DNA from: Vairimorpha necatrix
Taxonomy: Eukaryota
Assembly (NCBI GenBank): GCA_036630325.1
Contig: CP142728.1
Span: forward strand, 930,001 to 994,000
Length of the DNA: 64,000 nucleotides
Reading direction: 5' to 3'
Shown here: positions 1 to 64,000 of the stretch, piece by piece
Layout: each line of letters begins with the position of its first letter
How positions within the stretch are numbered: position 1 is the first letter of the stretch
The notes under the pieces: model-generated
Databases searched by the model: none
Seen by the model: only the letters and a program-made list of their open reading frames with translations
What the model was told of the DNA's origin: nothing
Made by a program: the position numbers and the translations under genes

Positions 1-2470
1 ACCTCCCTGGTCTAAAAAAATGTTCTTGCTCACCTTTTCCATTCTTTTTATTGTATATTATTATATTTTCCATTTGAATCTGTCTTAGTTTGTCTTGTAC
101 ATTTAACAAGGCTGCTTCTTGGGGTGTCATTAAGATTCCAGTATGAAACGTGTTGTTGTAAATCTCTATAGCTCTTTTTAACTTCGTTTTAAAAAAACTG
201 TCTTCCTTATTCTTAAATATTAGATCTTGTAGTGTCCTATTAAATCTCTCTACTCTACCATTGGATTGGTGATGGTAGGGAGATGTATAATGTAACTCAA
301 TATTATGATGCTTACAAAAGTTGACGACCTTTGAACTTAAATTTTCTTTTGACTGATCTAATATAAGTGTTTTTATCTTGACCTTTTCGTTGACATCTTC
401 TATAAAACTTACTACCTTTTCATCGTTTCTTGAACTAAGAACTTTTGCAAAACCTTCTCTAGTAAAATAATCAATTGCTGATATGATATATTGCTTTCCT
501 ATTGGGCCTATTATATCCACCGCAACCTTTTCTCCTCTTTCGAATGCCGTAACAAAAATAAACTTTTTTTTTCTTTTTTGAATTGTATTGACAACATATT
601 TCACATTCATTTACTACTTCTTTAGCTAGCTTTTCTACATTTTTAATTTTGAGTCCTCTTTTTCCAATTTCATACTCTAATGATCGTTTTCCTCTATGTA
701 ATAGTTCTAAATGAATAGCTCGCACAATTTCTTTTTCTTCGACCCTAATCTTCTTGAATTCAATTTCTTCTTCTTCGTTATTTTTATTTTCAATATTCTT
801 CCTGTCTTCTTTGTCTTCCTCTATTTGTTTATTATCATCCTTTATTTCCTCATTTTCAACGAAATCAAAATTTCTGCTTAAACAATCTACGTGAGGTATG
901 TCTTTGCCCTGCCTGTACGTAACTTTAAAGCAATATCTAGACATTCTATCTAACCATCTTTGAATTCTCGGGGAGTTAATTTCACCTTTATTAAGCACTT
1001 CTAATGCTTTATGATCTGTTATTACCTCAAAGTTCGCTCCATATAAAAAGTAATTAAAATTTTCCATGCCCCATAACATAGCCAAACACTCTTTTTCACT
1101 AATACCGAAATTAATTTCATGGTCTTTTTGTTTCCTAGAAGCAAACGCAATGGGTATCTCCTCTTTATCAATAATTTGACTAAGTACTGCCGCGATTCCA
1201 TACTTAGAAGCGTCCGTTGTCAAAATAAAATCTTTAGTATAATCTGGCTGGAATAATCCTGCGTTCATTTTGAGAATCTCTTTGATCTTCCTAAAAAGTT
1301 TCTCTTCTTCCTCTGTCCAAATGAACTGTTTCTTGTCTTTTAATAATTCATACAGTGGACTACATATACCGGAGCAGTCTTTAATAAATTTTCTATAGTA
1401 GTTAATTGTTCCTAAAAATTCCTGTAGCTGTTGCTTATCCTTTGGTGATTTTAAATCTTCTATTCCTTGTAACTTATCAACTAATGGGAGTATCCTATTT
1501 TCTTCTATATGATGTCCTAAAAAGTCGATTTCACGCTGTTTAAAACTAGATTTTTCTTCATTTATTTTAAGCTTGTTTCTATCCAAAGCTTCTCTAATTC
1601 TTTATATGCCTCATCGTGTTCCTTTTCATTTCTGCCAAAAATTAAAATATCATCCACGTAACAGAAACAACTCTTTCCTATTTCTTCTTTAAGTGCAAAA
1701 TCCATGAACCTTTGGAATATTGCGGGAGAATTTTTATATCCTTGAGGCATTACCTTCCACTCGTATAGTCTATGTTTAAATCTAAATGCTGTTTTAAATC
1801 TATCTCTTTCCAACAATTTAATTTGAAAAAACCATCTTCCAGGTCTAATTTTGAAAAAAAATTCATTCCACGCAAATTACATAAAATCTCGTCTATTCTG
1901 GGGAGGGAATATCTGTCAAGTTCAACTAGTTTATTTAACGCCACTAAATTTGTAGTCACTCGAATGGAACCATCTGGTTTTATTACCGGCCGAATATTAT
2001 TAAGCCACGTAGACTTAGACTTCTGAATGTATCCCTTGCTTAAAAGCTTCTGAATCGCCATTCCAACGCCTTCTTCCATGTTCTTCGACAATGTATATAC
2101 GGGTTCTACAACTTTTTTGCCTGGTTCCGTTTTGATTTCACACACATATTCTTCATCTTCTATTTTCATCATCTCCCTCATCCCATTTTTCCCGATCAAT
2201 ACTTTCTCGATTCTCACTTTGGGTAAAATAAAAAATTTAAAACGATAAACTTGGTCTTTATACGTCAAATCAATAAATGTATGTTTGTTTACAATAAAAG
2301 GCTCTTCAAGGCAGGTCTTGAATATCATTTCTTTAGAATTCCATTGAAATGGTAGATTAAACTTTTCAGCTACCGCGTTACTGATAAAGTTGTAAGTTGA
2401 TTCAGTGTCAAAAGTAACAGGGACCTCTTGTCCATAAAAATAAACTGAATTTTCTTTATTTTTAATAATG
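1..2470 (-). pseudogene. Frameshifted pol (PR-RT-RNase H-IN) of element 1
   Basis: Fragments 1750-2328, 1562-1816 and 471-1586 lie in different frames. They carry FSKLDL, MPQGYKNSPAIFQR, YVDDILIF and ILTTDASKYG. Integrase-like sequence continues to position 1. Confidence 0.9.
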
Positions 2471-2478
2471 TCTGATAA

Positions 2479-3183
2479 TTAGGTGCTTATTTCATTCACT
2501 TTCTTACTTCCCTGTTGATCATAATTGGTTCCCATACGACAGTTTCTTGCAATATGTCCTAATTTTTGACAGTTGTAACATTTAATGGTTTGTTTAGTAG
2601 TTTCGATTTTTAAACTTTCAAGTTTCTTCAGTAAATCTTGCATTTCTTGTTTTCTCTTATTTTCTTCCAAACATTCTTCTTCTATGATTGTCAACTTATC
2701 AATAATTTTTTCATCCAAAGATCCACTAATTTCCAAAAAAAATTTTACTCTTCCAAGTTCATCTCTTATCCCACCTGTAATAATTTCAATTACTTCTTCT
2801 TCTTCTTCTTTAAGTTTAAATATCCGTGAAGAAGACTTTACATTCATGATATATCGTTTAATGCTTTCATCTTTGTCCTGCTTCATTCGGTACAGTTTTG
2901 CTAAAGACAATGTTTTATTTCCGAATGCTTCCAGAGCCAACTGTCTCCATTTCACAAAGGTCATTTTTTTATGACCCACAATAGTCTCGTAGTGCCAGTC
3001 GATTAAATCGTAACTGGCTCTACTCATAATCCACTCAATCTTTCTCTCGTCCTCCATATTCTTAAAAAAGGACATTAACTCAAACCTTCGTATCTCATTT
3101 ATAATGTTATCTCTACTAATCTCTGTATTCATGGGTTCTATGTCATTCTCCACCATGTTAATTTGTTTATTGTTATTCTCCAT
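2479..3183 (-). CDS. Gag-like protein with C-terminal zinc knuckle
   Basis: 234 aa ORF containing CYNCQKLGHIARNC (CX2CX4HX4C). CCCC motif lies just upstream of the ATG. Confidence 0.88.
   Translation of the reverse strand: MENNNKQINMVENDIEPMNTEISRDNIINEIRRFELMSFFKNMEDERKIEWIMSRASYDLIDWHYETIVGHKKMTFVKWRQLALEAFGNKTLSLAKLYRMKQDKDESIKRYIMNVKSSSRIFKLKEEEEEVIEIITGGIRDELGRVKFFLEISGSLDEKIIDKLTIIEEECLEENKRKQEMQDLLKKLESLKIETTKQTIKCYNCQKLGHIARNCRMGTNYDQQGSKKVNEIST
3144..3155 (-). promoter_or_regulatory. Primer binding site, probably tRNA-Ala type
   Basis: Minus strand TGGTGGAGAATG right after the LTR-terminal CA. It is complementary to a tRNA 3' end CAUUCUCCACCA. Confidence 0.65.
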
Positions 3184-3225
3184 AAAAATTAGGGGTTACA
3201 TATAAAATATTTAAAATTATCAACA
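3156..3225 (-). repeat. Putative 70-bp 5' LTR of element 1
   Basis: Minus strand TGTTGATAAT...ATTAACA, directly followed by the PBS. The start resembles the TGT(C/T)GATTAT LTR of element 2. The partner LTR is outside the window. Confidence 0.6.
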
Positions 3226-4676
3226 ACCTCTATTTATGTTTTCTTTTAATTTGCCCGTGGATCCTTGCTTTGAATTCAAATTGCCCGAAACAGGTGGCAA
3301 GTCATTGTATCTTAAATAATACTCTATGAGTGAAGTTGAAATATTCTTGGATGGTAACATGTTTATTTAGATATTTTTTCTTTTTATAGTTTTAAAGGAG
3401 TTTTTCCTTTTGATAGAAACATTCTATTGGTAGAAACAGATTGATCCTGTTTCAGAATGAACCAATTATAAAAGTAAAAAAAAAATAAATGTCATGTTGT
3501 TTTTACATAACAGAATCTATTTCTTAATTTGTTAAATTAGAAATAATAATCCTAAGTAAACCTTCAAAAAGATCGTTTTCTTAAACATATCTTAATTCAA
3601 AATTAAATTTTAAGTCATTTTCTAGTTTTATTTTGTATTTTTAATTTTAAAAGTCAAAAGATATTTTTGTCCTTTTCTTGCTCCTCCTTTTTTGCACTTC
3701 AATTTTAGGGTTCAAAAAAATAAAGTGAACACCCCAAAGGGGGAATGGGTATGTGGTATCCTTCACCTGACAAAAGTACCTTAACTTCATATTCTTGCAC
3801 CCTCAAAAAAATGTTTAGATTTGAAGAATAACATGAATTTATACCTATTTATTAGTGTTTTTTAGAGGATATGGGCAAGGAAAATAAGTAAAGCCCTATT
3901 CCAAATAGAAACAGAATTGTTCGCAACATGAAACATTATTCATTTATGTATATGCTTCAGAGTAACTCCTTTTACTCGATTTCCTGCGTAGTATTAAATT
4001 ATTATTGTTGTAACTCTAGTTACCAATCATTGTCGTTCATCACATACCAAGCTGTTTCAGCACAAGTTGGTCCAATCAAACATGGTTATCACAAACCATT
4101 GTTTCAGACACAGTATAAAAGAAAAAGTTCTTAAATAAACATGCGATTTCATTCAGACTCATTTACTCTTTTCAACAATTATTTTTATTTGTTATTTTTG
4201 TTTTTTCCTCGACATTTTCTCTCCTCTATTTTTTTAAAAAAGGGGCAAACCCCTCTGTTTCGAAAAACTTCTGTCTAAGCTGATAAGCTGTGGTGTTACC
4301 ACAAGGGAGGAGGCCTGTTTGTAAGTAGCATTCGATGATGCTCCTCCCTGCAATATTATTAAGTATATTTTTATTTAAATTGTGTTTATTGTATTTCCCT
4401 GTGGGCTAGTATGGTTCCTCATGTGAGGGTGTAAGGTATGAGAGGCCTTCCCGATGTCACTGTATCTGTCTTTGTTTCCAGTTCTTCTCATCTTCCAAAA
4501 AATTGGGGTAAAGTAAAAAGAAAATATTTGTAGCAAAATATTTTCTAGAAAAATCATCCGGAGAGAAAAATAAATAAAAACAAATAATGTGGTAATTAAT
4601 ACCACAATAGTTCAATTATTTTTTTATAAATGTGTTGCAAGCTGTCTCTCAGGAAGCTCGGCTTGTTGTAATTTTT

Positions 4677-5964
4677 GGCGCTACTTAAAAATTAGCACCC
4701 AAAAAAATACGTTCACTGAAAAAAATTATTTGGTATAAAATGAGATAAAATCAAATTTTAAAGGATTTTTTTTCCGGGGGTGCGAATTTTTAAGTAATGG
4801 TATTTCGAACGTGAAATTTTTTTATTTTATCTATCCCTTATAATGAACAGGATGATGGACGAAATGCTTCGATTATTCCAAACAATCCTATTTTCACTGA
4901 TAATGACAGGGCAATCGATTACGGATTGAAGAACAACTTGTTATATCCTTGTATTCCATGTACTAATGATCAGTGCAAAGGAATTATGTTTATTCAAAAC
5001 ATATCTTTGTTTTCTCAAGGAAAGGGGTACAAATGTAGCAAAAAAATTTGTAAACGAAGATGTTCATTAAATAAAGGTTCTAAATTTGAATCTTTAGATA
5101 TTGAATTTAAAAAAAATCTTCGTTGCATTTATTGCTGGTGTTTGTCATATACTAATTTTCAGGCCATCAACATGTGTGAAACTTCTGAACCAACATATAT
5201 TTCTGTAAAAGAAATAATAATGAAAACAATTTCCAAGTGTTCTACTGTTGTTACAACGATAGGTGGTGTTGGTCAGAGGATACAAATAGACGAAACAGCT
5301 ATTTGTAATGGAATTATAGTATCGAATCCGTCTAGTCGATTGGATTCTGAACCTGGAATTCAGTGGATAATAGGAGGTGTGTTGGAAGGAAATTGTAGAG
5401 AGTTTTTTGAAGAACTAATACCCAATAGAAAATGGGAAACGATTTTACTAGTATTAAAAAAATATGTAAAAGTAGGCACGGATATAGTAACTGATGGTTA
5501 TCCATCCTATCCACATGCTATAAGTGAATTTAATTCTCAACATAATGTGGTAAATCACTCTATGGGATTTTGTGATGAAGAAGGACAAAACAAATTATGT
5601 AGAAAATATGTGGTCGCATCTTAATCATGATTATAGAAAGCGTGGAGGAATAAATAAAATAAGAATTAAATGTTGGTTAGATGAGTTTAAATGGAAAAAA
5701 AGAAAATATAGAATATTCAAAACCATTTACAATCAAATTAGCCTTCGTAAAAATAATTGATATTTTTTCTATTTTAAAGTAATTAAATTTTTGAACTAAA
5801 TAATATGTTATAACTGTTTTTTTAAATATTTTAACTTTTGTAAATTCATATTTTCATAAAAATATTGTTTTAAATATAATTTTAAGGGTTAAAAATATTT
5901 TTTTTATATAAATTTAATTGGTCAATGTAATTTTTTTAGGGGGTGCATTTTTTTAAGTAGCGCC
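4677..5964 (+). mobile_element. Merlin/IS1595-like DNA transposon (frameshifted transposase ~4843-5760)
   Basis: TIRs GGCGCTACTTAAAAA.../...TTTTTAAGTAGCGCC with 8-bp TSD TAATTTTT. Motifs QIDET, VTDGYPSY, VNHS, NYVENMWS. Confidence 0.92.
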
Positions 5965-7056
5965 TAATTTTTTATACTTGTATGCTTTTTATTGACTCTT
6001 CTGGTTTTACCCCTTGGTAAAGAGCTGAAATTCATCCTTTTTGTTTTACTTTTAATAAATGTCAAATATATCATTTATTGGAGAAAAAGCTGGTCTATTG
6101 TACAGCTTTCTATATCCTGACATTATTCACTGGTGTAAACATTTTTCATTATCATTTGCTTGTTGGCCAAGACGTATTTGTTTATGTCTCGGCTGTAATT
6201 GAGACATGACAGTCGAGGGGATCGTGTCTCGGAGTCTTACTTGGCTGTATTGGGTAAATGAAGAATGTCGTGTGACAAAAAAAAATGAGAATACTGACAT
6301 GACTTAAAAATTTAACCAAATTTATATCATAATTTACGTTAACCACCTTTTTTTGTGCCTTTACACTGTAAAACAGTGACAGATCTATCATATCTTACTT
6401 TACATAAGTAATTTTCCCCCTCATAAAAATTTGTTTAACTAATTTTATATTATGTCATTCTTTAAGTATATTAAAATTGTGGCAAACATAAATTTAAACT
6501 CCCACAATAATAATTGTGGCGCGCGAGCGTTGACCTATCCCTTTAGAATGTAAAAAAATAAGAAACAAAAAGAAAACAAATAAATTTATATATCGATTAT
6601 CTGATATTAAAGTTTTAAAGCCTAAACATAATGAAAATATGTGTACCTTCTTCAGTTTGACATTTTACTCTGTTATTTGAGGAGTTTCTGTTGTCGTAAC
6701 TTAATAAGACAAAAAGGAATACAATTTTCTTTTTTTTGTTTTGATATTATTATCAAAGTCTTAGCTACAATTACTGTGTCCCCAAGTTCAAAAGTATAAA
6801 TTGAGATATGAACCAATGAATGACGATTAATTCTTGCAAGGTAATTAAAATCAACCGAATCAGTTTTTTTATGGAGCATTTCCACTTTACACCCCCCTAC
6901 ATATATAAATACAAATTTTTTAAAAAATATCCTTTTTTGGAAACCAAAATGGAAAAAAAGGAGGAGAAAAAAAAGTACTGTTCAAATTATCGGTTAAATT
7001 GCGATGTTACCCCCACCTCTAAAAAAATAAAAAAAAGACAAAACTAAAATTTATTC

Positions 7057-8185
7057 GGTTAAGTTCTCGACTTACCCCCCCCCCCCACCCCTAAAATAAA
7101 ACAAAAATAATTATTCCACAATTGTAAAATCTATTTCAGGAATAATATCATATGCTACAATACTAAAATTACCTATTTCAAAAAATTCTAACATTTTATC
7201 TAATAAATTTTCACGATATATTAATTTGAATCTATTAATGTAAATCTTTCTTACAAGATTCATAATAGTACCATGACTAGTTCCGCTTTTTCTTAGTTCT
7301 CTTTTAAGAACCGACCACATCCCCTCTATAGTCTGAGTATGCGCACCAGTTATATTATCAACATAATTTTGGCTGTGATTCACAGTCAAATGTAGATACT
7401 CATCTTCTACATAGATTATTTGAATATCACTATAGCCGCGCCAACAATCTGTCACAATTGTGGTCCCCGGAGCAATTTTTCTTGTGATCAATTCAACAAG
7501 AGTAGCTCTTGTTCTATTTTCTACGATTTCAAAGAAAAAAGAATTCGCATCTTCTCTCACAACGCCTCCAACTGCCCATACTTGATATTGAAGAACCCTT
7601 CCCGCATGGTTTTTACTTTTTACAAGTAAAGTTTCATCAATTTCAACAATACAACCGACGCCGCCAATCGTTTGATTGTTTATATATGTTGAATAGCAGA
7701 CGTACACGGCGTTATTAAAACGCGTAAACCACCTTGATACCGTACATTTACCTATATCAAGTTCTAACGTGGCGGCCAAATTACTTGAACCCTTTACCCA
7801 TTCGCAAAGCAATATTAAAAGATCCTCAATGGGCAATTTTGAGTTCAAAAACGCTTTGTTTCATTATGGTTACTTTGTTAGAACATTTTTTACCATCACG
7901 TCTTGAATAACAACGATAGTTTTCAGTGTTTGTCCGATTTTGAGTCATGGGTATATTGCATTTATTGCACATATGGACCCTCAAAATGTTTTTTGCAATT
8001 AAAAATTGCATTAACTCATTTTTTTTATAGATGAGTTTTCTAAATTCTTTAATTCTCATTATGGGTCAAATAATTTATTTTTTTATTCTTTCTCCTTTTT
8101 TTTATTTTTTTATTTTTTTCCCCTTTTTTTATTTTTTTTTATTTTTTTAGGGGTGGGGGGGGGGGGGTAAGTCGAGAACTTAACC
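7057..8185 (-). mobile_element. Merlin element (transposase 7111-8059, one frameshift)
   Basis: TIR GGTTAAGTTCTCGACTTACCCC with TSD ATTTATTC. Motifs EIDET, VTDCWRGY, VNHS, HTQTIEGMWS. Confidence 0.93.
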
Positions 8186-8327
8186 ATTTATTCAATTAAT
8201 TCAAAATCAAATTCAGGGGCTAAATCATAATTTAAAAACCATATATTTTGAACTTCAAAAAAGCATAACATTCTTTCAAGTAGTGATTCTCTATAAATTA
8301 ACTTAAAACGAGCTATATAAAGTTTTC

Positions 8328-9394
8328 GGTGCTTCTCCGTTTCGCTGCCCTAAAAAAATGGGGCAGCAAAAATAAAAAAAATAAAAAAAATAAAATCAAT
8401 TAGAACATCCATTTACTCATTCTTGAATACGTTATTTAAAAATTTTTTTCTAAAAGTAAATTCTTCGAGCCAAAATTCGATATTCACACGTTTTACTCCG
8501 TGCTGTTTAGTCATTTCAGATTTCATACAAGACCAAAAATTCTCAATATTATTAGTATGAAAACCTTCTTCATTAGTAAATCCTATTGAATGATTTACAA
8601 TAATGTGTTTGAGTTTTAGATTCGCTGCTACACCGGGATAACTAGGATGGCCATCCGAAATAAGAAATGATCCCGGTAAGACTATATTTCCTATTATCTT
8701 TGTTAAAATATTTATCTTTCGATCCGGAACTTGTACTATACAAAAATTTTTTCTATCTACAGCTTCTATTAACCCCAAAATCCATACAGTATCTTTAATT
8801 CCATCATCTGCTCTAGATGAAACTCTAATAGTTCCTCTTTTACACAGTACAGTTTCATCAGCTTGAACTTGAACTCCCGATCCACCGATTTTGCAATCGG
8901 TTTCCAATTTCTTTCTAATATATTCCCTAAATTTAAGCTTTATTTTTAAAATAGTGTCATTTGACACACACGTTAAACATTTAATTAATCTATAATTGCT
9001 GTTACAAAGGACCAAGAACACAACAAAAAGATAAATTTTAAATGACAACTTAATCCCAGGTAAAAAGCTGTTTTTGGCCCTGCATTGTTGTCTCATACAC
9101 CTATAAACTAATCTTTCCTTTCCCCTTTCCAATAATATTGTAAGCTTTGCAACAACATGATCACAAAAACCACATCGTCTAATCAAATTAATAATTCCAG
9201 TCTCTATCATGTAGTCTTTACATGAGGCAAGCTGGAAAACAAAGGATGTCTAAAATTATAAAAGTTTCTTTTTGTCATTTTTGGGGCTTTTTTTTAAAAA
9301 AAAAATAAAAATTATTAAATTTTTGCTTTTCTCCGTTTTGCTGCCCCCCCCCCCCAAAAAAAAAAAAATAGGGGCAGCAAAACGGAGAAGTGCC
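8328..9394 (-). mobile_element. Merlin element (transposase ORF 8413-9210)
   Basis: TIRs GGTGCTTCTCCGTTT.../...AACGGAGAAGTGCC with TSD AAGTTTTC. Motifs QADET, SDGHPSY, HTNNIENFWS. Confidence 0.92.
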
Positions 9395-10494
9395 AAGTTT
9401 TCGAATTAGATTCATTAATAAAACATGGCAAGTTCCTTCTTTGCGCAATTCCCTTTTTAATTACAGACCACATTCCCTCAATTGTTTGGGTGTGGGCGCC
9501 TGTTGTTGGATTTACAAAATTTTGGCTATAATTTACAGTTAAATGTAAATAGTTATAATCCGGACATAGTTCCGAAAACCCTTCATACCCTTGCCAACAA
9601 TCAGTAATAATTGTAGATCCAGGTGCGATTTTTCGTTTTATTAAATCGACAAGAGTAGTTCTTGATCGATTTTCAACAATTTCGAAAAAAATAGAATTGC
9701 TGTCTCCTCGTACAACTCCACCAACGGCCCAAACATGGTATTGAAGGATTCTACCGTTATGGTTTTTACTTTTAACAAGCAATGTCTCATCTATTTCAAC
9801 TACGCAATTTAAACCTCCTATGGTTTTGTTTTGAAGGTAGTTGAAATAGTATAAGAATACAGCGTTATTAAAAAGCGTAAACTAGCGAGATACGGTACTA
9901 CTATCTATATCCAATTCGATAGTAGCCAAAACATTGCTTACACCTTTAACCTATTCACACAGCAAAATTAAAAGATCTTTGATATCTAATCTAGAACTTT
10001 TAAAAATGCTTTATTTGTAAATGTTACCTTTGTTTGAGCATTTTCTCCCATTTCGTCGCAAGTAACAACGATATTTGTCCAAATTATTTCTAATTTTGGT
10101 CATGGTTGTCATGCACTTATTGCACATTGGTACCTTTAATATATTTTTTTCAAGAAGAAATAAAAATAAATCCTCCTTTTTATATATTTATTTTCTAAAA
10201 TTCTTTATGTTCATTTTAGGGGCATAATTTTATTCCTTTTTTTTTATTTTCCCCCCTTTTTTTTATTTTTTTAGGGGGGGGGGTAACATCGCAATTTAAC
10301 CAAATTATCTCTTATACAAAAATAAATATATAATTCATGTTAATTTTATCATATAAAAACAAATATGATACTATAATTCACCTTATGTTACATATTAATT
10401 AGTATATATTTTGTTTTTTATAGGTAATGAATAAACAAAACAAACGAATAAGTTATTTATTGAACTTGTTTCTCTGTTTTATAAGTAAAAATAA

Positions 10495-11323
10495 GTTCTA
10501 AGTTCTTTAGTAGCACCGATTATAGATTTTTTTCTGTACCCTATTTTATGCTTACCAACGAGGAAATTAACATAGCATACGAAAAGATAAAAGAAAAACT
10601 TCTTAAAATAAAATGCAGCAAATGTGGCAAAGAAGTCAAGAAAAGACAGCAAAAGGGGAACGCTGACAGATGCATTGGTAAAAAATGCAAAAATGAGAGG
10701 AGCCTTTTTGCAAATACGATATTTGCAAAAACCCACTTGGATCATATACTAATGTTAAAGATCCTGAACCTCTGGCTTACGAAAATTCCGCTTCTCCTAA
10801 TCGCCAAGTTATTAAGTATTTCACCCAGCATTGTATCGAGATGTCTTCAACGGTTTTTGCTTGATGAAGTTTATCATAAATACATGAAAAAGGCAAAAGG
10901 AACACTAGGCAGTTTGGAGATAATAGTCGAAGTAGGCGAAAGCACATTTGGAAAACGTAAATACAACGTTGGACATAAAGTAGAGGGAGTGTGGGTATTG
11001 GGGATGGTCGAACGGACTTTAGGACTTTAGAAAGAAAAATTCTATTAGTTCCTGTCCCAAATAGGAATAAAGATGCGTTATTAAGTCTAATTTTTACATA
11101 TGTTGATAAACAATCAACAGTCTATTCTGATTGTGGAAAGGATATTCGAAAATGAGCCAGATAATAGCTGCTCACAATACAGTTAATCATAGTAAGTGGT
11201 TTGTAGATCCTATCACAGGTGTTCATACTAATACTATAGAAGGGAATTAGTCTGCCGTTAAACGCATAATACCGGTAAGATGTAGAACAAAAGATTTAAT
11301 ACTACCCTTTTTATTAAGATTTA
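10495..11323 (+). pseudogene. Degenerate Merlin transposase
   Basis: ORF 10548-11030 with VEVGESTFGKRKYNVGHKVEGVWVLG. Downstream frames give VNHS and HTNTIEG. Truncated by the next element. Confidence 0.8.
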
Positions 11324-12401
11324 GGTGCTTCTTTGGTATTCGATCAGAGATTTTTTTAAAAAAATTCCGACCCCTAAAAATGAAAAATTCGAATTTTGAA
11401 ATTTCTGATCGAATACCTAAGAAAAGCACGAAAGTGAAAATCAAGCCAATACAGAGGCTTTTCTACGGCAATGACGATTGTTTGAACTCATTAATTGAGT
11501 TAGAAGTGCTCTCAGAACAAAAAATATGTTTCAAATGCAGTGAGGTTGCAAAATTAAGGTTATTTAATGAAAGAGGCATTAAAAGAGTGGTATACAGGTG
11601 CACAGACTATAAGTGCAGTGCAAAGGTATTCATAAATAAAGGAACAAGTTGTCTTTGAATAACTACTGCGAATTAATATTTTTAATTCTATGTAGAAGTA
11701 GCTATTTTATTTTAGAAGCAAAATTGGGGGTTTCGTCTTCAACTGTAGCCAAAGCAAAAAAACGACTTAGACAAATTTTTAAAAATAGAATGTCTAAAAG
11801 TCTAATTATTGGTGGACCAGGTAAAATTGTCCAAGTTGATGAGTCTGTCATCTGTAGAAGATGTAAAAGAAGATATCCAACAAGCTCAGACGATTCAATT
11901 CCTGACACTGTTTGGATATTAGGGATAGTAGAGGCTGATAATCCCACAAACTTTTACATTACAAGAGTTGAGAACAGAACCGTAGAGTGTTTAACAGAGG
12001 CTTTAAAAAGTAAAATAGGTATCGGTTCAATTTTACATAGTGATGGTCATCCAAGTTATCCGGGTGTGGCTCGAAATCTTTGTCTCGAGCATAAGGTTGC
12101 AAATCATTCTTTAGGTTTTAGATCTGCAGATGGAACTTATAACAACAATATTGAAAACATTTGGTCGCAATTAAAATCTGAAATGACCAAGGAACATGGA
12201 GTTAAGCGTAAAGAAGTTGATACTTGGCTTATTGAATTTATGTTCAGGAAATTTTATTGTAAAATAGACGATTTAAATGAGTTTTATGATTTTTATCTTG
12301 ATTATTATTTAATTTATTAAATTATATTTCTATTATTTTTTTTTATTTTTTCCTTTACAAGGGGGGGGTCTTTAGGTCCGATCGAATACGAAAGAAGCAC
12401 C
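11324..12401 (+). mobile_element. Merlin element (transposase 11380-12320, one frameshift)
   Basis: TIRs GGTGCTTCTTT(G/C)GTATTCGATC. Motifs QVDES, SDGHPSY, NNIENIWS. No TSD. Confidence 0.88.
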
Positions 12402-12574
12402 AATCTTGGTGCTTAGAAATTGAAAACTTAATTTTTTTGACGAATTAATAAATTTATCATTTTAAAATTTTCTCCTCCTTTTTTTCCATTTTGGTTTTTC
12501 AAAAAAGGGATATTTTTTAAAAATTTGTATTTATATATGTAGGGGGGGGGGTGTAAAGTGGAAAATGATCAAAT

Positions 12575-14911
12575 TCTTTTAATAATAAGATTTTTATCAC
12601 TGTTCATTGTGGTGTTTACTATCAACTTTCATGTATTTCCCGAGCTGTTCTATATTCAGCTCGGAAAGGAAAAACTCTTTATGGCTTACTGTAGGATTAT
12701 CAGATAGGCCGTTTTTTATAACTTTTATTGCCTTATCAACAGGCACATACTTTTTCCAATTTTGACGAAGATCGGAGATTATTTTCGTCAAAGCTGATCT
12801 GTTCCTAGAGATATAGTCGCCTACTTCGTTTTCGGCAATAATACTCTTACATTTTTTGAAGAGCTCCCTAGAGTTTCAGCAGCTTGAAAGCAGATTTCAT
12901 CTCTAATAAGAAAAATCCTGCCCTCTCCTTCAATATCTTTTACTAGAGGAATATTCTTTTCCTCTATGCTCTATATTTTGGGCTAGGTCTCTCTAATAAT
13001 GTGTTCCCCCCGGGGAACAATAAGCGACTACAATTTTGTATTTGCAGTCCTTGGGCCTCTTTCCGTTGATTGCTAGGTCTAGCAACTCTTCTCTGGATAG
13101 CTTATCTATTCAGTTCGGCTGTTTCTTCCTTGATGTGTGAGGAGGAGGTACCTTAGGCGAAGAAGTTTTCTTCATCTTGGATTTGCGTTCAGTCATAAAT
13201 TTCGACTTCGCACGAACTTTATAGATAACATATACCAATCATCTTCCAGTATTTTATTACAAGTTTTGAAACTTAACGGGGATTTCAACTGTTTCTTATC
13301 ACAGTTAAAATTCTTTTTTTACACCGCCTGGGAAGGGGGCAAGTTATTGGTTTCGACTGTTTTTGATGTTTTTGAGACATCAGATTTCTTTAAAACCTTT
13401 GGTTTCATATCACAATTTTTGAGAATGACTGTTCAGTCATTCTTCGTCTTTTCTGTTTTAAGAATATTTTTATTCATCAACTTTCTGTTTCCTTTACGGC
13501 ATCGGTTACCTTCCGTAAAAACACATTGAAGGTATTGAATGATGGGATCGTTTTACCAGTAACCTTTATTTGCCTTTATCTTGAGCTTTGGAAAATCCAC
13601 CAAACTTCTCCTTTTCCTTTTTTTGATCACTACTATCAGGTTTTATGGTGATTTGTTCCTCACATTCTTCTTTTGAGCAGCGAGAATTATGTCAATTCTC
13701 TGATCTAATCTTTCATTTGAAGCCTTTAGGGCATCAATTTGTGTGTCAAATTGGTTTCTAACTACAGAAATCTCAATTTCATGCTGTTTCTTCAAGTTTT
13801 TAAGCTTGAATCTCTTTTCACTGAGCTCTTCACAAAAGCATCTAAGTACTCCCGATGAATACTAGTCACTCCATGTAAATTCTTACAGTAGGAAGCAAAG
13901 CTAGCCACCAACCCGCTCTCCCACAGTACCTTTGGTTGGCATTTCTACCTTCTTCTCTCTTTATTCTGTTGAATAAAGTAATAGTTTGTGACCAGAATTT
14001 TATTAATTCTTGGTCTGTGTGAATAGCAGCTTGCAGAAGCTGGTAACTTCACAATCTGGTTTGTAACCTTCCAATACAAGTGAATTAACTCTTTATTATA
14101 CTCTAGAGGTCGATAAGTCGGTCATAATCTCGCAAGTTTCTCCCTCCTTTGTTTTACGTTTGGTTAACCAGCATTTTTCCGGAAATCTAAAACCGATCAG
14201 ATAATCTCGTGTGGAGAAAAGCCTTCTACTTTCTTCTCTTTTTCGATCTATGAGTCTTTGCACATTTTCCTTATCATCAAAATAAATGGTTTCTGTGTCC
14301 AAATGTTGCTTTATATGTATTCTCAATATTTTTTAACCATTCTATAATATTCATATTTCGTAGATCTTCAATAAAGTAAAGGTCCGCCGTGAACTTCAGT
14401 TCTAAGCCTTCTATTTTGGTTTTGAATGTAATGAACTTTCCCTTGAAATTTTCTGTCTGTTTCCTTCCGTCTTTTGACAGATGTACCTTGCTTAGGATTT
14501 CTCTGGTTGAATTCAACTTGACGTATCTTAGGCGGAGATATGTCTTAATGAGGTAAAAGGCATTTTCAGGAGTAAAGCTTTTATTATTTTTAGCGTTTGT
14601 ATTCACCTTCTTGCTCACCATGCCCTTGTGAGCTTTTTTTTGCTATTTATACTTTTACATGTTTGTTTGTAAACAAACAACAAGAAGTTTTAGAAAGACT
14701 ATTCTTGGAATGGAGTATATTGTATCATTACATGGATATGGATTATTTGTTAAGAATAGTAAACAAATAATGTGATGAGCTATGTTTTGATTGATAAGGT
14801 CATCACACTTGCCAACCAGCAGACGAAGGTTGGCAAGACTTAATGCTTTGCACCCAGTTATAATAAACATTGGTCCACCCTCCGCGACGTGGACGCTCTC
14901 TTGTGGCGGGC
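12575..14911 (-). mobile_element. LINE subfamily B copy: 5' ribozyme, 5' UTR and decayed ORF1
   Basis: Inverse homolog of ~59140-61760 (e.g. peptide SDLRQN.KKYVPVDKAIKVIKNGLSDNPTV). That copy continues into an APE domain. Many frameshifts. Confidence 0.8.
14842..14911 (-). ncRNA. HDV-like ribozyme (degenerate P2')
   Basis: Minus strand: P1 GCCCGCC/GGAGGGT (G1.U wobble, one mismatch), P2 AGAGA, P3 GCG-TCCACGT-CGC, P1.1 CC/GG, P4 ACCA...TGGGT, J4/2 GCAAA. Confidence 0.75.
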
Positions 14912-14954
14912 AGAGATTTGCAGCTAGTTAAAAAAAAACATTGGTCCCACCCTC
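14912..14954 (-). ncRNA. 3' half of a further HDV-like ribozyme copy
   Basis: Minus strand GAGGGT-GG-GACCAATGT(n)AACTAGCT-GCAAA-TCTCT, i.e. P1', P1.1, P4, J4/2, P2'. Confidence 0.65.
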
Positions 14955-15058
14955 AAAAAAATAAAATAAAAATAAAAATGTTTATATTTAAAAAGACAGA
15001 ATCAGCAAAAAGAAAAGCCACCAATCCCCCCCCCCAAAAAAAAAAAAAAAACTCCACC
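14955..15058 (-). repeat. LINE 3'-end fragment with T-rich tail (continues at 26250-26282 beyond the LTR insertion)
   Basis: Plus strand AAAAAGACAGAATCAGCAAAA...AAAAGCCACCAA...AACTCCACC matches the 3' ends at 26.3, 33.1 and 36.5 kb. Confidence 0.8.
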
Positions 15059-15122
15059 TGTCGATTATAAATAAGAAAATAAATAAACCCCTATACAATG
15101 ATAAATCCATATTCGAACAGCA
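15059..15122 (+). repeat. 5' LTR (64 bp) of element 2
   Basis: 61/64 identical to 26186-26249; preceded by CCACC. Confidence 0.92.
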
Positions 15123-16216
15123 TGGTGGTGAATTGTGGACAACCCAGTATCAACATAAAAAATCTATCACAAGAACTTTTGAGATACTAAATATTTAGAT
15201 GGTTCAAAAAATTGGACTCATTGGATAAAATTGAATATGTTCTGAGTAAAGCCAGTTACGAGATAATCGAATAGCACTCTAAATTTATGGAACAGACAAG
15301 AGGTTCCTCTCTTACATATGACAAGTGGAAAGAAGCATTATTTAATGAATTTAAGGAAGAAAAGATTGAAGTAGTAGATGTATACCGCCTTTTCCAGAAA
15401 AAAAGATCAGAATGCAAAGGAATTCATCGAAGAAGTCGAAAGTAGTAAAAATGGACTCCAAAGAAACTTTGAAAATTATCATGCTTAGAATAAGAAGAGA
15501 ATTTACGCATACGAAGGCCTACATAACGAGCTGTTGTTTTTTAAATGATATCGACCCTTGGCGAGTTTTAATGATGTAAAAAATTGATAAAAAATTGAAC
15601 GATAAGATAAGAATCGTTTTGGGAAAGAATGAAAAAGGAAATAAGAAAGTTGACGGCAATGGTCCTAAGGAGATTAGAAATGATGGATTAAAGCCTAAAT
15701 ACAATAGCAAAAAACTGCTTCAAATAAATGAAGTCTTAGAAGACTCAGAAGAGATTATTAATAAAGATAATTTGGTATATATCGAAACAAAAAATTTTGG
15801 TTGTTTTTGACGCAGGATCTAACTACTATTTTATTTCTGATGCAGTTAGATTAAAAGCTGGTTTAAGAAGAAGAAAAAACCATGCCAAATTAAAATTCAA
15901 AACTTGTCTTGGGGAAACCTTTGAGGTTAAGTACCATGTCATATGTGACGTTATTTACAAAAATGTGAAATTTCAGTTTAAATTCTTCTTTTTTCCAAAA
16001 GTACCCAGAGAAAAATTTTTGATTGGAAAAGAAGGAATTAAATTAATGATGAATTCTAAAAATCAGTATGAATGTGAAATAAATACAAAAAAGACGCTAT
16101 AGTTGTAGAGAAAGTATATAGCTTCTAAAAGAAATTTGAATCCGGAATGGAAGTTTCGATAAAAAATTTGATAAAAATGAATTATATAGGCCCATCAAAG
16201 TCTACATGGCTGAATA

Positions 16217-17919
16217 CAGTCCATTTCATTTTTATTGACACCTTGTTTCATTTTTATTGACACCTTGTTATATTTTTATTGACACCTTGTTTCATTTTTA
16301 TTGACACCTTGTTTCATTTTTATTGACACCTTGTTTCATTTTTATAGACACCTTGTTTCATTTTTATGGACACTTTGTTTCATTTTTATAGACACCTTGT
16401 TTCATTTTTATAGACACCTTGTTTCATTATTATAGACACCTTGTTCTAAAATTTATTTTACTTTTCTTAAAATTTTTAACCCTTAAAATATGAGAAACCT
16501 AAATGTCAGAGAAGAACTTGAGGAATATCGTACAGAAGAATCATTTGTCGAGATAGAAGATGAAACGCAGTCTTCTGCTGCAAGAAAAACTAGGAAAATG
16601 GTTACCAGGTTGATAATCGAAAGTTTTCTTTCGTTACTTGACACTGGTATGAAACTTATTGATATGGAAGTTGCTTTAAATCTCAGTAAGTCTAGCGTCA
16701 AACGCCTATATAAAAGATATATTACAGGAGAATTTACCAACCTTTCAACTTTTAAAACGGCAGGACAAAAAAAGAGTGAATCTTTAAAAGATATTTCTAT
16801 GGTTTCAAATATTATTGCATCGGAAATAGCCCCGAATCCTTGTCTAGGTCTTTATAATTTATCCGATAAATTGCAAAATGTAAATTGTACGGGACATTAC
16901 TCTAAGTCAACTGTTTGCAGACTTGTTAAAAAATTGGGGTATAGTTCTAAAACCCCGACCTTGATTCCACTAAATAGAAACAGTCCTCAGAACAAGCTGT
17001 TAAGGTCTCAATATGCGAGAGTAATAGATAACATATCAAATGATAATTTAATATTTCTCGACGAAACTGGTTTAAATCTGCACCTTAACAATACTTTTGG
17101 TTATTCTTTAAGAAATACTAAGTGTTGTGTAACGGTCCCGAATTCGAAAGGGACTAATGTTTCTTTAATGTGTGTTATAAGCGTTAATGGATTATATGCG
17201 CATAAAACCAAAGTCGGAAGTTTTAAATCTGCAGATTTTGTCGAATTCATTAACAATAATTTACCTATATGTGAGCAAGAGGAAAACAGAATTTTAATAT
17301 TGGATAACGCATCCATACACAGAACGGCCGAAGTAGCCGCCGCTCTTAGAAACAAAGGATACAGTCTAAAACTTCTCCCTCCATATTCTCCACAACTAAA
17401 CCCCATCGAGGAGTTTTTTAACAGTTTCAAGTCCCGAGTAAAACAGAGACCTAGACCAACAACCACTCCTTTGTTAATTGATTGTATTGAGGACGTGTTG
17501 AACACAGAAGTATTCGTCATGGGTGGTTACTTTTCTCATATGAGAGAATTTATCGAGAAAGCTCTTGTCAATGCGGATTTTTTCTGAATTAATATAATTA
17601 AAAATTTTAATTTAATATTTCTAAGATATTTTCATTGTTTGGCATGTAAATATTGATGTTTATATATATATCGTTACCTCTTCTTTACGATTCAACTATA
17701 TAAATCAATTATGAAAAAATCAAATATATTTTATAACAAGGTGTCTATAAAAATGAAACAAGGTGTCTATAAAAATGAAACAAGGTGTCTATAAAAATGA
17801 AACAAGGTGTCTATAAAAATGAAACAAGGTGTCTATAAAAATGAAACAAGGTGTCTATAAAAATGAAACAAGGTGTCTATAAAAATGAAACAAGGTGTCT
17901 ATAAAAATGAAAAGGACTG
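16217..17919 (+). mobile_element. Tc1/IS630-like DNA transposon with tandem-repeat TIRs
   Basis: TA|CAGTCC...GGACTG|TA. Excision restores RT peptide WLNNIRPVVKP. 22-bp unit repeated ~10x left and ~8x inverted right. Confidence 0.95.
16490..17587 (+). CDS. DD34E transposase (IS630/Tc1 superfamily), intact
   Basis: FLDETG ... ILDNASIH ... PPYSPQLNPIE, with 34 residues between the second D and the E. Confidence 0.93.
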   Translation: MRNLNVREELEEYRTEESFVEIEDETQSSAARKTRKMVTRLIIESFLSLLDTGMKLIDMEVALNLSKSSVKRLYKRYITGEFTNLSTFKTAGQKKSESLKDISMVSNIIASEIAPNPCLGLYNLSDKLQNVNCTGHYSKSTVCRLVKKLGYSSKTPTLIPLNRNSPQNKLLRSQYARVIDNISNDNLIFLDETGLNLHLNNTFGYSLRNTKCCVTVPNSKGTNVSLMCVISVNGLYAHKTKVGSFKSADFVEFINNNLPICEQEENRILILDNASIHRTAEVAAALRNKGYSLKLLPPYSPQLNPIEEFFNSFKSRVKQRPRPTTTPLLIDCIEDVLNTEVFVMGGYFSHMREFIEKALVNADFF

Positions 17920-19684
17920 TAACATTCGGCCAGTAGTAAAACCAGATAATAGTATAAGAATAACACTTAATTTGTTTGCACTAAACAAATTGGTAGAATT
18001 AGACAGATATAGCATTCCAAAAATTGAACATTTAGTATTCAATTTGAGAGACAAAAAATTCTTCACGAAATTGGATTTGAAAGATGGTTTTTTTAACATT
18101 CCGCTAGCGATAAAGGACCAACATAAAACTGCTTTTCGATTTAAGCATTTCTTGTATGATAAGAAAGTAATGCCGATGGGATTTGAGAATGCCCCGGCCA
18201 TATTCAGCGATATATGGATCACGTTCTAAAAGATGAAATAAGAAAGACGTGCATAGGTTACAAGATGACATCTTAATTTTCGGAGAAACACGTGAGGAAC
18301 ACGATAGAAAATTATGCAGAGTGATAAAAATATTAAAGGACAACAATCTCAATATCAACGAAAAGAAAACAGTTTCAAAAGTTAATAAAATAAAATTTTT
18401 GTGAACAATATCGAAAGAAATTATATATCGGCCGAAAATCGAGAATAGAAGCTATAAACGAATTTCAAAAACCAGAGAATAAGAAAAAATACAAAAATTT
18501 TTAGGAATGATAAATTACTCTAGAAAATTTATTCGAAATTGCGGAATGTTATGTGAGCCGCTATACAATCTATTAAAGTTAAAAAGTAGAATACATATGG
18601 ACAGAAAACCACCAAAACAGCTTCCAAAAGTTAAAAGAATTAATAAGTAAACAAATAGAGCTACACCAGCCGAATTACAACCTAGAATTTGTCTTGGAAA
18701 CAGATGCCTTCAACACAGGCCTAGGTGCTATATTGTCCCAGGTCGATGAGGGAGTTAAGGTCCCAATCGCATTTGCTTCAAGAAGTCTAAATCCTCTTTG
18801 AAAAAAATTATTCAATAAGTGAAAAAGAATGCCTAGCTATGCTATGGGGAATTGAACATTATAAATACTTTTCATTTGAGATTGGAATTTACGGCCATTA
18901 CAGATCATCTGACCTTGGAAGCACTTAATAAAGGAGAAGTTAAATCTTTAAGAATCCACAGATGGCTTGGTCGACTTAGTAACTTTATATTTAAAGTGAT
19001 TTATAGAAAAGGGGAAGAAATGTCACACGCGGATGCCCTAAGTAGGAGCTTTGAATAAAAAAAGCGTTAACGAAGTGACTGAAAACGAACTCTTTTTAGA
19101 ACAGGAAAAAATTAAAATAATATCCGAAAAGCATAAAGAAATGCTACATAGAAGTGCAAAAACAATTATTTATAGTTTAGAAAACGAATATAATTGGGTA
19201 GATATAAAAACACTAAAAAAAGGCGATAGATGGCTGTACTACATGTAAGATGTATAATCCGAAGAAAAACAAAAAAATTATATTCGTAACGGCGTATTCT
19301 CCAGGCGGAAAGGTGGGAATAGAAATTATAGGCCCTATAAACAAAAATTATATAATAACAAGATTAGATTATTACACCAGAAAGGGATTTGCCAGGTGTA
19401 TTAACGATAGGTCCGGACAAAAAGTAGCCCTATTTATAAAGGAAATAAATAAAATGATACCGATAAAACGCTTGTTCTGGACAGCTCAAAAGAAAATTTA
19501 AGCAACAGTGTTAAAATGTTGCAAATACAAATAATATTAAGTTACATTACACAACACCATTACATAATCAATCAAACGGGAGAGTGGAAAGGTTTAATAT
19601 AACTCTCCAAGAGATGGCGAATAAAAATTACGAAGACAAGTTTTTGAAAACAAAAGTGCATAAGCCATTTTAATATATAATAAC

Positions 19685-20880
19685 GGTTAAATTGCGATGT
19701 TACCCCCCCCCCACCCCTAAAAAAATAAAAAAAGGGGAAAAATTAAAAAAAAGGGGAAAAAATAAAAAAGGGGAAAAAATAAAAAAGGGGAAAAAATAAA
19801 AAAAGGGGAAAAATAAAAAAAAAAAAAGACCAAACTAAAATTTATTCAATTAATTCAAAATCAAATTCGGGGCTAAATCGTAATTTAAAAACCATATATA
19901 TTGAACTTCAAAAAGCATAACATTCTTTCAAGTAGTGATTCTCTGTAAATTAACTTTAAACGAGCTATATAAAATTTTCGAACGAGACTCATTAAAGAAC
20001 CATGGTTTGTTCCTTCTTTGCGCAATTCCCTTTTAATTACAGACCACATTCCCTCAATTGTTTGGGTGTGGGCGCCTGTTGTTGGATTAACAAAATTTTG
20101 GCTATGATTTACAGTTAAATGTAAATAGTTATAATCCGGACATAGTTCCGAAAACCCTTCATAACCCCGCCAACAATCAGTAATAATTGTAGACCCAGGT
20201 GCGATTTTTCGTTTTATTAAATCGACAAGAGTAGCTCTTGATCGATTTTCAACAATTTCGAAAAAAAAGAATTGCTGTCTCCTCGTACAACTCCACCAAC
20301 AGCCCAAACTTGGTATTGAAGGATTCTACCGTTATGGTTTTTACTTTTAACAAGCAATGTCTCGTCTATTTCAACTACGCAATTTAAACCTCCCATGGTT
20401 TTGTTTTGAAGGTAGTTGAAATATGATAAGAATACAGCGTTATTAAACCGCGTAAACCAGCGAGATGCGGTACTACTATCCATATCCAATTCGATAGTAG
20501 CCGAAACATTGCTTACCCCCTTTACCCATTCACGCAGCAAAATTAAAAGATCTTCGATATCTAATCTAGAACTTTTAAAAATGCTTTCTTTGTAAATGTT
20601 ACCTTTGTTTGAGCATTTTCTCCCATTTCGTCGTAAGTAACAACGATATTTGTCCAAATTATTTCTAATTTTGGTCATGGGTTTCATGCACTTATTGCAC
20701 ATCGGTAACTTTAATATATTTTTTTCAAGAAGAAATATAATTAATTCCTCTTTCTTATATATTAATTTTCTAAAATTCTTGATGTTCATTTTAGAGGTAT
20801 AATTTTATTCCTTTTTTAATTTTTCCCCTTTTTTTTATTTTTTTAGGGGTGGGGGGGGGGGGTAACATCGCAATTTAACC
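19685..20880 (-). mobile_element. Merlin element (transposase 19885-20789, frameshift in an A run)
   Basis: TIR GGTTAAATTGCGATGTTACCCC with TSD ATAATAAC. AAAAAAGGGGAAAAAAT tandem repeats at 19730-19820. Confidence 0.93.
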
Positions 20881-21790
20881 ATAATAACTCTTATCACGTA
20901 GGATTGGGATGCACACCAAACGAAGCAGTAGATAAAAATATGAAAAATTGGTTAAAACGACCCAATTTAAAAATATATTACAATATTCAAAGGCTACAGA
21001 TAAACTGCCAAAAGAAGAAGGGATCAAGTCCATTATGTGCCCAGAGTTTGTAGTTAAGTCCATTATATGCCCAAATGTTTATAAATCGAAAATTTTTAAT
21101 ACAAATACCAAAAACCAAAAATATAATGAATAATTTCTATCATGTTTTGCTGCAAACAAAACTTTTAGACTTCCCAACACATTTTCTACGAACTCATTCT
21201 TAAACATAACCTCTTCCAAAAATCCCGGTAATTGGCTTTTCTTTATCTCACACATTGCTTAATCTTTCTTTTTATTCTGTTCCATAATGACTCGACTGTT
21301 TGTGTTAACTCCAGTCTCAGGTTGCACAAAATAAGATGGTTGATCGGACCGAAATTCACCTTTTTTTGATGTCTTCAAATTTTTATTTTTTCACCCCCAA
21401 AAATGAAATTCCAAAAGTTGAAGAAGAAAACAAAAAAAGAATAAAAGTTTTAAATATTTAATTTTTCATCATCTTTTACGTTTAACAACTTATTACTGGA
21501 TGAGTATCATAGTTTTTTTTTTATTAACATGTACCTCTCTAAATACCTATTAATTAATTTCCTCGTTCTACATCTGTATGGTATATACTGTGTTAAACCA
21601 GACCATGTTCCTTCGATAGTATTAGTATGTATTACTGTCTCGAGATCTTTAAAATATATAGAGTGGTTTACAGTGTGGTGACTATAATCTTCATTTTGAA
21701 TGCCCGTATATCACTTCTAACAGTCAGAATATAATTTGCTACCTTCTTTTACACTATTTTTAATGTGAAATTTTAACGTACTTTTAGTAC

Positions 21791-24538
21791 TGTTGCAGTC
21801 AAAGTGTACATTCCAGGCAATGTATACATTACCTAGTGAATGTATACATTCACTAAGATTTGTAGTTAAAGTATTCATTGTAACTGAAATGAACACATTA
21901 CCTAGTGAATGTATACAACCACGAACTCCCTCTAGTCAAAGTGTTTACTCACTATTAAAATGAACATTTTAACTAGTGAATGCATGTATTATCTAGACAA
22001 TGTAAGCAGGGTTACTAACCAACTGCAGTCAAGCGATAATTGATGAATTTTAAAATAAAATTAAGTTGGAACAAGTTTTTTTACAGGCACAAGACTATGA
22101 TCGCCGTTCTAGATTCAGGTTAAAACATAAATGTTGAATTGGGAAATTAAAATTAGAACACACACAATGATAGAGTTTTAACAGTAAAAACTAGGTTATA
22201 TTAAATAAAAATTTTAGTTTTAAATTGAAACACATAATAATTAGAACAAAAGTTAGAACAACATAAATAGGTTATAATATTAAATAAAATATATCGAAAA
22301 AATGAATTAATAATTGACTCTATGATGATTGCACTAAAGCGACAAAACATAAAATTAGAAAAGATATAAATATAAAGCAAAAAAATACAATATAAAAGAA
22401 AGAATAATTTGAAACATAAACATAAGTAAAATTAGTAAAAAATGTTATTTATTTCCACAATTTAACCTTCCATGACATTTGGAGTTGCATAATTTATTTG
22501 CTTTAAAGCATGCACATCTTTTTGTTGCGCATTTTGTTTTGCATTGGCATTTGGAAAATCCCTGTCCGCTACCTATCGACTGTTTGGTAGCTATAGTACG
22601 TAATGGCAATTCAATTGCATTGTTTTCAATATCATTTGGCGTTAATATACTTTCAGGACACACGCTAAATTGAGATCTAGAATATAATCCTTTTAAAATA
22701 CCATTACGTGTTCCGATTTGATAGTAATCATCATCAGTTTTTGTTAATAAACATCCTAGTACTGCACGTGAATCTCCCCGTCCTCTATCAACTTCCGGTA
22801 CCTTAATTCTAACTGTCATTCCAACCTCCGCCGGAGTATGCGAAGCATCAGAAATTTGTTTCATGCGCTTAGCTTGCTTGTTCAAGTTTTCTTTTGCTTC
22901 TGCTCGAACATAATTGATGCGTGATTGCAACTTACAAATATTGCACATTTTATTGCATTCCGAATTGAGTAAAATGTCACATCCATCACATTTTCGGTTC
23001 TCATTGTCATGTGATGAACTACACTGTTTCTTGTCATTCATTAGCCATTCACTGACGCCTTCTCGAAGATTATCTGATTCTAGATCTAGATCCTCTTCTT
23101 CATTAACTTCTACTTGAGTAATCTCCTGGATACTTTCTTCATTACAATTGATATTTTTAAGAATATTTTCCAAATCTTCTTCACTGTTTATACTGCTTAA
23201 TGCCTCGTGTGGTAGGGAAGAAGAGGTAAGGCCGACCTTGGCGGGTTGTCCAAACATTGCCTCGTAAGGACTTCGCTTTATACCAGCGTGAAGGGCTCGA
23301 TTTTTCATAAACTGCACATAACCCAGTCCTCTACTCCAATTACTAGTTTGATTCTGTTGCATCCATGCGGTTAAAATATTCTCAATATCTTGATTTGCAC
23401 GCTCCACACTGCCTTGAGACTGGCTGTGGCGGGGCTTTCCATGCACAATTTTTAATTCAGGCCATAGACCTTTGAAATCATCAATGACGTGGTTGACAAA
23501 TTCTCTGCCATTGTCCGATTGCAAAATAGATGGTGCCCCAAATAGTAAAAAAATTTGAAGGAGTTGATCAGCAACTTCATATGCTGTCTTATTCTTTAGG
23601 GGTCTTAGAATGACAAACTTTGTTAAGTGGTCCTGGTACACCAATATAAATTTATAATTATCATCTGGTTGTGATTGGAAGTCAATTAAATCTACTTGAC
23701 ATCTTGAATTAAAGTGAGAAAACACCATTGGCTTAACCACCAAGCCTTTCTTTTCATTCGCCCTTTTTTTAAGGCACACTTCACAATTATTTAAAAATAT
23801 TTGAATATCTTGTGCTGTTATATTTTTAAAGCGAAGGTTAAGCTCCTTTTTCATTCTGTCTCGTCCTCCATGTACATTTGATAAATGAGTTTCATATAAA
23901 ACTTCAAACAATTCTTCAACAGTAACATAATACAGCACTTTTTCATCTGCTATTGGTGCAATTAGTTTATCCACATTACTCACATACACTGTATCATAAT
24001 GTTTTAGTAACCAGAAGTGACGATTTTCTTTTTTCTGAGCTGATTTAGCGGATTTAACATCACTTATTAGTTGAGCATATCTTTCCGTATTCATACGAAA
24101 GCCGTTAGCTTTTTGTGGAGTATTGTTAATGTGCTGGTAGAATTTATCTTTCATTGGTTGTTTATCCATTTTATTTTTAGGGTAAAATAATTAAAAATTA
24201 TTAATTTCTATGGACACATATAATTTAAATAACTCACTTACCATCCAACAATCAGCCAGTGTGTACTCTCTCAAACTGCACAGATAGAGCAACATTCAAC
24301 AGCACACAGTGCATCACGAATAAAGAGGTTAGGTTTAAGGTTTCCTAGCAAATTTAACGATTTAACCTACGGATTTAACATACAACACTTTGACTAGAGG
24401 GAGCTCGTGAATGTATACATTCACTAGGTAATGTGTTCATTTCAGTTACAATGAATACTTTAACTACAAATCTTAGTGAATGTATACATTCACTAGGTAA
24501 TATATACATTGCCTGGAATGTACACTTTGACTGTAACA
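21791..24538 (-). mobile_element. Ginger2/TDD-like integrase-encoding DNA transposon
   Basis: ~150-bp TIRs starting TGT and ending ACA, 4-bp TSD GTAC, single integrase ORF, no RT. Confidence 0.88.
22445..24169 (-). CDS. Gypsy-like DDE integrase/transposase (KRBA2/SCAND3-like), intact
   Basis: H..HGG..C..C zinc motif, QVDLID, LQSDNGREF, HSQSQGSVERANQ, and a C-terminal Cys-rich domain CQCKTKCATKRCAC. Confidence 0.9.
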   Translation of the reverse strand: MDKQPMKDKFYQHINNTPQKANGFRMNTERYAQLISDVKSAKSAQKKENRHFWLLKHYDTVYVSNVDKLIAPIADEKVLYYVTVEELFEVLYETHLSNVHGGRDRMKKELNLRFKNITAQDIQIFLNNCEVCLKKRANEKKGLVVKPMVFSHFNSRCQVDLIDFQSQPDDNYKFILVYQDHLTKFVILRPLKNKTAYEVADQLLQIFLLFGAPSILQSDNGREFVNHVIDDFKGLWPELKIVHGKPRHSQSQGSVERANQDIENILTAWMQQNQTSNWSRGLGYVQFMKNRALHAGIKRSPYEAMFGQPAKVGLTSSSLPHEALSSINSEEDLENILKNINCNEESIQEITQVEVNEEEDLDLESDNLREGVSEWLMNDKKQCSSSHDNENRKCDGCDILLNSECNKMCNICKLQSRINYVRAEAKENLNKQAKRMKQISDASHTPAEVGMTVRIKVPEVDRGRGDSRAVLGCLLTKTDDDYYQIGTRNGILKGLYSRSQFSVCPESILTPNDIENNAIELPLRTIATKQSIGSGQGFSKCQCKTKCATKRCACFKANKLCNSKCHGRLNCGNK

Positions 24539-26185
24539 GTACGATCACTAACTTGAAATAATATGACTCTTTTTTACCATCTCTTTCAACTACTCCAAAG
24601 AGCCAAACTCCTCCTACTGGATGTTTACGATTATATTTATTCTTTCCAATCTTTGCCTCATCCATTTCAACTGTTTCACCAGAATTTCCAATGTTTTGGT
24701 AGAATTTTTTAACTAGTACTTCACTAGTTTTTTTTCAATATTCTCCATATAACTTTTTTTATCAATTCTGGTTACGTATGAAATAGTATCCACACTACAT
24801 TTTGATAACCAGAGGTCAATAACCTCGACAAATTTCACTTAAGAAATTTTTACATGACTAAATATTGTACCTTTCCAAACATTAATATGTTTTTTATATA
24901 GTGGACATTTTTTATTTGTACATTTCATATATTTATACTTATATTTTGTATATGATGTAAGCTCTTCATTGCACATTTTACAACCGCTAAGTTGTAAGTT
25001 TTTAATTTGTTGGATTATTTTCTCTTCAATCTCTCTTTTCCTCAACTTTTGGAATTTCATTTTTTGGGGTGAAAAAATGAAAATTTGAAGACATCAAAAA
25101 AGGTGAATTTCGGTTTGAAGCTCCAAATAAAATTTATGGTTGACCATCTCATGATTAAACCCAAGCATATTTTGAATTTCAAGATAAGCAGCCCAGCTGT
25201 CAGAATAAATGGTTGTGCCGGGCATGCATACATCGGTGATTATTGGATAGAAAGTATTTCTTGTTCTATTATGAACAATTTTTAAACTGAATCTTGCAAG
25301 GCTGATGCTTGTATCAATGATTCAGAATACCCATACCTGCCCACTTGACCACCTACCGCGATTATATTTTGTTTTGTGTACAAACGGGCTTTCATCTATT
25401 TGGCATATTTTGCCTGGACCACCTAGTCTAATAGGGTTCTCAACAAAATATTTGCCCACAAGAGTTCAAAATTTTCCAAATATCTTTGTGATCATCATTT
25501 TTTGAATGCAAAAGTCATTAGCTATATCCATAAACTGTTTGTCTGCTGCCCAAAGATAAATGACAGTAAAAACATCGATTATAGGCATTCTAAAATCCTT
25601 AAAAAAGGAACCATGTCTAATGCTTAAAGGGCTGCTATACTTCGGACACAACTTATTTTTGCATGTCCAACAGCGACCATCTACAGTTTCTTTTGGTCTT
25701 TCAACCATTTTCAATCCACAAACGCAACAAGACATTTCATTGAGAAGCATTTTCTTTTCCCTAAGGTATTGTATGTGCTTCTGTATACTCATTTGTCGGA
25801 ATATCATAAAGTTATCGAAGTCAGAAAGTTCTCTTCGACCCATTAAATGGTTAGAAACTTGCTTTTGAAAATTCAAAAAATTGATAAAAAACTTAAGTCC
25901 ATTATATGGCCAGAGTTTTGATTTAAGTCCATTATATGTCCAAAATTTATAATCCTGGGATATAATGAACTTAATCCAGAAGAAGTCTTTACCGTTGGGA
26001 ATACAGTTTAAATAAAGAGCGAAAACGTGACAAAGGGAAAACCGAGATATTGGAAAAAAGGATGTATTCCCAGTGATTTGGAAGGAAATTCATATTTAAT
26101 TAAAATTGGTACTAAGTCTTACAAAAGACATGCCTCGCAATTAAAAAGACTAGTGGACGAGGAGCTAATTCGAAAGTGGGAGGGA

Positions 26186-26249
26186 TGTTGATTATAAATA
26201 ATAAAATAAATAAACCCCTATTCAATGATAAATCCATATTCGAACAGCA
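26186..26249 (+). repeat. 3' LTR (64 bp) of element 2
   Basis: Preceded by a polypurine tract and followed by the CCACC TSD. Confidence 0.92.
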
Positions 26250-26282
26250 CCACCAATAGGAAAAAAATCAATAATTGTGTTT

Positions 26283-26388
26283 AAAAAAAATAAAAAAAAT
26301 GAAAATTTTTATTGTAAAAGGACAGAATCAGCAAAACGAAGAAAAGCCACCAAGCCACCAAAAATTCCACCAACCTGAAAAACATCAA
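26283..26388 (-). repeat. Short LINE 3'-end fragment with T-rich tail
   Basis: ~105-bp copy of the terminal part of the 3' UTR (GACAGAATCAGCAAAACGAAGAAAAGCCACCAAGCCACC). Confidence 0.8.
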
Positions 26389-29300
26389 TAAAAAAATAAA
26401 AATAATAATAAAAATAAAAATGTATATTGTAAAAAAAGACATCCAGAATCAAAACAAACGTTCCTAAATCATCATAATAAGTTCCATATAATAGGAGGCC
26501 AAATCCATTCAAAGAAAAATACATTCAAATAAAGGAAATAAATAGATGGGATACAGAATGATATGAAAAATCAGCAAAAACGAAGAAAAGCCCCCCAAAA
26601 CTCCACTGCTAAGGAAAAATCATCAATAATCGCGCTTTCGCGCCAGCACACCTTTACGGCCTCGCTTGTAGTAGAAAAACTTGTTCTATGGGACAACAAA
26701 TTCTAGTCAACGATGACTAGATCCACCAGAGGTGGTGTGTGTGAAAACGACATCGTCTGGCTCAATACACCATTTAAGAACACAACTCAGTTCAGCGGAA
26801 CAAATAAAGCATCAGTATCATGCTTGAACCCTCCCAGGTCAATTATATAAATATATAAATTTTGTCGTTAACAAATTAACTAAATTTTTCTTCCATTTCT
26901 GGGTATTTACTTTTTTAAGAAATCTTCATTAATTATTCATGTGATTGTTGAGCTCCTTGAGTTTGTTATTGAATAGTATCGCTCTGGAGACAACCATCTT
27001 GTCTAGGAACTCAATGATCAAGCAGAGTTCTTTTATATGTTCCGGATTATTTTTCAACCCAATCTTATTACCAAGAAGTTGCTTTGTTTTTTCTTGGTTA
27101 TTTGTTTGTGAACATGTTAGTAGAGGCAGTTTATTTCGCCGCGATGATCTTATTTCGTTTAATGACGAGCACTCAAACAGGAAGTGTTCTAAATTTTCTT
27201 GTGGTCCATCACACAAAAAGCACATCATTCTATAACTCACTGGAATTCTCTTTGCATTGGCTATTGAGGAGGACCACCTTACTAGATTACATCTTAATCT
27301 AGTGTATGTTCTTATCTTTCTATTGTTGACTTTGTTTATGACATATTTCAACTGTGAGCTTCTTATGTCATAAATATCTGCTATTGATGCAGCTACAGAA
27401 GTATTTATCGTTCTCCTTCTTCTTAGTACATCAGTTGTTTTTGTAGAAACAGATACATTGTTCTTGTTTCATAGTCGTTACCGACGAATCTTTTTAACCA
27501 CCTTTGCGTTCTTGTAGACCAGGTGGTTTTTCTTTCTCTCGGATTGATTGAAATTATATCTGAGATTATGGTTTTATTGTGTTTCCACTTGTTGTATGCT
27601 CTAAAGCTACTTAAAGCTGCTTGTATATGAATTCGTTCTATACTGAACTCATCCAATAATCTATCTAGGGGAACTAATACCTGTTGGAATATCATCCCCA
27701 ATGATTTCCTTAAGATCCTATTGATCTTACCTGCTCTTGTACTAGACATTCCCCAAAGTTCATTGCCATACATTAGTGTGGGAACTAGTACACATTTTGT
27801 CAAGATCGCCTTAAATAATATGTTGATACCATTATTTAATAACTTTGGCATCAGGGCGTCTAGGGGTTTCGAGCCACGCATTGCCGCGTCTCTGACCAAA
27901 TGTTCTTCAAGTGTGTTTCCTTTATTAAAACACATAGATATCTATATTCTGTGACTTCTTCAATCACGCCAAAGTCTGTATTGATGGAATATAAACTTCT
28001 AATTTCTTGAATATTAGAGTTAACATTCCATTCTAATACTCCACTCTTCTTGCAGTTAATTTTCATTCTGTTGTCAACTGCACATTTCGAAATTCTTTTG
28101 ATCTTATTTTCTAGATCATCAATATTGTTTCCAAAGACAACGATATCATCGGCGAACATCAGTCCTGAAACTCTTGTATTTGATCTTGGGATCAAGACAC
28201 CATCTATGCCGTCAAAAATATCATTGATAAATATATTGAACAGCATTATAGAACAAGGGCATCCTTGTCTCACTCCTTTTCTGTAGCCATAGCCACTTGA
28301 ATTTTCTCCGGCGATTTTTATTGGCATGGTGGTGTTTTTATAGATATTCTTTATTGTATTTATCAAATACCTGGGGATATCTAGATTTTCTAGCTTACTA
28401 AATAATAAGTCATGACTTACATCATCATAAGCTTTCTCAAAGTCTATGAAACACATCACTGTGTTCACGCCTCTGAATTCTCTTCTTCTTACTACTTCAA
28501 GTAGGAGAGTAAATTGGTTCATACATTCTTCACCTTCTCTAAATCCTGCTTGGTATTTAGAGATGATGTTATTTTCTTTAACAAATTGGGTCAATCTGTC
28601 GTTAATTATCTTGAGATAGATCTTGCTAATTGTGTTTATTTTGGAGTTTCCCGTATAATTATTCAGATCTGTCTCTTCTCCTTTTTTGTGGAGACAAATC
28701 ATGTTTGCCATACTCCAGTATTTTGGTAGGGTTTCTCCACTAATGTATTTATTAAATTCATATAGCATGAATTTAAAGAATTTTTCTTCTACTGCTCTAG
28801 TCAGTAAGTGTTTGTATAGCTCGGTTGGAATCTCATCAGGACCGGCAGCTTTGTTGTTTCCGCATTTCTTCAGTGCGGATAGAAATTCTTCATCTGTTAT
28901 CTCTGGGGGAAGATCAAAAAAATCTACTTTATCATAGGCATTGACATCTATATCATTCTCTGACGATAATTCGGCGTAAAATTTATTCGCTATTTCTAGC
29001 TTCTTTGCTCGGCAAGTCTGAAGAAGCTTATTGTGGTCAATTAGAGTTACTTGATCCAAACGAATGGAAACACTTCTATTTTTCAGCCATTGCCAGAATT
29101 CTCGGGATCTATTACTTTTAAAGAGCTTTATTCCTTTTAAAACCCAAAGTTTCGATCTATCTTTGCGAATAAATTTCTTCGTATCCTCTACTCTCTTTTT
29201 GATATCTACGAGCCGGGCTAAATTGATTTCATTGTGATTTTTCATAACCGCTTTTGCTGCTAAACGCTTTTCTTTGAAGACTTTTAAGTATCTCCATCTC

Positions 29301-32279
29301 ATTGTAAGTCCAGTGTGGACCCTTTTCTTTTTGTAGATCTTTAAAGATGTACAAGCTTTTTTAATAATCTCGGGAAGATTATTCATACTTAATTGTTGAT
29401 TACTCAACTTCATTTTAAGCCTTTTAATCACTTTCGGATTTTCCAGCATCTTTTTATCATAGACTAGTTGATCAGAGATCTTATCAACAGTTAGTGAGAT
29501 ATATTTTTTGAGCACTAAGTGATCACTTAGTACCCAAGACTTTGATATAATGATCTTCTCATTATCGTATTCTTTCAGCCTAAAGATGGTATCAATTTTT
29601 CTCTTAGATCTTTTCCCATCTTTGAGAATCCTTGTACCATCTTTGCTGTTATACTTCATCGTAACTGGTAAACCAATTACTACTAGTTTTTTCTTGAGAG
29701 AAGAACTCTGCATATTCATATCTCCCATTACTATAATTTCACTATAATAGTTTCTGAATTTCTCTTTTTCTAGAAGAGACAAAAGTCTGGCAAGCACCTC
29801 CCTTTTGAGATCCCTGTCTTGTGGTATGTAGACATTTAAGATTAAGTATTTAATCCACTTGCCTTCTGATCTAAACTCAACCACTGTTTGCAGAATGTTT
29901 GAGTCAGTTCCCTTTTTGCTACATCTAATAGCTCCAGTGTTTCTCACCAGAGTTATTAACCCTGGTTTATTTTTTCCACTGCTTGGTGTTTCAACAGCAG
30001 TGTATTTTTCTAGTCTAAGGGATCTATTAGATTGTCTCCAAGTTTCCTGTAGACACATAATTTCTGGTTTCTCCTTCTTAAGAAGAAACTCAAGTTCTTC
30101 TCTCTTGTGGGAGAGATGGTTGATGTTGAGACTTAAGAGTTTTATCTTCTCTCTAATCTCTTTTATTGTTTTATTAGTTTTTTCTAATCCTTTTCTGTTA
30201 TCATTTAAAACTTTATAGCCTTCAGCTTTAATAATCTTAATCAATAAATTTTTATGTGTTTTTTCAACTACTATCTTTGTTAATGACGCATTTCTACGTC
30301 TAAACTTTCGTATTGTAAAAATGGCAGAATCTAATTCAGACTCTCTATTTACAAGACATTTTCTTAGGTCTTTACAATCGACGGGAATTCTTTGCATATT
30401 AACTATACAGAAATTTTCTTGTAGTTTTCTAGTCCATAGATTTTTCCGCGTATAAAATGAAGTTATGCACTTCATCCTTCTACGGCTTCTGAAAGCTCCA
30501 AAAGGTTTATTTAATCCTGTAGGATTAGTGATTTTTTTATTTAATAAAGATAATAAATATTGAATTTTGAAAGAGAAATATCTCTTGTAAAACTTAGACT
30601 TTAAAAGAATATCAACTTTATTCATTTTTAGAGTCCTTCATTTTCCGGGCAGGTTCACCCATCATACTATGTAGGTAGATAAAATTTTTATATGCTAAAT
30701 TCTCACTACCTAAATTCTTCTTTATGTACTTACAAGCTTCCGTAAGTGGTATAAAATTTTTATTAATTCTAGAAACCCATAGAAGCTCCTCCAGAATTAA
30801 ATCCTTCTTTGATTTCAGAAAGTCCACCATAAATGTCTCGTCATTACAGACATATGCCTCTGGGATTTCGTCCAAGAGATTTTTTACTGCTCTTTCGCAG
30901 GTACCTTCTCTGAGCATCAAGAGAATAGACTCTTCATCTCTAAACTGCTTTAAGAGTGGGATGTCTTTTCTCTCAATAGTGAGTAGAGCAGCCCAAGCGT
31001 CTCTAGCTTGGTGCTCCTTCCATACTCCCAGACCTCCTACCAATACAAATTTAAATTTGCATTTGGATATAGGACATCCACCTCTAATAATTTTAATGAG
31101 AGCTTCTTTAGAAAGCCCTTTTGCCCTGTTCTTCTGAGGTTGAACTGGGTTTATTTTCTTGCCAGATTTCTCTTGGGATTCCTTCTTAGCCATTTTGGGG
31201 CTTGAATTTTTCTTTTCTTTGATGGAATTTTTTTTCTCGCCTAGTGACATTGTTAGGCTTTCCTTTTTGTGAAATTTAATACACTTCCCTAGGTTTTCTA
31301 CTTTAATAGAAGTAAATCTATTAAGTTCTTTTAATTTAGTATGTTTAATACTAGAGTTTTTATTAAGACCAAATTGCATCTTTGGCTTAAAGGTATGTCT
31401 GACAGACTTCCATCCATCTTTATTGATTTGGTATAGCTTAACTCCATTCTTTGGAGCTTTGCTTCTACCAGATATTATTGCTGAGATAATTTTAAGATGA
31501 TTATCTACTGCTTTCTTATTTATGTCAGCTACATCGAGCTTAACATTATTGGTATTTACAACTTCATTAGTTATATTTTTACTTTCTTTAGAGACTTCAA
31601 TTGTTTCTAAACACATTCTTTTGCCATATTCTGACAATCTATCTTCTTCTTCTACTTTAGAGGCAGATTCGAGATTTTTGACATTAATTAAAAAATCTTC
31701 ATTTATGATTTCTAAATTAGAAACATCATTCTTTCCAGTAGCTAACTGAAGGGTTTCGCTACTGGTGACATTTGGAACATTGGAGTTAATATCCTTTTGT
31801 TCTACATGTTCTTTTGAGTGATTCTCTATCATCATCTCAATTTTGTTCTTTGATGCTTCAGTAATTTGATCACTGTCATCCATCAAATTATTTTTAATCA
31901 AATTTTTTAATTTCATTTTTTGTTTTTCTAGCTTATCGTGGGAGAGCTCCAGATATGTCTGCTGAATCGTTACTAATTCAGTAGTACTAGATATAAACTT
32001 TTTAAGATCATTAAGATCTTTTCTACTTTTATTTTTTGACATGTCCAAAAAATCATTTTTACAAATTCTTTCTGAAAGAATTTTAATTTTTTTAAGAAAA
32101 TATTTCATCTCTCCATCTTTTTTGAAAGTAACGCTAGAGTTACCATCATCAGCATAAACATGCTTAATATGTTCTGTTAAATACATTTCTGTATCTAACT
32201 TGTTGTTTTGACCATCATAGTGGTCACTTGTGGCACTACTGTGCTCGCTCCTGCTTTTTTCCTCTTTACCCTTCATCAT
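26389..32279 (-). mobile_element. APE-RT non-LTR retrotransposon (LINE subfamily A, copy 1), near full length
   Basis: ORF1, then ORF2 with APE (LQETW, MGDMN, SDH), RT (GVRQGCP, FADD) and C-terminal CFLC...EHFLFEC. Structured 3' UTR. Confidence 0.93.
26929..30625 (-). pseudogene. LINE ORF2 (APE endonuclease-RT-Zn knuckle), split by a frameshift and a stop
   Basis: ORFs 27860-30625, 27423-27935 and 26929-27351 are collinear with the A2 copy. Confidence 0.9.
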
Positions 32280-33071
32280 GTTTAGACTTAAGAGTTTTAT
32301 GTTCTCTTTGGTCTTTTTATTTACTTTACTAGATTTCTCTAGTTCTTTTCTATTATCATTTAAAACTTTAAAGCCTTTAGCTTTAACTGTCTTAATCAAT
32401 AAATTTGCGTATAGTTTTTCAACTATTATTTTTGTAAAAAACGTGTCTCTTCGTCTATACTTTCTTGCTGTAATGATGGAATTCTCCAAAAGAGAGTTCT
32501 TCTTACATAAGTCTTTGAGGAGATCTTTCACTCCATAAGGAATTCTTTGTATCTTGACAATACAATATTGTTCTTGTACTTTCTTCCACCACATATTCTT
32601 TCTAATAGAAAAATATTTGAGACTATTCAGTCTCCTTGGTGTTTTAAAAGTATTTTTTAATTTATTATAACCAATTGGATTATGAGTTTTTTTATTTAAA
32701 GATTTAAAAATATCACTTTTGTTATAGGAAAATAATTTCCTATAAAAACAGAACTTTAACAAGGATACTTTATTCATTATAAAGTCCTTAGATTCTCGGG
32801 CAGGCTCACCCATCATATTTTCTAAATAAATGAAATATCCATGGTTTGGCTTTTCTTTATTTAATTCTTTAGTTATGTACCTACATGCTTTAACAAGTGG
32901 TACAAAGTTTTTATGCGTTCGAGAGAATCTTTGTAGTTCTCCTAGAACAGTTGTTTTTGTTAAAGACAAAAATTCGATGAAGAAATTAACTTCCTCACAG
33001 ATATTAGAACCCACGAACTTTTCTTTAATTTTGCCTAGTACCTTAGGGCACACGTTTTCTCTAATCATCAA
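30618..33071 (-). CDS. Chimeric ORF: paralogous ORF1-end/ORF2-start fragment fused in frame to LINE ORF1 (probable native start ~32279)
   Basis: The first ~265 aa repeat the end of this ORF (FIYL..MMGEPAR) and the start of ORF2 (MNKV..., IKLLSLN). The rest is Lys-rich ORF1-like sequence. Confidence 0.7.
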   Translation of the reverse strand: MMIRENVCPKVLGKIKEKFVGSNICEEVNFFIEFLSLTKTTVLGELQRFSRTHKNFVPLVKACRYITKELNKEKPNHGYFIYLENMMGEPARESKDFIMNKVSLLKFCFYRKLFSYNKSDIFKSLNKKTHNPIGYNKLKNTFKTPRRLNSLKYFSIRKNMWWKKVQEQYCIVKIQRIPYGVKDLLKDLCKKNSLLENSIITARKYRRRDTFFTKIIVEKLYANLLIKTVKAKGFKVLNDNRKELEKSSKVNKKTKENIKLLSLNMMKGKEEKSRSEHSSATSDHYDGQNNKLDTEMYLTEHIKHVYADDGNSSVTFKKDGEMKYFLKKIKILSERICKNDFLDMSKNKSRKDLNDLKKFISSTTELVTIQQTYLELSHDKLEKQKMKLKNLIKNNLMDDSDQITEASKNKIEMMIENHSKEHVEQKDINSNVPNVTSSETLQLATGKNDVSNLEIINEDFLINVKNLESASKVEEEDRLSEYGKRMCLETIEVSKESKNITNEVVNTNNVKLDVADINKKAVDNHLKIISAIISGRSKAPKNGVKLYQINKDGWKSVRHTFKPKMQFGLNKNSSIKHTKLKELNRFTSIKVENLGKCIKFHKKESLTMSLGEKKNSIKEKKNSSPKMAKKESQEKSGKKINPVQPQKNRAKGLSKEALIKIIRGGCPISKCKFKFVLVGGLGVWKEHQARDAWAALLTIERKDIPLLKQFRDEESILLMLREGTCERAVKNLLDEIPEAYVCNDETFMVDFLKSKKDLILEELLWVSRINKNFIPLTEACKYIKKNLGSENLAYKNFIYLHSMMGEPARKMKDSKNE

Positions 33072-33113
33072 AAGTACTACTTCCGAATCTTTAAATTGTT
33101 TTATAAGTGGTAT

Positions 33114-36100
33114 AAAAAATAAAATTGTTTATTGTAAAAAAGACAGAATCAGCAAAACGAAGAAAAGCCTCCAAGCCACCAAAAACTCCACTAATAAAGA
33201 AAAAATCATCAATAATTGCGTTTACACGCCAGCATACCTTAACGGCCTCGCTTGTAGGAGAAAAGTTTGTTCCCATAGGACACATCCTTAGTCATAATAT
33301 GACTAGAGACCCACTTTCATGGGTCTAATGAAAAACGAAAACGCCTGGCTCAATGCACCATTTAAGAACACGACTCAGTTCAGCGGAACAATACAGCATC
33401 AGTATCATGCCCGACCTCTCCCAGGTCAAATATAATTAAATATAAGTCTTTTTGTTAATAAATCAACGTCTCTTTCTTCTATTTCTAGATCTTCATTTTT
33501 TTAATTATTCATATTAATTACCTTGTTTCGTTATCTCCTTAAGTTTCTTTTCAAATATAATTCTTCTAGAGACAACCATTCTATCTAAGAACTCTATAGT
33601 CCAACAAAGTTCTTTTATCTTATCTGGGTTGTTTCTTAATCCGATTTTATTACCAAGAAGTAATTTGGTTTTTTCTTGGTTATTTGTTTTTGAACAAGTC
33701 AGTAGAGGCAGTTTATTTTCAAAAGATGATCTAATGTCAGTTAAACAGACGCACTCCAGCAGAAAGTGTTCTAAATTTTCTTGTGGTCCATCACACAAAA
33801 AGCATTTATTTCTATAACTCATAGATATTCTTTTTGAATTGGTTATTGCTGAGGACCACTTTACTAGATTACATCTCAATCTAGTATATGTTCTAATTTT
33901 TCTATTGTTTATTTTGTTCATGACATATTTTATTTGTGAATTTCTTATGTCATATTGATTTGCTATTGATGCAGCTAAGGAAGTATTTAGAGTTCTCGAC
34001 TTCTTAGTACATCAATTATTTTTGTAGTGATAAATCTACTATCACTTGATTCATATTCGTTGCCAACAAATCGTTTTAACCATCTTTGTGTTCTTGAACA
34101 CCAGGTAGTTTTTCTTTCTTTCGGATAAATTGAGATTATATTCGATATGATTGTCTTATTGTGTTTCCACTTGTTGTATGCTCTAAATCTACTTAAAGCT
34201 GCTTGTATATGAATTCGTTCGATACTGAACTCGTCCATTACTCTATCTAGTGGAACTAATACTCTTTTGAATATCATTCTGATAGATTTTCTTAAGATCC
34301 TGTTAATCTTACCTGCTCTTGTACTTGACATTCCCCACAGTTCACTACCATACATTAGTGTGGGTACTAGTACACATTTGATTAAGATCGCCTTGAAGTA
34401 AAGGTTGATGCTATTATTCATCAACTTGGGCATCAAGGCGTCTAAGGCTTTCTTGCCACGCATTGTTGCGTCTTTGACCAAATGTTCTTCTAGCGTGTTT
34501 CTTTTAATTAAGACACCTAGATATCTGTATTCAGTGACTTCCTCAATCACACCAAAGTCTGTACTGAGAGAATACAAACTTCGGAATTCTTGTATGTTAG
34601 AATGAGCAGCCCATTCTAATACTCCGCTTTTTGAGCAGTTAATCTTCATTCTGTTATTAACTGCCCAATTAGAAATTCTATTGATCTTATTATTAAGATC
34701 ATAAATGTTGTTTCCGAAGACAACAATATCATCTGCGAACATCAGTCCCGGAGCTCTCGTATTTGACCTTGGGATCAAAACTCCTTCTATGCCATTAAAA
34801 ATATCATTGATGAATATATTGAATAGCATTGGAGAACAAGGGCACCCTTGTCTCACTCCTTTTCTGTAGCTATAACCACTTGACGTGTCACCACCAATTT
34901 TCACACGCATAGTGGTATATTTATAAATATCCTTTATTGTATTGATTAAATACAATGGGATATTAAGTTTTGTAAGCTTCTCAAATAATAAGTCATGACT
35001 TACATTATCATAAGCTTTTTCAAAGTCAATGAAACACATTATTGTGTTCAGGCCTCTGAATTCTCTTCTTCTCACTATTTCTAGTAGAGATGTAATCTGA
35101 TTCATACACTCTTCACCTGCTCGGAATCCTGCTTGGTATCTAGAGAGTATATCTTGTTCTTCGACAAATTGAGTTAACCTGTCATTTATTATCTTGAGAT
35201 AGATCTTACTAATTGTGTTAATTAAGGAGATTCCCCTATAATTATTCAGATCTGTCTCATCTCCTTTTTTGTGAAGGCAAATCATGTTTGCCATGCTCCA
35301 ATATTCTGGAGGACTATTTCCACAAATATATTTATTAAATTCATGTAGCACGAATTTAAAGAATTTATCTTTTACTGCTCTAGTCAGTAAGTGTTTGTAT
35401 AGCTCGGTTGGAATCTCATCAGGACCGGCAGCTTTGTTATTTCCACATTTCTTCAGTGCGGATAGAAATTCTTCATCTGTTATCTCTGGGGGAAGATCAA
35501 CAAGATCTACTTTATCATAGACATTGACATCTATATCATTCTCTGACGCCAAATCAGCGTAAAATTTATTCGCTATTTCTAGCTTCTTTGCTCGACAAGT
35601 CTGAAGTATCTTATTGTGGTCAATTAGAGCCACTTGATCCAAACGAATGGAAACACTTCTATTTTTCAGCCATTGCCAGAATTCTCGGGATCTGTTACTT
35701 TTAAAGAGCTTTATTCCTCTTAAAGCCCAAAGTTTCGATCTATCTTTGCGAATCAACTTTTTAGTTTCGTCTACTCTCTTTTTGAGATATTCGAATCTAA
35801 TTGAGTTGATTTCGTTGTAATTTTTCATAACAGCTCTTGCTGCTAGACGTTCTTCTTTGAAGACTTTTAAATATCTCCATCTCATTGTAAGTCCAGTATG
35901 GACTTTTTTCTTTCTGTAAATCTTTAACGATGTACAAACTTTTTGAATAATCTCAGGAAGATTATTCATGTTTAATTGTTGATTACACAACTTCTTTTTA
36001 AGCTTTTTAATCACTTTTGGATTTTCCAGCATTTTCTTATCATAAACTAGTTGATCTGAGATCTTATCAACGGCAAGTTTAATTTTTCTTTTGAGCACTA

Positions 36101-36491
36101 AGTGATCACTTAATACCCAAGACTTGGATATAATGATCTTCTCATTATCATTACTTTTTAGTCGAAAGATGGTATCAGTTTTCCTCTTAGATCTTTTACC
36201 ATCTTTGAGGATCCTTGTACCATCGTTGCTGTTATATTTTATTGTAACTGGCAAACCAACTACATTTAGTTTTTTCTTGAGACTAGAACTCTGCATATTC
36301 ATATCTCCCATCACTATGATCTCACTATAGTTATTTCTGAAATTCTCTTTTTCTAAAAGAGAAAGTAATCTGGCCAAGGTCTCCCTCTTGAGATCCTTGT
36401 CTTGTGGTATGTAGACATTTAAGACTAAATACTTAATCCATTTGCCTGCGGAACTAAACTCAACTACGGTTTGCAGGATGTTTGAGTCTGT
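33114..36491 (-). mobile_element. LINE subfamily A copy 2, 5'-truncated within the APE domain
   Basis: ORF 33987-36593 matches A1 ORF2 from DSNILQTVVEF onward (YRGISL, QGCPCSP, FADD). C-terminus 33514-33921 is frameshifted. 3' UTR module at 33130-33428. Confidence 0.93.
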
Positions 36492-36995
36492 AAAAAAAAA
36501 AAAATAAAAATGTTTATTGTAAAAAGACAGAATCAGCAAAACGAAGAAAAGCCACCAAGCCACCAAAAACTCCACCAACCAGAAAATCATCAATAATTGC
36601 GTTTACACGCCAGCATACCTTAACGGCCTCGCTTGTAGGAGAAAAGTTTGTTCCCATAGGATACATCCTTAGTCATAATATGACTAGAGACCCACTTTCA
36701 TGGGTCTGATGAAAAACGAAAACGCCTGGTTCAATACATCATTTAAGAACACGACTCAGTTCAGCGGAACAATACAGCTTCAGTATCATGCCCAACCTCT
36801 CCCAGGTTTAAAATATGAAGAATTACTCGAAAGTTAACGGTGTTCTTCTCACCAGCAATGGGTCTCCCACCCCTAGAGTATAGCTGACCCTACTTACCAA
36901 CCAGCAGCCGAAGGTTGGTATGACTTAGAGATCTGCACCTAGTTAAAAAACATCGGTCCCACTCTCCGCGACGTGGACGCTTTCTTGTGGAGGGT
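36492..36995 (-). mobile_element. Non-autonomous short internally deleted element: ribozyme 5' end joined to LINE 3' module
   Basis: 36895-36995 matches the 5' end at 14810-14911. 36505-36808 is near-identical to the A2 3' UTR. No ORF between them. Confidence 0.85.
36927..36995 (-). ncRNA. HDV/CPEB3-like self-cleaving ribozyme
   Basis: Minus strand ACCCTCC-ACA-AGAAA-GCG-TCCACGT-CGC-GGAGAGT-GG-GACCGATGTTTTTTAACTAGGT-GCAGA-TCTCT. P1, P2, P3, P1.1, P4 and the J4/2 C are all present, with one mismatch each in P1 and P2. Confidence 0.8.
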
Positions 36996-37062
36996 AGTAC
37001 CAAATAAAATAAAAAAAAATACGCTCTCTTGTGAAGGCCAACACCTACTATACATACAAAAA

Positions 37063-37287
37063 AAGCAGTAACCTCAAAATGTCGGCATACACCTTCATTC
37101 TTACAGTTCTGCTTAAAAGAGTAGTATTCTCCTAAATGTATCTTTGAGCTACGCTTCAGGCTTAAGAGGCTTTCAGCCTTAATCGAAACGACGTAGCTAA
37201 GCAACATAACTTAATAGTTAATCGCACTACCAGTGGTCATCACTTAGAGTTCCTCTCGTACTATCAAAGTTCACTCAAAAATACTTA

Positions 37288-37329
<42 letters not shown>

Positions 37330-37764
37330 TCTCACGTTCCTCATTACCGGGTGAACAATCCAACACTTCGTAACATATACACTACGATGATCAGAAGAGA
37401 CGACATCGAAGAATCAAAAAGCAGAGTCGCTATGATCGCTTGCCTGCTACAAGCCAGTTATCCCTGTGGTAACTTTTCAATCACCCAATACATAATGAAT
37501 GTAATTGGGATCGCTAGGCCAAGGTTTCCCTACTAAATACAGTCATATGCATAAAGTAAAGCAGATTTATTCCCTTATAATAAACTGATGGTTACCATCC
37601 ATCATTCATCTACCTTAGGACAGCTGTGTTACTTTTTAACAGCTGTACCGCCCCAGCCAAACTCCCCATATATTCTAATAAATAAATATTCAAACATACT
37701 AGTGGTTTCACAATACTTCTCCCACCTCTCTACAATATACCGAATATTTATTAAAACATACTAA

Positions 37765-37796
<32 letters not shown>

Positions 37797-37895
37797 GATA
37801 AATAACAAGCCCGTTCCCTTGTCTCGTGGTTTCACAAAATTGTAAGTAGGGACAGTAGGAATCTCGTTGCTCCATTCATGCGCGTCACCAATTAA

Positions 37896-37948
<53 letters not shown>

Positions 37949-39544
37949 ATTCGCTTACACAACTTTAACAATAAATGCACTGGGCAGAATTCACTTCTTG
38001 TAAATACAAAAAGCTATGTTTTTAATAAACAGTCAGATTCCTTACATAGTAAAAGTTCTAGCATGCTAGAGCCAATCTTTATCCCAAAGTTACAGATCTA
38101 ATTTGCCGAATTCCCTTACTTACTTTAATTTAAAATATTTGTTATGATACAAAGACACCTGATGCGGTATAGGTACGGTTAAAATTATTTTATTTTTATC
38201 AAGTATATATAACTAACTATTTCTTATCATGACAATCCCATAGTTAAAATTAAATTTAATTCATTTATCTTAAATTTATTGAAATATACTGTCATTATCA
38301 AGTTACCTTATAATAATTTAATAAAGAATTATTAATCTTTTTTGTTTTTATAAATAACACCGATTCACTTCAATAATAATTGAAAACCCTAGTCTATATC
38401 TATACAAATATATTGTTACTGCCTCCAAGATCGGCTCATTTGTTTCTTCTATATATACTCACATATATACTTCAATACAAACAAATTGCACAGCTACCTA
38501 AATATTTATTAGAAACATCTCATAAAAGTAGTAATCTTCTTCCATTTTATACAATAATACATTCGGTAGGTACGTTGTAACACGTTTCTTAGCGGATTTC
38601 TACTTCCATAACAACCGCCCTACTGTCTCAATGTATTCATCATATTTATGGTATAATATCTACTATTTAGAATATTTAATGTTTCATAAGGTTCATCCCT
38701 TTTTGCACATCATTCTTACAATCATGTGCCCACTAGTTATACAATAGATTCATTATATAAATTTAATTTATATAATTCCATAGAATTAAAGATTTCTCAT
38801 AGTTAAAAAACTATAACAGTGTCCTACATCTATGTCCTATACAATAATAACTGCTGTCCTGAGAGACATTTCGCTGTGAACCAGCTACCACACAGTTCGA
38901 TTGGTCTTTCGCCACTATACACATCTTAAATCATCGATTTGCACGTCAGAATGATTATGGTCTTCCAATAAACTGTTGCTTATCTTCAACCAGAACATGT
39001 ATAGTTCACTGTGTTTCGGGTCTTATAATTATAACTTATCAAGTTAATAAAGATTAAAAATTTACTTTTATCTTGCTATAATTATAATCTCCTTGGTCCG
39101 TGTTTCAAGACGGGTCCTTAAAAATAAGGCTAAACTCCACACATTTTCACAAGTTCCTTCGCAGTACTTATTTTCTATCGGTATACCATTATATTTAACC
39201 TTAGATATTTCATTCTACCTTTATTCAAACTGCACTACCAAGCAGCTCTACTCAAGTACATTATTATTCTATTCTATTAATAACGAATATAATATTCTCT
39301 ATAAATATAATTAATAGAATAAACCATTTACAACTCCAATTAAGGATTACAATGGAGGGTTATTTCTTGTTCACTCGCTGCTACTAAAGAAATCCTAGTT
39401 AGTTTCTTTTCCTCCTTTTAATGATATGCTTAAGTTCAAAGGGTTATCAATACATTATAAATATATTAATTAGGTAAATAATATACTTTCGTATTCTATT
39501 ACGACCTTCATCGTTATGGTATCCTATTGATCCCATGTGTGGGT
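37063..39544 (-). rRNA. Large subunit rRNA (microsporidian, 5.8S-like region fused at 5' end); ends approximate
   Basis: Minus strand conserved motifs TTGAACTTAAGCATATC, GACCCGTCTTGAAACACGGACCAAGGAG, TTAAGGTAGCCAAATGCC, CAGGGATAACTGGCTTGT and the sarcin-ricin loop AGTACGAGAGGAAC. Confidence 0.96.
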
Positions 39545-39581
39545 AAATTTAATAATTAAAATTAATTTAAATTTAACTTAT
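39545..39581 (-). other. Very short AT-rich ITS
   Basis: ~37 bp, almost all A/T, between the SSU end (GGATCATAA) and the LSU start. Confidence 0.8.
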
Positions 39582-40827
39582 TATGATCCTGCTAATGGTT
39601 CTCCAACAGCAACCATGTTACGACTTATATCAGATCTAATACATATTGTTCAAGTAGTTTTCACTAATTTCACAACACATATCATCTTAGATAGCGACGG
39701 GCGGTGTGTACAAAGAACAGGGACACATTCAATTCTACTTATTTAATAAAATTTACTAGCAATTCCAAGTTCAAATATCTCTTACAAAATATTATCCCAT
39801 AAAGATTATATATCTATTGTATTGCGCGTGCAGCCCAAAATGTCTGAGGGCATAACGGACCTGTTTTAATCCTTTCCTTCCTACACTGATTGTGTCTGTC
39901 TATTAATAAAAGGGTCTCACGTCTTGTTGAAATTAATCAAAACTTCACAGCATCCATTGAAAACGGCCATGCACCACTATTATCATTCTCAGATTGAAAA
40001 TCTTCTCTGAATAATAAAATATTGGTAAGTTGCCTCGCGTTGAGTCAAATTAAGCCGCACAATCCACTCCTTGTGGTATTCTTCCGTCAATTTCTTTAAT
40101 TTTCAATCTTGCGATCATACTATCCCCAGAGCCAAAAAACTCAAATTTCTATCATCTAATACAATTAATATCATATCACATCGTCGGCATAGTTTACTGC
40201 TGGAACTACAATGGTATCTAATCATCTTCGCTCCTCCAGCTTACGTCCTTGTTCAAAAAATACATACAAGTGTACAGCTTTCGCTTCTGTTCGTCCAGTC
40301 AGGGTCGTCACATTTCATCTCTCTCCCAACTATACAGTACACCTCATATTGCTTCTTAAATATAAACTACGGACTTTTTAACTGCATCAATCATCATACA
40401 CACTCTTGGAACAAGTATTACCGCGGCTGCTGGCACTTGATTTGCCCTCCAATTAATCACCTCATATACTTTTACAATATGAAACAATAGAATATTACTT
40501 CCCATAACTGCCTCAGATAAAATCCATAGGTCAAGTTTCGCCCCTGCTGCAATCCTTAGACTTAGTAGCCGTCTCTCAGGCTCCTTCTCCGGAATATTAC
40601 AAAGTAATACCGTTACCCGTCATTGCCTTGTTAAGCCATTACCTTAACAACTAGCTGATAGGTCTCACTCTTACTGTATATGTCTTATGCTACACTTTAA
40701 CGCAGTTATACTAATTTAATACATTAAATAAAGTGAGTATTACTGAGCAGTCCATTTTTCCATATCAAAAACATGCATGGGTTAATCTTAGGGAATAGCG
40801 TCTACGTCAGGCAGAATCAACCTGGTG
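39582..40827 (-). rRNA. Small subunit rRNA (reduced, Vairimorpha/Nosema type)
   Basis: Starts CACCAGGTTGATTCTGCCTGACG. Contains GTGCCAGCAGCCGCGGTAA and TGTACACACCGCCCGTC. ~1.25 kb. Confidence 0.98.
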
Positions 40828-43800
40828 TTGTGTATTAAAAATCAATATATTTGATTTTAATCAGTATTTATGAAAATATTAGAAATAAATATATTTCTTA
40901 ATACAAATTCTTATAATATAAAATATGAAAACTATAATTGTTTAAAAATACTTAATAAATGATATAATATCAGATTGGATGAAATAAAATTTTACAAGGG
41001 TAAAAAATTATTTTAATAAATCAGCAAATGATTGATTAATCACTGATTCACTGATCAAAATTGTAATCTGAGATTAGCAACATTTATAATTGTGTAAATA
41101 ATGTATAAAAAACAAAATGGATTCTACATGATGCTTCATGAACAACTGAGACTATATGATACTGCAGTATTATACATAACACAACTTATATATTTATCTT
41201 AAATTATGATTATTCTAATAATTAAATGATCTATTATCTAATTCTCAGATATAAAATTATTTTGTCTAATACACATTTGTTTTGTTTATTTGTTGACTTA
41301 AACAAATAAACAAGAAACTTGACATTTTTAAGATGTGAGATGACACTTTGACTTTGATACTCACATAAAAATATATTATATCTTTTCCATGGTGAGTTTG
41401 TGATGTATAATACAAATAAATGCATCATGTATAATTGTATATTAATTTATGTAGTATAAAGTACATATGCTCTTAAAATATATTTTTATTTCTTCACTTA
41501 CTGATAGCTTCATTGGCCTTGTTCCTATTTGATTACATGCACTTCTTTTTTTATTTTTAATGTATGTTTAACAAGAATACTAATTGTTTGTATCGTACAT
41601 GAAAATATATCTCTATAAATATTTTTTGTTGATTTTTTGACGTTTACCGGTCAATGATAAGTTGCTTGACAGATTTATTTTATGTGATATGTCATTATGA
41701 CATGAAAGTAGCCCTACAAAAATATAAAATTATACAGGTATATTTTGTTAGCTTTTGATAAATACAAACAAAAGTAGTGGATTTTCTAAAATATAAACAT
41801 TGAGCCACAAAATTAATATATGAAACGATGGAACACCTAAAAAAAATGATAAAGCAACATACCATCATGACCAGGCCCTTTATTTGGCCGCGACAGAAAA
41901 AATAATATATTTTTTGAGAGGTAATTTTTAAACATTTACATATAACTTTAGTTAGAGGAGGAGTTGTAACTGTATATAACCAACGTGGGAAATCGATGTA
42001 GCTGTTACAAGAATTGTAAATATTTTAGTGTAATATCTCAACCCTTCTTTTAAAATGTTTTTAAAGCTTATGCAGGCAAACAAATCTCTACTTGTAAAAA
42101 TATGTTTCGTCAATATTTGATCGGATACTATAGCAAGAAATTATAAAAAACATATATTCCTAAAATATTGAGTTTCTCATTGATATATATGTTTTTAAAC
42201 TATTTAAAAACTTAAGAATAACATTAAATTATTTTAACTCTCGTGGATCTATTTAATTTGACTGTAATTAACAATATTTACAAGTAACCCCCGTTTAGTG
42301 AAAACTTCAATTAAAATTTGTTAAGATTATGTTTCTGAATTTGTAAAACGTCTTTGTGTCTGTCAGGATATATTGTCTCCAACAATAAATTAGAAAATAT
42401 TAACAAAATGCATTTTAATGTCTAAAAAAAGAAAACAATAATTTTTTAGAAATAGGCTCTTGATTTAATAAAGAAAATTTTTTTATCAAAATCAGTCGTA
42501 TAAATATAAAATAAATAGATTCCGATTATAAATTAAAAATATGAAAATAATTTTTGCATTATCTATGTGAAATAAATAAATATACAATTGAGAATTGTCT
42601 CATGGCTTTAGGTTTTTTGCGAAGCGACCCAAAAAACTCTAGAATCGGGCTCAATGGCTTATTTCTTCTTCCGTACTTTATTATCTAAATTTTCTCTGGG
42701 TTCCAAATAAATTTTGAGTAATTTTGTCTGTATAATGCCTCAGTACAGTCTTCTAGCTTGACCTAACAGCATATTTACTGTGGTGTTTGAACAATAACAT
42801 ATTACGTATTTTACAGTTCATACGTTATCTATAAGCTTTTTTTATTTTTGCTATAGACAATGACAACTAAATATGGTTTCAATATTTAAAGAAATCATTG
42901 TATCGTTAATCTTAAAGTCGCAATGTATGAGATACAGAACTTACAACTGAGTTTTGATTTCTAATAAAACACTAGTAGAATCTGATTCTATTTTCATTTA
43001 GATTAAAACCAATCCAAAATGTTTTTAGGTCTTTATTATCGTAAAAAAAAACTAATACTTAATTTGAAACTATAATTAATTTCATTTATGCGAAATTATT
43101 ATACGTCATATAAAATGTGTAAACTTCGTGCTCTTCAAAATTTATACGTCAATATGTTACAGTATAGTAGAATTTGAATTATGGATTTTTATATTATAAA
43201 TTATAATTTTTTTCTGGATTATTTTTATATTCTCGATAATTATATTATAGATATTTGGCTTTTGAGTAACATATCAAACATTGAAATACGAATAAGTGAG
43301 AAACAATGACAGAATGTACATAGTTGTTTGTCTAAACACCCTAACGGTTTCAGGCATTTAATAGGATGCTTAAACTTCCTATTTGAGTTCAGATTTATGT
43401 GGTTCGAGTTAAAAATCTTTCCGAAATAAAAATTACTGCAATATCTTTTTTATCTAAATTTTTTCAGACATACAGAGCCGATTCGATTATTTTTAAAAAA
43501 ATATTTGTTTTAGAAACAGAATCAATTTACATTGTATTGTTCAGACAAACATAAACACCTTATGTTAGACTTCCAATATCTATTTACATAAAACATTTTT
43601 GCTTTTTCTCATACTATATAGTTCTTCTTAAATATAGTAGTCATTATTCATCATATAAAATCAATAATCGTGTAAGACACTACCGTTACTAGTAATTTAA
43701 TTCCCTTTGTACAACTCGACTTACATCATCTTCAAAAAGACCTTTGCATACTTTTAAAAAATTTGAAATTTCCTGGATAAATTTTCAATTTGCTACTTTC

Positions 43801-44273
43801 ATATTAATTTATGATAGTATTATTGTTTTAATTTTTGATTTAAGTTTTTTCTAAAAATAAAAGTACACTAGCGTATGTATTCTTTTATTATAATTGTTGA
43901 GTCCCGAAGACATGTCTGTATTAAATTGCATAATTTATTAGAATAAGTTTTCTTAAATAGTTTCAGTGAAACATACGTTACAGATAATAGAAGATAACTG
44001 GTTTACGATGACTGAAACTGTCTGGTGTTTGAAACAAGATAGTACTTGTTTCATGTGTTACAACAATAATGCTATCAACTTGATTCGTTCATCGGTGTTT
44101 TTTTATATGGACTTCGACCTATGTTGGGTGAATTTAAAAAAGAAAGATCATGGATTTTAAAAAATTAGAAATAACATTTTAAGCATAACTTAAATGAAAA
44201 TTAATTCACACCAACCTACCAACAATAATGTGGTATCTTTTAAATGTTTTAGGTTCAATTGTTTTATACTTAT

Positions 44274-47200
44274 TGTCGATATTTAATAGTTTATTAAATT
44301 TTTCGTCTCTTCCTTCCAGCTTGCTTGGGGGTAAAATATAAAAGTTTGAAATATTAAAATATTGAGAAATGTCAAACATGTCAGATATGTAGAAGCCCTT
44401 GAGCTTCTACGACATCTTTCTCCTTCAAAGGAAAGGTCTTGTTTTATATGAGCTTTATTAACTCTATTTAAACTTTTGTTATTTTTAACCATAAACCCAT
44501 CCGGTAGTATTCTATCCGTTATTTCATAACCAGGATGCCAATTGGCTTTCATTTTATTATTTTACTTTCTCTGTATATGAGAGCTTTATCTCCAATTGAA
44601 AAATTTGACTGGGCCGTTATCGTACCCTTTTCTATGCTTTTCCTATATTTGGTTAAATTTTCATTTCTCTTCTTAGTCAGAGATATTCTTTGGAATTTTA
44701 TGGGTTTCCTATCAAATTTCTTGTCAATCTCAAATTCGGGGGATCTTGCGTATTTAAAAATGAATGGGGAAGTTCCTATGGCTCTAAAAATGAAACAATT
44801 ACGGCGTGTGTTGCTTTTTCTAGTGCACTTATTCATGAGGATTCTCTCTAATTGGTGAGTTTTTTTAATTTGTCCAAAGTGTTTGGTTCACTCTCTCAAC
44901 ACATCACACTGTATTATGGTGTTCTAACGATGACTATTTCAACTCAAATCCATATTTTGCTTTTAGAACAGTTATTTGTTTATTTCTAAACTAGAGTCCG
45001 CAATCCGACAAGATTGTTTTTGGAGTACCATGTTTCTTAATTATTAGTTTTTCAATCGCATCTCTAATGGTCTCAGCTTTCTTGTTTCGCAAATGTTTTG
45101 TCTCTATCCATTTACTGTAATGGTCGATTGCTACTAAAATGAAATGATTAGTGCCATTATATGGTATTCGTACTATCAAATCAACCTCCCAGAGTTCATT
45201 ATGATTACTAGTTTTAATTACCCTGTGTTTTGTATTTCTTATTTTATTTCCGTTCTTTAAACAAATGACTCATTCAGAAACAAGCTTTTCGATGTCTTTT
45301 TATATGTCTTCCCGGAATATTTTCCTTTGATTGCGAATTTCATGTTGTTAATAGATCCATGCCCAGTTTCTATATGATAGGCTTTAAGTATATTCTCTTT
45401 TTCTTCTTTTGAAAAGTCTTTTATGATACTTGAAATTCTTATTTCCTTGCTAAATATTCTACTACAGCCGTCCGCAATATTTCCTTACCCTTATTGTATT
45501 CAACGTCAAATTTATATTCTTGTAACATCATTGACCATCTTAGAATCCGGCTTGTAGGATTTTTTGATTCCCATAAGTACGTTAGCGCTTTATGGTCAAT
45601 TCTTAACGTAAATTCTTTCCCCAAAAGGTAATGTCTATAGTTATTTATACCTTTAATGACAGCCAGAAGTTCTTTATCTGTAACAGAGTAATTTATTTGA
45701 CATCGTCAAATCTTTTACTATATAATGAGATCGCTTCCTCTACACCATTATCGTCAGCTTGTGCAATGACAGCACCAATTCCAATTTTAAAAGCATCCGT
45801 GATTAAAATAAATTTCTTTTTAAAGTCTGGTTGTTTCGATTTTATCTCGCCTTCGAGAGCTTGCTTTAACTTTAAAAACTTAATCTGTAAATCTTCTGAC
45901 CAGTGTTCACTTTTTACGCTATTTTTAGTTTCTCCTTTAAGAAGACCGAAGAATGATCCTGTTAACTCGGCATAAGATGCTACATATTCGCGGCAGTAAT
46001 TCACTAACCCCAAGAATGACCGTAAGCTTTTAAGGTTCTCTGGAAGGGGTATTTTTGGATTGTCTCAATCTTTTTAGGGTCGGGTTTTAAGTAACCCCTT
46101 AAAACAATATTCCCTAGTATTTTAATCTCGTTTTGAAAAAATGTGTATTTTGGTTTCTTTAAAACTATACCTGTTTTCTTTAATTTATCTAACACAATTA
46201 AAAGATGTTTTCCGTGTTCCTTTCCTTTTTTTGAGAAAATGATTATATCGTCTAGATAGGGAATAACAAAGTCGTTGCACGGATTTCCGATTAGTCTATC
46301 CATAGCTCTTTGGAATGTAGCAGGAACATTACATAACCCGAAAGGCATTCTGTTGTATTAATATAGTCCGCCCTTCCATGCAAATGCCGTTTTCTGTTTA
46401 TCTGATTCGTTCATACCTATCTGGTAGTACCCAGATGTTTCATCTAGGGTATACAATGTTCTTGCTCCAGCCAATCTGTCTAGTATTTAATCAATTCGAG
46501 GAAGTGGATATTTGTCTCTTATCGTTATTTTGTTAATAGCTCGGAAGTCAATGCATAGTCTTAACGATTTATCGGGCTTTGAACCGGGACGAGTCTTGAA
46601 TACCATGGGCTATTAGATTCTCTTAAAACACCCAATTGTAAATTTTTTTGAATGTCTTCGCTAATTTCTTGTTCATAATGTATACGGATTCTATAATTCT
46701 TTTGGTTTATAGGAAGATGATCTCCTGTGTCTATAAAGTGTAATGTTGCTCCTTTGATGGGGTCTGGTGCTATGGTTTCTCCAAAGCATCCTGAAAATTT
46801 AGTAATTATTTAGTTCTCTTTGGGACGAATTTCAGAAGTGATTGGTTGGCCCATACTCTCACTTATATGACTAGTGTTAGATCCATTATTTTTTCTGTAA
46901 AATATGTTTTAGTTTCTGCACTAGTCTCCGGCTCGATGGAATACTATTTATTCTGGTTGAAGGTAAGAAATTTCTTAGAATTTTTTTGAACTAAGCGTGG
47001 ATATTTTATTATAACATCAGTTCCAAGGATAGAATAGTCAGGTAGTCCTTTACAAACCAATGGAGAGTAAATAATTTCTAGATCGAGCACTCTTAATCTA
47101 AGGTCCTTAATTTCACCTATTATATTGATGAAAGCGCCTAGGCTGATCTAATTTTCGCACTTGTAGATGTTATCTTATTTTTATCTGATATCTGATTAAT

Positions 47201-48189
47201 GTTTATCAGTGAGATATCGGCTCCTGTATCAATGAGTGTTAGATGAGGAGCAGCCTTTGAACGAGTAGAATATATAAAGAAGGGGTTTCTTTTAAAACTA
47301 AGTAAATTCATTGAGTTGATGTTAAAGTCTTTATTGTCTTCGTCAATGTTTCTTTCTATGTTGTTTATTTCTTCCAACACATTAGCCGATTTTCCTTTCT
47401 TCCATCCTTTTTCTTCCAATTGCTTAAAAACGTAGCAATTCTCTGTTGTGTGACTTCCCTGCTTGTGGATAATGCGGAAAGGCCCTTTTCCTTGAGTCTT
47501 CTGAGTCTTTGATCTTTTCTGATAAACCGTCTTTGCTCCAGTAGATGCTATTCTATTATTGATTTTCTCGGGAAAAGCCATCCAGGCCGCCTCCTCCGCT
47601 TGTTGGACAAAGTGATTCCAATCTGAAGCGCAACATGAGTATTGATATAACAAGGTTTTAAGTTCCTGCGGTGACTTTGAAATAGTCATCCTTATTAGTG
47701 ATTTTTGTGATATGCATTCTCTTTCAAACAATGTGGTAGCTTCTTTAAGCAGTACTACATATTCTTCGTATGAATTTGCCGTTTTGATGGCCAGAAAACG
47801 ACCAAGAATCTCGTCTGCGTTAGTTTGATTACCAAACCGTTTTTTTAAATTCATTATTAAACTTGTCAAGGTGATATTGGCAATGTCTCATTTGTCAGAG
47901 ATATTAAGTACGTTTGGACAATTCCAGTCAGTTTAAATATGATCAACCCCAAATAGCGTTCTCTGATAATTCTGCAGCCCGCGACAAGATGTTCAAGTTC
48001 TTTAGCCACATCTCAATGTCCTCTCTCACCACTGAAATCACTAATAGCTCTTGCTATTGTCTCAATGTCGATATTTAGTTGTTTATTTATTTTTATTTCC
48101 TTTCTTTCCATGTTGCTTCGGGGTGAAATGTAAAAGTTTTAAATATTAAGAAATGTCAAACATGTAGGATCCCAAGATCTCCTACGACA
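44274..48189 (-). mobile_element. Ty3/Gypsy LTR retrotransposon 3 (decayed)
   Basis: Diverged LTRs TGTCGTAG...ATCGACA at 48066-48189 and 44274-44414, PPT GAAGGAGAAAGA. Gag, LIDTGAD, MPFGL/YLDD, ITDA, AIDHYSKW/SDCG fragments. Confidence 0.9.
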
Positions 48190-48239
48190 ATTTATTTTCA
48201 GTTATTATCTTGTTTTATTAAAATTTTTGTTTTGGGATT

Positions 48240-48338
48240 TTTCTCTTTCTCGTTCTTTCTGCTTTTAATTTCAAAAGTTTGGGATATTTTTTTAAATTGG
48301 TATTTATATATGTAGGGGTGTAAAGTGGGAATGCTCTC
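48240..48338. repeat. Solo terminal inverted repeat of the 6874-12570 family
   Basis: GGGATATTTTTT...TATTTATATATGTAGGGGTGTAAAGTGGGAATGCTC matches 12507-12570. Confidence 0.7.
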
Positions 48339-51300
48339 GTTTTTGATTTAAAGCGTACGATTAACTCTTTTACTATTTAAATTGAGTCTATCTGACGTCT
48401 TGGCCGTTAAATAATGTGGTTGAGAAATGAAAATATAATATTAAATGTCAACTGTCATTGAATGAAAAAAATCTTTCTAAATTATAGTTTTGGGGGTTCT
48501 AGTTTCATAAAACTTTTATGAAACTCTATTTTGTTAGAAGTAACGAAAATTGTATGCCAAGTGGTCGAATCATTATTTCGCGTCAAGCAGAAATGTCATA
48601 TTGGTAGAAGTTCAAATCATCAAGTGTAATTTTCGGTATTGTCGATACCACCTTAAACGGCAAAAGAATATTTGAAAGTCGTAACTAATAGATCTGAGGA
48701 AATTCTGTTACCTATTATTAAAATATCATAAATATAGGAGTATTTTATACAGCAATTAATGGGTCATCTACAAAAAAAATTTAGAAAACATTAGAAGTCA
48801 GAAATCAATGGTATATCATTCTCTCAATTTTATGAATCTTAACACAGAAGTCTCTACTCAACATGTAATATCATACGGGGCTAAGCAAAAATTTATTATC
48901 AATAATGAAAGGTATTTAAAAGAAATATTGCAAAATAATTTTATAGAAATTAAGTTTTGAGATCGATATAGAAGGTTCTAAAACAATTTTACTAAGGTTG
49001 TTGAATTTTTTTAGTATGCATCATGATTTTTTTTGTCTCTTAGTATGCCAAATCTTTATTTTTTATATATGTCGTATAATACTCATGATCCAAAAAAAAC
49101 CTAAAGGTGCCTATGAATTACGGAGTATTGGGGGTGGATTGAAACATTTTATTAACAAAAATGAATTTGTAATATACAAACGGTTGACAATCTACTGGAA
49201 ATATAACATCTTTCCGGGAAGTGAAGCCTTGTTCTAAGGAGGGGAGAGTGTTACCGGCTGCATTGCACACGCCAAAAATCAGACTGAAATTGAAAGATGA
49301 AACAGTTGCTAATGATTTGAAACTAAAGTATTTAAGAAATCTTTAATAGAGTATAATTCCAATAAATATAGTTCTCATTCTATTAGAAATACTTCTTAAA
49401 AAACCAGCTCTTCCTCTGGTAACAGTCTCCTTAAGATTAAAAATCAAGGAGACTATTTTGGAAATGAATATCTGTGAAGATATGTGCTTTAGGAACATTG
49501 AAGCAGCAATTAAACTTTTTAGTAAAGGGTCTTCTATAGTGATTGTTTGCTTGCAGACATTGTTCGACTTCATAACGACCTGTTCTTATGAACGTTAGAG
49601 ATGTTCCAGCTTTACTTACAGTAAAGCTTATCGTTATGTTAATGAAAAGCGGAATTTAAATAGAGAATTTCAAAGGGATAAGCTACCCATTTCACAAACT
49701 TCTCAGAGCATTCTATTGCTAGGTATTGAATTTTACCACTTAATAATCAATAGATTTTTGCAAAATATGTATTAATTCATCTGATAAAATCAAGAATACA
49801 GTCATTGAAGTAATTGCTCTGCATAGTGAAGCTAGCTACTAAATTGGAGGTCCTTCTGTTTGAGTACAATTTGATGAATTCGTCATATGCAGCGGAATTA
49901 TTGATCTAATTTTTCTTTAACTTTGTATTCTATGCCCGAATTCAATGGATCTTAGGCGTTATTATAAATTAAAAAAAATTGTTCTTGGTTTCTTCAAAAT
50001 CGACAATCTACTACTATTGGAGATTTTTTTGAACTTAGAGTAAAAGCTAGCCTGTTACTGATTACCGTTTATTTTCTTTTTATTCTTAAGCGTCAGAAAA
50101 TTTCGTAAGCGAACACTACATAGTAAATCACTCGCTTGGCTTTATAGAGGCAAAAGAAGACAACACAAATTATATAAAAAATTTGTGGTACCATAAGAAG
50201 AACGAATATAGATCAAGATGTGGGTTGACAGGAAAAGAATTAATTTATTTTTAAAAGAATTTTCAAGAAAAAAAGAAATATCAACCAGTCAAATAATGAA
50301 TCATTATATTTTTAATCAAAATTGAACTTTGTAGGTTAGATTGAATAATAAATTTATTGTGAATAAATTTTTTTTAAGAGGACAAGAAAATGAAGTAGTG
50401 GCTATTTATTGGCAATAAATTATAGTGATAGAGTTATCAAATAGTTATAATAGTTACATCTTAAATAGTAGTTAACGATATATGAGAAAACAATAGCAGT
50501 AAGTAAAATTAGCCTTAGAAAACTAACTAATTAATAAAAGAACCGAGATTTGGGTTCAAGAGATAATTTAAATTCAGTAATGTAAAGGGTTTTGGATGAT
50601 ACTATGTCGATGGTGATTAGAAGTTGGTAATGGAAGTAAGAACTTGCGCATGAAGAATTATAATTGACTCCTGTAGTAACAGATGAAAGTTCTCTTGAAA
50701 TTTTTTAGAAAATCATATGTGCTCTGATTGCTTGTACAACAAAACCTTTTTAATTCTTAATTTTGCTTAAAAAAGATAATTTGTTTTGGTATAAACTATT
50801 ACTTTACAATGATTTTTTATGAAAATCTGATACTTGCGTCACTAATGCTGTAAAATAAAGTTTGTACGAAGCAAGAAAGAAGACTTAGGTTAGACACAAA
50901 AAAGATTTAAACTACTGCCTCATTAACAAAATTGATGTTTAAATATAAATTGTAAAGGTGTTTATATTTTTTGGCTTTTGGTTTTATTATTACTGTTGTT
51001 CCCGTCTAAATTTTAAAAAGACGTTCTTTAAAACTTTTGTATTGTGGAAAGCGAGTGTTGATTCCTCTTACGAACGTACAAAAATAATAAATAGAAAAAA
51101 CATGAATACATTAATAATTGATTGTTTTGTATTATAAGTTTTTAAGACTAGACATAGTGAAAATCTCTGTATCTTATATAGTTTTACGTTTCACTCTGTT
51201 GTTTATGAGAATTTCCGCAATCGTAACTTCTTTAGAAAAAAACAAAGATAATTTTAGGTTTTTGGGTTTGATTTATTATCATGTCTTTAGTTAAAATGAC

Positions 51301-54300
51301 CTCGTCACCTATTTAAAGTGTATCTTGAAAAATGGAACTAAGAAATACGATCCAAATATGCAAGGTAGATTAAAGTTTCTTACATAGTTTAAATTGTTCT
51401 CCAAGAACATTTCGACACATCTCTTTTATTAACTGTCTCAAGTCAAAATTCTATTTTTTTTCAGCCTATAAATTAGAGACTCGTTCTAATCATACGTAAA
51501 AACGAAATTAAATTCTGGTATTTTTTTAAGAAAAAAATAAATGAACTTGTTTTGTTCACTATGATTGTCTAAATTTAATTTGTATAAAACTTTATAGAAT
51601 GTTTAAGCCATTCATTTTCATTTTCTGTTCTAGAATTGTCAAGGGCAAACAACCCTTCTATAAAAACATGTTCTTAAATAGTACTAATTAATGTTGGTTA
51701 AATCTTTCTATTTACCAAATTGATTGTGAGTGATGGGCACACTATGTTTTTGATCAATAAAAAAGTCTGCAAAAAGTTAAATATATGTGAATTATAGAAT
51801 TTTCATTCATTATTGCTTTAAAGAATCTTGGAGAGACCAGTTATATTGTAAAATAAATAGTATGTTTTCTATAACCTATCCTCCCGTTTTATTTTTTTTA
51901 GAAAGGTTCAGTCAAACTTAGAATACACATTTCTAATGTTAAAATCCAACAATTCTCATTGATAAACTTTTTATAGCGCGCAATAGCGATTAAATCGATC
52001 ATAATAGCTCCATCGGTTTAGAGGCCGTAATATAGACTTGGCTATTATTGTTTACAGTAGCAATTGTATAATACGATGCATTCGGAAAGAACTTTTACAA
52101 TATTGTTTCTAAGGATTTTCAGAGAAGACCTTATTGCATGGTGACTTAAATCTGTTAACGCCTTTGTGACGAAGCTAGTGAAAGCTCAACATTTGACTTC
52201 GATGGCTTCAAGATGTTTACTACAAAAACCGGTAGGTGGTTTTCTTTATGTCTCATACATTAAATATAGTACCTCATCTACAAGAAAGAAATTGGCAGCC
52301 TTTTGTTTTCACTTTTTTTGTTACTTTTCTAAAACAACTTTATTAATTTTGTCTTGTAAGATTAATGTTAAATTTTCGTGTTCAACAGCTTTTCTGAGAG
52401 AAAGAATATTTTTAGATGGGAAAATTTATTTTGGCCAAAATGTTATTATGCCAGTATATTCTTATTGAAAAAATTTATAAATAAAATTCAATGTTCTGGT
52501 TGTATACTAACGAGTTTTCTGTGCACAGTCCGTAGATTTGAATTCAGTTTGGAGTGTTTGACATTTAAATGAGTTATGATTCAGACAGGGCCTTCCGTGA
52601 GGAAAACTCAGGCGACAATGCTTGAACAAGGCAGAAATCCTAAGGAATCAACGCTCGCGCGCCATATTAACTAGCTAAAATTGTGAGTATTTATATAAAA
52701 GTGCTTTATGTAGATAAGTTTTAAGTCTTTCTTCGTATCGTCTTTCTTTATTTCTAGAGTTCAAAAACTGATTGAGAAGAAAATTTTCATTTAATTTAAA
52801 TTTAACAAAACAAACGTGAAAATAAGCATTATGAGATGAAAAATAGATTTAATAAATGGATAAAAAACGTATGAATTTGAGGCTATTAAAAAGGGGTGGA
52901 ATATGAAGCAACGGAAAGAATTAGAAAAATATCCAAACCACTAGAAATAATATATAGAGTCAATAAAGCAATCTTAGATCTGCGTGTTTTTTTTAATTTA
53001 TCATGCTATACAATACTTTTTTGATAATTCAGGGAAATATAAGGCCGATGTATGAATGTTAGTAAATAGTCTTACAAAAAAAATTCTAGATATTTTTGAA
53101 TTGATATAGAAAATGGTTAAATTATAACAAGTGATTTAAGCTAAATTTGTAAATACAAAAAAATTGACAATTTAATAAACTCCGTTTTATGTGGGCTAAT
53201 ATGCTGAAGTGTATACAAAATATTCTTATAATGTTCTTAAAAACGAGGAACATAAACTAACAGACACTATGAATTTAGGAAATCAGTAGTTAAGTATATT
53301 TATAGAAGAGGGTATCGCATAGGGAGAGGTATTGTTACCTTATGTTTAACCCTTATTAATTTAATAGCAATATTTAATTAGATGTTACAGCGAAACAACC
53401 TTAATTAACGTCGCTATGATTTAATAAAATTATAAATAAAGCAAAATTGTTACAGTTTAATATTAGTGCGAGCATACTTTAACATCTATATAAAATTTAA
53501 ATCATAATATAGGTATTGACGATTTATCTAAAAAAAATTTTAGCTTTTGGTTTACACATAAAATACGTTCTAGTATTATACTTACGCATATATAAAAAAT
53601 AGAAATTTCATTAAGAAAATAAGTTCTATGGCAGCCCTAATCATGAACAAAGTTCAGATAGTCAAAAGGTTTTTTATAAGGGTCTAATATTTTTATTGTT
53701 TGTTAATCTGAATTTTTTGATGTATGCTTGAAGTTGCTTACAGCAAATTTTTGTTTCGTAAACCGCGTTTAAGTTTTTTTTATAATAGTGCCAATTCCCA
53801 GTTTCGAATTATCATGAAATTATCTTTGTAGATTTCTAACTTTGTCTGTTTTGTAGGCATCTTTTAGAGCAACTCATAAAGTCATTTACAAATGGCAAAC
53901 ATACACTTAAAAGCCATAGTTAAATGTTTTTTGCTTAATTAACAAATAGTCTTTAATGACAAATCAATACAATTACACCTCAAAAATCTAGACTAACGCA
54001 GTACCATGTTCCTTCAAGAAAAGCACCCTCATACATATACTATAAAATATCCTAATTAATGCACACATGACACTAGCTTCTTTTTATATTAAATTTAGCA
54101 AAATACTATATTTTTTAGGTTCTTGTTATTTTAAAAAAATTATTAGATAAGTTTTTGGTACATTAGATATCAATTAAACATTTAAATCAGAACACAACTT
54201 ATACCTATGAGGTAAACATAGTTCTACACATTTAAATATTTAGTTCGTGCATGATATTGATCTTTGAAATACTTATTCTGCATAATGTTAGTTTCAATTT

Positions 54301-54979
54301 CGTCATGTTTGTTTGTTTTATTTACTGTGGTGCCAGAAACATTATCGGTGAGTAAAAAAAACTCTACTGTTTTTTACACAATTTTGGAAAAAACTCATCT
54401 GTATTGACTTCTAATTTCCATTTCTTTCATTTGATTTTTTTGTTCCCTTCTTTCTAAGAAAAATGTTTGTAAAAATTAATTTTATATACAATTCAATTTT
54501 TAATAAAAATGAGAGAATTGACATGTCATAGAATTGCAGCCCTTAAAATTTACACAATTATAAATGTTAGCAATCTTCATTAGGTTTTTTGCACTGTAAA
54601 GCAGTGACTGACCTATCATGTCTTGCTTTACATAAATAATTTTTTACCCTTAAAAAAATTATTCATCCAATTTGATATTATATCATTTTTTAAGTATATT
54701 ATGCCAAACATAAATATTCAACCAAACAATAACAAGAAAATCAAAGAAAGAATTATTCTTTATATATTTTTCAGTCGATTGAATATTTTGTTCATTAAAG
54801 GTGTTTGTTTATGCGCAAATTGGTCCGAAGCGCTATTTAAAAATTGTTACTCGTTTACATTTTTTTGCTTAAAAATGCCTAAAGGCTGTCATGTCTACAT
54901 GATTCATATAAACATTTACTTATTGATATAAATTTTGTATTGAAAAAGAAGAAATTTATATAAAAAAGGATTTGTTTAG

Positions 54980-56440
54980 TTTTATTACTCATATTTTTCT
55001 ATTATTTGTAATTGTGTCTCTAATATATTTGTTTTTTGCCTATTTTTTAATAGTATGGTGGTGAATATGACCATATTGAAACAATTAGATATTTTTTTCT
55101 GCCGTGTTTACTCTCATGTGTTATTGTAAATATCTTTTTAAGTTATTATATTCGTAAAACACAGTTTCAAAATAAGTATTAGAATCGTTTTTAGAATTTT
55201 TAATAACCTTTTAAAAATTGAAAAAAACTTTATAACCATCGAAAAATGAAAACGCAAAGATGTATATGCAAAAATGAACTTTTAATGATTGTTTGAAAAC
55301 ATTCGTACAGTATTTTATTTGCGATTTAAATTTTATTTGACTATTGATATGTTGCTTAGAAGTACTTTCTGAATATAATGTTTTTTTAAGGTCAATCTTG
55401 TGTTCGGATTTTGTTAATGATAATGCGTGTATGCAGTAAGTGAAAAGTTGATGCTTTAAAAAACTTCTTATGTTTTGAACTATATATATATTATAAATTA
55501 TATTTTTTGTGTTTTTTAATTTAAATCGATGTTCTTTTTTATATAGTTACTAACATATATTACTTTCATCAATTATATTTTCATTAGTATGGGAATAAAT
55601 TCAAAAGTATAATTGATGAAAGTAATATACGTCATATAATATAGATAATCGATTTAAATTAAAGAACACAAAAAATATAATTTATTGTATATATATATAG
55701 AAAAAAAAGATTATAGATATAGATATATAGAAAAAAAGATTATAGATACAGATATATACAGAAAAAGATTATAGATACATACGAAAAGATTATAGATATA
55801 TTATACAAACAAGAAATTTGATTCTGTGGATATATAAAATAAGATTTAAGATATATAAGAATGGATAATGAATATTATCAATTAGATACAAAAGATACGA
55901 TAGATGGCCATTGTAATTAATAGATATAAACCAGACAAATATTGATTATGAATATAAGGAGGGGTTTATGGTATCATTCTTCTTACTTTACTCATACACG
56001 CATTAATATTAACAAAATCCGAACACAAGATTGACATTACAAAAACATGATATTTAGAAAGTACTTCTAAGCAACATATCAATAATCAAATAAAATTAAA
56101 ATCATAAATTAAATACAATACAATAATTTCAAACAAAAATTTAAAAGTTCATTGTTTGATCAATACATTTTTGCATTTTTCGATGGTTAAATGTTTATTC
56201 AATTTTTGTTACGGTTTAAAAAATTCTAAAAACATTTTTATACTATTTTAAAACTGTGTTTTTACAAAGGTAATATTTTAAAAACATATTTACAATAATA
56301 CATGATAATAAATACAAACAAAAGAATATCTGTTGGTTATATTATGGTCATATATATTTCTACACTATTAAAAAAACCATGTAAAAAGTAAGTATAAGAT
56401 TGATTACACACTAAAAAAAATTGTATATTGAGTTAGAAAA
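54980..56440. repeat. ~1.45-kb imperfect palindrome (foldback)
   Basis: 55311-55440 is inverse to 55988-56100; 55481-55530 to 55648-55700; 55557-55580 to 55607-55629. Centre ~55592. Confidence 0.85.
55690..55802 (+). repeat. Tandem repeat (GATTATAGATA.A...AAAA, ~4 units)
   Basis: Repeated AAAAGATTATAGATA core inside one palindrome arm. Confidence 0.75.
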
Positions 56441-57099
56441 TAGTAGTTTAAAGATATTAATGACAAATAATAATCATTCACTCGCATAAAATCATTTTTT
56501 CCTTGTGTAACTTATAATGCTTGCTAAAATTATTTTTTTCTGACAGCTGACATTATTACGTTTTTTCCATATTTAACCCTAAGATCAAGATTAGTCACTA
56601 ATTATTCTGTGCTATATATATAGCAAGCTCTTAAGCTTTTTATTTTTTTCTTCCTATTAAGATGAGTGATATTATTTTTTAACTTTATAAAAACAATTAC
56701 TGTATCTGATTCAACTATAAATTTTAATAAACATATATTCCTTTGTAATATTTCTACATATATAACCTAACTGACGTTAACGCTAGGTAATTTGCTCATT
56801 TTTAATAGTTTTTAATTATTTTTTATTGAAGGCGACGGCTCCTCTGGCCTGTATTGGTCTTTGTTTAGTTTTGACCCGTCATAGCTTTGCTTAGAATTTC
56901 ACCTCTCGCAGCTAATACCCTTCTTTTCTAAAATATGCATTTATAAAAAATAAAATTCTTGTTAATTCATTTTTTCTAGAAAAGTTTTTGAAAGAAAAAA
57001 AAATTTTCTTAACATGCGGATAATACCACAGTTATAAATCTATATTCTAATCGTCTGTCAAAATAGCCAAAACTGATGACCCTCGATATAAACTTAATT

Positions 57100-57690
57100 C
57101 TTTTAAATATTGCATTGGCCGTTTCGACTTAATTCAGCTGTTTTTGATCGTTCTCATCGTGTTACCTTTACCTGGTTTTGTATTATATCTTCTGTAGTCG
57201 GATTATCACTTGATAATCTCTATATTCTTTATAGTGTCTATAATACTTCATCAATTTTTTTTTAACTCCGTTATTGCTTTTTCCACTTTTCTCTTAACAT
57301 CCTTAATCCAAAGTAACTAAACTCAAATATTAGCTCGTAATCGTTAATGATAGTTTCTCCCCATTTTCTATCCTTATAAAAAATCGTAACACGTTCTTCT
57401 TTCTAAAATTCTCTTTTAGATGTTTTTTATCGAAATGGGGAAGCCGTATTCATTTCATGCGTCGTACATGATCTTCCTTAGTTTTTGTCTCTTTTAAGCG
57501 TTCGTGTGCTATAATTATATCCGTATCTGCTTTGTCTAAGATTTCTTCAATCTTTTCCTCATCAGTTAAGGATTTAAAATTCATCTTCCTTTCTAATTTT
57601 TTAAAAGTAGTTTTGTGGTGTTGCCACCAGGTAGGAGGCCTGTACGTAAATATATTTCTAAATGTTCCTTTCTGCATAATTATTTTTTTA
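57100..57690 (-). pseudogene. Gag remnant related to elements 1 and 2
   Basis: LTDEEKIEEILDKADTDII resembles MEDERKIEWIMSRASYDLI of gag 1. Confidence 0.45.
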
Positions 57691-57944
57691 TTACCGGGGG
57701 TTCCGGGTTAAGTTAACACCCCCCCCCCAAAAAAAAGTTGAATTTTACGACTTTTTAAAAAGAAACTGATGCTAGTATAATAGTATAAGAGATCCACCCC
57801 TCGGCCAAATGGTAAAAAAATAATTTAAAAAATGAACCCTTTATTACAATAAACCTTTAGATTTCTTTAGAATCTATAAATAAATTTTAAAAGTCTAGGC
57901 CTTTGTATTCAATTTTAGCACAATAAAGAACATCTTGAAGTTTA

Positions 57945-58510
57945 TTGTTCAAATTAAAAGTATTGTTTTCAAGAAAACATGAATCTGTTCCTTACAATCT
58001 AAGAGCCCGAAAAGCCATTTCGGGGGTTATTTTTTTTATGCATCCGTCATTGAATTCAAAATATATCTCCAGTTCGATCTACGCCTATAACCTTTATTTG
58101 TATATTCCTTTGGGTCGTTTGCAAGCCATTCCTGCCATTTTCTTTTTAATTCAACCTTAAATGAAGAATTTATTAAACATCTAATGGTTGTAAATAAGAT
58201 GTAGTCTTTAGGCGAATTAAAAAGGTTTCAATGTTATTACTAGCAAAACTTTTCATAACTTTTTCAGTATAATGAGATTTATAGTTGTCAAGAATAAGAA
58301 GTTTTTTTTTATTTTCAAATGACCCATATTTGTTTAAACATGCTCGAATCCATAATAACATCAAATTTTGATCCATGTTTCTCGATCAGATGTAGCTACA
58401 AAAAGATTATTTTGCACAAAGCATTTGGCGGGTTTTTAAGGCCTTTTAAAATAGCCATTCCCCTCAAAACAGTCCTTCTGAAGAAATAGTAATAATAACA
58501 AAAATTTTAG
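57945..58510 (-). pseudogene. pogo/Fot1-like (DDE_1) transposase remnant
   Basis: LLILDNYKSH...TTSYLQPLDV motif in ORF 58173-58376. Confidence 0.7.
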
Positions 58511-59139
58511 TCTGCAGATTTCCAGTTGTATTGTTGTAGACTGTTAGTCTTCAACATTTATCTTATTTCCCTCCTTGTCAAAACTATCATTGAATTTTCA
58601 TATAAAATATTTACTGTAAATAAATTTCCAGAAAAAGGAAGGGTACGTAAAAAGGAGATGGAACAGAGAATGAAAGAACAGTATGGCAGAGAGTCCAGAG
58701 GGACTGTTATGAATAAAAAACAATTTATTAAAAGTATTTTAGGATATTACCTTATATCCGGGAGGGTTTTCCTGGGATACCACATGTATATGTGTGGTAT
58801 TATCCACATTTCAAGAAAATCATTTTTTCTTATAAAAACTTTTTCTAGGAAAAATGAATTTTCTAGGTTTTTATTTTTTATAAATATTTATTTAAGAAAA
58901 GAAGGGTATGAGCTACGAGAAGAGAAGTCATAAGTAAAGCGATGACAGGTCGAAACTAAACAAAGACCAATACAGGCCAGAAGAGCCTCAAATGAAAAAT
59001 TGTTAGAAATGTATTTTAAACTTGGCAAAATACCCAGTGATAACCTCAATGTGCCTCAGTGTTTTTGGCGGTGAATGAAAATGTCCACGAATGAAACATA
59101 TCAATGTAAATAGGAGTTTGATCCATATAGATGGGGTTC

Positions 59140-62100
59140 ACCAAACGCAAAAAAAGGAGGAAGAAACTTGCGAGATTGAGGCCGGCTTATCGATTTATGG
59201 AGTACAAGAAAGTGTTAATTCACTAGTATTAAGAGGCTACAAACCAGATTGTGAAGTTAGCAGCTTCCGCAAGGCTGCTATTTACACAGACCAAGAATTG
59301 ATAAAATTCTGGTCACAAACAGAGACTTTATTCAACAGAATAAAGATAGAAGAAGGCAGAAATGCCAACCACGGGTACTGTGGGAGAGCGGGGTTGATGG
59401 CTAGCCTTGCTACTACTGTAAGAGTTCGCATGTAGGGACTAGTATTCATCAGGAGTACTTAGATGCCATCTATGAAGAGCTTAGTGAACAAAGATTCAAG
59501 CTAAAAACATGAAGAAACAGCCCGAGATTGAGATTTCTGTAATTAGAAACCAATTCAACACACAAATTAATGCCCTAAAGGCTCAAATGAAAGATTAGAG
59601 CAGAGAATTGACATGATTCTCACTGTAAAAAGGAGAGTGTGAAGAACCAATAACCATAAAAGTTGGTAGGACTGATCAAAAAAGAAAAAGAAGAAGTTTG
59701 GTGGCTTCTCCAAAGCTCAAGATAAAGAGCAAATAAAGGTTACTGGTAAAAGGATCCCATCATCCAATACCTTTAATGTGTTTTTACGGAAGGTAACCGC
59801 TGCCGTAAAAAGAAAACAAAAAGTTGTTGGAGATTAATATTTGGCTAAAGTGCGCATAGGAATATTTTTTGAACTAGGGTTTTTTATTTTTTTTGCCTCT
59901 TTTTTTGAAAAATGAAGGAAGGAAGATGGAGAGGAAGAAAGAAAATTAACAAGCAGAATAAAAGTTTTAATAAAGCAGCAAAGACTATAGTAGAAGAATT
60001 TCTTTGAAGCATTTACCTAAACAGATATAGTTTTGCACTATTGGCTGATCTGTTTCTATTAGGTAAAGAATTTTTTAGAGAACGCCAATTATCTTCTATG
60101 GCATTGGTATGGACTCCCGTGATTGGGTCTCTAAAGTGTAATGTATGTTAACCATATGGTGTTGGCTAAATAAAGTACCTAAAGAATTATAGGCTCTCCA
60201 CATATCACTATGTATGATACTTTTTGTGCTTACATATTTTAATAAAAGTGCTGTTAGAGTTTCTTTATCCCTTTTTTGATGTGTACTAGTATTATTTTAC
60301 GTTCCAATGTACGTTCGGTCATTCCAAAACACCAAAATCCTTTCACTAGCTTGCCTCGGTGGTTTTTATTTTTTCCTATCTCCGTCTCATCAATTTCTAC
60401 TATTATGTTCTCTCCTCCAATAATGGTCAGTGATGACAAATATTTATCGTAAATGTTCATTTCTTTTAGTTTTTTTAATACTGTAGATATAGATTTTTTC
60501 GAACAATGTAAAATTTGACAAATATACTTACTGGGATACCCAAGAATCCACAGATTAAGTATTTGTAATGTTAGTAAATGACAAAGTTTAGAATTACTAA
60601 AGAAAGAGTCATTCCAAATAGAAATTGTCTTTCGACATCCCTTCCAAGTACAAGTTAATAAATACTACTTTTTACTTACTTTACGTATTTTACCTCCACA
60701 TTGATCACAAATATTTATTGTTTTTTCTCTTATCAGTTCATTATATATAGTTTCTAATTCTTCTCTTGTTTTGATTCCTTCCTCCATTTTTCAAAAAGGG
60801 GCAAAAAAAATAAAAAACCCCTAGTTCAAAAAATATTCCTATAATGCACTTTAGCCAAATATTTTTCTAACAGAAAAGACGGAGAATGACTGGACAGTCA
60901 TTCTCAAAAATTGTGATATGAAACCAAAGGTTTCAAAGAAATCTGATGTCTCAAAAACATTAAAAATAGTCGATACAATGGGTTTGCCCCATTCTTAGGC
61001 GGTGTAAAAAAGGATTTCGACTGTGATAAGAAACAGTTGAAAGTGCCCGTTTGAAGTTTTAAAACTTGTAATAAAATACTGGAAGATGATTGGCCAATGT
61101 CATCTACAAAGGTTCGTGCGAAGTCGAAATTTATGACTGAGCGCAAATCCAAGATGAAGAAAATTCTTCGCCTAAGGTACTTCCTCCTCCCACATCGAGG
61201 AAGAAACAGCCGAATTGAATAGATAAGCTATCCAGAGAAGAGTTGCTAGACCTAGCAATCAACGGAAAGAGGCTCAAGGACTGCAAATACAAAATTGTAG
61301 TCGCTTATGGTAAATTCCGAGGGGAACACATTTTTAGAGAGACCTGGCCCAAAATATAGAGCATAGAGGAAAAGAATATTCCTCTAGTAAAGATATTGAA
61401 GGCGAGGACAGGATTTTTCTTATTAGAGATGAATTCTGTCTTCAAGCTGCAGAAACTCTAGAAAGTCTTCAAAAAATGAAGAGTATTATTTGCCGAAAAC
61501 GAAGTAGGCGACTATATCTCTAGGAACAGATCAGCTTTGACGAAAATATTCTCCGATCTTCGTCAAAATCGGAAGAAGTATGTGCCCGTTGATAAGGCAA
61601 TAAAAGTTATAAAAAACGGCCTATCTGATAATCCTACAGTAAGCCATAAAGAGTTTTTCCTTTCCGAGCTGAATATAGAACAGCTCGGGAAAGACATGAA
61701 AGTTGATAGTAAACATCACAATGGACAGTTATAAAAATCCTATTATTAAAAGTATTCTATTATATAATATATATTTATATAAAAAACAAGTTATACGGCT
61801 TCTTAGCTTACCTAAAATTATTGTCTACCCTACAATATACCAAAAGTTGGTAACTTTACTAATAAAAGTAATGGATGTAAGTTGATATTCAAATCTCATG
61901 TCTACATCGTAAAAAAAGCAAGAATGCCGAGAACAAGCATTCAAAAAAGTCTTTGTCTGGTCAAAATAATGGCCAACTATATAAAAGGAGAAGAACTCCG
62001 ACAACAGTTTGACAGAGTGATACGGGATTGTCGGTCTCTCTTATATATACCAGAAAGCATCGCAGAAAAGATGCTAACTTCACCTTCTGCATAGTCAGAA

Positions 62101-63320
62101 GGTCAAGAAAAAAAGAAATTCCTGGAGCCATGGATATACTTGGCCTGGAAATATTAAAAGAAATTTCAACTCGTGATAGAGTGGAGAATAAAAGAAGAAG
62201 CAAGTCCATAGATAAGGATAAACTCTGTAGTATTAACATCGATTATTTCTACGGAAAGAAGGAGAAATGAGAAATTCTCCGTAAAGCAGAAAAGCCAACA
62301 GTCTTATGTCTTCAAGAAACTTGGAAGAAATCCTTAGGTTCTACGAGACTAGAAAAGTATATGGTGGTGGAGACACCAGCCATAGGAAAAAATCGGCCGG
62401 GTCTAATGACTCTGGCTAGAAAAAACGGGGCAGTAAGATGTTCCAAGAAAAGGAACGACGACAATATTCTGCAAACTGTCGTTGAATTCAAAACTAGTAC
62501 GGGATGGACAAAGATTTTAATAGTCAATGAATTCTTCCTACAAGAGAGAGTTAAAGGCCGAAACACTAAGTAAAGCAATCAACCTTCTTAGTATTGAGAA
62601 GGATAAAAGAAACTACAAGGAGATTGTAGTTATGGGAGATATGAATACTAGTGATTCTTCCATCAAAAAGAAGCTTGCTATTGCAGGGCTTACCCCTGCA
62701 ATAAGCTATAACAGATTATCAGGGACAAGAATCCCGAGCGATGCACAAGTCTCTAAAAGACGTTTTGATAAGATATTTAGGGTCTTTAATCAGGACAACG
62801 AGAAAATAACAATTTCTCGAAGATGGGCGGTAATTGATCATCTCTTGCTAGAGAATGATATATCTTCCTCCTCCTGCGAGAGAACGGCCATTTGCCTACA
62901 ATAGGAAGAAACTTGAGCATCGAGGAATGGAAGCTAAGCTTTTAAGAAAGTTGGATGAAAAAACATTCACACTAGATTAACTCTCTAGAGTTTTAAAAGA
63001 AGTTTGTATATTCTCCAAGATATACAGTAAAGTAGGGACATTTAAAGGATTGCCCACCAGATGGAGATTTTAAATGTTTTTAAAAGTTTTAGATATGCTA
63101 CTAAGCGTATGCTAATGAATAGGTTCGTAACGTCTGTGCATAGGTACATGATACTGAAGGATAAGGGGTAGACGACAAAGATAAAAGTTCGGAAAGATCG
63201 GGCCATTCTTTGGGCCTTCGGGGGCAATGAGCTCTATAAAAGTAACAGATCCAGAGACTTCTGGAAATGGTTATTAAGTTCTTCTAACGTCACTGTTAGA
63301 TTAGACACGTTTGCTTGAAA
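59140..63320 (+). mobile_element. LINE subfamily B copy 2 (decayed ORF1 + APE part of ORF2, 3'-truncated)
   Basis: Homologous to 12575-14160. Peptides VETPAIGKNRPGL and VVMGDMN align with A1 ORF2. Confidence 0.85.
59843..60856 (-). mobile_element. Merlin element inserted in LINE B2
   Basis: TIR GGCTAAAGTGC...TAGGAATATTTTTTGAACTAGGG, TSD (T/A)AATATTT, motif VEIDETEIGK. The empty site is visible in the B1 copy at ~13460. Confidence 0.9.
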
Positions 63321-63342
63321 GATGTATCTTTTTCTTTTTTTG

Positions 63343-64000
63343 CAAGTAAGAGGTAGGAAGAAACCTTACATATGGACAAGAGGGACTTGGGTGTGATCCT
63401 CATCTAACTGGTACTGTGAGATTTTTACTCACTAAAACTTCCTCCATACAACTTTCCGGTGCAGCAAGCTTCGACGTATCCATTGGACTTTGGCTCCGGG
63501 AGAACACTTTCCATTTATACCTCAAATCGCGTCCAGAGTGACCTCACAGCGGATATTCATTACGGGCATGGTTATCTATACCCCGAGGAGAGACATAATC
63601 GTACTGACTCGAAGGTCCCTACAATCATCCGTATTGTACACACGGCTACTTACGCGGCCACATAACCAGCCCGGCGTTTTTATTGGGCTGCGTTGACCAC
63701 CAGTCCCACCAGTTTCGGCCACCTTGTTACAGAATCTTGTAGGATAGGGTCCACGAGACCTTCTATTGCCCCACTTACTCTAGTCTCTTAGTTAGCTCTA
63801 GGATCCCACTCTAGAGTGCACCGGCCATGGGCTCCAACTAGGCCGTACCCATTAGATACTTTTATGTATCAATAAGTCACCACAAGAGTGATGCTGTTTT
63901 TTGGCTTTGAGATGCATTTCTACACTAGATGCTAATCCCCTTGTGGTTGGACACACACAAGTTTTATTAAATCAACTTAATGATTATCGTGGACATTTTC
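63343..64000. other. GC-enriched, hairpin-rich non-coding segment of unknown identity
   Basis: Abrupt composition change, many short inverted repeats, no credible ORF. A T run at 63328-63341 borders it. Confidence 0.45.

Follow-up and report, generated by a model that had tools for sequence, protein, structure and literature searches.

Putative HDV/CPEB3-like ribozymes head a LINE family stacked head to tail behind an rRNA operon of Vairimorpha necatrix

Analysis of a 64,000-nt stretch of Vairimorpha necatrix DNA (the window) showed that one rRNA operon is followed by LINE pieces which, from 37039 to ~12572, all lie on the rRNA (minus) strand. We lean towards a joint reading in which the two related LINE subfamilies concerned, A and B, are headed by a predicted HDV/CPEB3-like ribozyme and insertion primed in T-rich tails built the array. 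The family is probably a ribozyme-headed LINE not previously known, its ribozyme being putative. As we picture it, full-length L1-like APE/RT LINEs of both kinds would start with a 69–70-nt HDV/CPEB3-like ribozyme, followed by a conserved hairpin. The ribozyme would free the element RNA from any transcript entering from upstream, and the proposed cut would thereby fix the RNA 5′ end at +1. Target-primed reverse transcription would begin in T-rich DNA, chiefly the tails of resident copies, so that each new insertion would share the direction of the resident copy and join it head to tail. Repeated tail insertions may have extended the array from 37039 down to ~12572. The first member would have entered at the LSU 3′ end or a few nt away, which would place the array where Pol I read-through could feed it.

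The rRNA unit comprises an SSU rRNA of microsporidian type (39581..40827; Rfam RF02542, 1059.1 bits) and an LSU rRNA (37040..39466; LSU_rRNA_eukarya, 1344.6 bits, with the archaeal model for the 3′ end), both on the minus strand, as are all features below unless stated otherwise. A 5.8S-like 5′ part lies between 39466 and 39581, upstream of the LSU match. The predicted LSU 3′ end, 37040, is where the archaeal LSU model stops matching when aligned locally; the eukaryotic counterpart runs on too far, to 36865, across the region of the ribozyme-like motif. The first-pass annotation had set this end at ~37063, which lies 23 nt inside the gene and has to be corrected. The LSU match is unbroken over 2.4 kb, a single contiguous block that implies no kb-sized insertion within the gene. 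V. necatrix is a parasite of insects. Its rDNA units are described as single and scattered over 10 of its 12 chromosomes (PMC10759460).

The ribozyme-like motif occurs in two full copies and two halves. R0 (37021..37039; 13-mer match, alignment) consists of the first 19 nt, the 5′ strands of P1, P2 and P3, and directly adjoins the predicted LSU 3′ end, starting at 37039, the next base after 37040. R1 (36927..36995; descriptor, pair counts and a partial CPEB3 match at 36966–36990) is complete with 69 nt. The second full copy, motif R2 (14842..14911; CPEB3 alignment at 14863–14922, pair counts), has 70 nt and heads LINE B, and a 3′ half running from the P1 3′ strand to the P2 3′ strand (14912..14954; alignment, blastn-short) is placed between the tail of a 3′ stub and motif R2. 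A core 24-mer of the motif occurs twice, a count reached in 0 of 100 shuffles, and a 13-mer occurs three times against a shuffle mean of 0.09. R0, R1 and R2 are homologous from exactly the predicted +1 onwards, and the sequences upstream are unrelated; the 5′ ends of three elements coincide with the predicted cleavage site, which for R1 falls between 36996 and 36995. A hairpin lies 3′ of R1 (36895..36920; folds), with a counterpart beside motif R2 (14837→14808); 95% of its cells are paired, with one double change from A-U to G-C.

The motif appears to fit the HDV/CPEB3-like double-pseudoknot layout at both 36995–36927 and 14911–14842, and self-cleavage is predicted from this fit. The segments follow the order of the nested double pseudoknot (P1, P2, P3, L3, P3′, P1′, P1.1, P4, J4/2, P2′), and 88.5% of 52 cells are paired in the proposed structure, compared to 31–41% when the partners are slid by 1–3 columns. 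P1 forms six of seven pairs in each full copy, where HDV-like ribozymes have 6–7 bp from the cleavage site, and the majority consensus pairs fully both in P1 (7/7, the first pair being G-U) and in the 5-bp P2. A 3-bp P3 closes the 7-nt L3, the CC of which pairs with the GG after P1′ to form P1.1; all cells of P3 and P1.1 are paired. The predicted catalytic C before the P2 3′ strand, assigned by position alone as a C followed by N-purine-A in J4/2, lies in CAGA at 36935→36932 (R1) and in CAAA at 14850→14847 (motif R2). P2, for which the HDV-like expectation is at least 5 bp, forms 4/5 pairs in R1, 2/5 in motif R2 and 5/5 in the consensus. R1 carries a single mismatch each in P1 and P2, and motif R2, with a P2 3′ strand that is not complementary, has lost P2. 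Mismatches in P1 and P2 and a variable P4 are tolerated by the ribozymes of R2 retroelements (PMC3774820).

Several results would also suit a motif that is a conserved 5′-UTR element, serving for example as internal promoter or for protein binding, whose resemblance to HDV is due to chance and whose common 5′ end marks the transcription start. No Rfam ribozyme family reached its gathering score, and a 27.5-kb search with E values up to 10 lists none. The CPEB3 model (RF00622) aligns motif R2 in the register of the proposed fold at 14.8 bits (gathering score 35), and this match (E 0.17–0.8) appears only in searches of 191–901 nt. A strict descriptor, composed after the sequence had been seen, has R1 as its sole match in 128 kb (both strands); shuffling the window yields a match in 6 of 200 cases, and motif R2, lacking P2, is matched only if two P2 mismatches are allowed. 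Comparison of the two full copies showed compensatory changes at 0 of 23 pairs of the ribozyme core. The adjoining hairpin is conserved at least as well as the motif, and the P2 3′ strand of either copy has an alternative partner in a basal helix of this hairpin. Nested folds of the motif were no better than those of shuffled sequences (z 0.15 and 0.54). We nevertheless regard a chance resemblance as unlikely, since two diverged copies agree in having all six helices, the CC of L3 and the GG it pairs with, and the C-purine-A junction, arranged and spaced as in the canonical fold, and every mismatch is repaired in the consensus. The two readings are moreover compatible, given that promoter and ribozyme coexist in the 77-nt element of L1Tc (PMC3383444).

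Downstream of R0, the array begins with a T-rich tract resembling LINE A 3′ tails (37002..37020; sequence), which, as its exact matches to the A2 tail are just 8–9 nt long, may only tentatively be called a tail-only stub. GGTACT (37001→36996) separates the tract from R1, which leads a short element of ~505 nt (36995→36491), without ORFs and present once in the window, whose LINE A 3′-UTR and T-rich tail (36491..36830) show 94.9% identity over 313 nt to the A2 3′-UTR. LINE A2 (33113..36490; RVT_1 7.2e-39, tblastn, ORFs) follows, with a 5′-truncated ORF2, 3′-UTR and T-rich tail. Measured on P0002, a relative from V. ceranae, its ORF2 begins near residue 247; it carries one frameshift (ORFs of 868 and 135 aa). 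An internal LINE A fragment (32278..33112; blastn, tblastn of P0005) contains the ORF1 C-terminus and ~168 ORF2 codons and is joined in frame to the ORF1 body of LINE A1; blastn pairs 30123–30309 with 32278–32464 and 30506–30666 with 32661–32817. LINE A1 (26392..32277; RVT_1 8.4e-32, Exo_endo_phos 1.9e-5) has an ORF1 body, ORF2, 3′-UTR and T-rich tail. No ribozyme is present at its 5′ end, and its ORF2 is split over three frames (921, 170 and 140 aa).

Two 3′ stubs come next. Stub 1 (26283..26391) holds the final ~100 nt of the LINE A 3′-UTR and a tail, with 91% identity over 78 nt to the end of the A2 3′-UTR; it belongs to repeat family D10. Stub 2 is in two parts: the upstream part (26250..26282) has 17 nt at 94% identity to the A2 3′-UTR (33224→33208), and the downstream part with its T-rich tail (14955..15058; A2 3′-UTR matches 33191→33181 and 33157→33115) resumes the 3′-UTR where the upstream part stops. 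They are divided by an LTR-like insertion of 11.2 kb on the plus strand (15059..26249; sequence, repeat D17, Pfam), unrelated to the LINE family, with 64-nt TG...CA terminal direct repeats, a 5-bp GGTGG target duplication and Tc1/mariner, Merlin-like and integrase genes (Pfam). Beyond the 3′ half-motif and motif R2 lie the 5′-UTR and ORF1 of LINE B (12572..14841; ORF list, 87–92% identity to a plus-strand copy at 59135–61756). ORF1 has its ATG at 14621 and is frameshifted, and the element is broken off at the ORF1/ORF2 boundary. The head-to-tail, same-strand order reported by the first-pass annotation was thus reproduced by sequence, blastn and tblastn, and all tblastn LINE matches within 26962–36488 are on the minus strand; of the span it had assigned to the array, the minus-strand LINE order stands, but 15059–26249 (~11.2 kb) is not LINE. 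Elsewhere in the window, a second LINE B-like copy, 5′-truncated and without ribozyme, lies upstream of the rDNA on the opposite strand to the rRNA (59135..63315, plus; blastn, tblastn of P0002 and P0005, sequence).

ORF2 contains an AP-endonuclease domain (Exo_endo_phos, 24.9 bits, cut-off 24.5) followed by a reverse transcriptase (RVT_1, 111–134 bits; Pfam), the arrangement that characterizes APE-type LINEs. This agrees with the class assigned by the first-pass annotation, and the full-length 5′ end bears the HDV-like motif. Intact relatives of 1232–1237 aa are present in V. ceranae clusters. A1 and A2 share 84.4% identity over 3371 nt and differ in their 5′ break points, and A2, stub 1 and stub 2 finish in one common 3′-UTR and tail. 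The 3′-UTR (350–500 nt in LINE A) is contiguous with ORF2 in two copies and the stubs keep its final ~100 nt, which identifies it as the 3′ end; the different 5′ break points combined with a shared 3′ end imply that the A copies are separate insertions. All five LINE A 3′ ends that could be read carry a sense-strand T-rich tail, and poly(A) or simple-repeat tails are absent from them. A tail of this kind is unusual for a LINE, and we know of no precedent. For LINE B, the window contains no 3′ end.

The junctions point to the tails as insertion sites. At five of six tail ends read, the next family piece begins immediately after the tail, and at the sixth, the T tract at 37002, R1 is just 6 nt away. 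The break within R0 is not in T-rich sequence, and tail-directed priming is here deduced from one array. If new copies enter resident T-rich tails, this by itself explains their orientation, so that the shared direction is not independent evidence of selection for Pol I read-through; only the direction of the first insertion is independent of the other array members. The array at this locus is fossilized: R0 is interrupted, both R1 and motif R2 are mismatched, and every coding copy in the window is truncated or frameshifted.

If the family had specialised on the LSU 3′ flank, with Pol I read-through supplying its transcripts and the ribozyme cutting them out, it would gain rDNA-level expression without breaking the rRNA gene. 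R0 starts at the first base past the predicted LSU end, array copies begin 0–5 nt from that end, and the array is co-directional with the rRNA. Known ribozyme-headed LINEs depend on co-transcription (PMC3774820, PMC3185411), and LINE repeats of Hamiltosporidium tvaerminnensis and Gurleya vavrai lie mainly between tail-to-tail rRNA operons (PMC12449221). Such exploitation of the rDNA seems doubtful to us, however. The argument draws on one of the 18–20 rDNA loci per haplotype, at which, with orientation following from tail-directed insertion, only one or two events are independent; the plus-strand copy at 59–63 kb indicates that the family is not restricted to the rRNA strand or the rDNA flank. 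Moreover, R0 is disrupted, a T-rich tract separates the LSU from R1, and the coding copies are all dead.

It is very improbable that R0 is instead a host 3′-ETS ribozyme which cuts the pre-rRNA to size where the LSU ends and was captured by LINEs or neighboured their insertion site. R0 starts one base past the predicted LSU end, and R0 and the 3′ half (14954→14912) together would make a solo ribozyme directly upstream of motif R2, an arrangement that plain LINE insertion leaves unexplained; but R0 is broken in an otherwise intact rDNA unit, the two halves would pair at just 5/7 P1 positions (by eye from the alignment), and the case comprises one locus of one species. We give equally little credence to the rDNA unit and LINE being one retro-copy of an uncleaved Pol I read-through RNA reverse-transcribed from the LINE tail (5′ transduction), a reading that would account for the single, scattered rDNA units mentioned above and for the fusion of the LSU end to a LINE 5′ end without spacer, since no retro-copy boundary marks the region upstream of the SSU within the window, a copy whose 5′ end was the Pol I start site would have no promoter, and one locus is again all that is involved.

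For the favoured reading, a ribozyme-headed LINE inserting into its own tails, several known systems offer comparisons. The R2 clade has a conserved 28S insertion site, a single ORF and a restriction-like endonuclease; membership of the V. necatrix family in this clade was rejected, as the LSU is contiguous and the family has an APE domain and two ORFs. R2 elements insert inside the 28S, whereas the V. necatrix element lies past the LSU end and leaves the gene intact. Copies of L1Tc, a LINE of Trypanosoma cruzi, end in poly(A). R2 elements are also co-directional LINEs that a 5′ HDV-like ribozyme frees from the rRNA co-transcript (PMC3774820), and L1Tc, which is of the APE type, carries an HDV-like ribozyme within its initial ~77 nt (L1TcRz/Pr77; PMC3185411, PMC3383444). 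The same papers describe NARTc, a short non-autonomous partner with the L1Tc 5′ end, and the V. necatrix element at 36995→36491 is built alike. L1Tc differs in that its copies are dispersed and its 77 nt also act as promoter, while the V. necatrix copies have T-rich tails and are stacked head to tail. The 505-nt element, seen as a single copy, also matches the layout of SIDE elements, internally deleted R2 and R2/R1 derivatives that keep the 5′ ribozyme and 3′-UTR and have lost the ORF (PMC3414825).

Among Rfam models, the mammalian CPEB3 ribozyme is the best match, with P1, P3 and L3 aligned in register, but it is intronic and not part of a LINE, whereas the low-scoring V. necatrix motif heads one. 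The first-pass annotation knew of no microsporidian precedent. LINEs mainly at the LSU ends of rRNA operons were published in 2025 for H. tvaerminnensis and G. vavrai (PMC12449221), but that paper gives no ribozyme, orientation rule or mechanism for them; V. necatrix rRNA operons are there termed ‘more randomly distributed’. In Drosophila, the main source of head-to-tail transposable element tandems is repeated insertion at a preferred site (PMC5932611). Those tandems are dimers, whereas in V. necatrix six pieces are stacked and the preferred site is apparently the element's own T-rich tail.

The window holds one rRNA unit, located by Rfam search on the minus strand, with the SSU rRNA at 40827 to 39581 and the LSU rRNA running from 39466 to a predicted 3′ end at 37040. 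At the latter position the archaeal LSU model, aligned locally, reached its last position, and the LSU end at about 37063 given in the first-pass annotation actually lies 23 nt inside the gene. The LSU is a single contiguous 2.4-kb block, so no kilobase-sized insertion lies within it. The eukaryotic LSU model stretched to 36865, about 175 nt beyond the likely LSU end, and covered R0 (a 5′ half copy of a ribozyme-like motif), a T tract and R1 (a full copy); because of this over-extension (36865-37039), routine annotation would hide the motif within an rRNA feature. A repeat of about 150 nt (40948-41099) was also seen upstream of the SSU, 120 nt from its 5′ end; it recurs in inverted orientation at 54548-54701 (79% identity to the SSU-upstream copy), and this 54.6-kb copy matches 6360-6473 directly (83%).

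Reading of the minus strand from the LSU end showed R0 (37039 to 37021), which comprises the motif's first 19 nt, then the T tract (37020 to 37002) followed by GGTACT, and a 505-nt short element made up of R1, a hairpin, a spacer and a LINE-A 3′-UTR with tail (36995 to 36491). These are followed by the LINE-A copy A2, with ORF2 from about residue 247, 3′-UTR and tail (36490 to ~33113), an internal fragment carrying the ORF1 C-terminus and about 168 ORF2 codons (~33112 to 32278), and the copy A1, with the ORF1 body, ORF2 in three frames, 3′-UTR and tail (~32277 to ~26392). Two LINE-A 3′-end pieces come next, stub 1 (~26391 to 26283) and stub 2, which is split (~26282 to 26250 and 15058 to 14955), and the array closes with a 3′ half of the motif (14954 to 14912), the full R2 motif (14911 to 14842; distinct from the R2 retrotransposon) and the 5′-UTR and ORF1 of LINE B (ATG at 14621, down to ~12572). 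The piece order proposed in the first-pass annotation was borne out by this reading and by alignments, and its placing of the LINE pieces on the rRNA strand agrees with the finding that every tblastn match of LINE proteins within 26962-36488 is on the minus strand.

The window's LINE ORF2 matches, at 100% identity, a database protein named ‘reverse transcriptase [Vairimorpha necatrix]’, and the nearest protein clusters (52-53% identity) carry Vairimorpha ceranae names and have intact members of 1232-1237 aa. A search of viral_contigs and genome_contigs for DNA that codes for the V. ceranae LINE ORF2 (P0002) gave no relative. A1 and A2 are 84.4% identical over 3371 nt and differ in their 5′ break points. 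In both, a unit of 350-500 nt directly follows the ORF2 stop, and both stubs retain only its last ~100 nt, indicating that this unit is the 3′-UTR and not a 5′-UTR. The similarity of A1 and A2, their different 5′ breaks and the stubs together indicate separate, mostly 5′-truncated insertions rather than one duplicated block. All coding copies are defective: LINE B has lost ORF2, A2 is truncated at its 5′ end and carries one frameshift, and A1 carries two. The array locus is a fossil record of the LINE family rather than a working source. An ORF of 816-817 aa at 30618-33071 (P0005 in the protein collection), which has no Pfam domain, is a chimera in which the duplicated fragment of ORF1 C-terminus and ORF2 N-terminus is joined in frame to the ORF1 body.

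The first-pass annotation gave 14842-37063 as a ribozyme-headed LINE array. The LINE pieces stand in the order given, but 11.2 kb of this stretch (15059-26249) is not LINE. Stub 2 is interrupted at GGTGG, which is present on both sides as a 5-bp target duplication, and the inserted DNA starts with TG, ends with CA and is bounded by terminal 64-nt direct repeats that are 95% alike (15059-15122 and 26186-26249). On the plus strand there is a primer-site-like TGGTGG after the first repeat and a purine-rich run ahead of the second. From these sequence features the insertion looks like an LTR-type element, with repeats that are very short for LTRs; no gag or pol was seen in it, and it is filled with DNA transposons. 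When it was excised in silico, LINE-family sequence was continuous between the LSU end and LINE B. The array anatomy was confirmed, with coordinates that needed correction.

Among the transposons within the insertion is a Tc1/mariner transposase gene on the plus strand (16490-17587; DDE_3, 2.6e-27); on either side of the gene, within 16180-17954, a 22-nt tandem repeat of about 10 copies forms inverted arrays. An integrase gene on the minus strand (22445-24169; rve and Integrase_H2C2, both just under the Pfam cut-offs) encodes a Cys-rich C-terminus and sits between inverted repeats of 159 nt (21787-21945 and 24384-24542; 97% alike), suggesting a Ginger-like cut-and-paste element (21787-24542). 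A Merlin/IS1595-like transposon, also represented in the insertion by a transposase, occurs in three copies that are 72-93% alike (7242-8112, 9395-10315 and 19885-20894), with G/C homopolymer and T-rich sequence near the ends, and a further N-terminal fragment of this type lies at 25466-25876.

None of the five LINE-A 3′ ends finishes in poly(A); each has a T-rich run in the sense strand directly after an AATAAA-like word (36491-36511, 33113-33125, ~26392-26420, 26283-26300 and 14955-14975). We know of no LINE with such a sense-strand T-rich tail. The next family piece starts immediately at five of six tail ends, a count that includes the T tract at 37002, where the next piece starts 6 nt on. 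The simplest account would be that reverse transcription was primed in T-rich DNA, mainly the tails of resident copies. Such tail-directed priming would force both the head-to-tail order and the common direction, so that the eight or nine co-directional pieces are not independent trials and only the direction of the first insertion relative to the rRNA is free. In Drosophila, insertion-site preference has been reported as the main source of transposable element tandems (PMC5932611). Judged from sequence, the locus is somewhat more probably than otherwise the product of an L1-like family of LINEs that probably carries an HDV-like ribozyme at its 5′ end and has an unusual, T-rich tail; the family would have stacked head to tail by insertion into its own tails, starting at the LSU 3′ end.

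The candidate ribozyme is best seen in R1 and the R2 motif (69 and 70 nt), both of which can be laid out as P1 (7), J1/2 (3), P2 (5), P3 (3), L3 (7, with CC), P3′, P1′ and GG (P1.1), followed by a weak two-part P4, G-C-A-R-A and P2′. In the alignment of the motif copies (alignment A1), the proposed structure paired 88.5% of 52 cells compared with 31-41% when partners were slid, and P3 and P1.1 were fully paired. In the majority consensus P2 and P1, whose first pair is G-U, are both perfect, suggesting that the mismatches in R1 and R2 are decay of single copies. Against a ribozyme, the R2 motif forms only two of the five P2 pairs, and in both copies the P2 3′ strand can pair instead at the base of the downstream hairpin. 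A strict descriptor, composed after the sequence was seen and based on the general HDV architecture, matched R1 only in the window, gained R2 when two P2 mismatches were allowed, and gave any match in 6 of 200 dinucleotide shuffles. It superseded a looser descriptor with 74 matches, many of them overlapping, in AT-rich DNA.

No ribozyme family reached the Rfam threshold; the best, CPEB3, scored 14.8 bits against 35, with E-values of 0.17-0.8 only in tiny searches, and its model aligned the R2 motif in the same register as the proposed fold. Nested folds of the motif cores were no better than those of shuffles, a comparison that is uninformative for a pseudoknot, and none of the core pairs showed a double (compensatory) change between the only two full copies compared. 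In the hairpin 3′ of the motif, 95% of cells are paired and one A-U pair is exchanged for G-C. A basal helix, CUCUA/UAGGG in R1 and CAUUA/UGAUG in R2, was rejected as a compensatory change because the 3′ strands lie two columns apart in the alignment of the hairpin region (alignment A2). The core had no match in viral_contigs, and its sole match in metagenome_contigs, a GC-rich, bacterial-looking contig (L001) with no Rfam match, was taken as chance. The homology of R0, R1 and R2 starts exactly at the predicted +1, and upstream of it lie unrelated sequences: the LSU end, GGTACT or the end of another motif. Such common 5′ ends would be the look expected of full-length cDNAs of self-cleaved RNA. 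The motif region is also the only part of their 5′ ends that the R1-led short element and LINE B have in common (84-85% over ~100 nt).

It is plausible, if unlikely, that the LINE family lives on Pol I read-through from the rRNA gene. As such a reading would have it, the array shares the direction of the rRNA, and R0 begins at the base that directly follows the predicted end of the LSU. However, R0 is broken off after nt 19, and its possible other half at 14954 is without ~10 nt and would form only five of seven P1 pairs; a T-rich tract separates the LSU from R1, and the coding copies are defective. In addition, the shared direction would follow from tail-directed insertion, and a LINE B-like copy found by blastn and tblastn at 59135-63315, upstream of the rDNA, lies on the plus strand, opposite to the rRNA. 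A search for other loci with the 105-aa ORF that crosses the LSU, R0 and R1 (P0054) gave no candidate and no relative. Of the sampled query words, a fraction of 0.54-0.58 occurred in 2 of the 22 sequencing runs listed and 0.20-0.23 in 18, the latter being approximately the LSU share of the query; these fractions were not counted as evidence.

A wider proposal makes the LSU 3′ flank a dedicated niche, in which the LINE lands at the base that follows the LSU, draws its transcription from Pol I read-through and is released by its HDV-like ribozyme; the first ribozyme also sets the pre-rRNA 3′ end, and reverse transcription of the occasional uncleaved co-transcript starts at the LINE tail. This combination is quite improbable; if true, whole rDNA units would be copied to new sites, which would explain the dispersed single units of Vairimorpha/Nosema. 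Taken singly, a host 3′-end ribozyme at the LSU end and retro-copying of whole rDNA units are both very improbable.

The rDNA of V. necatrix is reported to lie at 18-20 single loci in each haplotype, on 10 of the 12 chromosomes (PMC10759460), and the co-location of rRNA operons and LINEs in several microsporidia was described in 2025 in a paper which offers no mechanism and whose authors propose that rRNA genes and transposable elements co-evolve (PMC12449221). The rDNA-LINE co-location in microsporidia is therefore already published. No report of HDV-like or self-cleaving ribozymes in microsporidia or Nosema was found in full-text searches outside subscription journals. Judged by title and abstract, none of the literature joining microsporidia, ribozyme and retrotransposon treats such elements. 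A ribozyme at the LSU/LINE boundary would give a testable mechanism for the co-location and would be relevant to the question of how the clade came to have dispersed rDNA units.

Ribozyme-headed LINEs, which are known from animals and trypanosomes, are well described, among them R2 (PMC3774820) and L1Tc, and so are their short deletion derivatives SIDE and NARTc. R2 retrotransposon ribozymes are reported to vary in P4 and to tolerate mismatches in P1 and P2 (PMC3774820), as the R1 and R2 motifs of V. necatrix would have to.

Follow-up and report, generated by a model that had tools for sequence, protein, structure and literature searches.

A candidate stringent-type 3′ recognition module in an L1-like retrotransposon of the microsporidian Vairimorpha necatrix

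LINEs without poly(A) require some signal at their 3′ end, as stated in the passages of PMC4176376 drawn on here. The same passages describe the tails of ZfL2 (zebrafish) and UnaL2 (eel), which share with the V. necatrix element reported below a 3′ end independent of poly(A) and conserved (in the V. necatrix case block-wise), stem-loops, a short variable terminal repeat and the existence of ORF-less copies with a common tail. They belong to the L2 clade, however, and their signal is just one stem-loop, a few dozen nucleotides long, whereas the V. necatrix element has a module of ~325 nt with several small hairpins, a protein nearest to L1 and a putative protein binding (excerpts of PMC4176376). 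A stringent lineage of the L1 clade, known from monocots and a green alga, likewise has an L1-like protein and a conserved structured 3′ end that replaces poly(A) and is common to non-autonomous copies (PMC3472496, in the sections used); its hosts belong to another kingdom, and it is likened here by description. The R2 element of Bombyx mori has a multi-hairpin 3′ UTR, selectively bound by its own protein for target-primed reverse transcription, and lies, as does the V. necatrix element, beside or within rRNA genes (excerpts of PMC11194090). Unlike R2, with its restriction-like endonuclease and its single fixed site in 28S, the V. necatrix element is of APE type and is found behind LSU and its own tails. 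Identity with R2 or another R element was rejected on these grounds, the copies lying behind T-rich tails and ~50 nt past the LSU end. The closest protein relatives outside V. necatrix are "endonuclease-reverse transcriptase" elements of Vairimorpha ceranae (52% identity over 93% of ORF2). A search of viral contigs with the protein of the V. ceranae relative gave no match.

V. necatrix is a parasite of insects. We analysed a 64,000-nt stretch of its genome (assembly GCA_036630325.1, contig CP142728.1, positions 930,001 to 994,000), hereafter the window, in which a preliminary description had reported three minus-strand copies of a structured RNA in a LINE 3′ UTR. Both nhmmer and a model search confirmed the three copies at the places reported (A, B and C in Table 1), with 26536-26857, 33101-33444 and 36481-36825 as alternative limits. 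With a limit of E 10, an unfiltered model search of the window returned 29 matches; E was below 1e-5 only for the three known copies, and the next match had E 0.078. The location in a LINE 3′ UTR was also borne out. Directly upstream of the module, on the same strand, are the Pfam domains RVT_1 (7.3e-39 and 8.5e-32), Exo_endo_phos (2e-5) and zf-RVT; ORF2 stops at 33514 and 26929, and the module stands downstream of this endonuclease/reverse transcriptase ORF at the 3′ end of the repeat unit. The nearest solved structure to the element's protein is human L1 ORF2p (E 1.6e-28). The host element is an L1-like non-LTR retrotransposon with ORF1 and ORF2 (apurinic-type endonuclease, reverse transcriptase and C-terminal zinc motif); its assignment to a clade is provisional and made by sequence similarity.

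On the minus strand the rRNA unit is followed by a 3′-UTR-only stub, a 5′-truncated LINE, a full-length APE and RT LINE and more tail-only stubs. The three module occurrences are accounted for by element copies stacked head to tail behind one rRNA gene unit, and this order identifies the module as the final ~325 nt of the LINE 3′ UTR. Copy C begins ~50 nt past the 3′ end of the LSU rRNA. The truncated element, E1, starts within the endonuclease domain, has one frameshift in ORF2 and a 3′ UTR at 33513-33108, and is 84.4% identical to 26569-29905. The full-length E2 has a 5′ UTR of ~39 nt, ORF1 from an ATG at 33068 to 30618, ORF2 (APE, RT and zf-RVT) spread over three frames at 30637-26929, and module A in its 3′ UTR. 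The tail of copy A seems to be interrupted by ~85 nt, ending near 26395. Beside copy D, another tail fragment of 38 nt is present at 26245-26282.

Table 1. Positions of the rRNA genes, the LINE and module copies and the parts of module copy B within the window
Feature	Positions	Strand	Evidence or measure
SSU rRNA gene, microsporidian type	39581..40827	-	Rfam RF02542, 1059 bits
LSU rRNA gene	36865..39466	-	Rfam RF02543, 1345 bits, model 1-3401
Module copy C, ORF-less, 3′-UTR-only	36489..36815	-	nhmmer E 9e-112; 95% identity to B
LINE copy E1, 5′-truncated	33108..36488	-	Pfam RVT_1 7.3e-39, zf-RVT
Module copy B, last ~325 nt of E1 3′ UTR	33108..33434	-	sequence, nhmmer
H1, 5 bp, loop GGGAG	33413..33427	-	retention p 0.27
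28-nt core	33359..33386	-	inside ~90% conserved block 33332-33392
H4, 8 bp, GAAA loop in B and C	33307..33326	-	retention p 0.011 and 0.03
H5	33289..33305	-	retention p 0.003-0.009
H7, with internal loop	33231..33252	-	in 87% conserved block
H8, 4 bp and GNRA loop	33218..33229	-	retention p 0.002-0.005
Pyrimidine-rich tail, conserved	33108..33202	-	alignment of 5 tails
LINE copy E2, full-length	26395..33107	-	Pfam, ORF list, sequence
Module copy A, second subfamily	26536..26845	-	nhmmer E 1.6e-98
Tail-only copy D, directly behind E2 tail	26286..26391	-	nhmmer E 6e-16; 93% identity to C tail
Tail-only copy F, then fragments of LSU 3′ end	14958..15062	-	nhmmer E 8e-8

The module unit is longer than the ~270 nt claimed for it, extending through the conserved pyrimidine-rich tail to ~33108. 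From 5′ to 3′ it consists of H1, a sequence-conserved core block of ~60 nt, a fast-evolving stretch with H4 and H5, a second conserved block with H7 and H8, and the tail. It had been described as larger than is typical; this is so against the tails of stringent LINEs, but the 3′ UTRs of R2 elements are similar in size to the ~325-nt module. The tail contains GGTGG repeats and an AATAAA-like word. All five aligned tails finish in T-rich runs of varying length and none in poly(A), so that, as in stringent-type LINEs, the element ends in a short variable repeat.

The 28-nt core, said to be nearly invariant, was found in all three copies (3 pattern matches, each without a mismatch; expectation from 100 shuffles, 0); B and C are identical here and A differs at one Y position. 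The description does not hold for the module as a whole. Over its length copies A and B share 71-75% identity, barely above the upstream UTR (68%) and below ORF2 (84.7%), so the outcome put forward as a refutation, conservation no higher than in the rest of the UTR, was half seen. Conservation near 90% is limited to two blocks, the core block (90%) and the H7/H8 block (87%), while the neighbouring UTR stands at 47-68%. The module does not amount to a 270-nt fold with uniform conservation.

The hairpin sequences listed in the preliminary description were all found: GACCT/AGGTC in B against AACCT/AGGTT in C (H1), AGACCCAT-GAAA-GTGGGTCT in B and C against CCACC-TCT-GGTGG in A (H4), TAGTCAT-ATT-ATGACTA against CTAGTCA-TCGT-TGACTAG (H5) and GCGT-GTAA-ACGC against GCGC-GAAA-GCGC (H8). 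In H1, G-C in B is replaced by A-U in C, and in copy A the stem is either mismatched or shifted in register. At the position of H4, copy A forms a different 5-bp hairpin after 8-9 changes in 20 nt. H5 is kept in copy A despite 4-5 changes: it has six stem pairs that never vary, to which an inner pair is added in B and C and an outer pair in A, and the loops are unlike. H8 is kept in copy A despite three changes, with one pair going from U-A to C-G and the loop reading GUAA in B and C and GAAA in A; this GNRA loop is kept on the sense strand only. All seven pairs of H7 are invariant, hence there is no varying pair to assess. Both words of a proposed long-range TTGTTC/GAACAA helix are present in all three copies, but their pairing never varies and so carries no covariation signal. 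A variant at 33398 (copy C; common in sequencing runs) disrupts a predicted H2 pair.

Folding statistics did not uphold the claim of a single ~270-nt structure. Minimum free energies of the whole module gave z-scores of −0.54 (B), +0.12 (A) and −0.82 (opposite strand), none better than shuffles, the RNAalifold covariation term was −0.2 kcal/mol, and the long-range helix is invariant. In a plain sequence alignment, 12 of 39 changed pairs in the module were still paired, against 70 of 194 in the ORF2 coding control. An alignment fitted to the model had 98% of 100 cells paired and 7 pairs changed on both sides, against 0-1 with slid partners, the count of 7 double changes coming from an alignment fitted to the structure. 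Three "double changes" in H6 do not convince, since the fold of copy A is a different one at that place. Covariation rests on two independent lineages, A against B and C, and each "compensatory" count is therefore a single event.

A first simulation of the hairpins, with a combined p of ~3e-4 (hand Fisher combination of five p-values), was set aside because the hairpins had been picked post hoc and a similar null also gives low p in coding sequence. When ORF2 hairpins served as controls, retention p fell below 0.01 for 2 of 9 module hairpins and 0 of 46 controls (smallest control p 0.012; Fisher exact 0.024), under a null that is somewhat anti-conservative, as ORF2 hairpins alone combine to p 1.6e-4. 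None of the 46 control hairpins was retained as well as H5 or H8; H4 surpassed 45 or 43 of the 46 controls, according to the way its differences are counted. No retention was seen in 6 of 9 module hairpins. H4, H5 and H8 survive sequence turnover, with no excess of kept pairs over coding sequence in the plain alignment. We see in this a modest case for some small RNA hairpins (H4, H5, H8) in the module.

These numbers bear directly on the view that the module has no function at the RNA level, its copies being alike by shared descent and its hairpins arising by chance or as DNA-level quasi-palindromes perfected by replication template switching. Column-wise compensation equals that of the coding control, hairpin retention over all hairpins is the same as in ORF2 (median p 0.24 and 0.23, Mann-Whitney p 0.51), the MFE z-scores are non-significant on both strands, the module as a whole falls below ORF2 in conservation, and the hairpins are near-perfect palindromes, which makes the strand indistinguishable. 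On the other hand, two blocks of ~90% stand next to UTR at 47-68%, H5 and H8 outdo all controls, the GNRA loop of H8 is strand-specific, and LINEs lacking poly(A) require a 3′ signal (PMC4176376, passages cited above). We consider the absence of an RNA-level function unlikely, though it deserves to be taken seriously.

We favour the reading, in our judgement somewhat more probable than not, that the module is a stringent-type cis-acting 3′ recognition signal on the LINE RNA for putative binding by the element's own ORF2 protein. The protein would bind the 3′ module and reverse transcription would then start at the nicked target, that is, by "stringent" 3′-end recognition. The U-rich end of the RNA may prime on A-rich nicked DNA; priming of this kind would also account for the position of new copies behind the T-rich tails of earlier ones. 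Direct observations behind this reading are the position of the module, its copy structure, block-wise conservation, the lack of poly(A), the three retained hairpins and the fact that ORF-less copies (solo C, tail-only D and F) keep exactly the module part. In copy C, similarity to the LINE UTR ends abruptly ~7-12 nt before the first hairpin, at the 5′ edge of the module. Suspected LINE-UTR similarity in the upstream flank of C was rejected, since 385 of 500 and 475 of 500 shuffles scored as high when 150 nt were compared with A and B. The depth of sequencing run X1, which over the module far exceeds that over ORF2, was discarded as evidence because contig depths cannot rank parts of the stretch and the runs were picked using the module itself. 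A scan for bacterial-type promoters and terminators was disregarded as irrelevant to V. necatrix.

The sharp 5′ edge of solo copy C could also be that of a SINE-like non-autonomous retroposon, the module being also, or mainly, a ~325-nt RNA that runs from ~33434 to the U-rich tail and relies on the LINE protein for its copying in trans. The same edge, which speaks for the recognition-signal reading as well, recurs in contigs of two sequencing runs: in X2, one contig (85 and 57 letters either side) fuses module tail to module start with 9 letters between, and in X6, two contigs extend from the module start into a motif otherwise found only at 36826-36838, downstream of LSU. Moreover, the window has 6 pieces of module or tail, 4 of them with no ORF. 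However, the common edge may trace to one old insertion beside a later-multiplied rRNA unit, and extreme 5′ truncation is normal in LINEs. Of the marks of a SINE, neither a tRNA-, 5S- or 7SL-like head nor an internal polymerase III promoter was found (ARAGORN, 0 genes; Rfam, nothing at E up to 10), and the module contains internal runs of 5-6 T, which would halt RNA polymerase III; T runs of this kind terminate that enzyme. Such a retroposon is, in our view, improbable. The edge is the sole point in favour of its being set by a self-cleaving ribozyme, or by some other non-coding RNA of the host, which we judge extremely unlikely. The suggestion of an unrecognised functional or self-cleaving RNA found no support in Rfam: no family, hammerhead, HDV-like, twister, pistol and hatchet included, had a match of E up to 10 in a module copy, and a canonical hammerhead core was absent by eye.

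The stacking of copies invites a further reading, in which the 3′ module of an upstream copy is the promoter for the next copy in the head-to-tail array. In HeT-A of Drosophila, the 3′ end of the upstream copy acts as promoter for the downstream one, and E2 has just ~39 nt between the end of the B tail and the ORF1 start codon. Short 5′ UTRs are usual in microsporidia, though, and a single full-length copy was seen; we hold this role to be very unlikely. Slightly less remote, but still a long shot, is the view of the module as a portable retrotransposition "ticket", by which any RNA ending in the module is copied, maybe scattering rRNA units over the chromosomes of V. necatrix and its relatives; the V. 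necatrix assembly, with four haplotypes, has 18-20 such units in each. With a solo module ~50 nt past the 3′ end of the rRNA unit, a read-through transcript of the unit could be copied whole, and the module might in this case also drive transcription of the next stacked copy.

Searches for relatives of the module gave none. In 26400-37000, Rfam yielded 5 weak matches with E up to 10, all of them outside the module copies, and gathering-level matches in the window were to rRNAs only; ARAGORN and ribozyme models found nothing in the module. Exact-pattern scans gave 0 matches for the core in metagenome, viral and genome contigs, and 0 for the H7 motif in genome contigs. The H7 motif in two contigs of one metagenome was taken as chance because only 31-39 model positions are common with the module and the contigs have no Rfam match and no long ORF. 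The tail pattern in two viral contigs was also taken as chance, the contigs being alike over ~40 nt only (E 0.016).

As it stands, the module is an ordinary transposon feature with modest structural evidence. It offers a practical marker for the annotation of ORF-less fragments, of which the repeat-rich half of the V. necatrix genome has many, and the association of LINE tails with the rRNA unit deserves a genome-wide look. If confirmed, the module would be the first described 3′-end recognition signal of a microsporidian LINE and would add one more L1-like element independent of poly(A), of which few cases are known. It would then also bear on whether the L1 clade inherited stringent recognition from its ancestor, the argument made in the sections of PMC3472496 used here.

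All three minus-strand copies of the module (A, B and C; together with the elements around them, in the table below) were found. The 28-nt core word matched exactly at three places, with 0 expected, and each of the four alternative hairpin pairs described is present in the sequence. The preliminary length of ~270 nt was too short: the repeated unit also includes a conserved, pyrimidine-rich tail in which GGTGG occurs three times, together with an AATAAA-like word and a T-rich terminal run of variable length. Poly(A) was absent from the five tails examined. The tail of copy A has an apparent ~85-nt interruption (26452-26535) missing from other tails, and the end piece behind it (26395-26451) is again similar to them. 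An unfiltered covariance-model search of the window revealed no additional module copy.

rRNA genes and LINE pieces of the window
Feature	Position	Strand	Remarks
Microsporidian small-subunit (SSU) rRNA gene	39581-40827	minus	Rfam
Large-subunit (LSU) rRNA gene	36865-39466	minus	Rfam
Module copy C, ORF-less	36815-36489	minus	starts ~50 nt past LSU gene end (36865)
E1, 5′-truncated LINE	36488-33108	minus	begins within endonuclease domain; ends in module copy B
E2, full-length LINE	33107 to ~26395	minus	ORF1, ORF2, module copy A
D, tail-only piece	26391-26286	minus	then a 38-nt fragment
F, another tail-only piece	15062-14958	minus	

Between 26245 and 40827 the minus strand reads SSU, LSU, solo module, truncated copy, full copy and two tail pieces, head to tail, and every LINE piece begins immediately behind the T-rich tail of the preceding one. 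Exo_endo_phos, RVT_1 and zf-RVT domains of E2 ORF2 are spread over three frames. The largest ORF2 piece matches 'reverse transcriptase [Vairimorpha necatrix]' at 100% identity, followed by 'endonuclease-reverse transcriptase' proteins of Vairimorpha ceranae (52% identity); among solved structures human L1 ORF2p was closest (E 1.6e-28), with R2 proteins behind. At 33068-33107 only ~39 nt separate the end of the preceding tail from the ORF1 start codon of E2, which leaves no space for an internal 5′ promoter outside coding sequence. This short 5′ UTR is the one hint that the module might act as promoter for the copy stacked behind it. At 62307-63270 (plus strand) a more divergent copy of this LINE, 73-83% identical in two pieces, heads towards the window end, its 3′ UTR lying beyond base 64000.

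The LSU 3′ end and LINE tails are recurrent neighbours. Behind tail piece F lie two overlapping LSU 3′-end fragments (14807-14957; LSU counterpart 36892-36994). The LSU motif CACAAGAGAGCGTCCAC occupies 14889-14905 and recurs with one mismatch at 36973-36989; in public sequencing run X1 the module (at 33202) is joined to this motif in three contigs. The 9-mer CTGGTTGGT is common to the LSU 3′ end (36896-36904) and the start of the copy C tail (36574-36582), which could be microhomology or chance; a related word, GGTTGGTGG, is present in D. Within the LSU 3′ region (36977-37033, minus strand) a ~31-nt T-rich stretch between near-identical 13-mers CACAAGAGAGCGT and CACAAGAAAGCGT looks like a small insertion with duplication, or an internal rRNA repeat. 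PMC10759460 puts repeats at ~50% of the V. necatrix genome and rRNA units at 18-20 per haplotype, neither clustered nor subtelomeric. The window (G+C ~30%) is transposon-rich, with Ty3/gypsy-like, IS1595/Merlin-like and Tc1/mariner-like elements; a Tc1/mariner-type transposase ORF within 16215-17921 (DDE_3, E 2.6e-27) has inverted arrays of a 22-nt tandem repeat on either side (16224-16445, 17735-17912).

Seven of ten public runs contain part of the stretch, and contigs of four were compared over 32950-33950. They contributed little variation within the module. The five best-supported variant places also separate A, B and C; four are unpaired and the fifth (33398, as in C) disrupts a predicted pair of hairpin H2. 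One contig of run X2 links the end of the module tail (33114) to the module start (33434) with nine letters between, and two contigs of X6 extend past the module start into sequence with GTTAACTTTCGAG, a motif present once in the window, between the LSU gene and copy C and 11 nt upstream of the latter. Thus, the abrupt 5′ boundary that an ORF-less module shows in the window, where no similarity was found upstream of copy C, recurs in other data; it may be traceable to a single old insertion beside an rRNA unit. An independent SINE-like unit would also account for the sharp edge; however, a polymerase III-type head is lacking and the module contains internal T runs.

The proposal of an unrecognised functional RNA gained nothing from Rfam: at E up to 10 no family matched any module copy, five weak matches in 26400-37000 lying elsewhere. 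ARAGORN detected no tRNA-like sequence in the window, and a ribozyme has no support. Searches of metagenome, viral and genome contigs with exact patterns (core, H7 block, tail) gave nothing convincing. Two contigs of one metagenome (L001 371-431, minus strand; L002 874-929, plus strand) have in common a conserved, G+C-rich segment of at least ~100 nt surrounding the search motif, with neither an Rfam match nor a long ORF close by; a relation to the module is unlikely.

Conservation was measured on an alignment of E1 and E2, which represent two subfamilies 84.4% identical across 3.3 kb. Identity was 84.7% in ORF2, 68% in the UTR upstream of the module and 71-75% in the module. Within the latter, identity rises to 90% in the core block (33392-33332) and 87% in the H7/H8 block (33262-33203), compared to 47-60% for the stretch between them that holds H4 to H6. 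The module therefore consists of two conserved blocks separated by a rapidly evolving spacer; conservation as described holds for the blocks, not uniformly, the whole falling below ORF2.

None of the evidence favours a single large structured RNA. Whole-module minimum free energy was not better than that of dinucleotide shuffles (z-scores: B −0.54, A +0.12, opposite strand −0.82). RNAalifold on three copies gave 67 pairs, four with both sides changed; the covariation term contributed just −0.2 kcal/mol. The TTGTTC/GAACAA helix proposed earlier and the long-range RNAalifold helices are candidates, their sequence being invariant or nearly so, and GAACAA in copy A also has a local partner available.

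For the small hairpins, a covariance model of the central 135 nt with six local hairpins was built from B and C, and copy A was aligned by it. In this alignment, itself fitted to structure, 98% of 100 cells were paired and seven pairs had changed on both sides, compared to 0-1 with partners slid 1-3 columns; seven was reached in 1 of 500 shuffles. Three of the seven fall in H6, where copy A alone folds differently. As a control free of this bias, local hairpins were predicted from copy B's own sequence along all of E1 and traced in E2. By column in the plain alignment, changed pairs were still paired in 12/39 cases in the module and 70/194 in ORF2, which is no difference. An alignment-free test compared the folding energy of each homologous segment with 1000 random placements of an equal number of substitutions, sampled from the observed spectrum. 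Median retention p was 0.24 for nine module hairpins and 0.23 for 46 ORF2 hairpins (Mann-Whitney p 0.51). Shared descent alone, without RNA function, fits these controls, but fits less well the two ~90% blocks and hairpins H5 and H8. Module hairpins H4 (p 0.011), H5 (0.003) and H8 (0.005) stood out, the lowest control being 0.012; p<0.01 was reached by 2/9 module and 0/46 ORF2 hairpins (Fisher exact 0.024), and p<0.05 by 3/9 and 7/46 (not significant). Minimal edit distances gave 0.03 for H4, 0.003-0.009 for H5 and 0.002 for H8. The GNRA loop of H8 (GUAA, GAAA) is preserved on the LINE sense strand. In H1 a G-C pair of B is A-U in C, and in A this hairpin is weaker or out of register (p 0.27). 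From one split between two lineages, H4, H5 and H8 are probably under selection and the other hairpins are unproven; the sequence evidence for the three is modest and under-powered.

According to PMC4176376, LINEs without poly(A) generally make use of the 3′ end they carry: a stem-loop in the 3′ tail is bound by the ORF2 protein, which begins reverse transcription there. PMC3472496 places a stringent lineage also inside the L1 clade, and PMC11194090 describes R2 proteins binding a multi-hairpin 3′ UTR. The V. necatrix element agrees with this picture: its 3′ end contains two conserved blocks and lacks poly(A), three hairpins are probably retained, and some copies consist of this part alone. 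Of the earlier interpretation, a LINE 3′ recognition region with small hairpins is kept and the single large fold is not; most likely, the module is the region by which the 3′ end of this L1-like microsporidian LINE is recognised. The putative binding site of the ORF2 protein would comprise the conserved blocks and hairpins, and the U-rich RNA end would anneal to an A-rich nicked strand. New copies would thereby be directed into T-rich sequence, for example that ending an older copy, which agrees with the head-to-tail stack in the window.

Follow-up and report, generated by a model that had tools for sequence, protein, structure and literature searches.

HDV-like ribozymes are known to free non-LTR retrotransposons from the co-transcripts in which they are made, with examples described in animals (R2, RTE and Baggins) and in trypanosomatids (L1Tc) (PMC6765202, PMC3774820). 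The R2 ribozyme processes an rRNA co-transcript, and cleavage can occur up to 36 nt upstream, within the rRNA sequence. About a quarter of the R2 ribozymes show mismatches in P1 and about a third in P2, and R2 elements can carry at their 5′ end a duplicated P1 sequence derived from rRNA (PMC3774820). The SIDEs of Drosophila consist of a ribozyme followed by the 3′ end of a LINE, and include hybrids made of an R2 ribozyme and an R1 3′ end (PMC3414825). As for microsporidia, the rDNA of the Vairimorpha necatrix genome, which comprises four pseudo-haplotypes, is dispersed over 18–20 loci in each of them, and the retroelements number about 109 (PMC10759460). A comparative paper of 2025 described the co-location of rRNA operons with LINEs in several species and makes no mention of ribozymes (PMC12449221). 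A search for published reports of a retrotransposon-linked HDV-like ribozyme in microsporidia or other fungi found none, the fungal literature being judged by title and the start of the abstract.

The DNA analyzed here is a 64 000 nt stretch of the V. necatrix genome (contig CP142728.1, positions 930 001–994 000), referred to below as the window; all positions are those of the window. A first-pass annotation, made from the letters of this DNA, had claimed that the minus strand at 36995–36927 shows the nested double-pseudoknot order of an HDV/CPEB3-like ribozyme. Inspection of the sequence showed every element listed in that claim to be present, in a segment of 69 nt (copy A) that lies at or just past the putative 3′ end of the LSU rRNA gene. 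The elements of copy A, and the rRNA genes that precede it, are the following:

36927–36995, minus strand: copy A, the HDV-like ribozyme candidate, delimited from the sequence and the pair table
36995–36989 with 36967–36961, minus strand: P1, ACCCUCC/GGAGAGU, six of seven pairs formed, with a C.A mismatch at pair 3 and A-U as the first pair
Between the 5′ strands of P1 and P2, minus strand: J1/2, ACA, read from the sequence
36985–36981 with 36931–36927, minus strand: P2, AGAAA/UCUCU, four of five pairs formed, with one A.C mismatch
36980–36978 with 36970–36968, minus strand: P3, GCG/CGC, from the pair table
36977–36971, minus strand: L3, UCCACGU, 7 nt, read from the sequence
C20 and C21 with G36 and G37 (36960–36959), minus strand: P1.1, CC:GG
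36957–36937, minus strand: P4, an interrupted hairpin
36936–36932, minus strand: J4/2, GCAGA, in which 36935 is the putative catalytic C
37032–39548, minus strand: LSU rRNA, both ends putative (Rfam eukaryotic-type model from 39466 downward, 1345 bits)
39581–40827, minus strand: SSU rRNA (Rfam microsporidian model, 1059 bits)

Copy A therefore has the complete order P1-J1/2-P2-P3-L3-P3′-P1′-P1.1-P4-J4/2-P2′, with one mismatch in P1 and one in P2. The spacing is canonical, since the 3′ strand of P3, the 3′ strand of P1 and the GG of P1.1 follow each other without gaps, and the predicted cleavage point lies 5′ of 36995. In HDV ribozymes, P1 has at its base, beside the scissile bond, a G1.U wobble; the first base pair of copy A is A1-U, not G1.U. 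This pair, together with the two A.C-type mismatches, might render copy A weak or inactive.

It had also been claimed that the window contains four copies or half-copies of the motif, and that these give a fully paired consensus. All four were located; those other than copy A are:

14842–14911, minus strand: copy B, the second full ribozyme candidate, with a G1.U wobble, an intact core and the J4/2 C at 14850
14912–14954, minus strand: H3, a 3′ half-copy that starts at the P1 3′ strand and includes the P2 3′ strand to its last nt; it precedes copy B and terminates precisely at copy B nt 1, with no spacer
37021–37039, minus strand: H5, a 19 nt copy of ribozyme nt 1–19, identical to copy B at 16 of the 19 positions and located at or just past the putative LSU 3′ end

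H5 is separated from copy A by a T-rich, tail-like stretch of 25 nt (37020–36996). The features of the catalytic core (a C-N-R-A sequence in J4/2, a two-pair P1.1, a 3 bp P3 and an L3 of ∼7 nt with U and G) were found in both full copies. P3, the U..CC..G of L3, the GG of P1.1 and the C-N-R-A of J4/2 are intact and the same in copies A and B; the four nt in question read CAGA in copy A and CAAA in copy B and H3, all of which fit C-N-R-A. Copy B has one G.A mismatch in P1 and, owing to a degenerate 3′ strand (GCAUU), forms three of the five pairs of P2, where it falls short of the nested-pseudoknot descriptor. The first-pass annotation had made the ribozyme assignment depend on other copies keeping the pairings and the J4/2 C. 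Copy B does keep this C and P1.1, but its P1 and P2 are mismatched.

The majority consensus of the four pieces was, as claimed, paired throughout when read from the alignment: P1 (GCCCTCC/GGAGGGT) forms seven of seven pairs with G1.U, P2 (AGAGA/TCTCT) forms five of five, and the 17 pairs of the four helices are complete if G1.U is included. A G1 opposite U is also present in copy B and H5. There are five unpaired cells in P1 and P2, all of them singletons, and each is outvoted toward pairing by the third available copy. The private helix changes of copy A are three G-to-A transitions, which generate A-U, A.C and C.A. A constant core flanked by helices with private, mostly G-to-A, changes is the pattern that would be expected of dead copies of a structure that was once paired.

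The homology between loci A and B opens, in both, exactly at nt 1, that is, at the predicted scissile bond, and this is where a mobile unit would be expected to have its 5′ end. It stops after a conserved hairpin, at 36892 in locus A and 14807 in locus B. The sequences around the two full copies, and the LINE copies of the window, are arranged as follows:

36893–36922, minus strand: conserved hairpin of copy A, 5 nt downstream of the ribozyme candidate and common to A and B (fold z-score −2.9)
14808–14837, minus strand: conserved hairpin of copy B (fold z-score −4.7), after which the homology to copy A ends at 14807
36816–36892, minus strand: linker of ∼76 nt, unique in the window (no second copy at E ≤ 1)
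36499–36815, minus strand: LINE 3′ UTR copy of 317 nt, ending in ACAATAAAC and a T-rich tail
14955–15030, minus strand: LINE 3′ UTR tail fragment of 76 nt, directly upstream of H3 and 87.8% identical to 36564–36492
33435–36495, minus strand: body of LINE copy 1, 5′-truncated inside the APE endonuclease domain, with RT and zf-RVT present
26569–30625, minus strand: LINE copy 2, with the ORF2 ATG at 30625, a complete EN N-terminus, a frameshift further on and a 3′ UTR at 26839–26569

Self-BLAST showed the segment at 36815–36499 to be 93.8% identical to 33434–33114 and 76% identical to 26839–26569. Since at these two sites the ∼320 nt segment runs directly on from the LINE bodies, it corresponds to the LINE 3′ UTR. 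The minus strand between 36995 and 36499 thus comprises, in ∼500 nt and with no ORF, the ribozyme candidate, 5 nt, the hairpin, the linker and the LINE 3′ UTR. A 105-aa ORF that passes through the LSU end and the candidate was discarded as spurious; it has no counterpart in the protein collection. The last ∼35 nt of the linker, compared by eye, weakly resemble the sequence that precedes the LINE 3′ UTR. At locus B, downstream of nt 1, the ribozyme and the hairpin are all that is shared with the copy A locus; the sequence following copy B is unrelated to that locus and showed no retroelement domain. As the connection to the LINE is made through its 3′ UTR, found after copy A (36815–36499) and before copy B (15030–14955), the unit has the appearance of a non-autonomous element of the SIDE type. 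The 36995–36499 segment would be a SIDE proper (a 5′ ribozyme plus a LINE 3′ end, with no ORF) only if the candidate is really a ribozyme.

The partner LINE is of the APE type and not R2-like. The ORF2 of copy 2 starts in agreement with the N-termini of full-length relatives (1234–1237 aa, 52–53% identical), and is preceded by an overlapping ORF1 that ends at 30618. One LINE protein encoded here matches, at 100% identity, the record ‘reverse transcriptase [Vairimorpha necatrix]’. The LINE domains include RVT_1 (7e-39), together with weak matches to Exo_endo_phos_2 (PF14529) and zf-RVT; for that identical record, as for its relatives, PF03372 is a precomputed assignment. The weak Exo_endo_phos_2 match and the PF03372 assignments support the APE-type endonuclease. 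The element thus combines EN, RT, a C-terminal zinc finger and a 3′ UTR common to three copies, as in APE-type LINEs, and departs from the R2 clade both in its endonuclease and in the position of the unit, which is downstream of the LSU and not inside it. Protein and profile searches with ORF2 confirmed no relative in metagenome and viral contigs. LINE copy 1 lies on the T-rich tail that closes the SIDE-like unit and, in the window, every LINE-derived piece has a T-rich tail before it, which suggests that such tails are preferred for insertion.

The ribozyme had initially been placed at the 5′ end of the LINE family, a placement that the window does not demonstrate. Neither ribozyme copy is joined to a LINE ORF, LINE copy 1 is 5′-truncated and the 5′ region of copy 2 is free of the motif. 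Inspection of the LINE 5′ ends in the window detected no ribozyme motif: the window contains no copy of an intact LINE 5′ UTR, and the only LINE 5′ region reached, at a junction between two LINE pieces near 32290, lacks the motif.

With little more than even confidence, we favor the view that copies A and B are two decayed genomic copies of an HDV-type ribozyme, which would form the head of a LINE-mobilized, ORF-less element of ∼500 nt co-transcribed with rRNA. What points in this direction is the architecture with its identical core and paired consensus, the homology boundary at nt 1, the linkage to the LINE 3′ UTR and the position after the LSU gene. The unit, which would begin ∼25–40 nt beyond the LSU rRNA and have no promoter of its own, would be transcribed by Pol I read-through from the rRNA gene. 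The nested double pseudoknot may fold co-transcriptionally, allowing the J4/2 cytosine (36935) to cut the chain 5′ of 36995 and to free an RNA whose first base would be ribozyme nt 1. The LINE ORF2 protein would recognize the 3′ UTR and the T-rich tail of this RNA and copy it into T-rich targets, often the tails of earlier copies. The copies now present would probably be decayed rather than active.

The most probable alternative is that the conserved stretch is a retroelement 5′ module without catalysis, centered on the GC-rich stem and the hairpin that follows it, which could for example act as an internal promoter, bind a protein or serve in translation. Its likeness to HDV and CPEB3 would then have arisen by chance, a short stem-loop being GC-rich in a genome that is AT-rich. 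We consider this possible, if unlikely. The frequency at which the motif can arise by chance depends strongly on how it is described. A descriptor of the bare topology, at the 1+1 mismatches that copy A needs, gave 72 matches at ∼33 places in the AT-rich window, so the helix order alone does not exceed chance, as a module without catalysis would predict; at 0+0 mismatches the same descriptor had no matches in the window. A 15 nt core occurred exactly twice in the window and at least twice in none of 100 shuffles, a recurrence that does not provide independent support because the two occurrences are homologous copies. A strict HDV descriptor, however, requiring at least two G-C pairs in P3, both in P1.1 and at least three in P1, matched copy A alone in the 128 kb formed by the two strands of the window. 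On shuffled sequences it matched in just one of 40 whole-window dinucleotide shuffles and in none of 213 that preserved the 1-kb local composition, figures that argue against a chance likeness but are only indicative, since the thresholds were chosen after seeing the candidate.

The first-pass annotation had proposed two computational checks, a search with an HDV descriptor and a comparison with the HDV-like models of Rfam. The former, in the GC-aware form just described, returned the candidate as the sole match in the window. The latter gave a sub-threshold match only. The CPEB3_ribozyme model (RF00622) scored 14.8 bits for copies A and B, below its gathering threshold of 35, with an E-value of 0.71 when 801 nt were searched and E-values of 0.081 and 0.13 for stretches of 91 and 141 nt; scaled by us from the 801 nt to the whole window, the E-value would be ∼57. 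None of the other Rfam HDV-family models (HDV and drz-type) matched either of the two short loci or the 801 nt stretch at E ≤ 10, and at the gathering threshold the HDV family had no match in the whole window. These sub-threshold scores fit a non-catalytic module. The alignments of both full copies to the CPEB3 model have P1 and P3 in the predicted register, and the Rfam consensus reads GCGUUCACGUCGC at P3-L3, in agreement with what had been stated about the CPEB3 ribozyme.

Pair counting over the four pieces showed 90.3% of the cells to be paired, versus 27–43% in slid registers. Compensatory changes were absent from the ribozyme helices in the four-piece alignment, which includes two full copies only, and the observed covariation score was reached by 249 of 500 shuffles. 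The sole compensatory pair of the alignment (A-U/G-C) falls in the downstream hairpin, which alone joins such a pair to a strong fold z-score; this, and the fact that the ribozyme helices are broken in both full copies, would again be compatible with a module that does not cleave. So would the energies, since in both copies the unconstrained MFE fold is more stable than the set of nested HDV helices (−15.3 versus −10.0 kcal/mol in copy A, −15.7 versus −12.4 kcal/mol in copy B). The z-scores of the MFE folds of the candidate stretches (0.15, 0.76, 0.06 and −0.73) are uninformative, because pseudoknots are outside the folding model. On the other side, a module without catalysis has to be reconciled with a consensus that is perfectly paired over its 17 pairs and has C-N-R-A in J4/2, and with a homology boundary that coincides exactly with the predicted scissile bond. 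The HDV/CPEB3-like assignment thus stands as regards the architecture, which is real, and the core, which is intact in both full copies; it is weakened by the sub-threshold Rfam scores, the lack of covariation and the imperfection of the copies.

Searches for further copies were also performed. For the ribozyme, the 76 nt linker and the LSU end, BLAST at a word size of 7 gave no additional copy in the window. A 22 nt core pattern was found in no stretch of the metagenome contigs; its three matches in GC-rich bacterial genomes were rejected as chance, none having a complementary P1 5′ strand upstream. An 18 nt core pattern had one match in viral contigs. Chance matches apart, no further copies of the ribozyme were found in the metagenome, prokaryote-genome and viral collections. 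Sampled words were shared by 20 sequencing runs, in eleven of them at a fraction of 0.32–0.33, which corresponds roughly to the LSU, and in two others at 0.63 and 0.49; we base no conclusion on these fractions.

A second alternative, which we regard as distinctly unlikely, is that the stretch is native to the rDNA unit, either as the 3′-terminal helix of the LSU or as a 3′-ETS processing signal, locus B being a retro-copied or rearranged fragment of the rRNA 3′ end. The position of the LSU 3′ end is relevant here. The Rfam LSU model does extend over the candidate, with a terminal helix GGUAC...GGACC, but its 3′ end is unreliable, as two runs stopped at different positions (36865 and 36953) and a large loop is left unaligned there. 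For the LSU 5′ end (ACCCACA), the best pairing partner is AGUGGGA at 36963–36957, inside the candidate (−9.4 to −13 kcal/mol), in preference to the alternative partner GGUGUUGG at 37045–37037 (−7.0 kcal/mol), and the presence of the 19 nt H5 in or beside the LSU end would likewise suit a native rDNA sequence. On the basis of the partner GGUGUUGG, of analogy to the terminus of yeast 25S rRNA and of the LSU lengths of the Nosema group (2481–2530 nt), we infer that the LSU 3′ end lies near 37032–37040. An end at this position implies a length of ∼2510–2517 nt, while one at ∼36950 implies ∼2600 nt, above the Nosema-group range. Further, the 205 nt of LSU that precede the candidate have, beyond the motif, no counterpart at locus B, and a LINE tail flanks that locus; the homology itself runs ∼35 nt beyond any plausible LSU end into the hairpin, after which comes the LINE 3′ UTR. 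As to H5, it may reflect either an rDNA origin of the 5′ strands of the ribozyme (nt 1–19, which are the 5′ sides of P1, J1/2, P2 and P3) or an extreme, internally deleted mini-copy.

Co-option by the host of an active ribozyme for rRNA 3′-end formation, with its 5′ strands being the LSU terminus and its cleavage defining or assisting LSU 3′ maturation, would fit the position directly after the LSU and the 16/19 identity between ribozyme nt 1–19 and H5 at the putative LSU end, but is very improbable because, in our reading, H5 and the P1 3′ strand of copy A leave two of seven pairs unpaired, a cut 5′ of 37039 would trim the putative LSU end, the unit is associated with LINE pieces, and support for the motif at other rDNA loci is absent.

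A bolder version of the preferred reading, that of a LINE-mobilized element headed by a decayed ribozyme, can also be formulated, and we hold it to be improbable. The LINE/SIDE family would live on Pol I read-through at the LSU 3′ end, nt 1–19 would have been copied from the LSU terminus or the 3′ ETS, and the cut of the original insertion would have fallen on the 3′ end of the mature LSU or beside it. The element might then hijack, or contribute to, rRNA 3′-end formation, and its retrotransposition machinery may have helped to scatter the rDNA units across the V. necatrix chromosomes.

If the candidate is real, it would represent a known ribozyme strategy in a new phylum, associated with a different LINE lineage. 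Its confirmation would show the R2-type strategy (transcription together with the rRNA, followed by self-excision) to reach an independent lineage of LINEs, whose endonuclease is a different one, in a phylum with dispersed rDNA, and would offer a mechanistic reason for the co-location of rRNA genes and LINEs across microsporidia.

Among the ribozymes described, the mammalian CPEB3 ribozyme (RF00622) resembles the candidate in P3-L3, which is identical to its consensus at 12 of 13 positions, in the sequence of J1/2 and the start of P2 (CCACA..AGAAGCG) and in the P1/P3 register. The CPEB3 ribozyme is single-copy, intronic and found in mammals, whereas the candidate is repeated, lies beside a LINE, belongs to a microsporidian and, at 14.8 bits, stays under the cutoff of 35. 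L3 contains here a UCC that allows two G-C pairs in P1.1, unlike CPEB3; two such pairs are found in HDV itself.

In its organization, the unit can be compared to three retroelement systems. The L1Tc/NARTc pair of trypanosomatids also joins an APE-type LINE to a truncated, non-autonomous partner, and its Pr77, an HDV-like ribozyme of ∼77 nt at the 5′ end, frees the RNA from a longer co-transcript; those co-transcripts, however, are polycistronic Pol II products and not rRNA, the activity was shown in vitro, and there is no sequence similarity to the candidate (PMC6765202). The R2/R1 hybrid SIDEs of Drosophila are likewise ORF-less, with a 5′ ribozyme and the 3′ end of an APE-type LINE, and are propagated by an autonomous element. 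They lie at the R1 and R2 sites of 28S with defined target duplications (PMC3414825), while the unit described here occupies T-rich sequence downstream of the LSU with no definable target duplication, and is the only one of its kind in the window. R2 differs in having a restriction-like endonuclease and a single site inside animal 28S (PMC3774820); here, the partner LINE is of the APE type, the unit lies past the LSU 3′ end in a microsporidian host, and the ribozyme is a candidate. With R2, nevertheless, the unit shares a double pseudoknot of the HDV type at the element's 5′ end, the release from an rRNA co-transcript that is proposed here and the presence of mismatches in P1 and P2, and the duplicated, rRNA-derived P1 of R2 finds a counterpart in the arrangement of H5 and copy A (PMC3774820).

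Two runs of the Rfam eukaryotic LSU model placed the LSU rRNA 3′ end at two different positions on the minus strand, 36865 and 36953. The model overshoots the probable LSU end by 70–170 nt (36865–37030, minus strand), and automatic rRNA annotation at this site would engulf the HDV-like ribozyme candidate (36995–36927, minus strand).

The ∼320-nt 3′-UTR of the APE-type LINE, present in three copies, holds a small hairpin whose sequence varies from copy to copy:

36499–36815, minus strand, LINE 3′-UTR
33114–33434, minus strand, LINE 3′-UTR
26569–26839, minus strand, LINE 3′-UTR

The hairpin reads ACCCAUGAAAGUGGGU at 36705–36690 (minus strand) and CCACCUCUGGUGG in the 26.7-kb copy. Its fold z-scores were weak (−1.8 and −0.6); it could be a conserved structure recognized by the RT.

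Reaching into LINE copy 2 (26569–30625, minus strand) is a chimeric open frame:

30618–33071, minus strand, 817-aa chimera

Its first part is a 5′-truncated LINE piece (33113–32278) comprising the ORF1 C-terminus and the start of ORF2. This is followed in frame by ∼360 lysine/glutamate-rich residues, for which Pfam returned no match, and then by the C-terminal portion of the ORF1 belonging to LINE copy 2. In that LINE copy, ORF1 and ORF2 overlap by ATGAATAA (30625–30618, minus strand).

Copy B, the second full copy of the candidate ribozyme (14911–14842, minus strand), is preceded by a LINE tail fragment, and immediately before this fragment about 15 T are followed by about 11 G (15020–15046, minus strand). 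Similar G-runs beside T-runs, noticed among the matches to a loose HDV-topology descriptor, occur near 7100, 10250 and 12520. A ∼370-nt repeat has two copies, 86% identical, one downstream of copy B and one near the opposite end of the window:

13800–14170, minus strand, ∼370-nt repeat
59135–59502, plus strand, ∼370-nt repeat

Three further ORFs carry transposase Pfam domains:

8413–9210, minus strand, mobile-element ORF
11649–12320, plus strand, mobile-element ORF
16490–17587, plus strand, mobile-element ORF

Two are ISXO2-like DDE transposases (PF12762, 7e-12 and 9e-13); the third encodes a DDE_3 (Tc1/mariner-type) transposase (PF13358, 3e-27). In this window a dispersed rDNA unit lies in transposon-rich surroundings.

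Follow-up and report, generated by a model that had tools for sequence, protein, structure and literature searches.

The window analysed here, a 64,000-nt stretch of the Vairimorpha necatrix genome (contig CP142728.1, positions 930,001 to 994,000), contains a 504-nt element on the minus strand (36995 to 36492), directly behind a microsporidian LSU rRNA gene, and its copies elsewhere in the genome indicate that it belongs to a ribozyme-headed retroposon family that is young, recently active and present in many copies. The element consists of a 69-nt HDV/CPEB3-type ribozyme fold, 110 nt that are specific to the family, and a 324-nt tail in common with an APE-type LINE, referred to here as LINE A. 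We consider it highly probable that this is a non-autonomous SIDE/SINE-like retroposon, with a ribozyme head and a LINE tail, that cycles behind the rDNA by means of the LINE A enzyme. The element, its parts and its neighbours are as follows.

37040-40827, minus strand: microsporidian SSU-LSU rRNA unit upstream of the element, identified with Rfam
36996-37040, minus strand: gap of about 45 nt from the modelled LSU end to the head, with the same junction as the unit at G000:C1:484859
36927-36995, minus strand: ribozyme head, HDV/CPEB3-type, with predicted cleavage just 5' of 36995
36995-36989 with 36967-36961, minus strand: P1 of the window head
36985-36981 with 36931-36927, minus strand: P2 of the window head
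36980-36968, minus strand: P3/L3 of the window head
36960-36959, minus strand: P1.1 GG of the window head
36935, minus strand: putative catalytic C of the window head (C61)
36893-36922, minus strand: family-specific 10-bp hairpin 3' of the ribozyme, predicted by folding, with 97% of cells paired
36816-36892, minus strand: family-specific middle, absent from LINE A, with no tRNA or Rfam match
36492-36815, minus strand: 3' module common to the LINE A 3' UTR, with a T-rich tail at its end
33114-36491, minus strand: LINE A copy A2, lacking its 5' half and beginning inside the APE region directly after the element tail
26569-33113, minus strand: more LINE A sequence, oriented likewise, with one short piece at 93% and an older copy at 79-82% that starts at its ATG (32276)
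14807-15030, minus strand: decayed pieces of the element family (tail 14960-15030, partial head 14912-14954, head and hairpin 14807-14910)

At the Rfam gathering threshold only the two rRNA genes are matched (SSU_rRNA_microsporidia at 39581-40827 and LSU_rRNA_eukarya from 39466 downward, both on the minus strand), and the unit that they form is the presumed source of a read-through transcript; the LSU gene directly upstream of the element had been missed in a first-pass annotation of the window. In an equivalent unit, 45 nt separate the end of an archaeal LSU model from the start of the element, and the same anchor gives a distance of about 44 nt in the window. Downstream, the LINE pieces in the same orientation contain RT and APE domains. 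Comparison of the window with itself bore out the earlier observation that the 5' 100 nt or so match a ribozyme-hairpin piece further downstream (36892-36997 versus 14807-14913, 83% over 108 nt), and the roughly 85 nt placed between the two matching parts measure about 80 nt. The 3' part had been described as near-identical to A2, as it is in the window (36499-36815 versus 33114-33434, 93.8% over 321 nt), but this closeness is peculiar to the window copy, and typical family copies match the LINE A tail at 86-87% over about 324 nt. A tRNA-derived SINE head was sought, and ARAGORN reported no genes in two loci and no tRNA family matched; folding of the whole element is not better than that of shuffles (z 0.43, with about -1.3 for the middle). 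On the plus strand, a word near 36705 resembles a hammerhead; it was rejected, as it is without a stem II and differs between copies. Other mobile elements are dense at 471-24190 of the window (LTR-type RT/RNase H, zinc knuckle, ISXO2-like and DDE_3 transposases, and an integrase-like frame).

The proposal that a ribozyme forms the 5' end is supported by the fit of the head to an HDV-type fold. Positions 1-69 can be arranged as a 7-bp P1, a 3-nt joiner, a 5-bp P2, a 3-bp P3 with a 7-nt loop and the P1 partner, after which come the P1.1 GG, a short P4 and a joiner reading C-A-purine-A that leads to the P2 partner. In an alignment of 22 distinct rows, 87-98% of cells are paired in the five helices (97% for P3 and 93% for P1.1), and the putative catalytic C (C61) is invariant in 27 of 27 aligned heads. 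According to PMC3774820, HDV-like ribozymes have a 6-7-bp P1 closed by the strand that follows P3/L3, a P2 of at least 5 bp, and a 3-bp P3 with an L3 containing the U and G of the reverse wobble; PMC10879173 places the catalytic C at the start of J4/2. An HDV descriptor, composed after the sequence had been seen, finds a 7-bp P1 and a 5-bp P2 without mismatch in 18 heads (loci L043-L082); 100 shuffled versions of the window gave no perfect and three loose hits, and 2000 shuffled versions of the element none and two, respectively. Four pairs vary on both sides, and the observed covariation values are reached by 28-97 of 500 shuffles, because the copies are too young for covariation to exceed them. 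The minimum-energy structure of the canonical head comprises P1, P3 and P4; the window head does not fold in this way.

The CPEB3 model (RF00622) provides a further comparison. It hits the genome 17 times, and 16 of the hits are family heads; all score far below the gathering score (16 bits at best, versus 35 bits), and at so low a threshold the control also rings in 13 of 14 genomes. With loose E-values the window copy matches the model weakly (E 0.46), and a good copy searched alone gives no Rfam hit. The order of helices is the same as in the CPEB3 type and the P3/L3 core aligns to its consensus nearly letter for letter, whereas the family differs in having A instead of G at +1 in most copies, a 3-nt J1/2, a 5-bp P2 and a score far below the cut-off. 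Taken as a structural model, the head is most likely an HDV-type self-cleaving ribozyme that cuts at +1.

Searches with the whole element gave 85 genome matches, of which at least 21 are near-complete (nearly all 504 nt) and distributed over eight contigs, 19 at 91-100% identity and two at 83-84%; the near-complete count is a lower bound, with 40 of 84 candidates scored. The junction between the two parts, which would be single-copy if the element were a one-off deletion as the first-pass annotation had considered, is multi-copy in the genome. The 5' 180 nt match only the family itself (51 genome matches), and 33 of 34 genome hits of the core pattern are within the family. A one-mismatch core match at C10:818230 is without P1 or P2 context, and we regard it as due to chance. 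The middle region is present in 39 copies at the loci examined, and 26 of these start at +1 or +2, the predicted cleavage site; such starts are the best indirect sign that the ribozyme may be active. Shorter variants, in which the head is joined to a LINE-type tail without most of the middle, are present at L046, L047, L050 and L054.

Nineteen copies are full-length, with a +1 or +2 start and the tail, and 11 of these have exact target-site duplications of 12-16 bp, each of which begins with A after the T tail. The 11 duplications fall on about eight target sites, with one pair being a segmental duplicate; in a control, 11 of 342 mismatched flank pairs match, all of them between copies at the same target site. 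No duplication is present in the other eight, the window copy included. There are 17 distinct upstream 12-mer flanks among the 19 copies, and 14 copies have at least 98.7% identity to the family consensus. Most insertion targets are older copies of the element itself, such that copies are nested, and the target sites have no common motif beyond the first A. A 15-bp duplication also flanks a copy of 88% identity that is far from rDNA, with the nearest LSU end 660 kb away. The family shows the variable target-site duplications, the 3' tail and the lack of an ORF by which non-autonomous non-LTR retroposons are defined, and the many copies, their distinct duplications, the T tail and the common 3' UTR are in agreement with the earlier proposal of a non-autonomous mobile parasite of the LINE.

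LINE A is composed of ORF1 and a 1242-aa APE-RT ORF2, and the 1242-aa frame with APE and RT is kept in at least 11 copies (150 of 835 RT candidates scored). For ORF2, the closest relatives that have a name are proteins of Vairimorpha ceranae (cluster representatives 55-56% identical), in keeping with a host of the Vairimorpha/Nosema type, and the best solved-structure match of the LINE is human L1 ORF2 (E 3e-33). A search with the LINE alignment gave 19 contigs at 23-41% identity, none of which matches the element or the HDV descriptor, and a search of metagenome contigs with the LSU-end pattern found none. Of 24 runs that came up in a word comparison, 20 had 0.22-0.63 of the words, mostly as the LSU part would give by itself, and they do not count as evidence for the element. 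In one otherwise intact LINE A copy (L053, about 500-1710), ORF1 is split by a 1.2-kb insertion with transposase-like frames.

Comparison of sequences shows the element tail to be clearly LINE A-derived and since diverged, and one explanation is that the element arose by internal deletion of a ribozyme-bearing LINE, joining its own 5' and 3' ends as in R2 SIDEs, NARTc and RIME. In three of 26 LINE A starts (located by an ATG motif; L043-L078, window 32276) a ribozyme is indeed directly upstream, and an extinct LINE A ancestor with a ribozyme is conceivable. However, the sequences upstream of the 26 starts differ, 23 have other flanks, and the three ribozymes are at three different spacings. 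In two of the three, element positions 56-71 are duplicated over 14-16 bp on either side of the LINE and the remainder of the element is further downstream, showing that the LINE had inserted into the element. The 110-nt middle is also absent from LINE A, and we therefore judge such a deletion to be very unlikely. The earlier suggestion that both ends of the element are those of the LINE, and that it thereby defines the minimal cis elements for mobilisation, is not supported, given a LINE that begins at the ORF1 ATG and an element whose first 180 nt are found only in its family; the requirements of the LINE enzyme can be read from the 3' tail alone.

LINE B, which is 56% identical to LINE A over 468 aa, likewise starts at the ORF1 ATG (L095-L106, window 59130), and both LINE families appear to have almost no 5' UTR. 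The piece at 14810-14911 had been assigned to the 5' end of LINE B, an assignment that is not upheld here, as LINE B copies start at ATG with unrelated flanks and the piece carries the family hairpin, which is absent from LINE A. Ribozyme-like pieces are present in only two of 15 regions upstream of LINE B, about 150 and 640 nt away, and with ATG starts, unrelated flanks and these different distances LINE B was rejected as the ribozyme donor. A 1-kb inverted-repeat element with many genome copies splits a LINE B copy in the window (59836-60863).

There are 18 LSU ends in the genome, and ribozyme sequence starts 26-80 nt past a common LSU anchor in 17 of them. Of the 51 heads, 48 follow an LSU end on its own strand at a distance of no more than 50 kb (32 within 2 kb), as do 39 of 40 LINE A pieces (43 hits, less three at 68-70% identity that were set aside as LINE B-type), in a zone that constitutes at most 3% of strand space; three heads are far from rDNA. 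The exceptional unit (L133/L059, G000:C10:158262-162100) is a complete SSU-LSU that stops short of the anchor, is without the upstream 1.6 kb and has no element behind it; a retro-copy was considered for this unit, and no flanking duplication was seen. LINE A copies form sense-strand nested arrays of up to about 40 kb behind LSU genes, in which older copies tend to be further out (17 rDNA units). The insertions of the family are past the modelled LSU end, leaving the rRNA gene uninterrupted. As there is no target motif beyond the first A, the preference appears to be for a region, and because LINE B copies are on many contigs with unrelated flanks, selection against insertions elsewhere would be insufficient to explain the placement of LINE A and the element.

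Another origin to consider is one in which the 3' spacer of the host rDNA, including a ribozyme that terminates the pre-rRNA, supplied head and middle, and a LINE tail landed behind them to give a chimera that turned mobile. In yeast, RNase III cuts the 3' spacer of pre-rRNA, and the single RNase III-domain protein found here (G000:C1:868348-869277, a 1145-aa frame) is two-domain and Dicer-like, from a search that scored two candidates and could miss a diverged enzyme. This finding favours a spacer origin, as do the ribozyme sequences 26-80 nt past the anchor and a 10-nt word common to the LSU flank (window 37020-37030) and the ribozyme P2/P3 strand, at which several junctions (L046, L047, L055, L056) join flank and ribozyme. 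However, with about 10 kb examined per unit, a fully paired head is present in only 10 of 18 units (nine at +40 to +464 and one at +7114), which weighs against host dependence on the ribozyme; many LSU-proximal heads are truncated or mutated, and the C10 unit is complete without any ribozyme. We consider a spacer origin to be less likely again than deletion of a LINE. A separate proposition concerns present function, namely that the ribozyme makes the cut that ends the host pre-rRNA and that the LINE parks its ORF1 behind an intact ribozyme by way of the head hot spot. It is raised because ribozyme sequence comes directly after 17 of 18 units and the RNase III search gave no stand-alone enzyme, and we think it improbable.

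The window copy itself is a mosaic. Set against 12 LINE A copies, 13 other family copies are distinguished by 46 diagnostic columns, of which 12 fall no later than the junction. The first 15 columns of the window copy are family-type (to 36730), the next 27 of 27 are LINE-type (36720-36585), and the last three resemble two LINE copies bearing family-type letters. The simplest reading of these columns is that a family copy recombined with the tail of a LINE further downstream to give the window copy, with the intervening stretch lost, and this accounts for the near-identity of its tail to that of A2. Its LSU junction and private changes are in common with the unit at C1:484859. Two G-to-A changes, at 36982 in P2 and 36963 in P1, put one mismatch in each of these two helices, and the window copy is probably a poor cleaver. 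This recombinant and the duplication of whole units (the C5 pair, and C1 and the window with one junction) are what would be seen if a spacer sub-repeat were multiplied only by unequal recombination among rDNA units with no retrotransposition, a notion largely refuted, and to us barely credible, given the distinct short duplications, the tails, the insertions in the middle of older copies and the solo copy with its own duplication.

Returning to the retroposon that we favour, a plausible cycle is one in which RNA polymerase I reads through the LSU end into the element, the HDV-type ribozyme frees the element RNA by cutting at +1, and the LINE A ORF2 protein, bound to the common 3' UTR, makes a new insertion through target-primed reverse transcription. 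New copies would mostly land back behind the rDNA, where they could be transcribed again with the rRNA gene uninterrupted. Insertion at the hot spot at element position 56 duplicates the last ribozyme strand, and the incoming copy thus ends up downstream of a ribozyme that is still complete. Read-through, cleavage, tail recognition and reinsertion into the same zone would together account for the ends, the duplications, the nesting and the strand bias. Mobilisation by LINE A is suggested by the common tail and the like duplications. The head does not appear to come from LINE A as it now exists, and no head outside the family was found in the genome by the 5' match, the core pattern or the CPEB3 model. 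The likeliest donor, by somewhat better than an even chance, is a ribozyme-bearing retroelement that has since been lost; next comes a ribozyme native to the rDNA flank, which we hold to be possible yet doubtful.

The family permits a direct test of how microsporidian pre-rRNA gains its 3' end, and if the ribozyme did make that cut, a retroposon would perform a step of ribosome biogenesis. It also offers a compact test system, with a 69-nt ribozyme represented by natural intact and broken alleles and a 324-nt tail for the LINE enzyme. Our literature search found no report of an HDV-like ribozyme in microsporidia; subscription journals and repeat libraries were outside the search, and an unnamed repeat entry may exist. 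The Vairimorpha genome paper (PMC10759460, text and three supplements) does not contain 'ribozyme' or 'SINE', and neither word is mentioned in the text and one supplement of PMC12449221. The latter reports that, in Hamiltosporidium tvaerminnensis and Gurleya vavrai, LINE repeats lie between rRNA operons arranged tail to tail, and these resemble LINE A in lying mainly on the 3' side of microsporidian rRNA operons. A review of rDNA and transposons (PMC10946416) lists only MITEs for microsporidia.

Among known non-autonomous elements, NARTc, RIME and SIDER of trypanosomatids have a 77-nt head that is common to the autonomous L1Tc/ingi and doubles as a promoter (PMC4035085), whereas the partner LINE here is without the head, and the 5' end in common with the LINE that marks a simple SIDE is therefore lacking. 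The earlier likeness to rDNA SIDEs was apt, and it is closest for the R2/R1 hybrid SIDEs of Drosophila, in which, according to PMC3414825, an HDV-like ribozyme is placed ahead of the 3' UTR of a ribozyme-less APE LINE, with 14-bp duplications and dependence on the 28S co-transcript. Both are non-coding, combine a ribozyme with a borrowed LINE 3' end and generate short duplications (14 bp, compared with 12-16 bp here), and the position and strand of the window family would fit a similar reliance on an rRNA co-transcript. The hybrid SIDEs occupy one fixed site inside 28S, the R1 site, and have their donor, R2, in the same genome (PMC3414825), whereas the window family has many sites behind the LSU end, nesting, a 110-nt unique middle, dispersed single rDNA units and a microsporidian host. 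By analogy, the family would work like a hybrid SIDE without being a member of that group, as its insertions leave the rRNA gene uninterrupted and no R2 donor came up in the genome, where 150 of 835 RT candidates were scored. It represents a different mode of life on rDNA, with residence just past the LSU end in almost all units and not inside the gene, and with targeting by an APE LINE that is region-specific instead of site-specific. The design of a ribozyme with a borrowed tail, described in PMC3414825 as rare in Drosophila, is thereby extended from Drosophila to a microsporidian.
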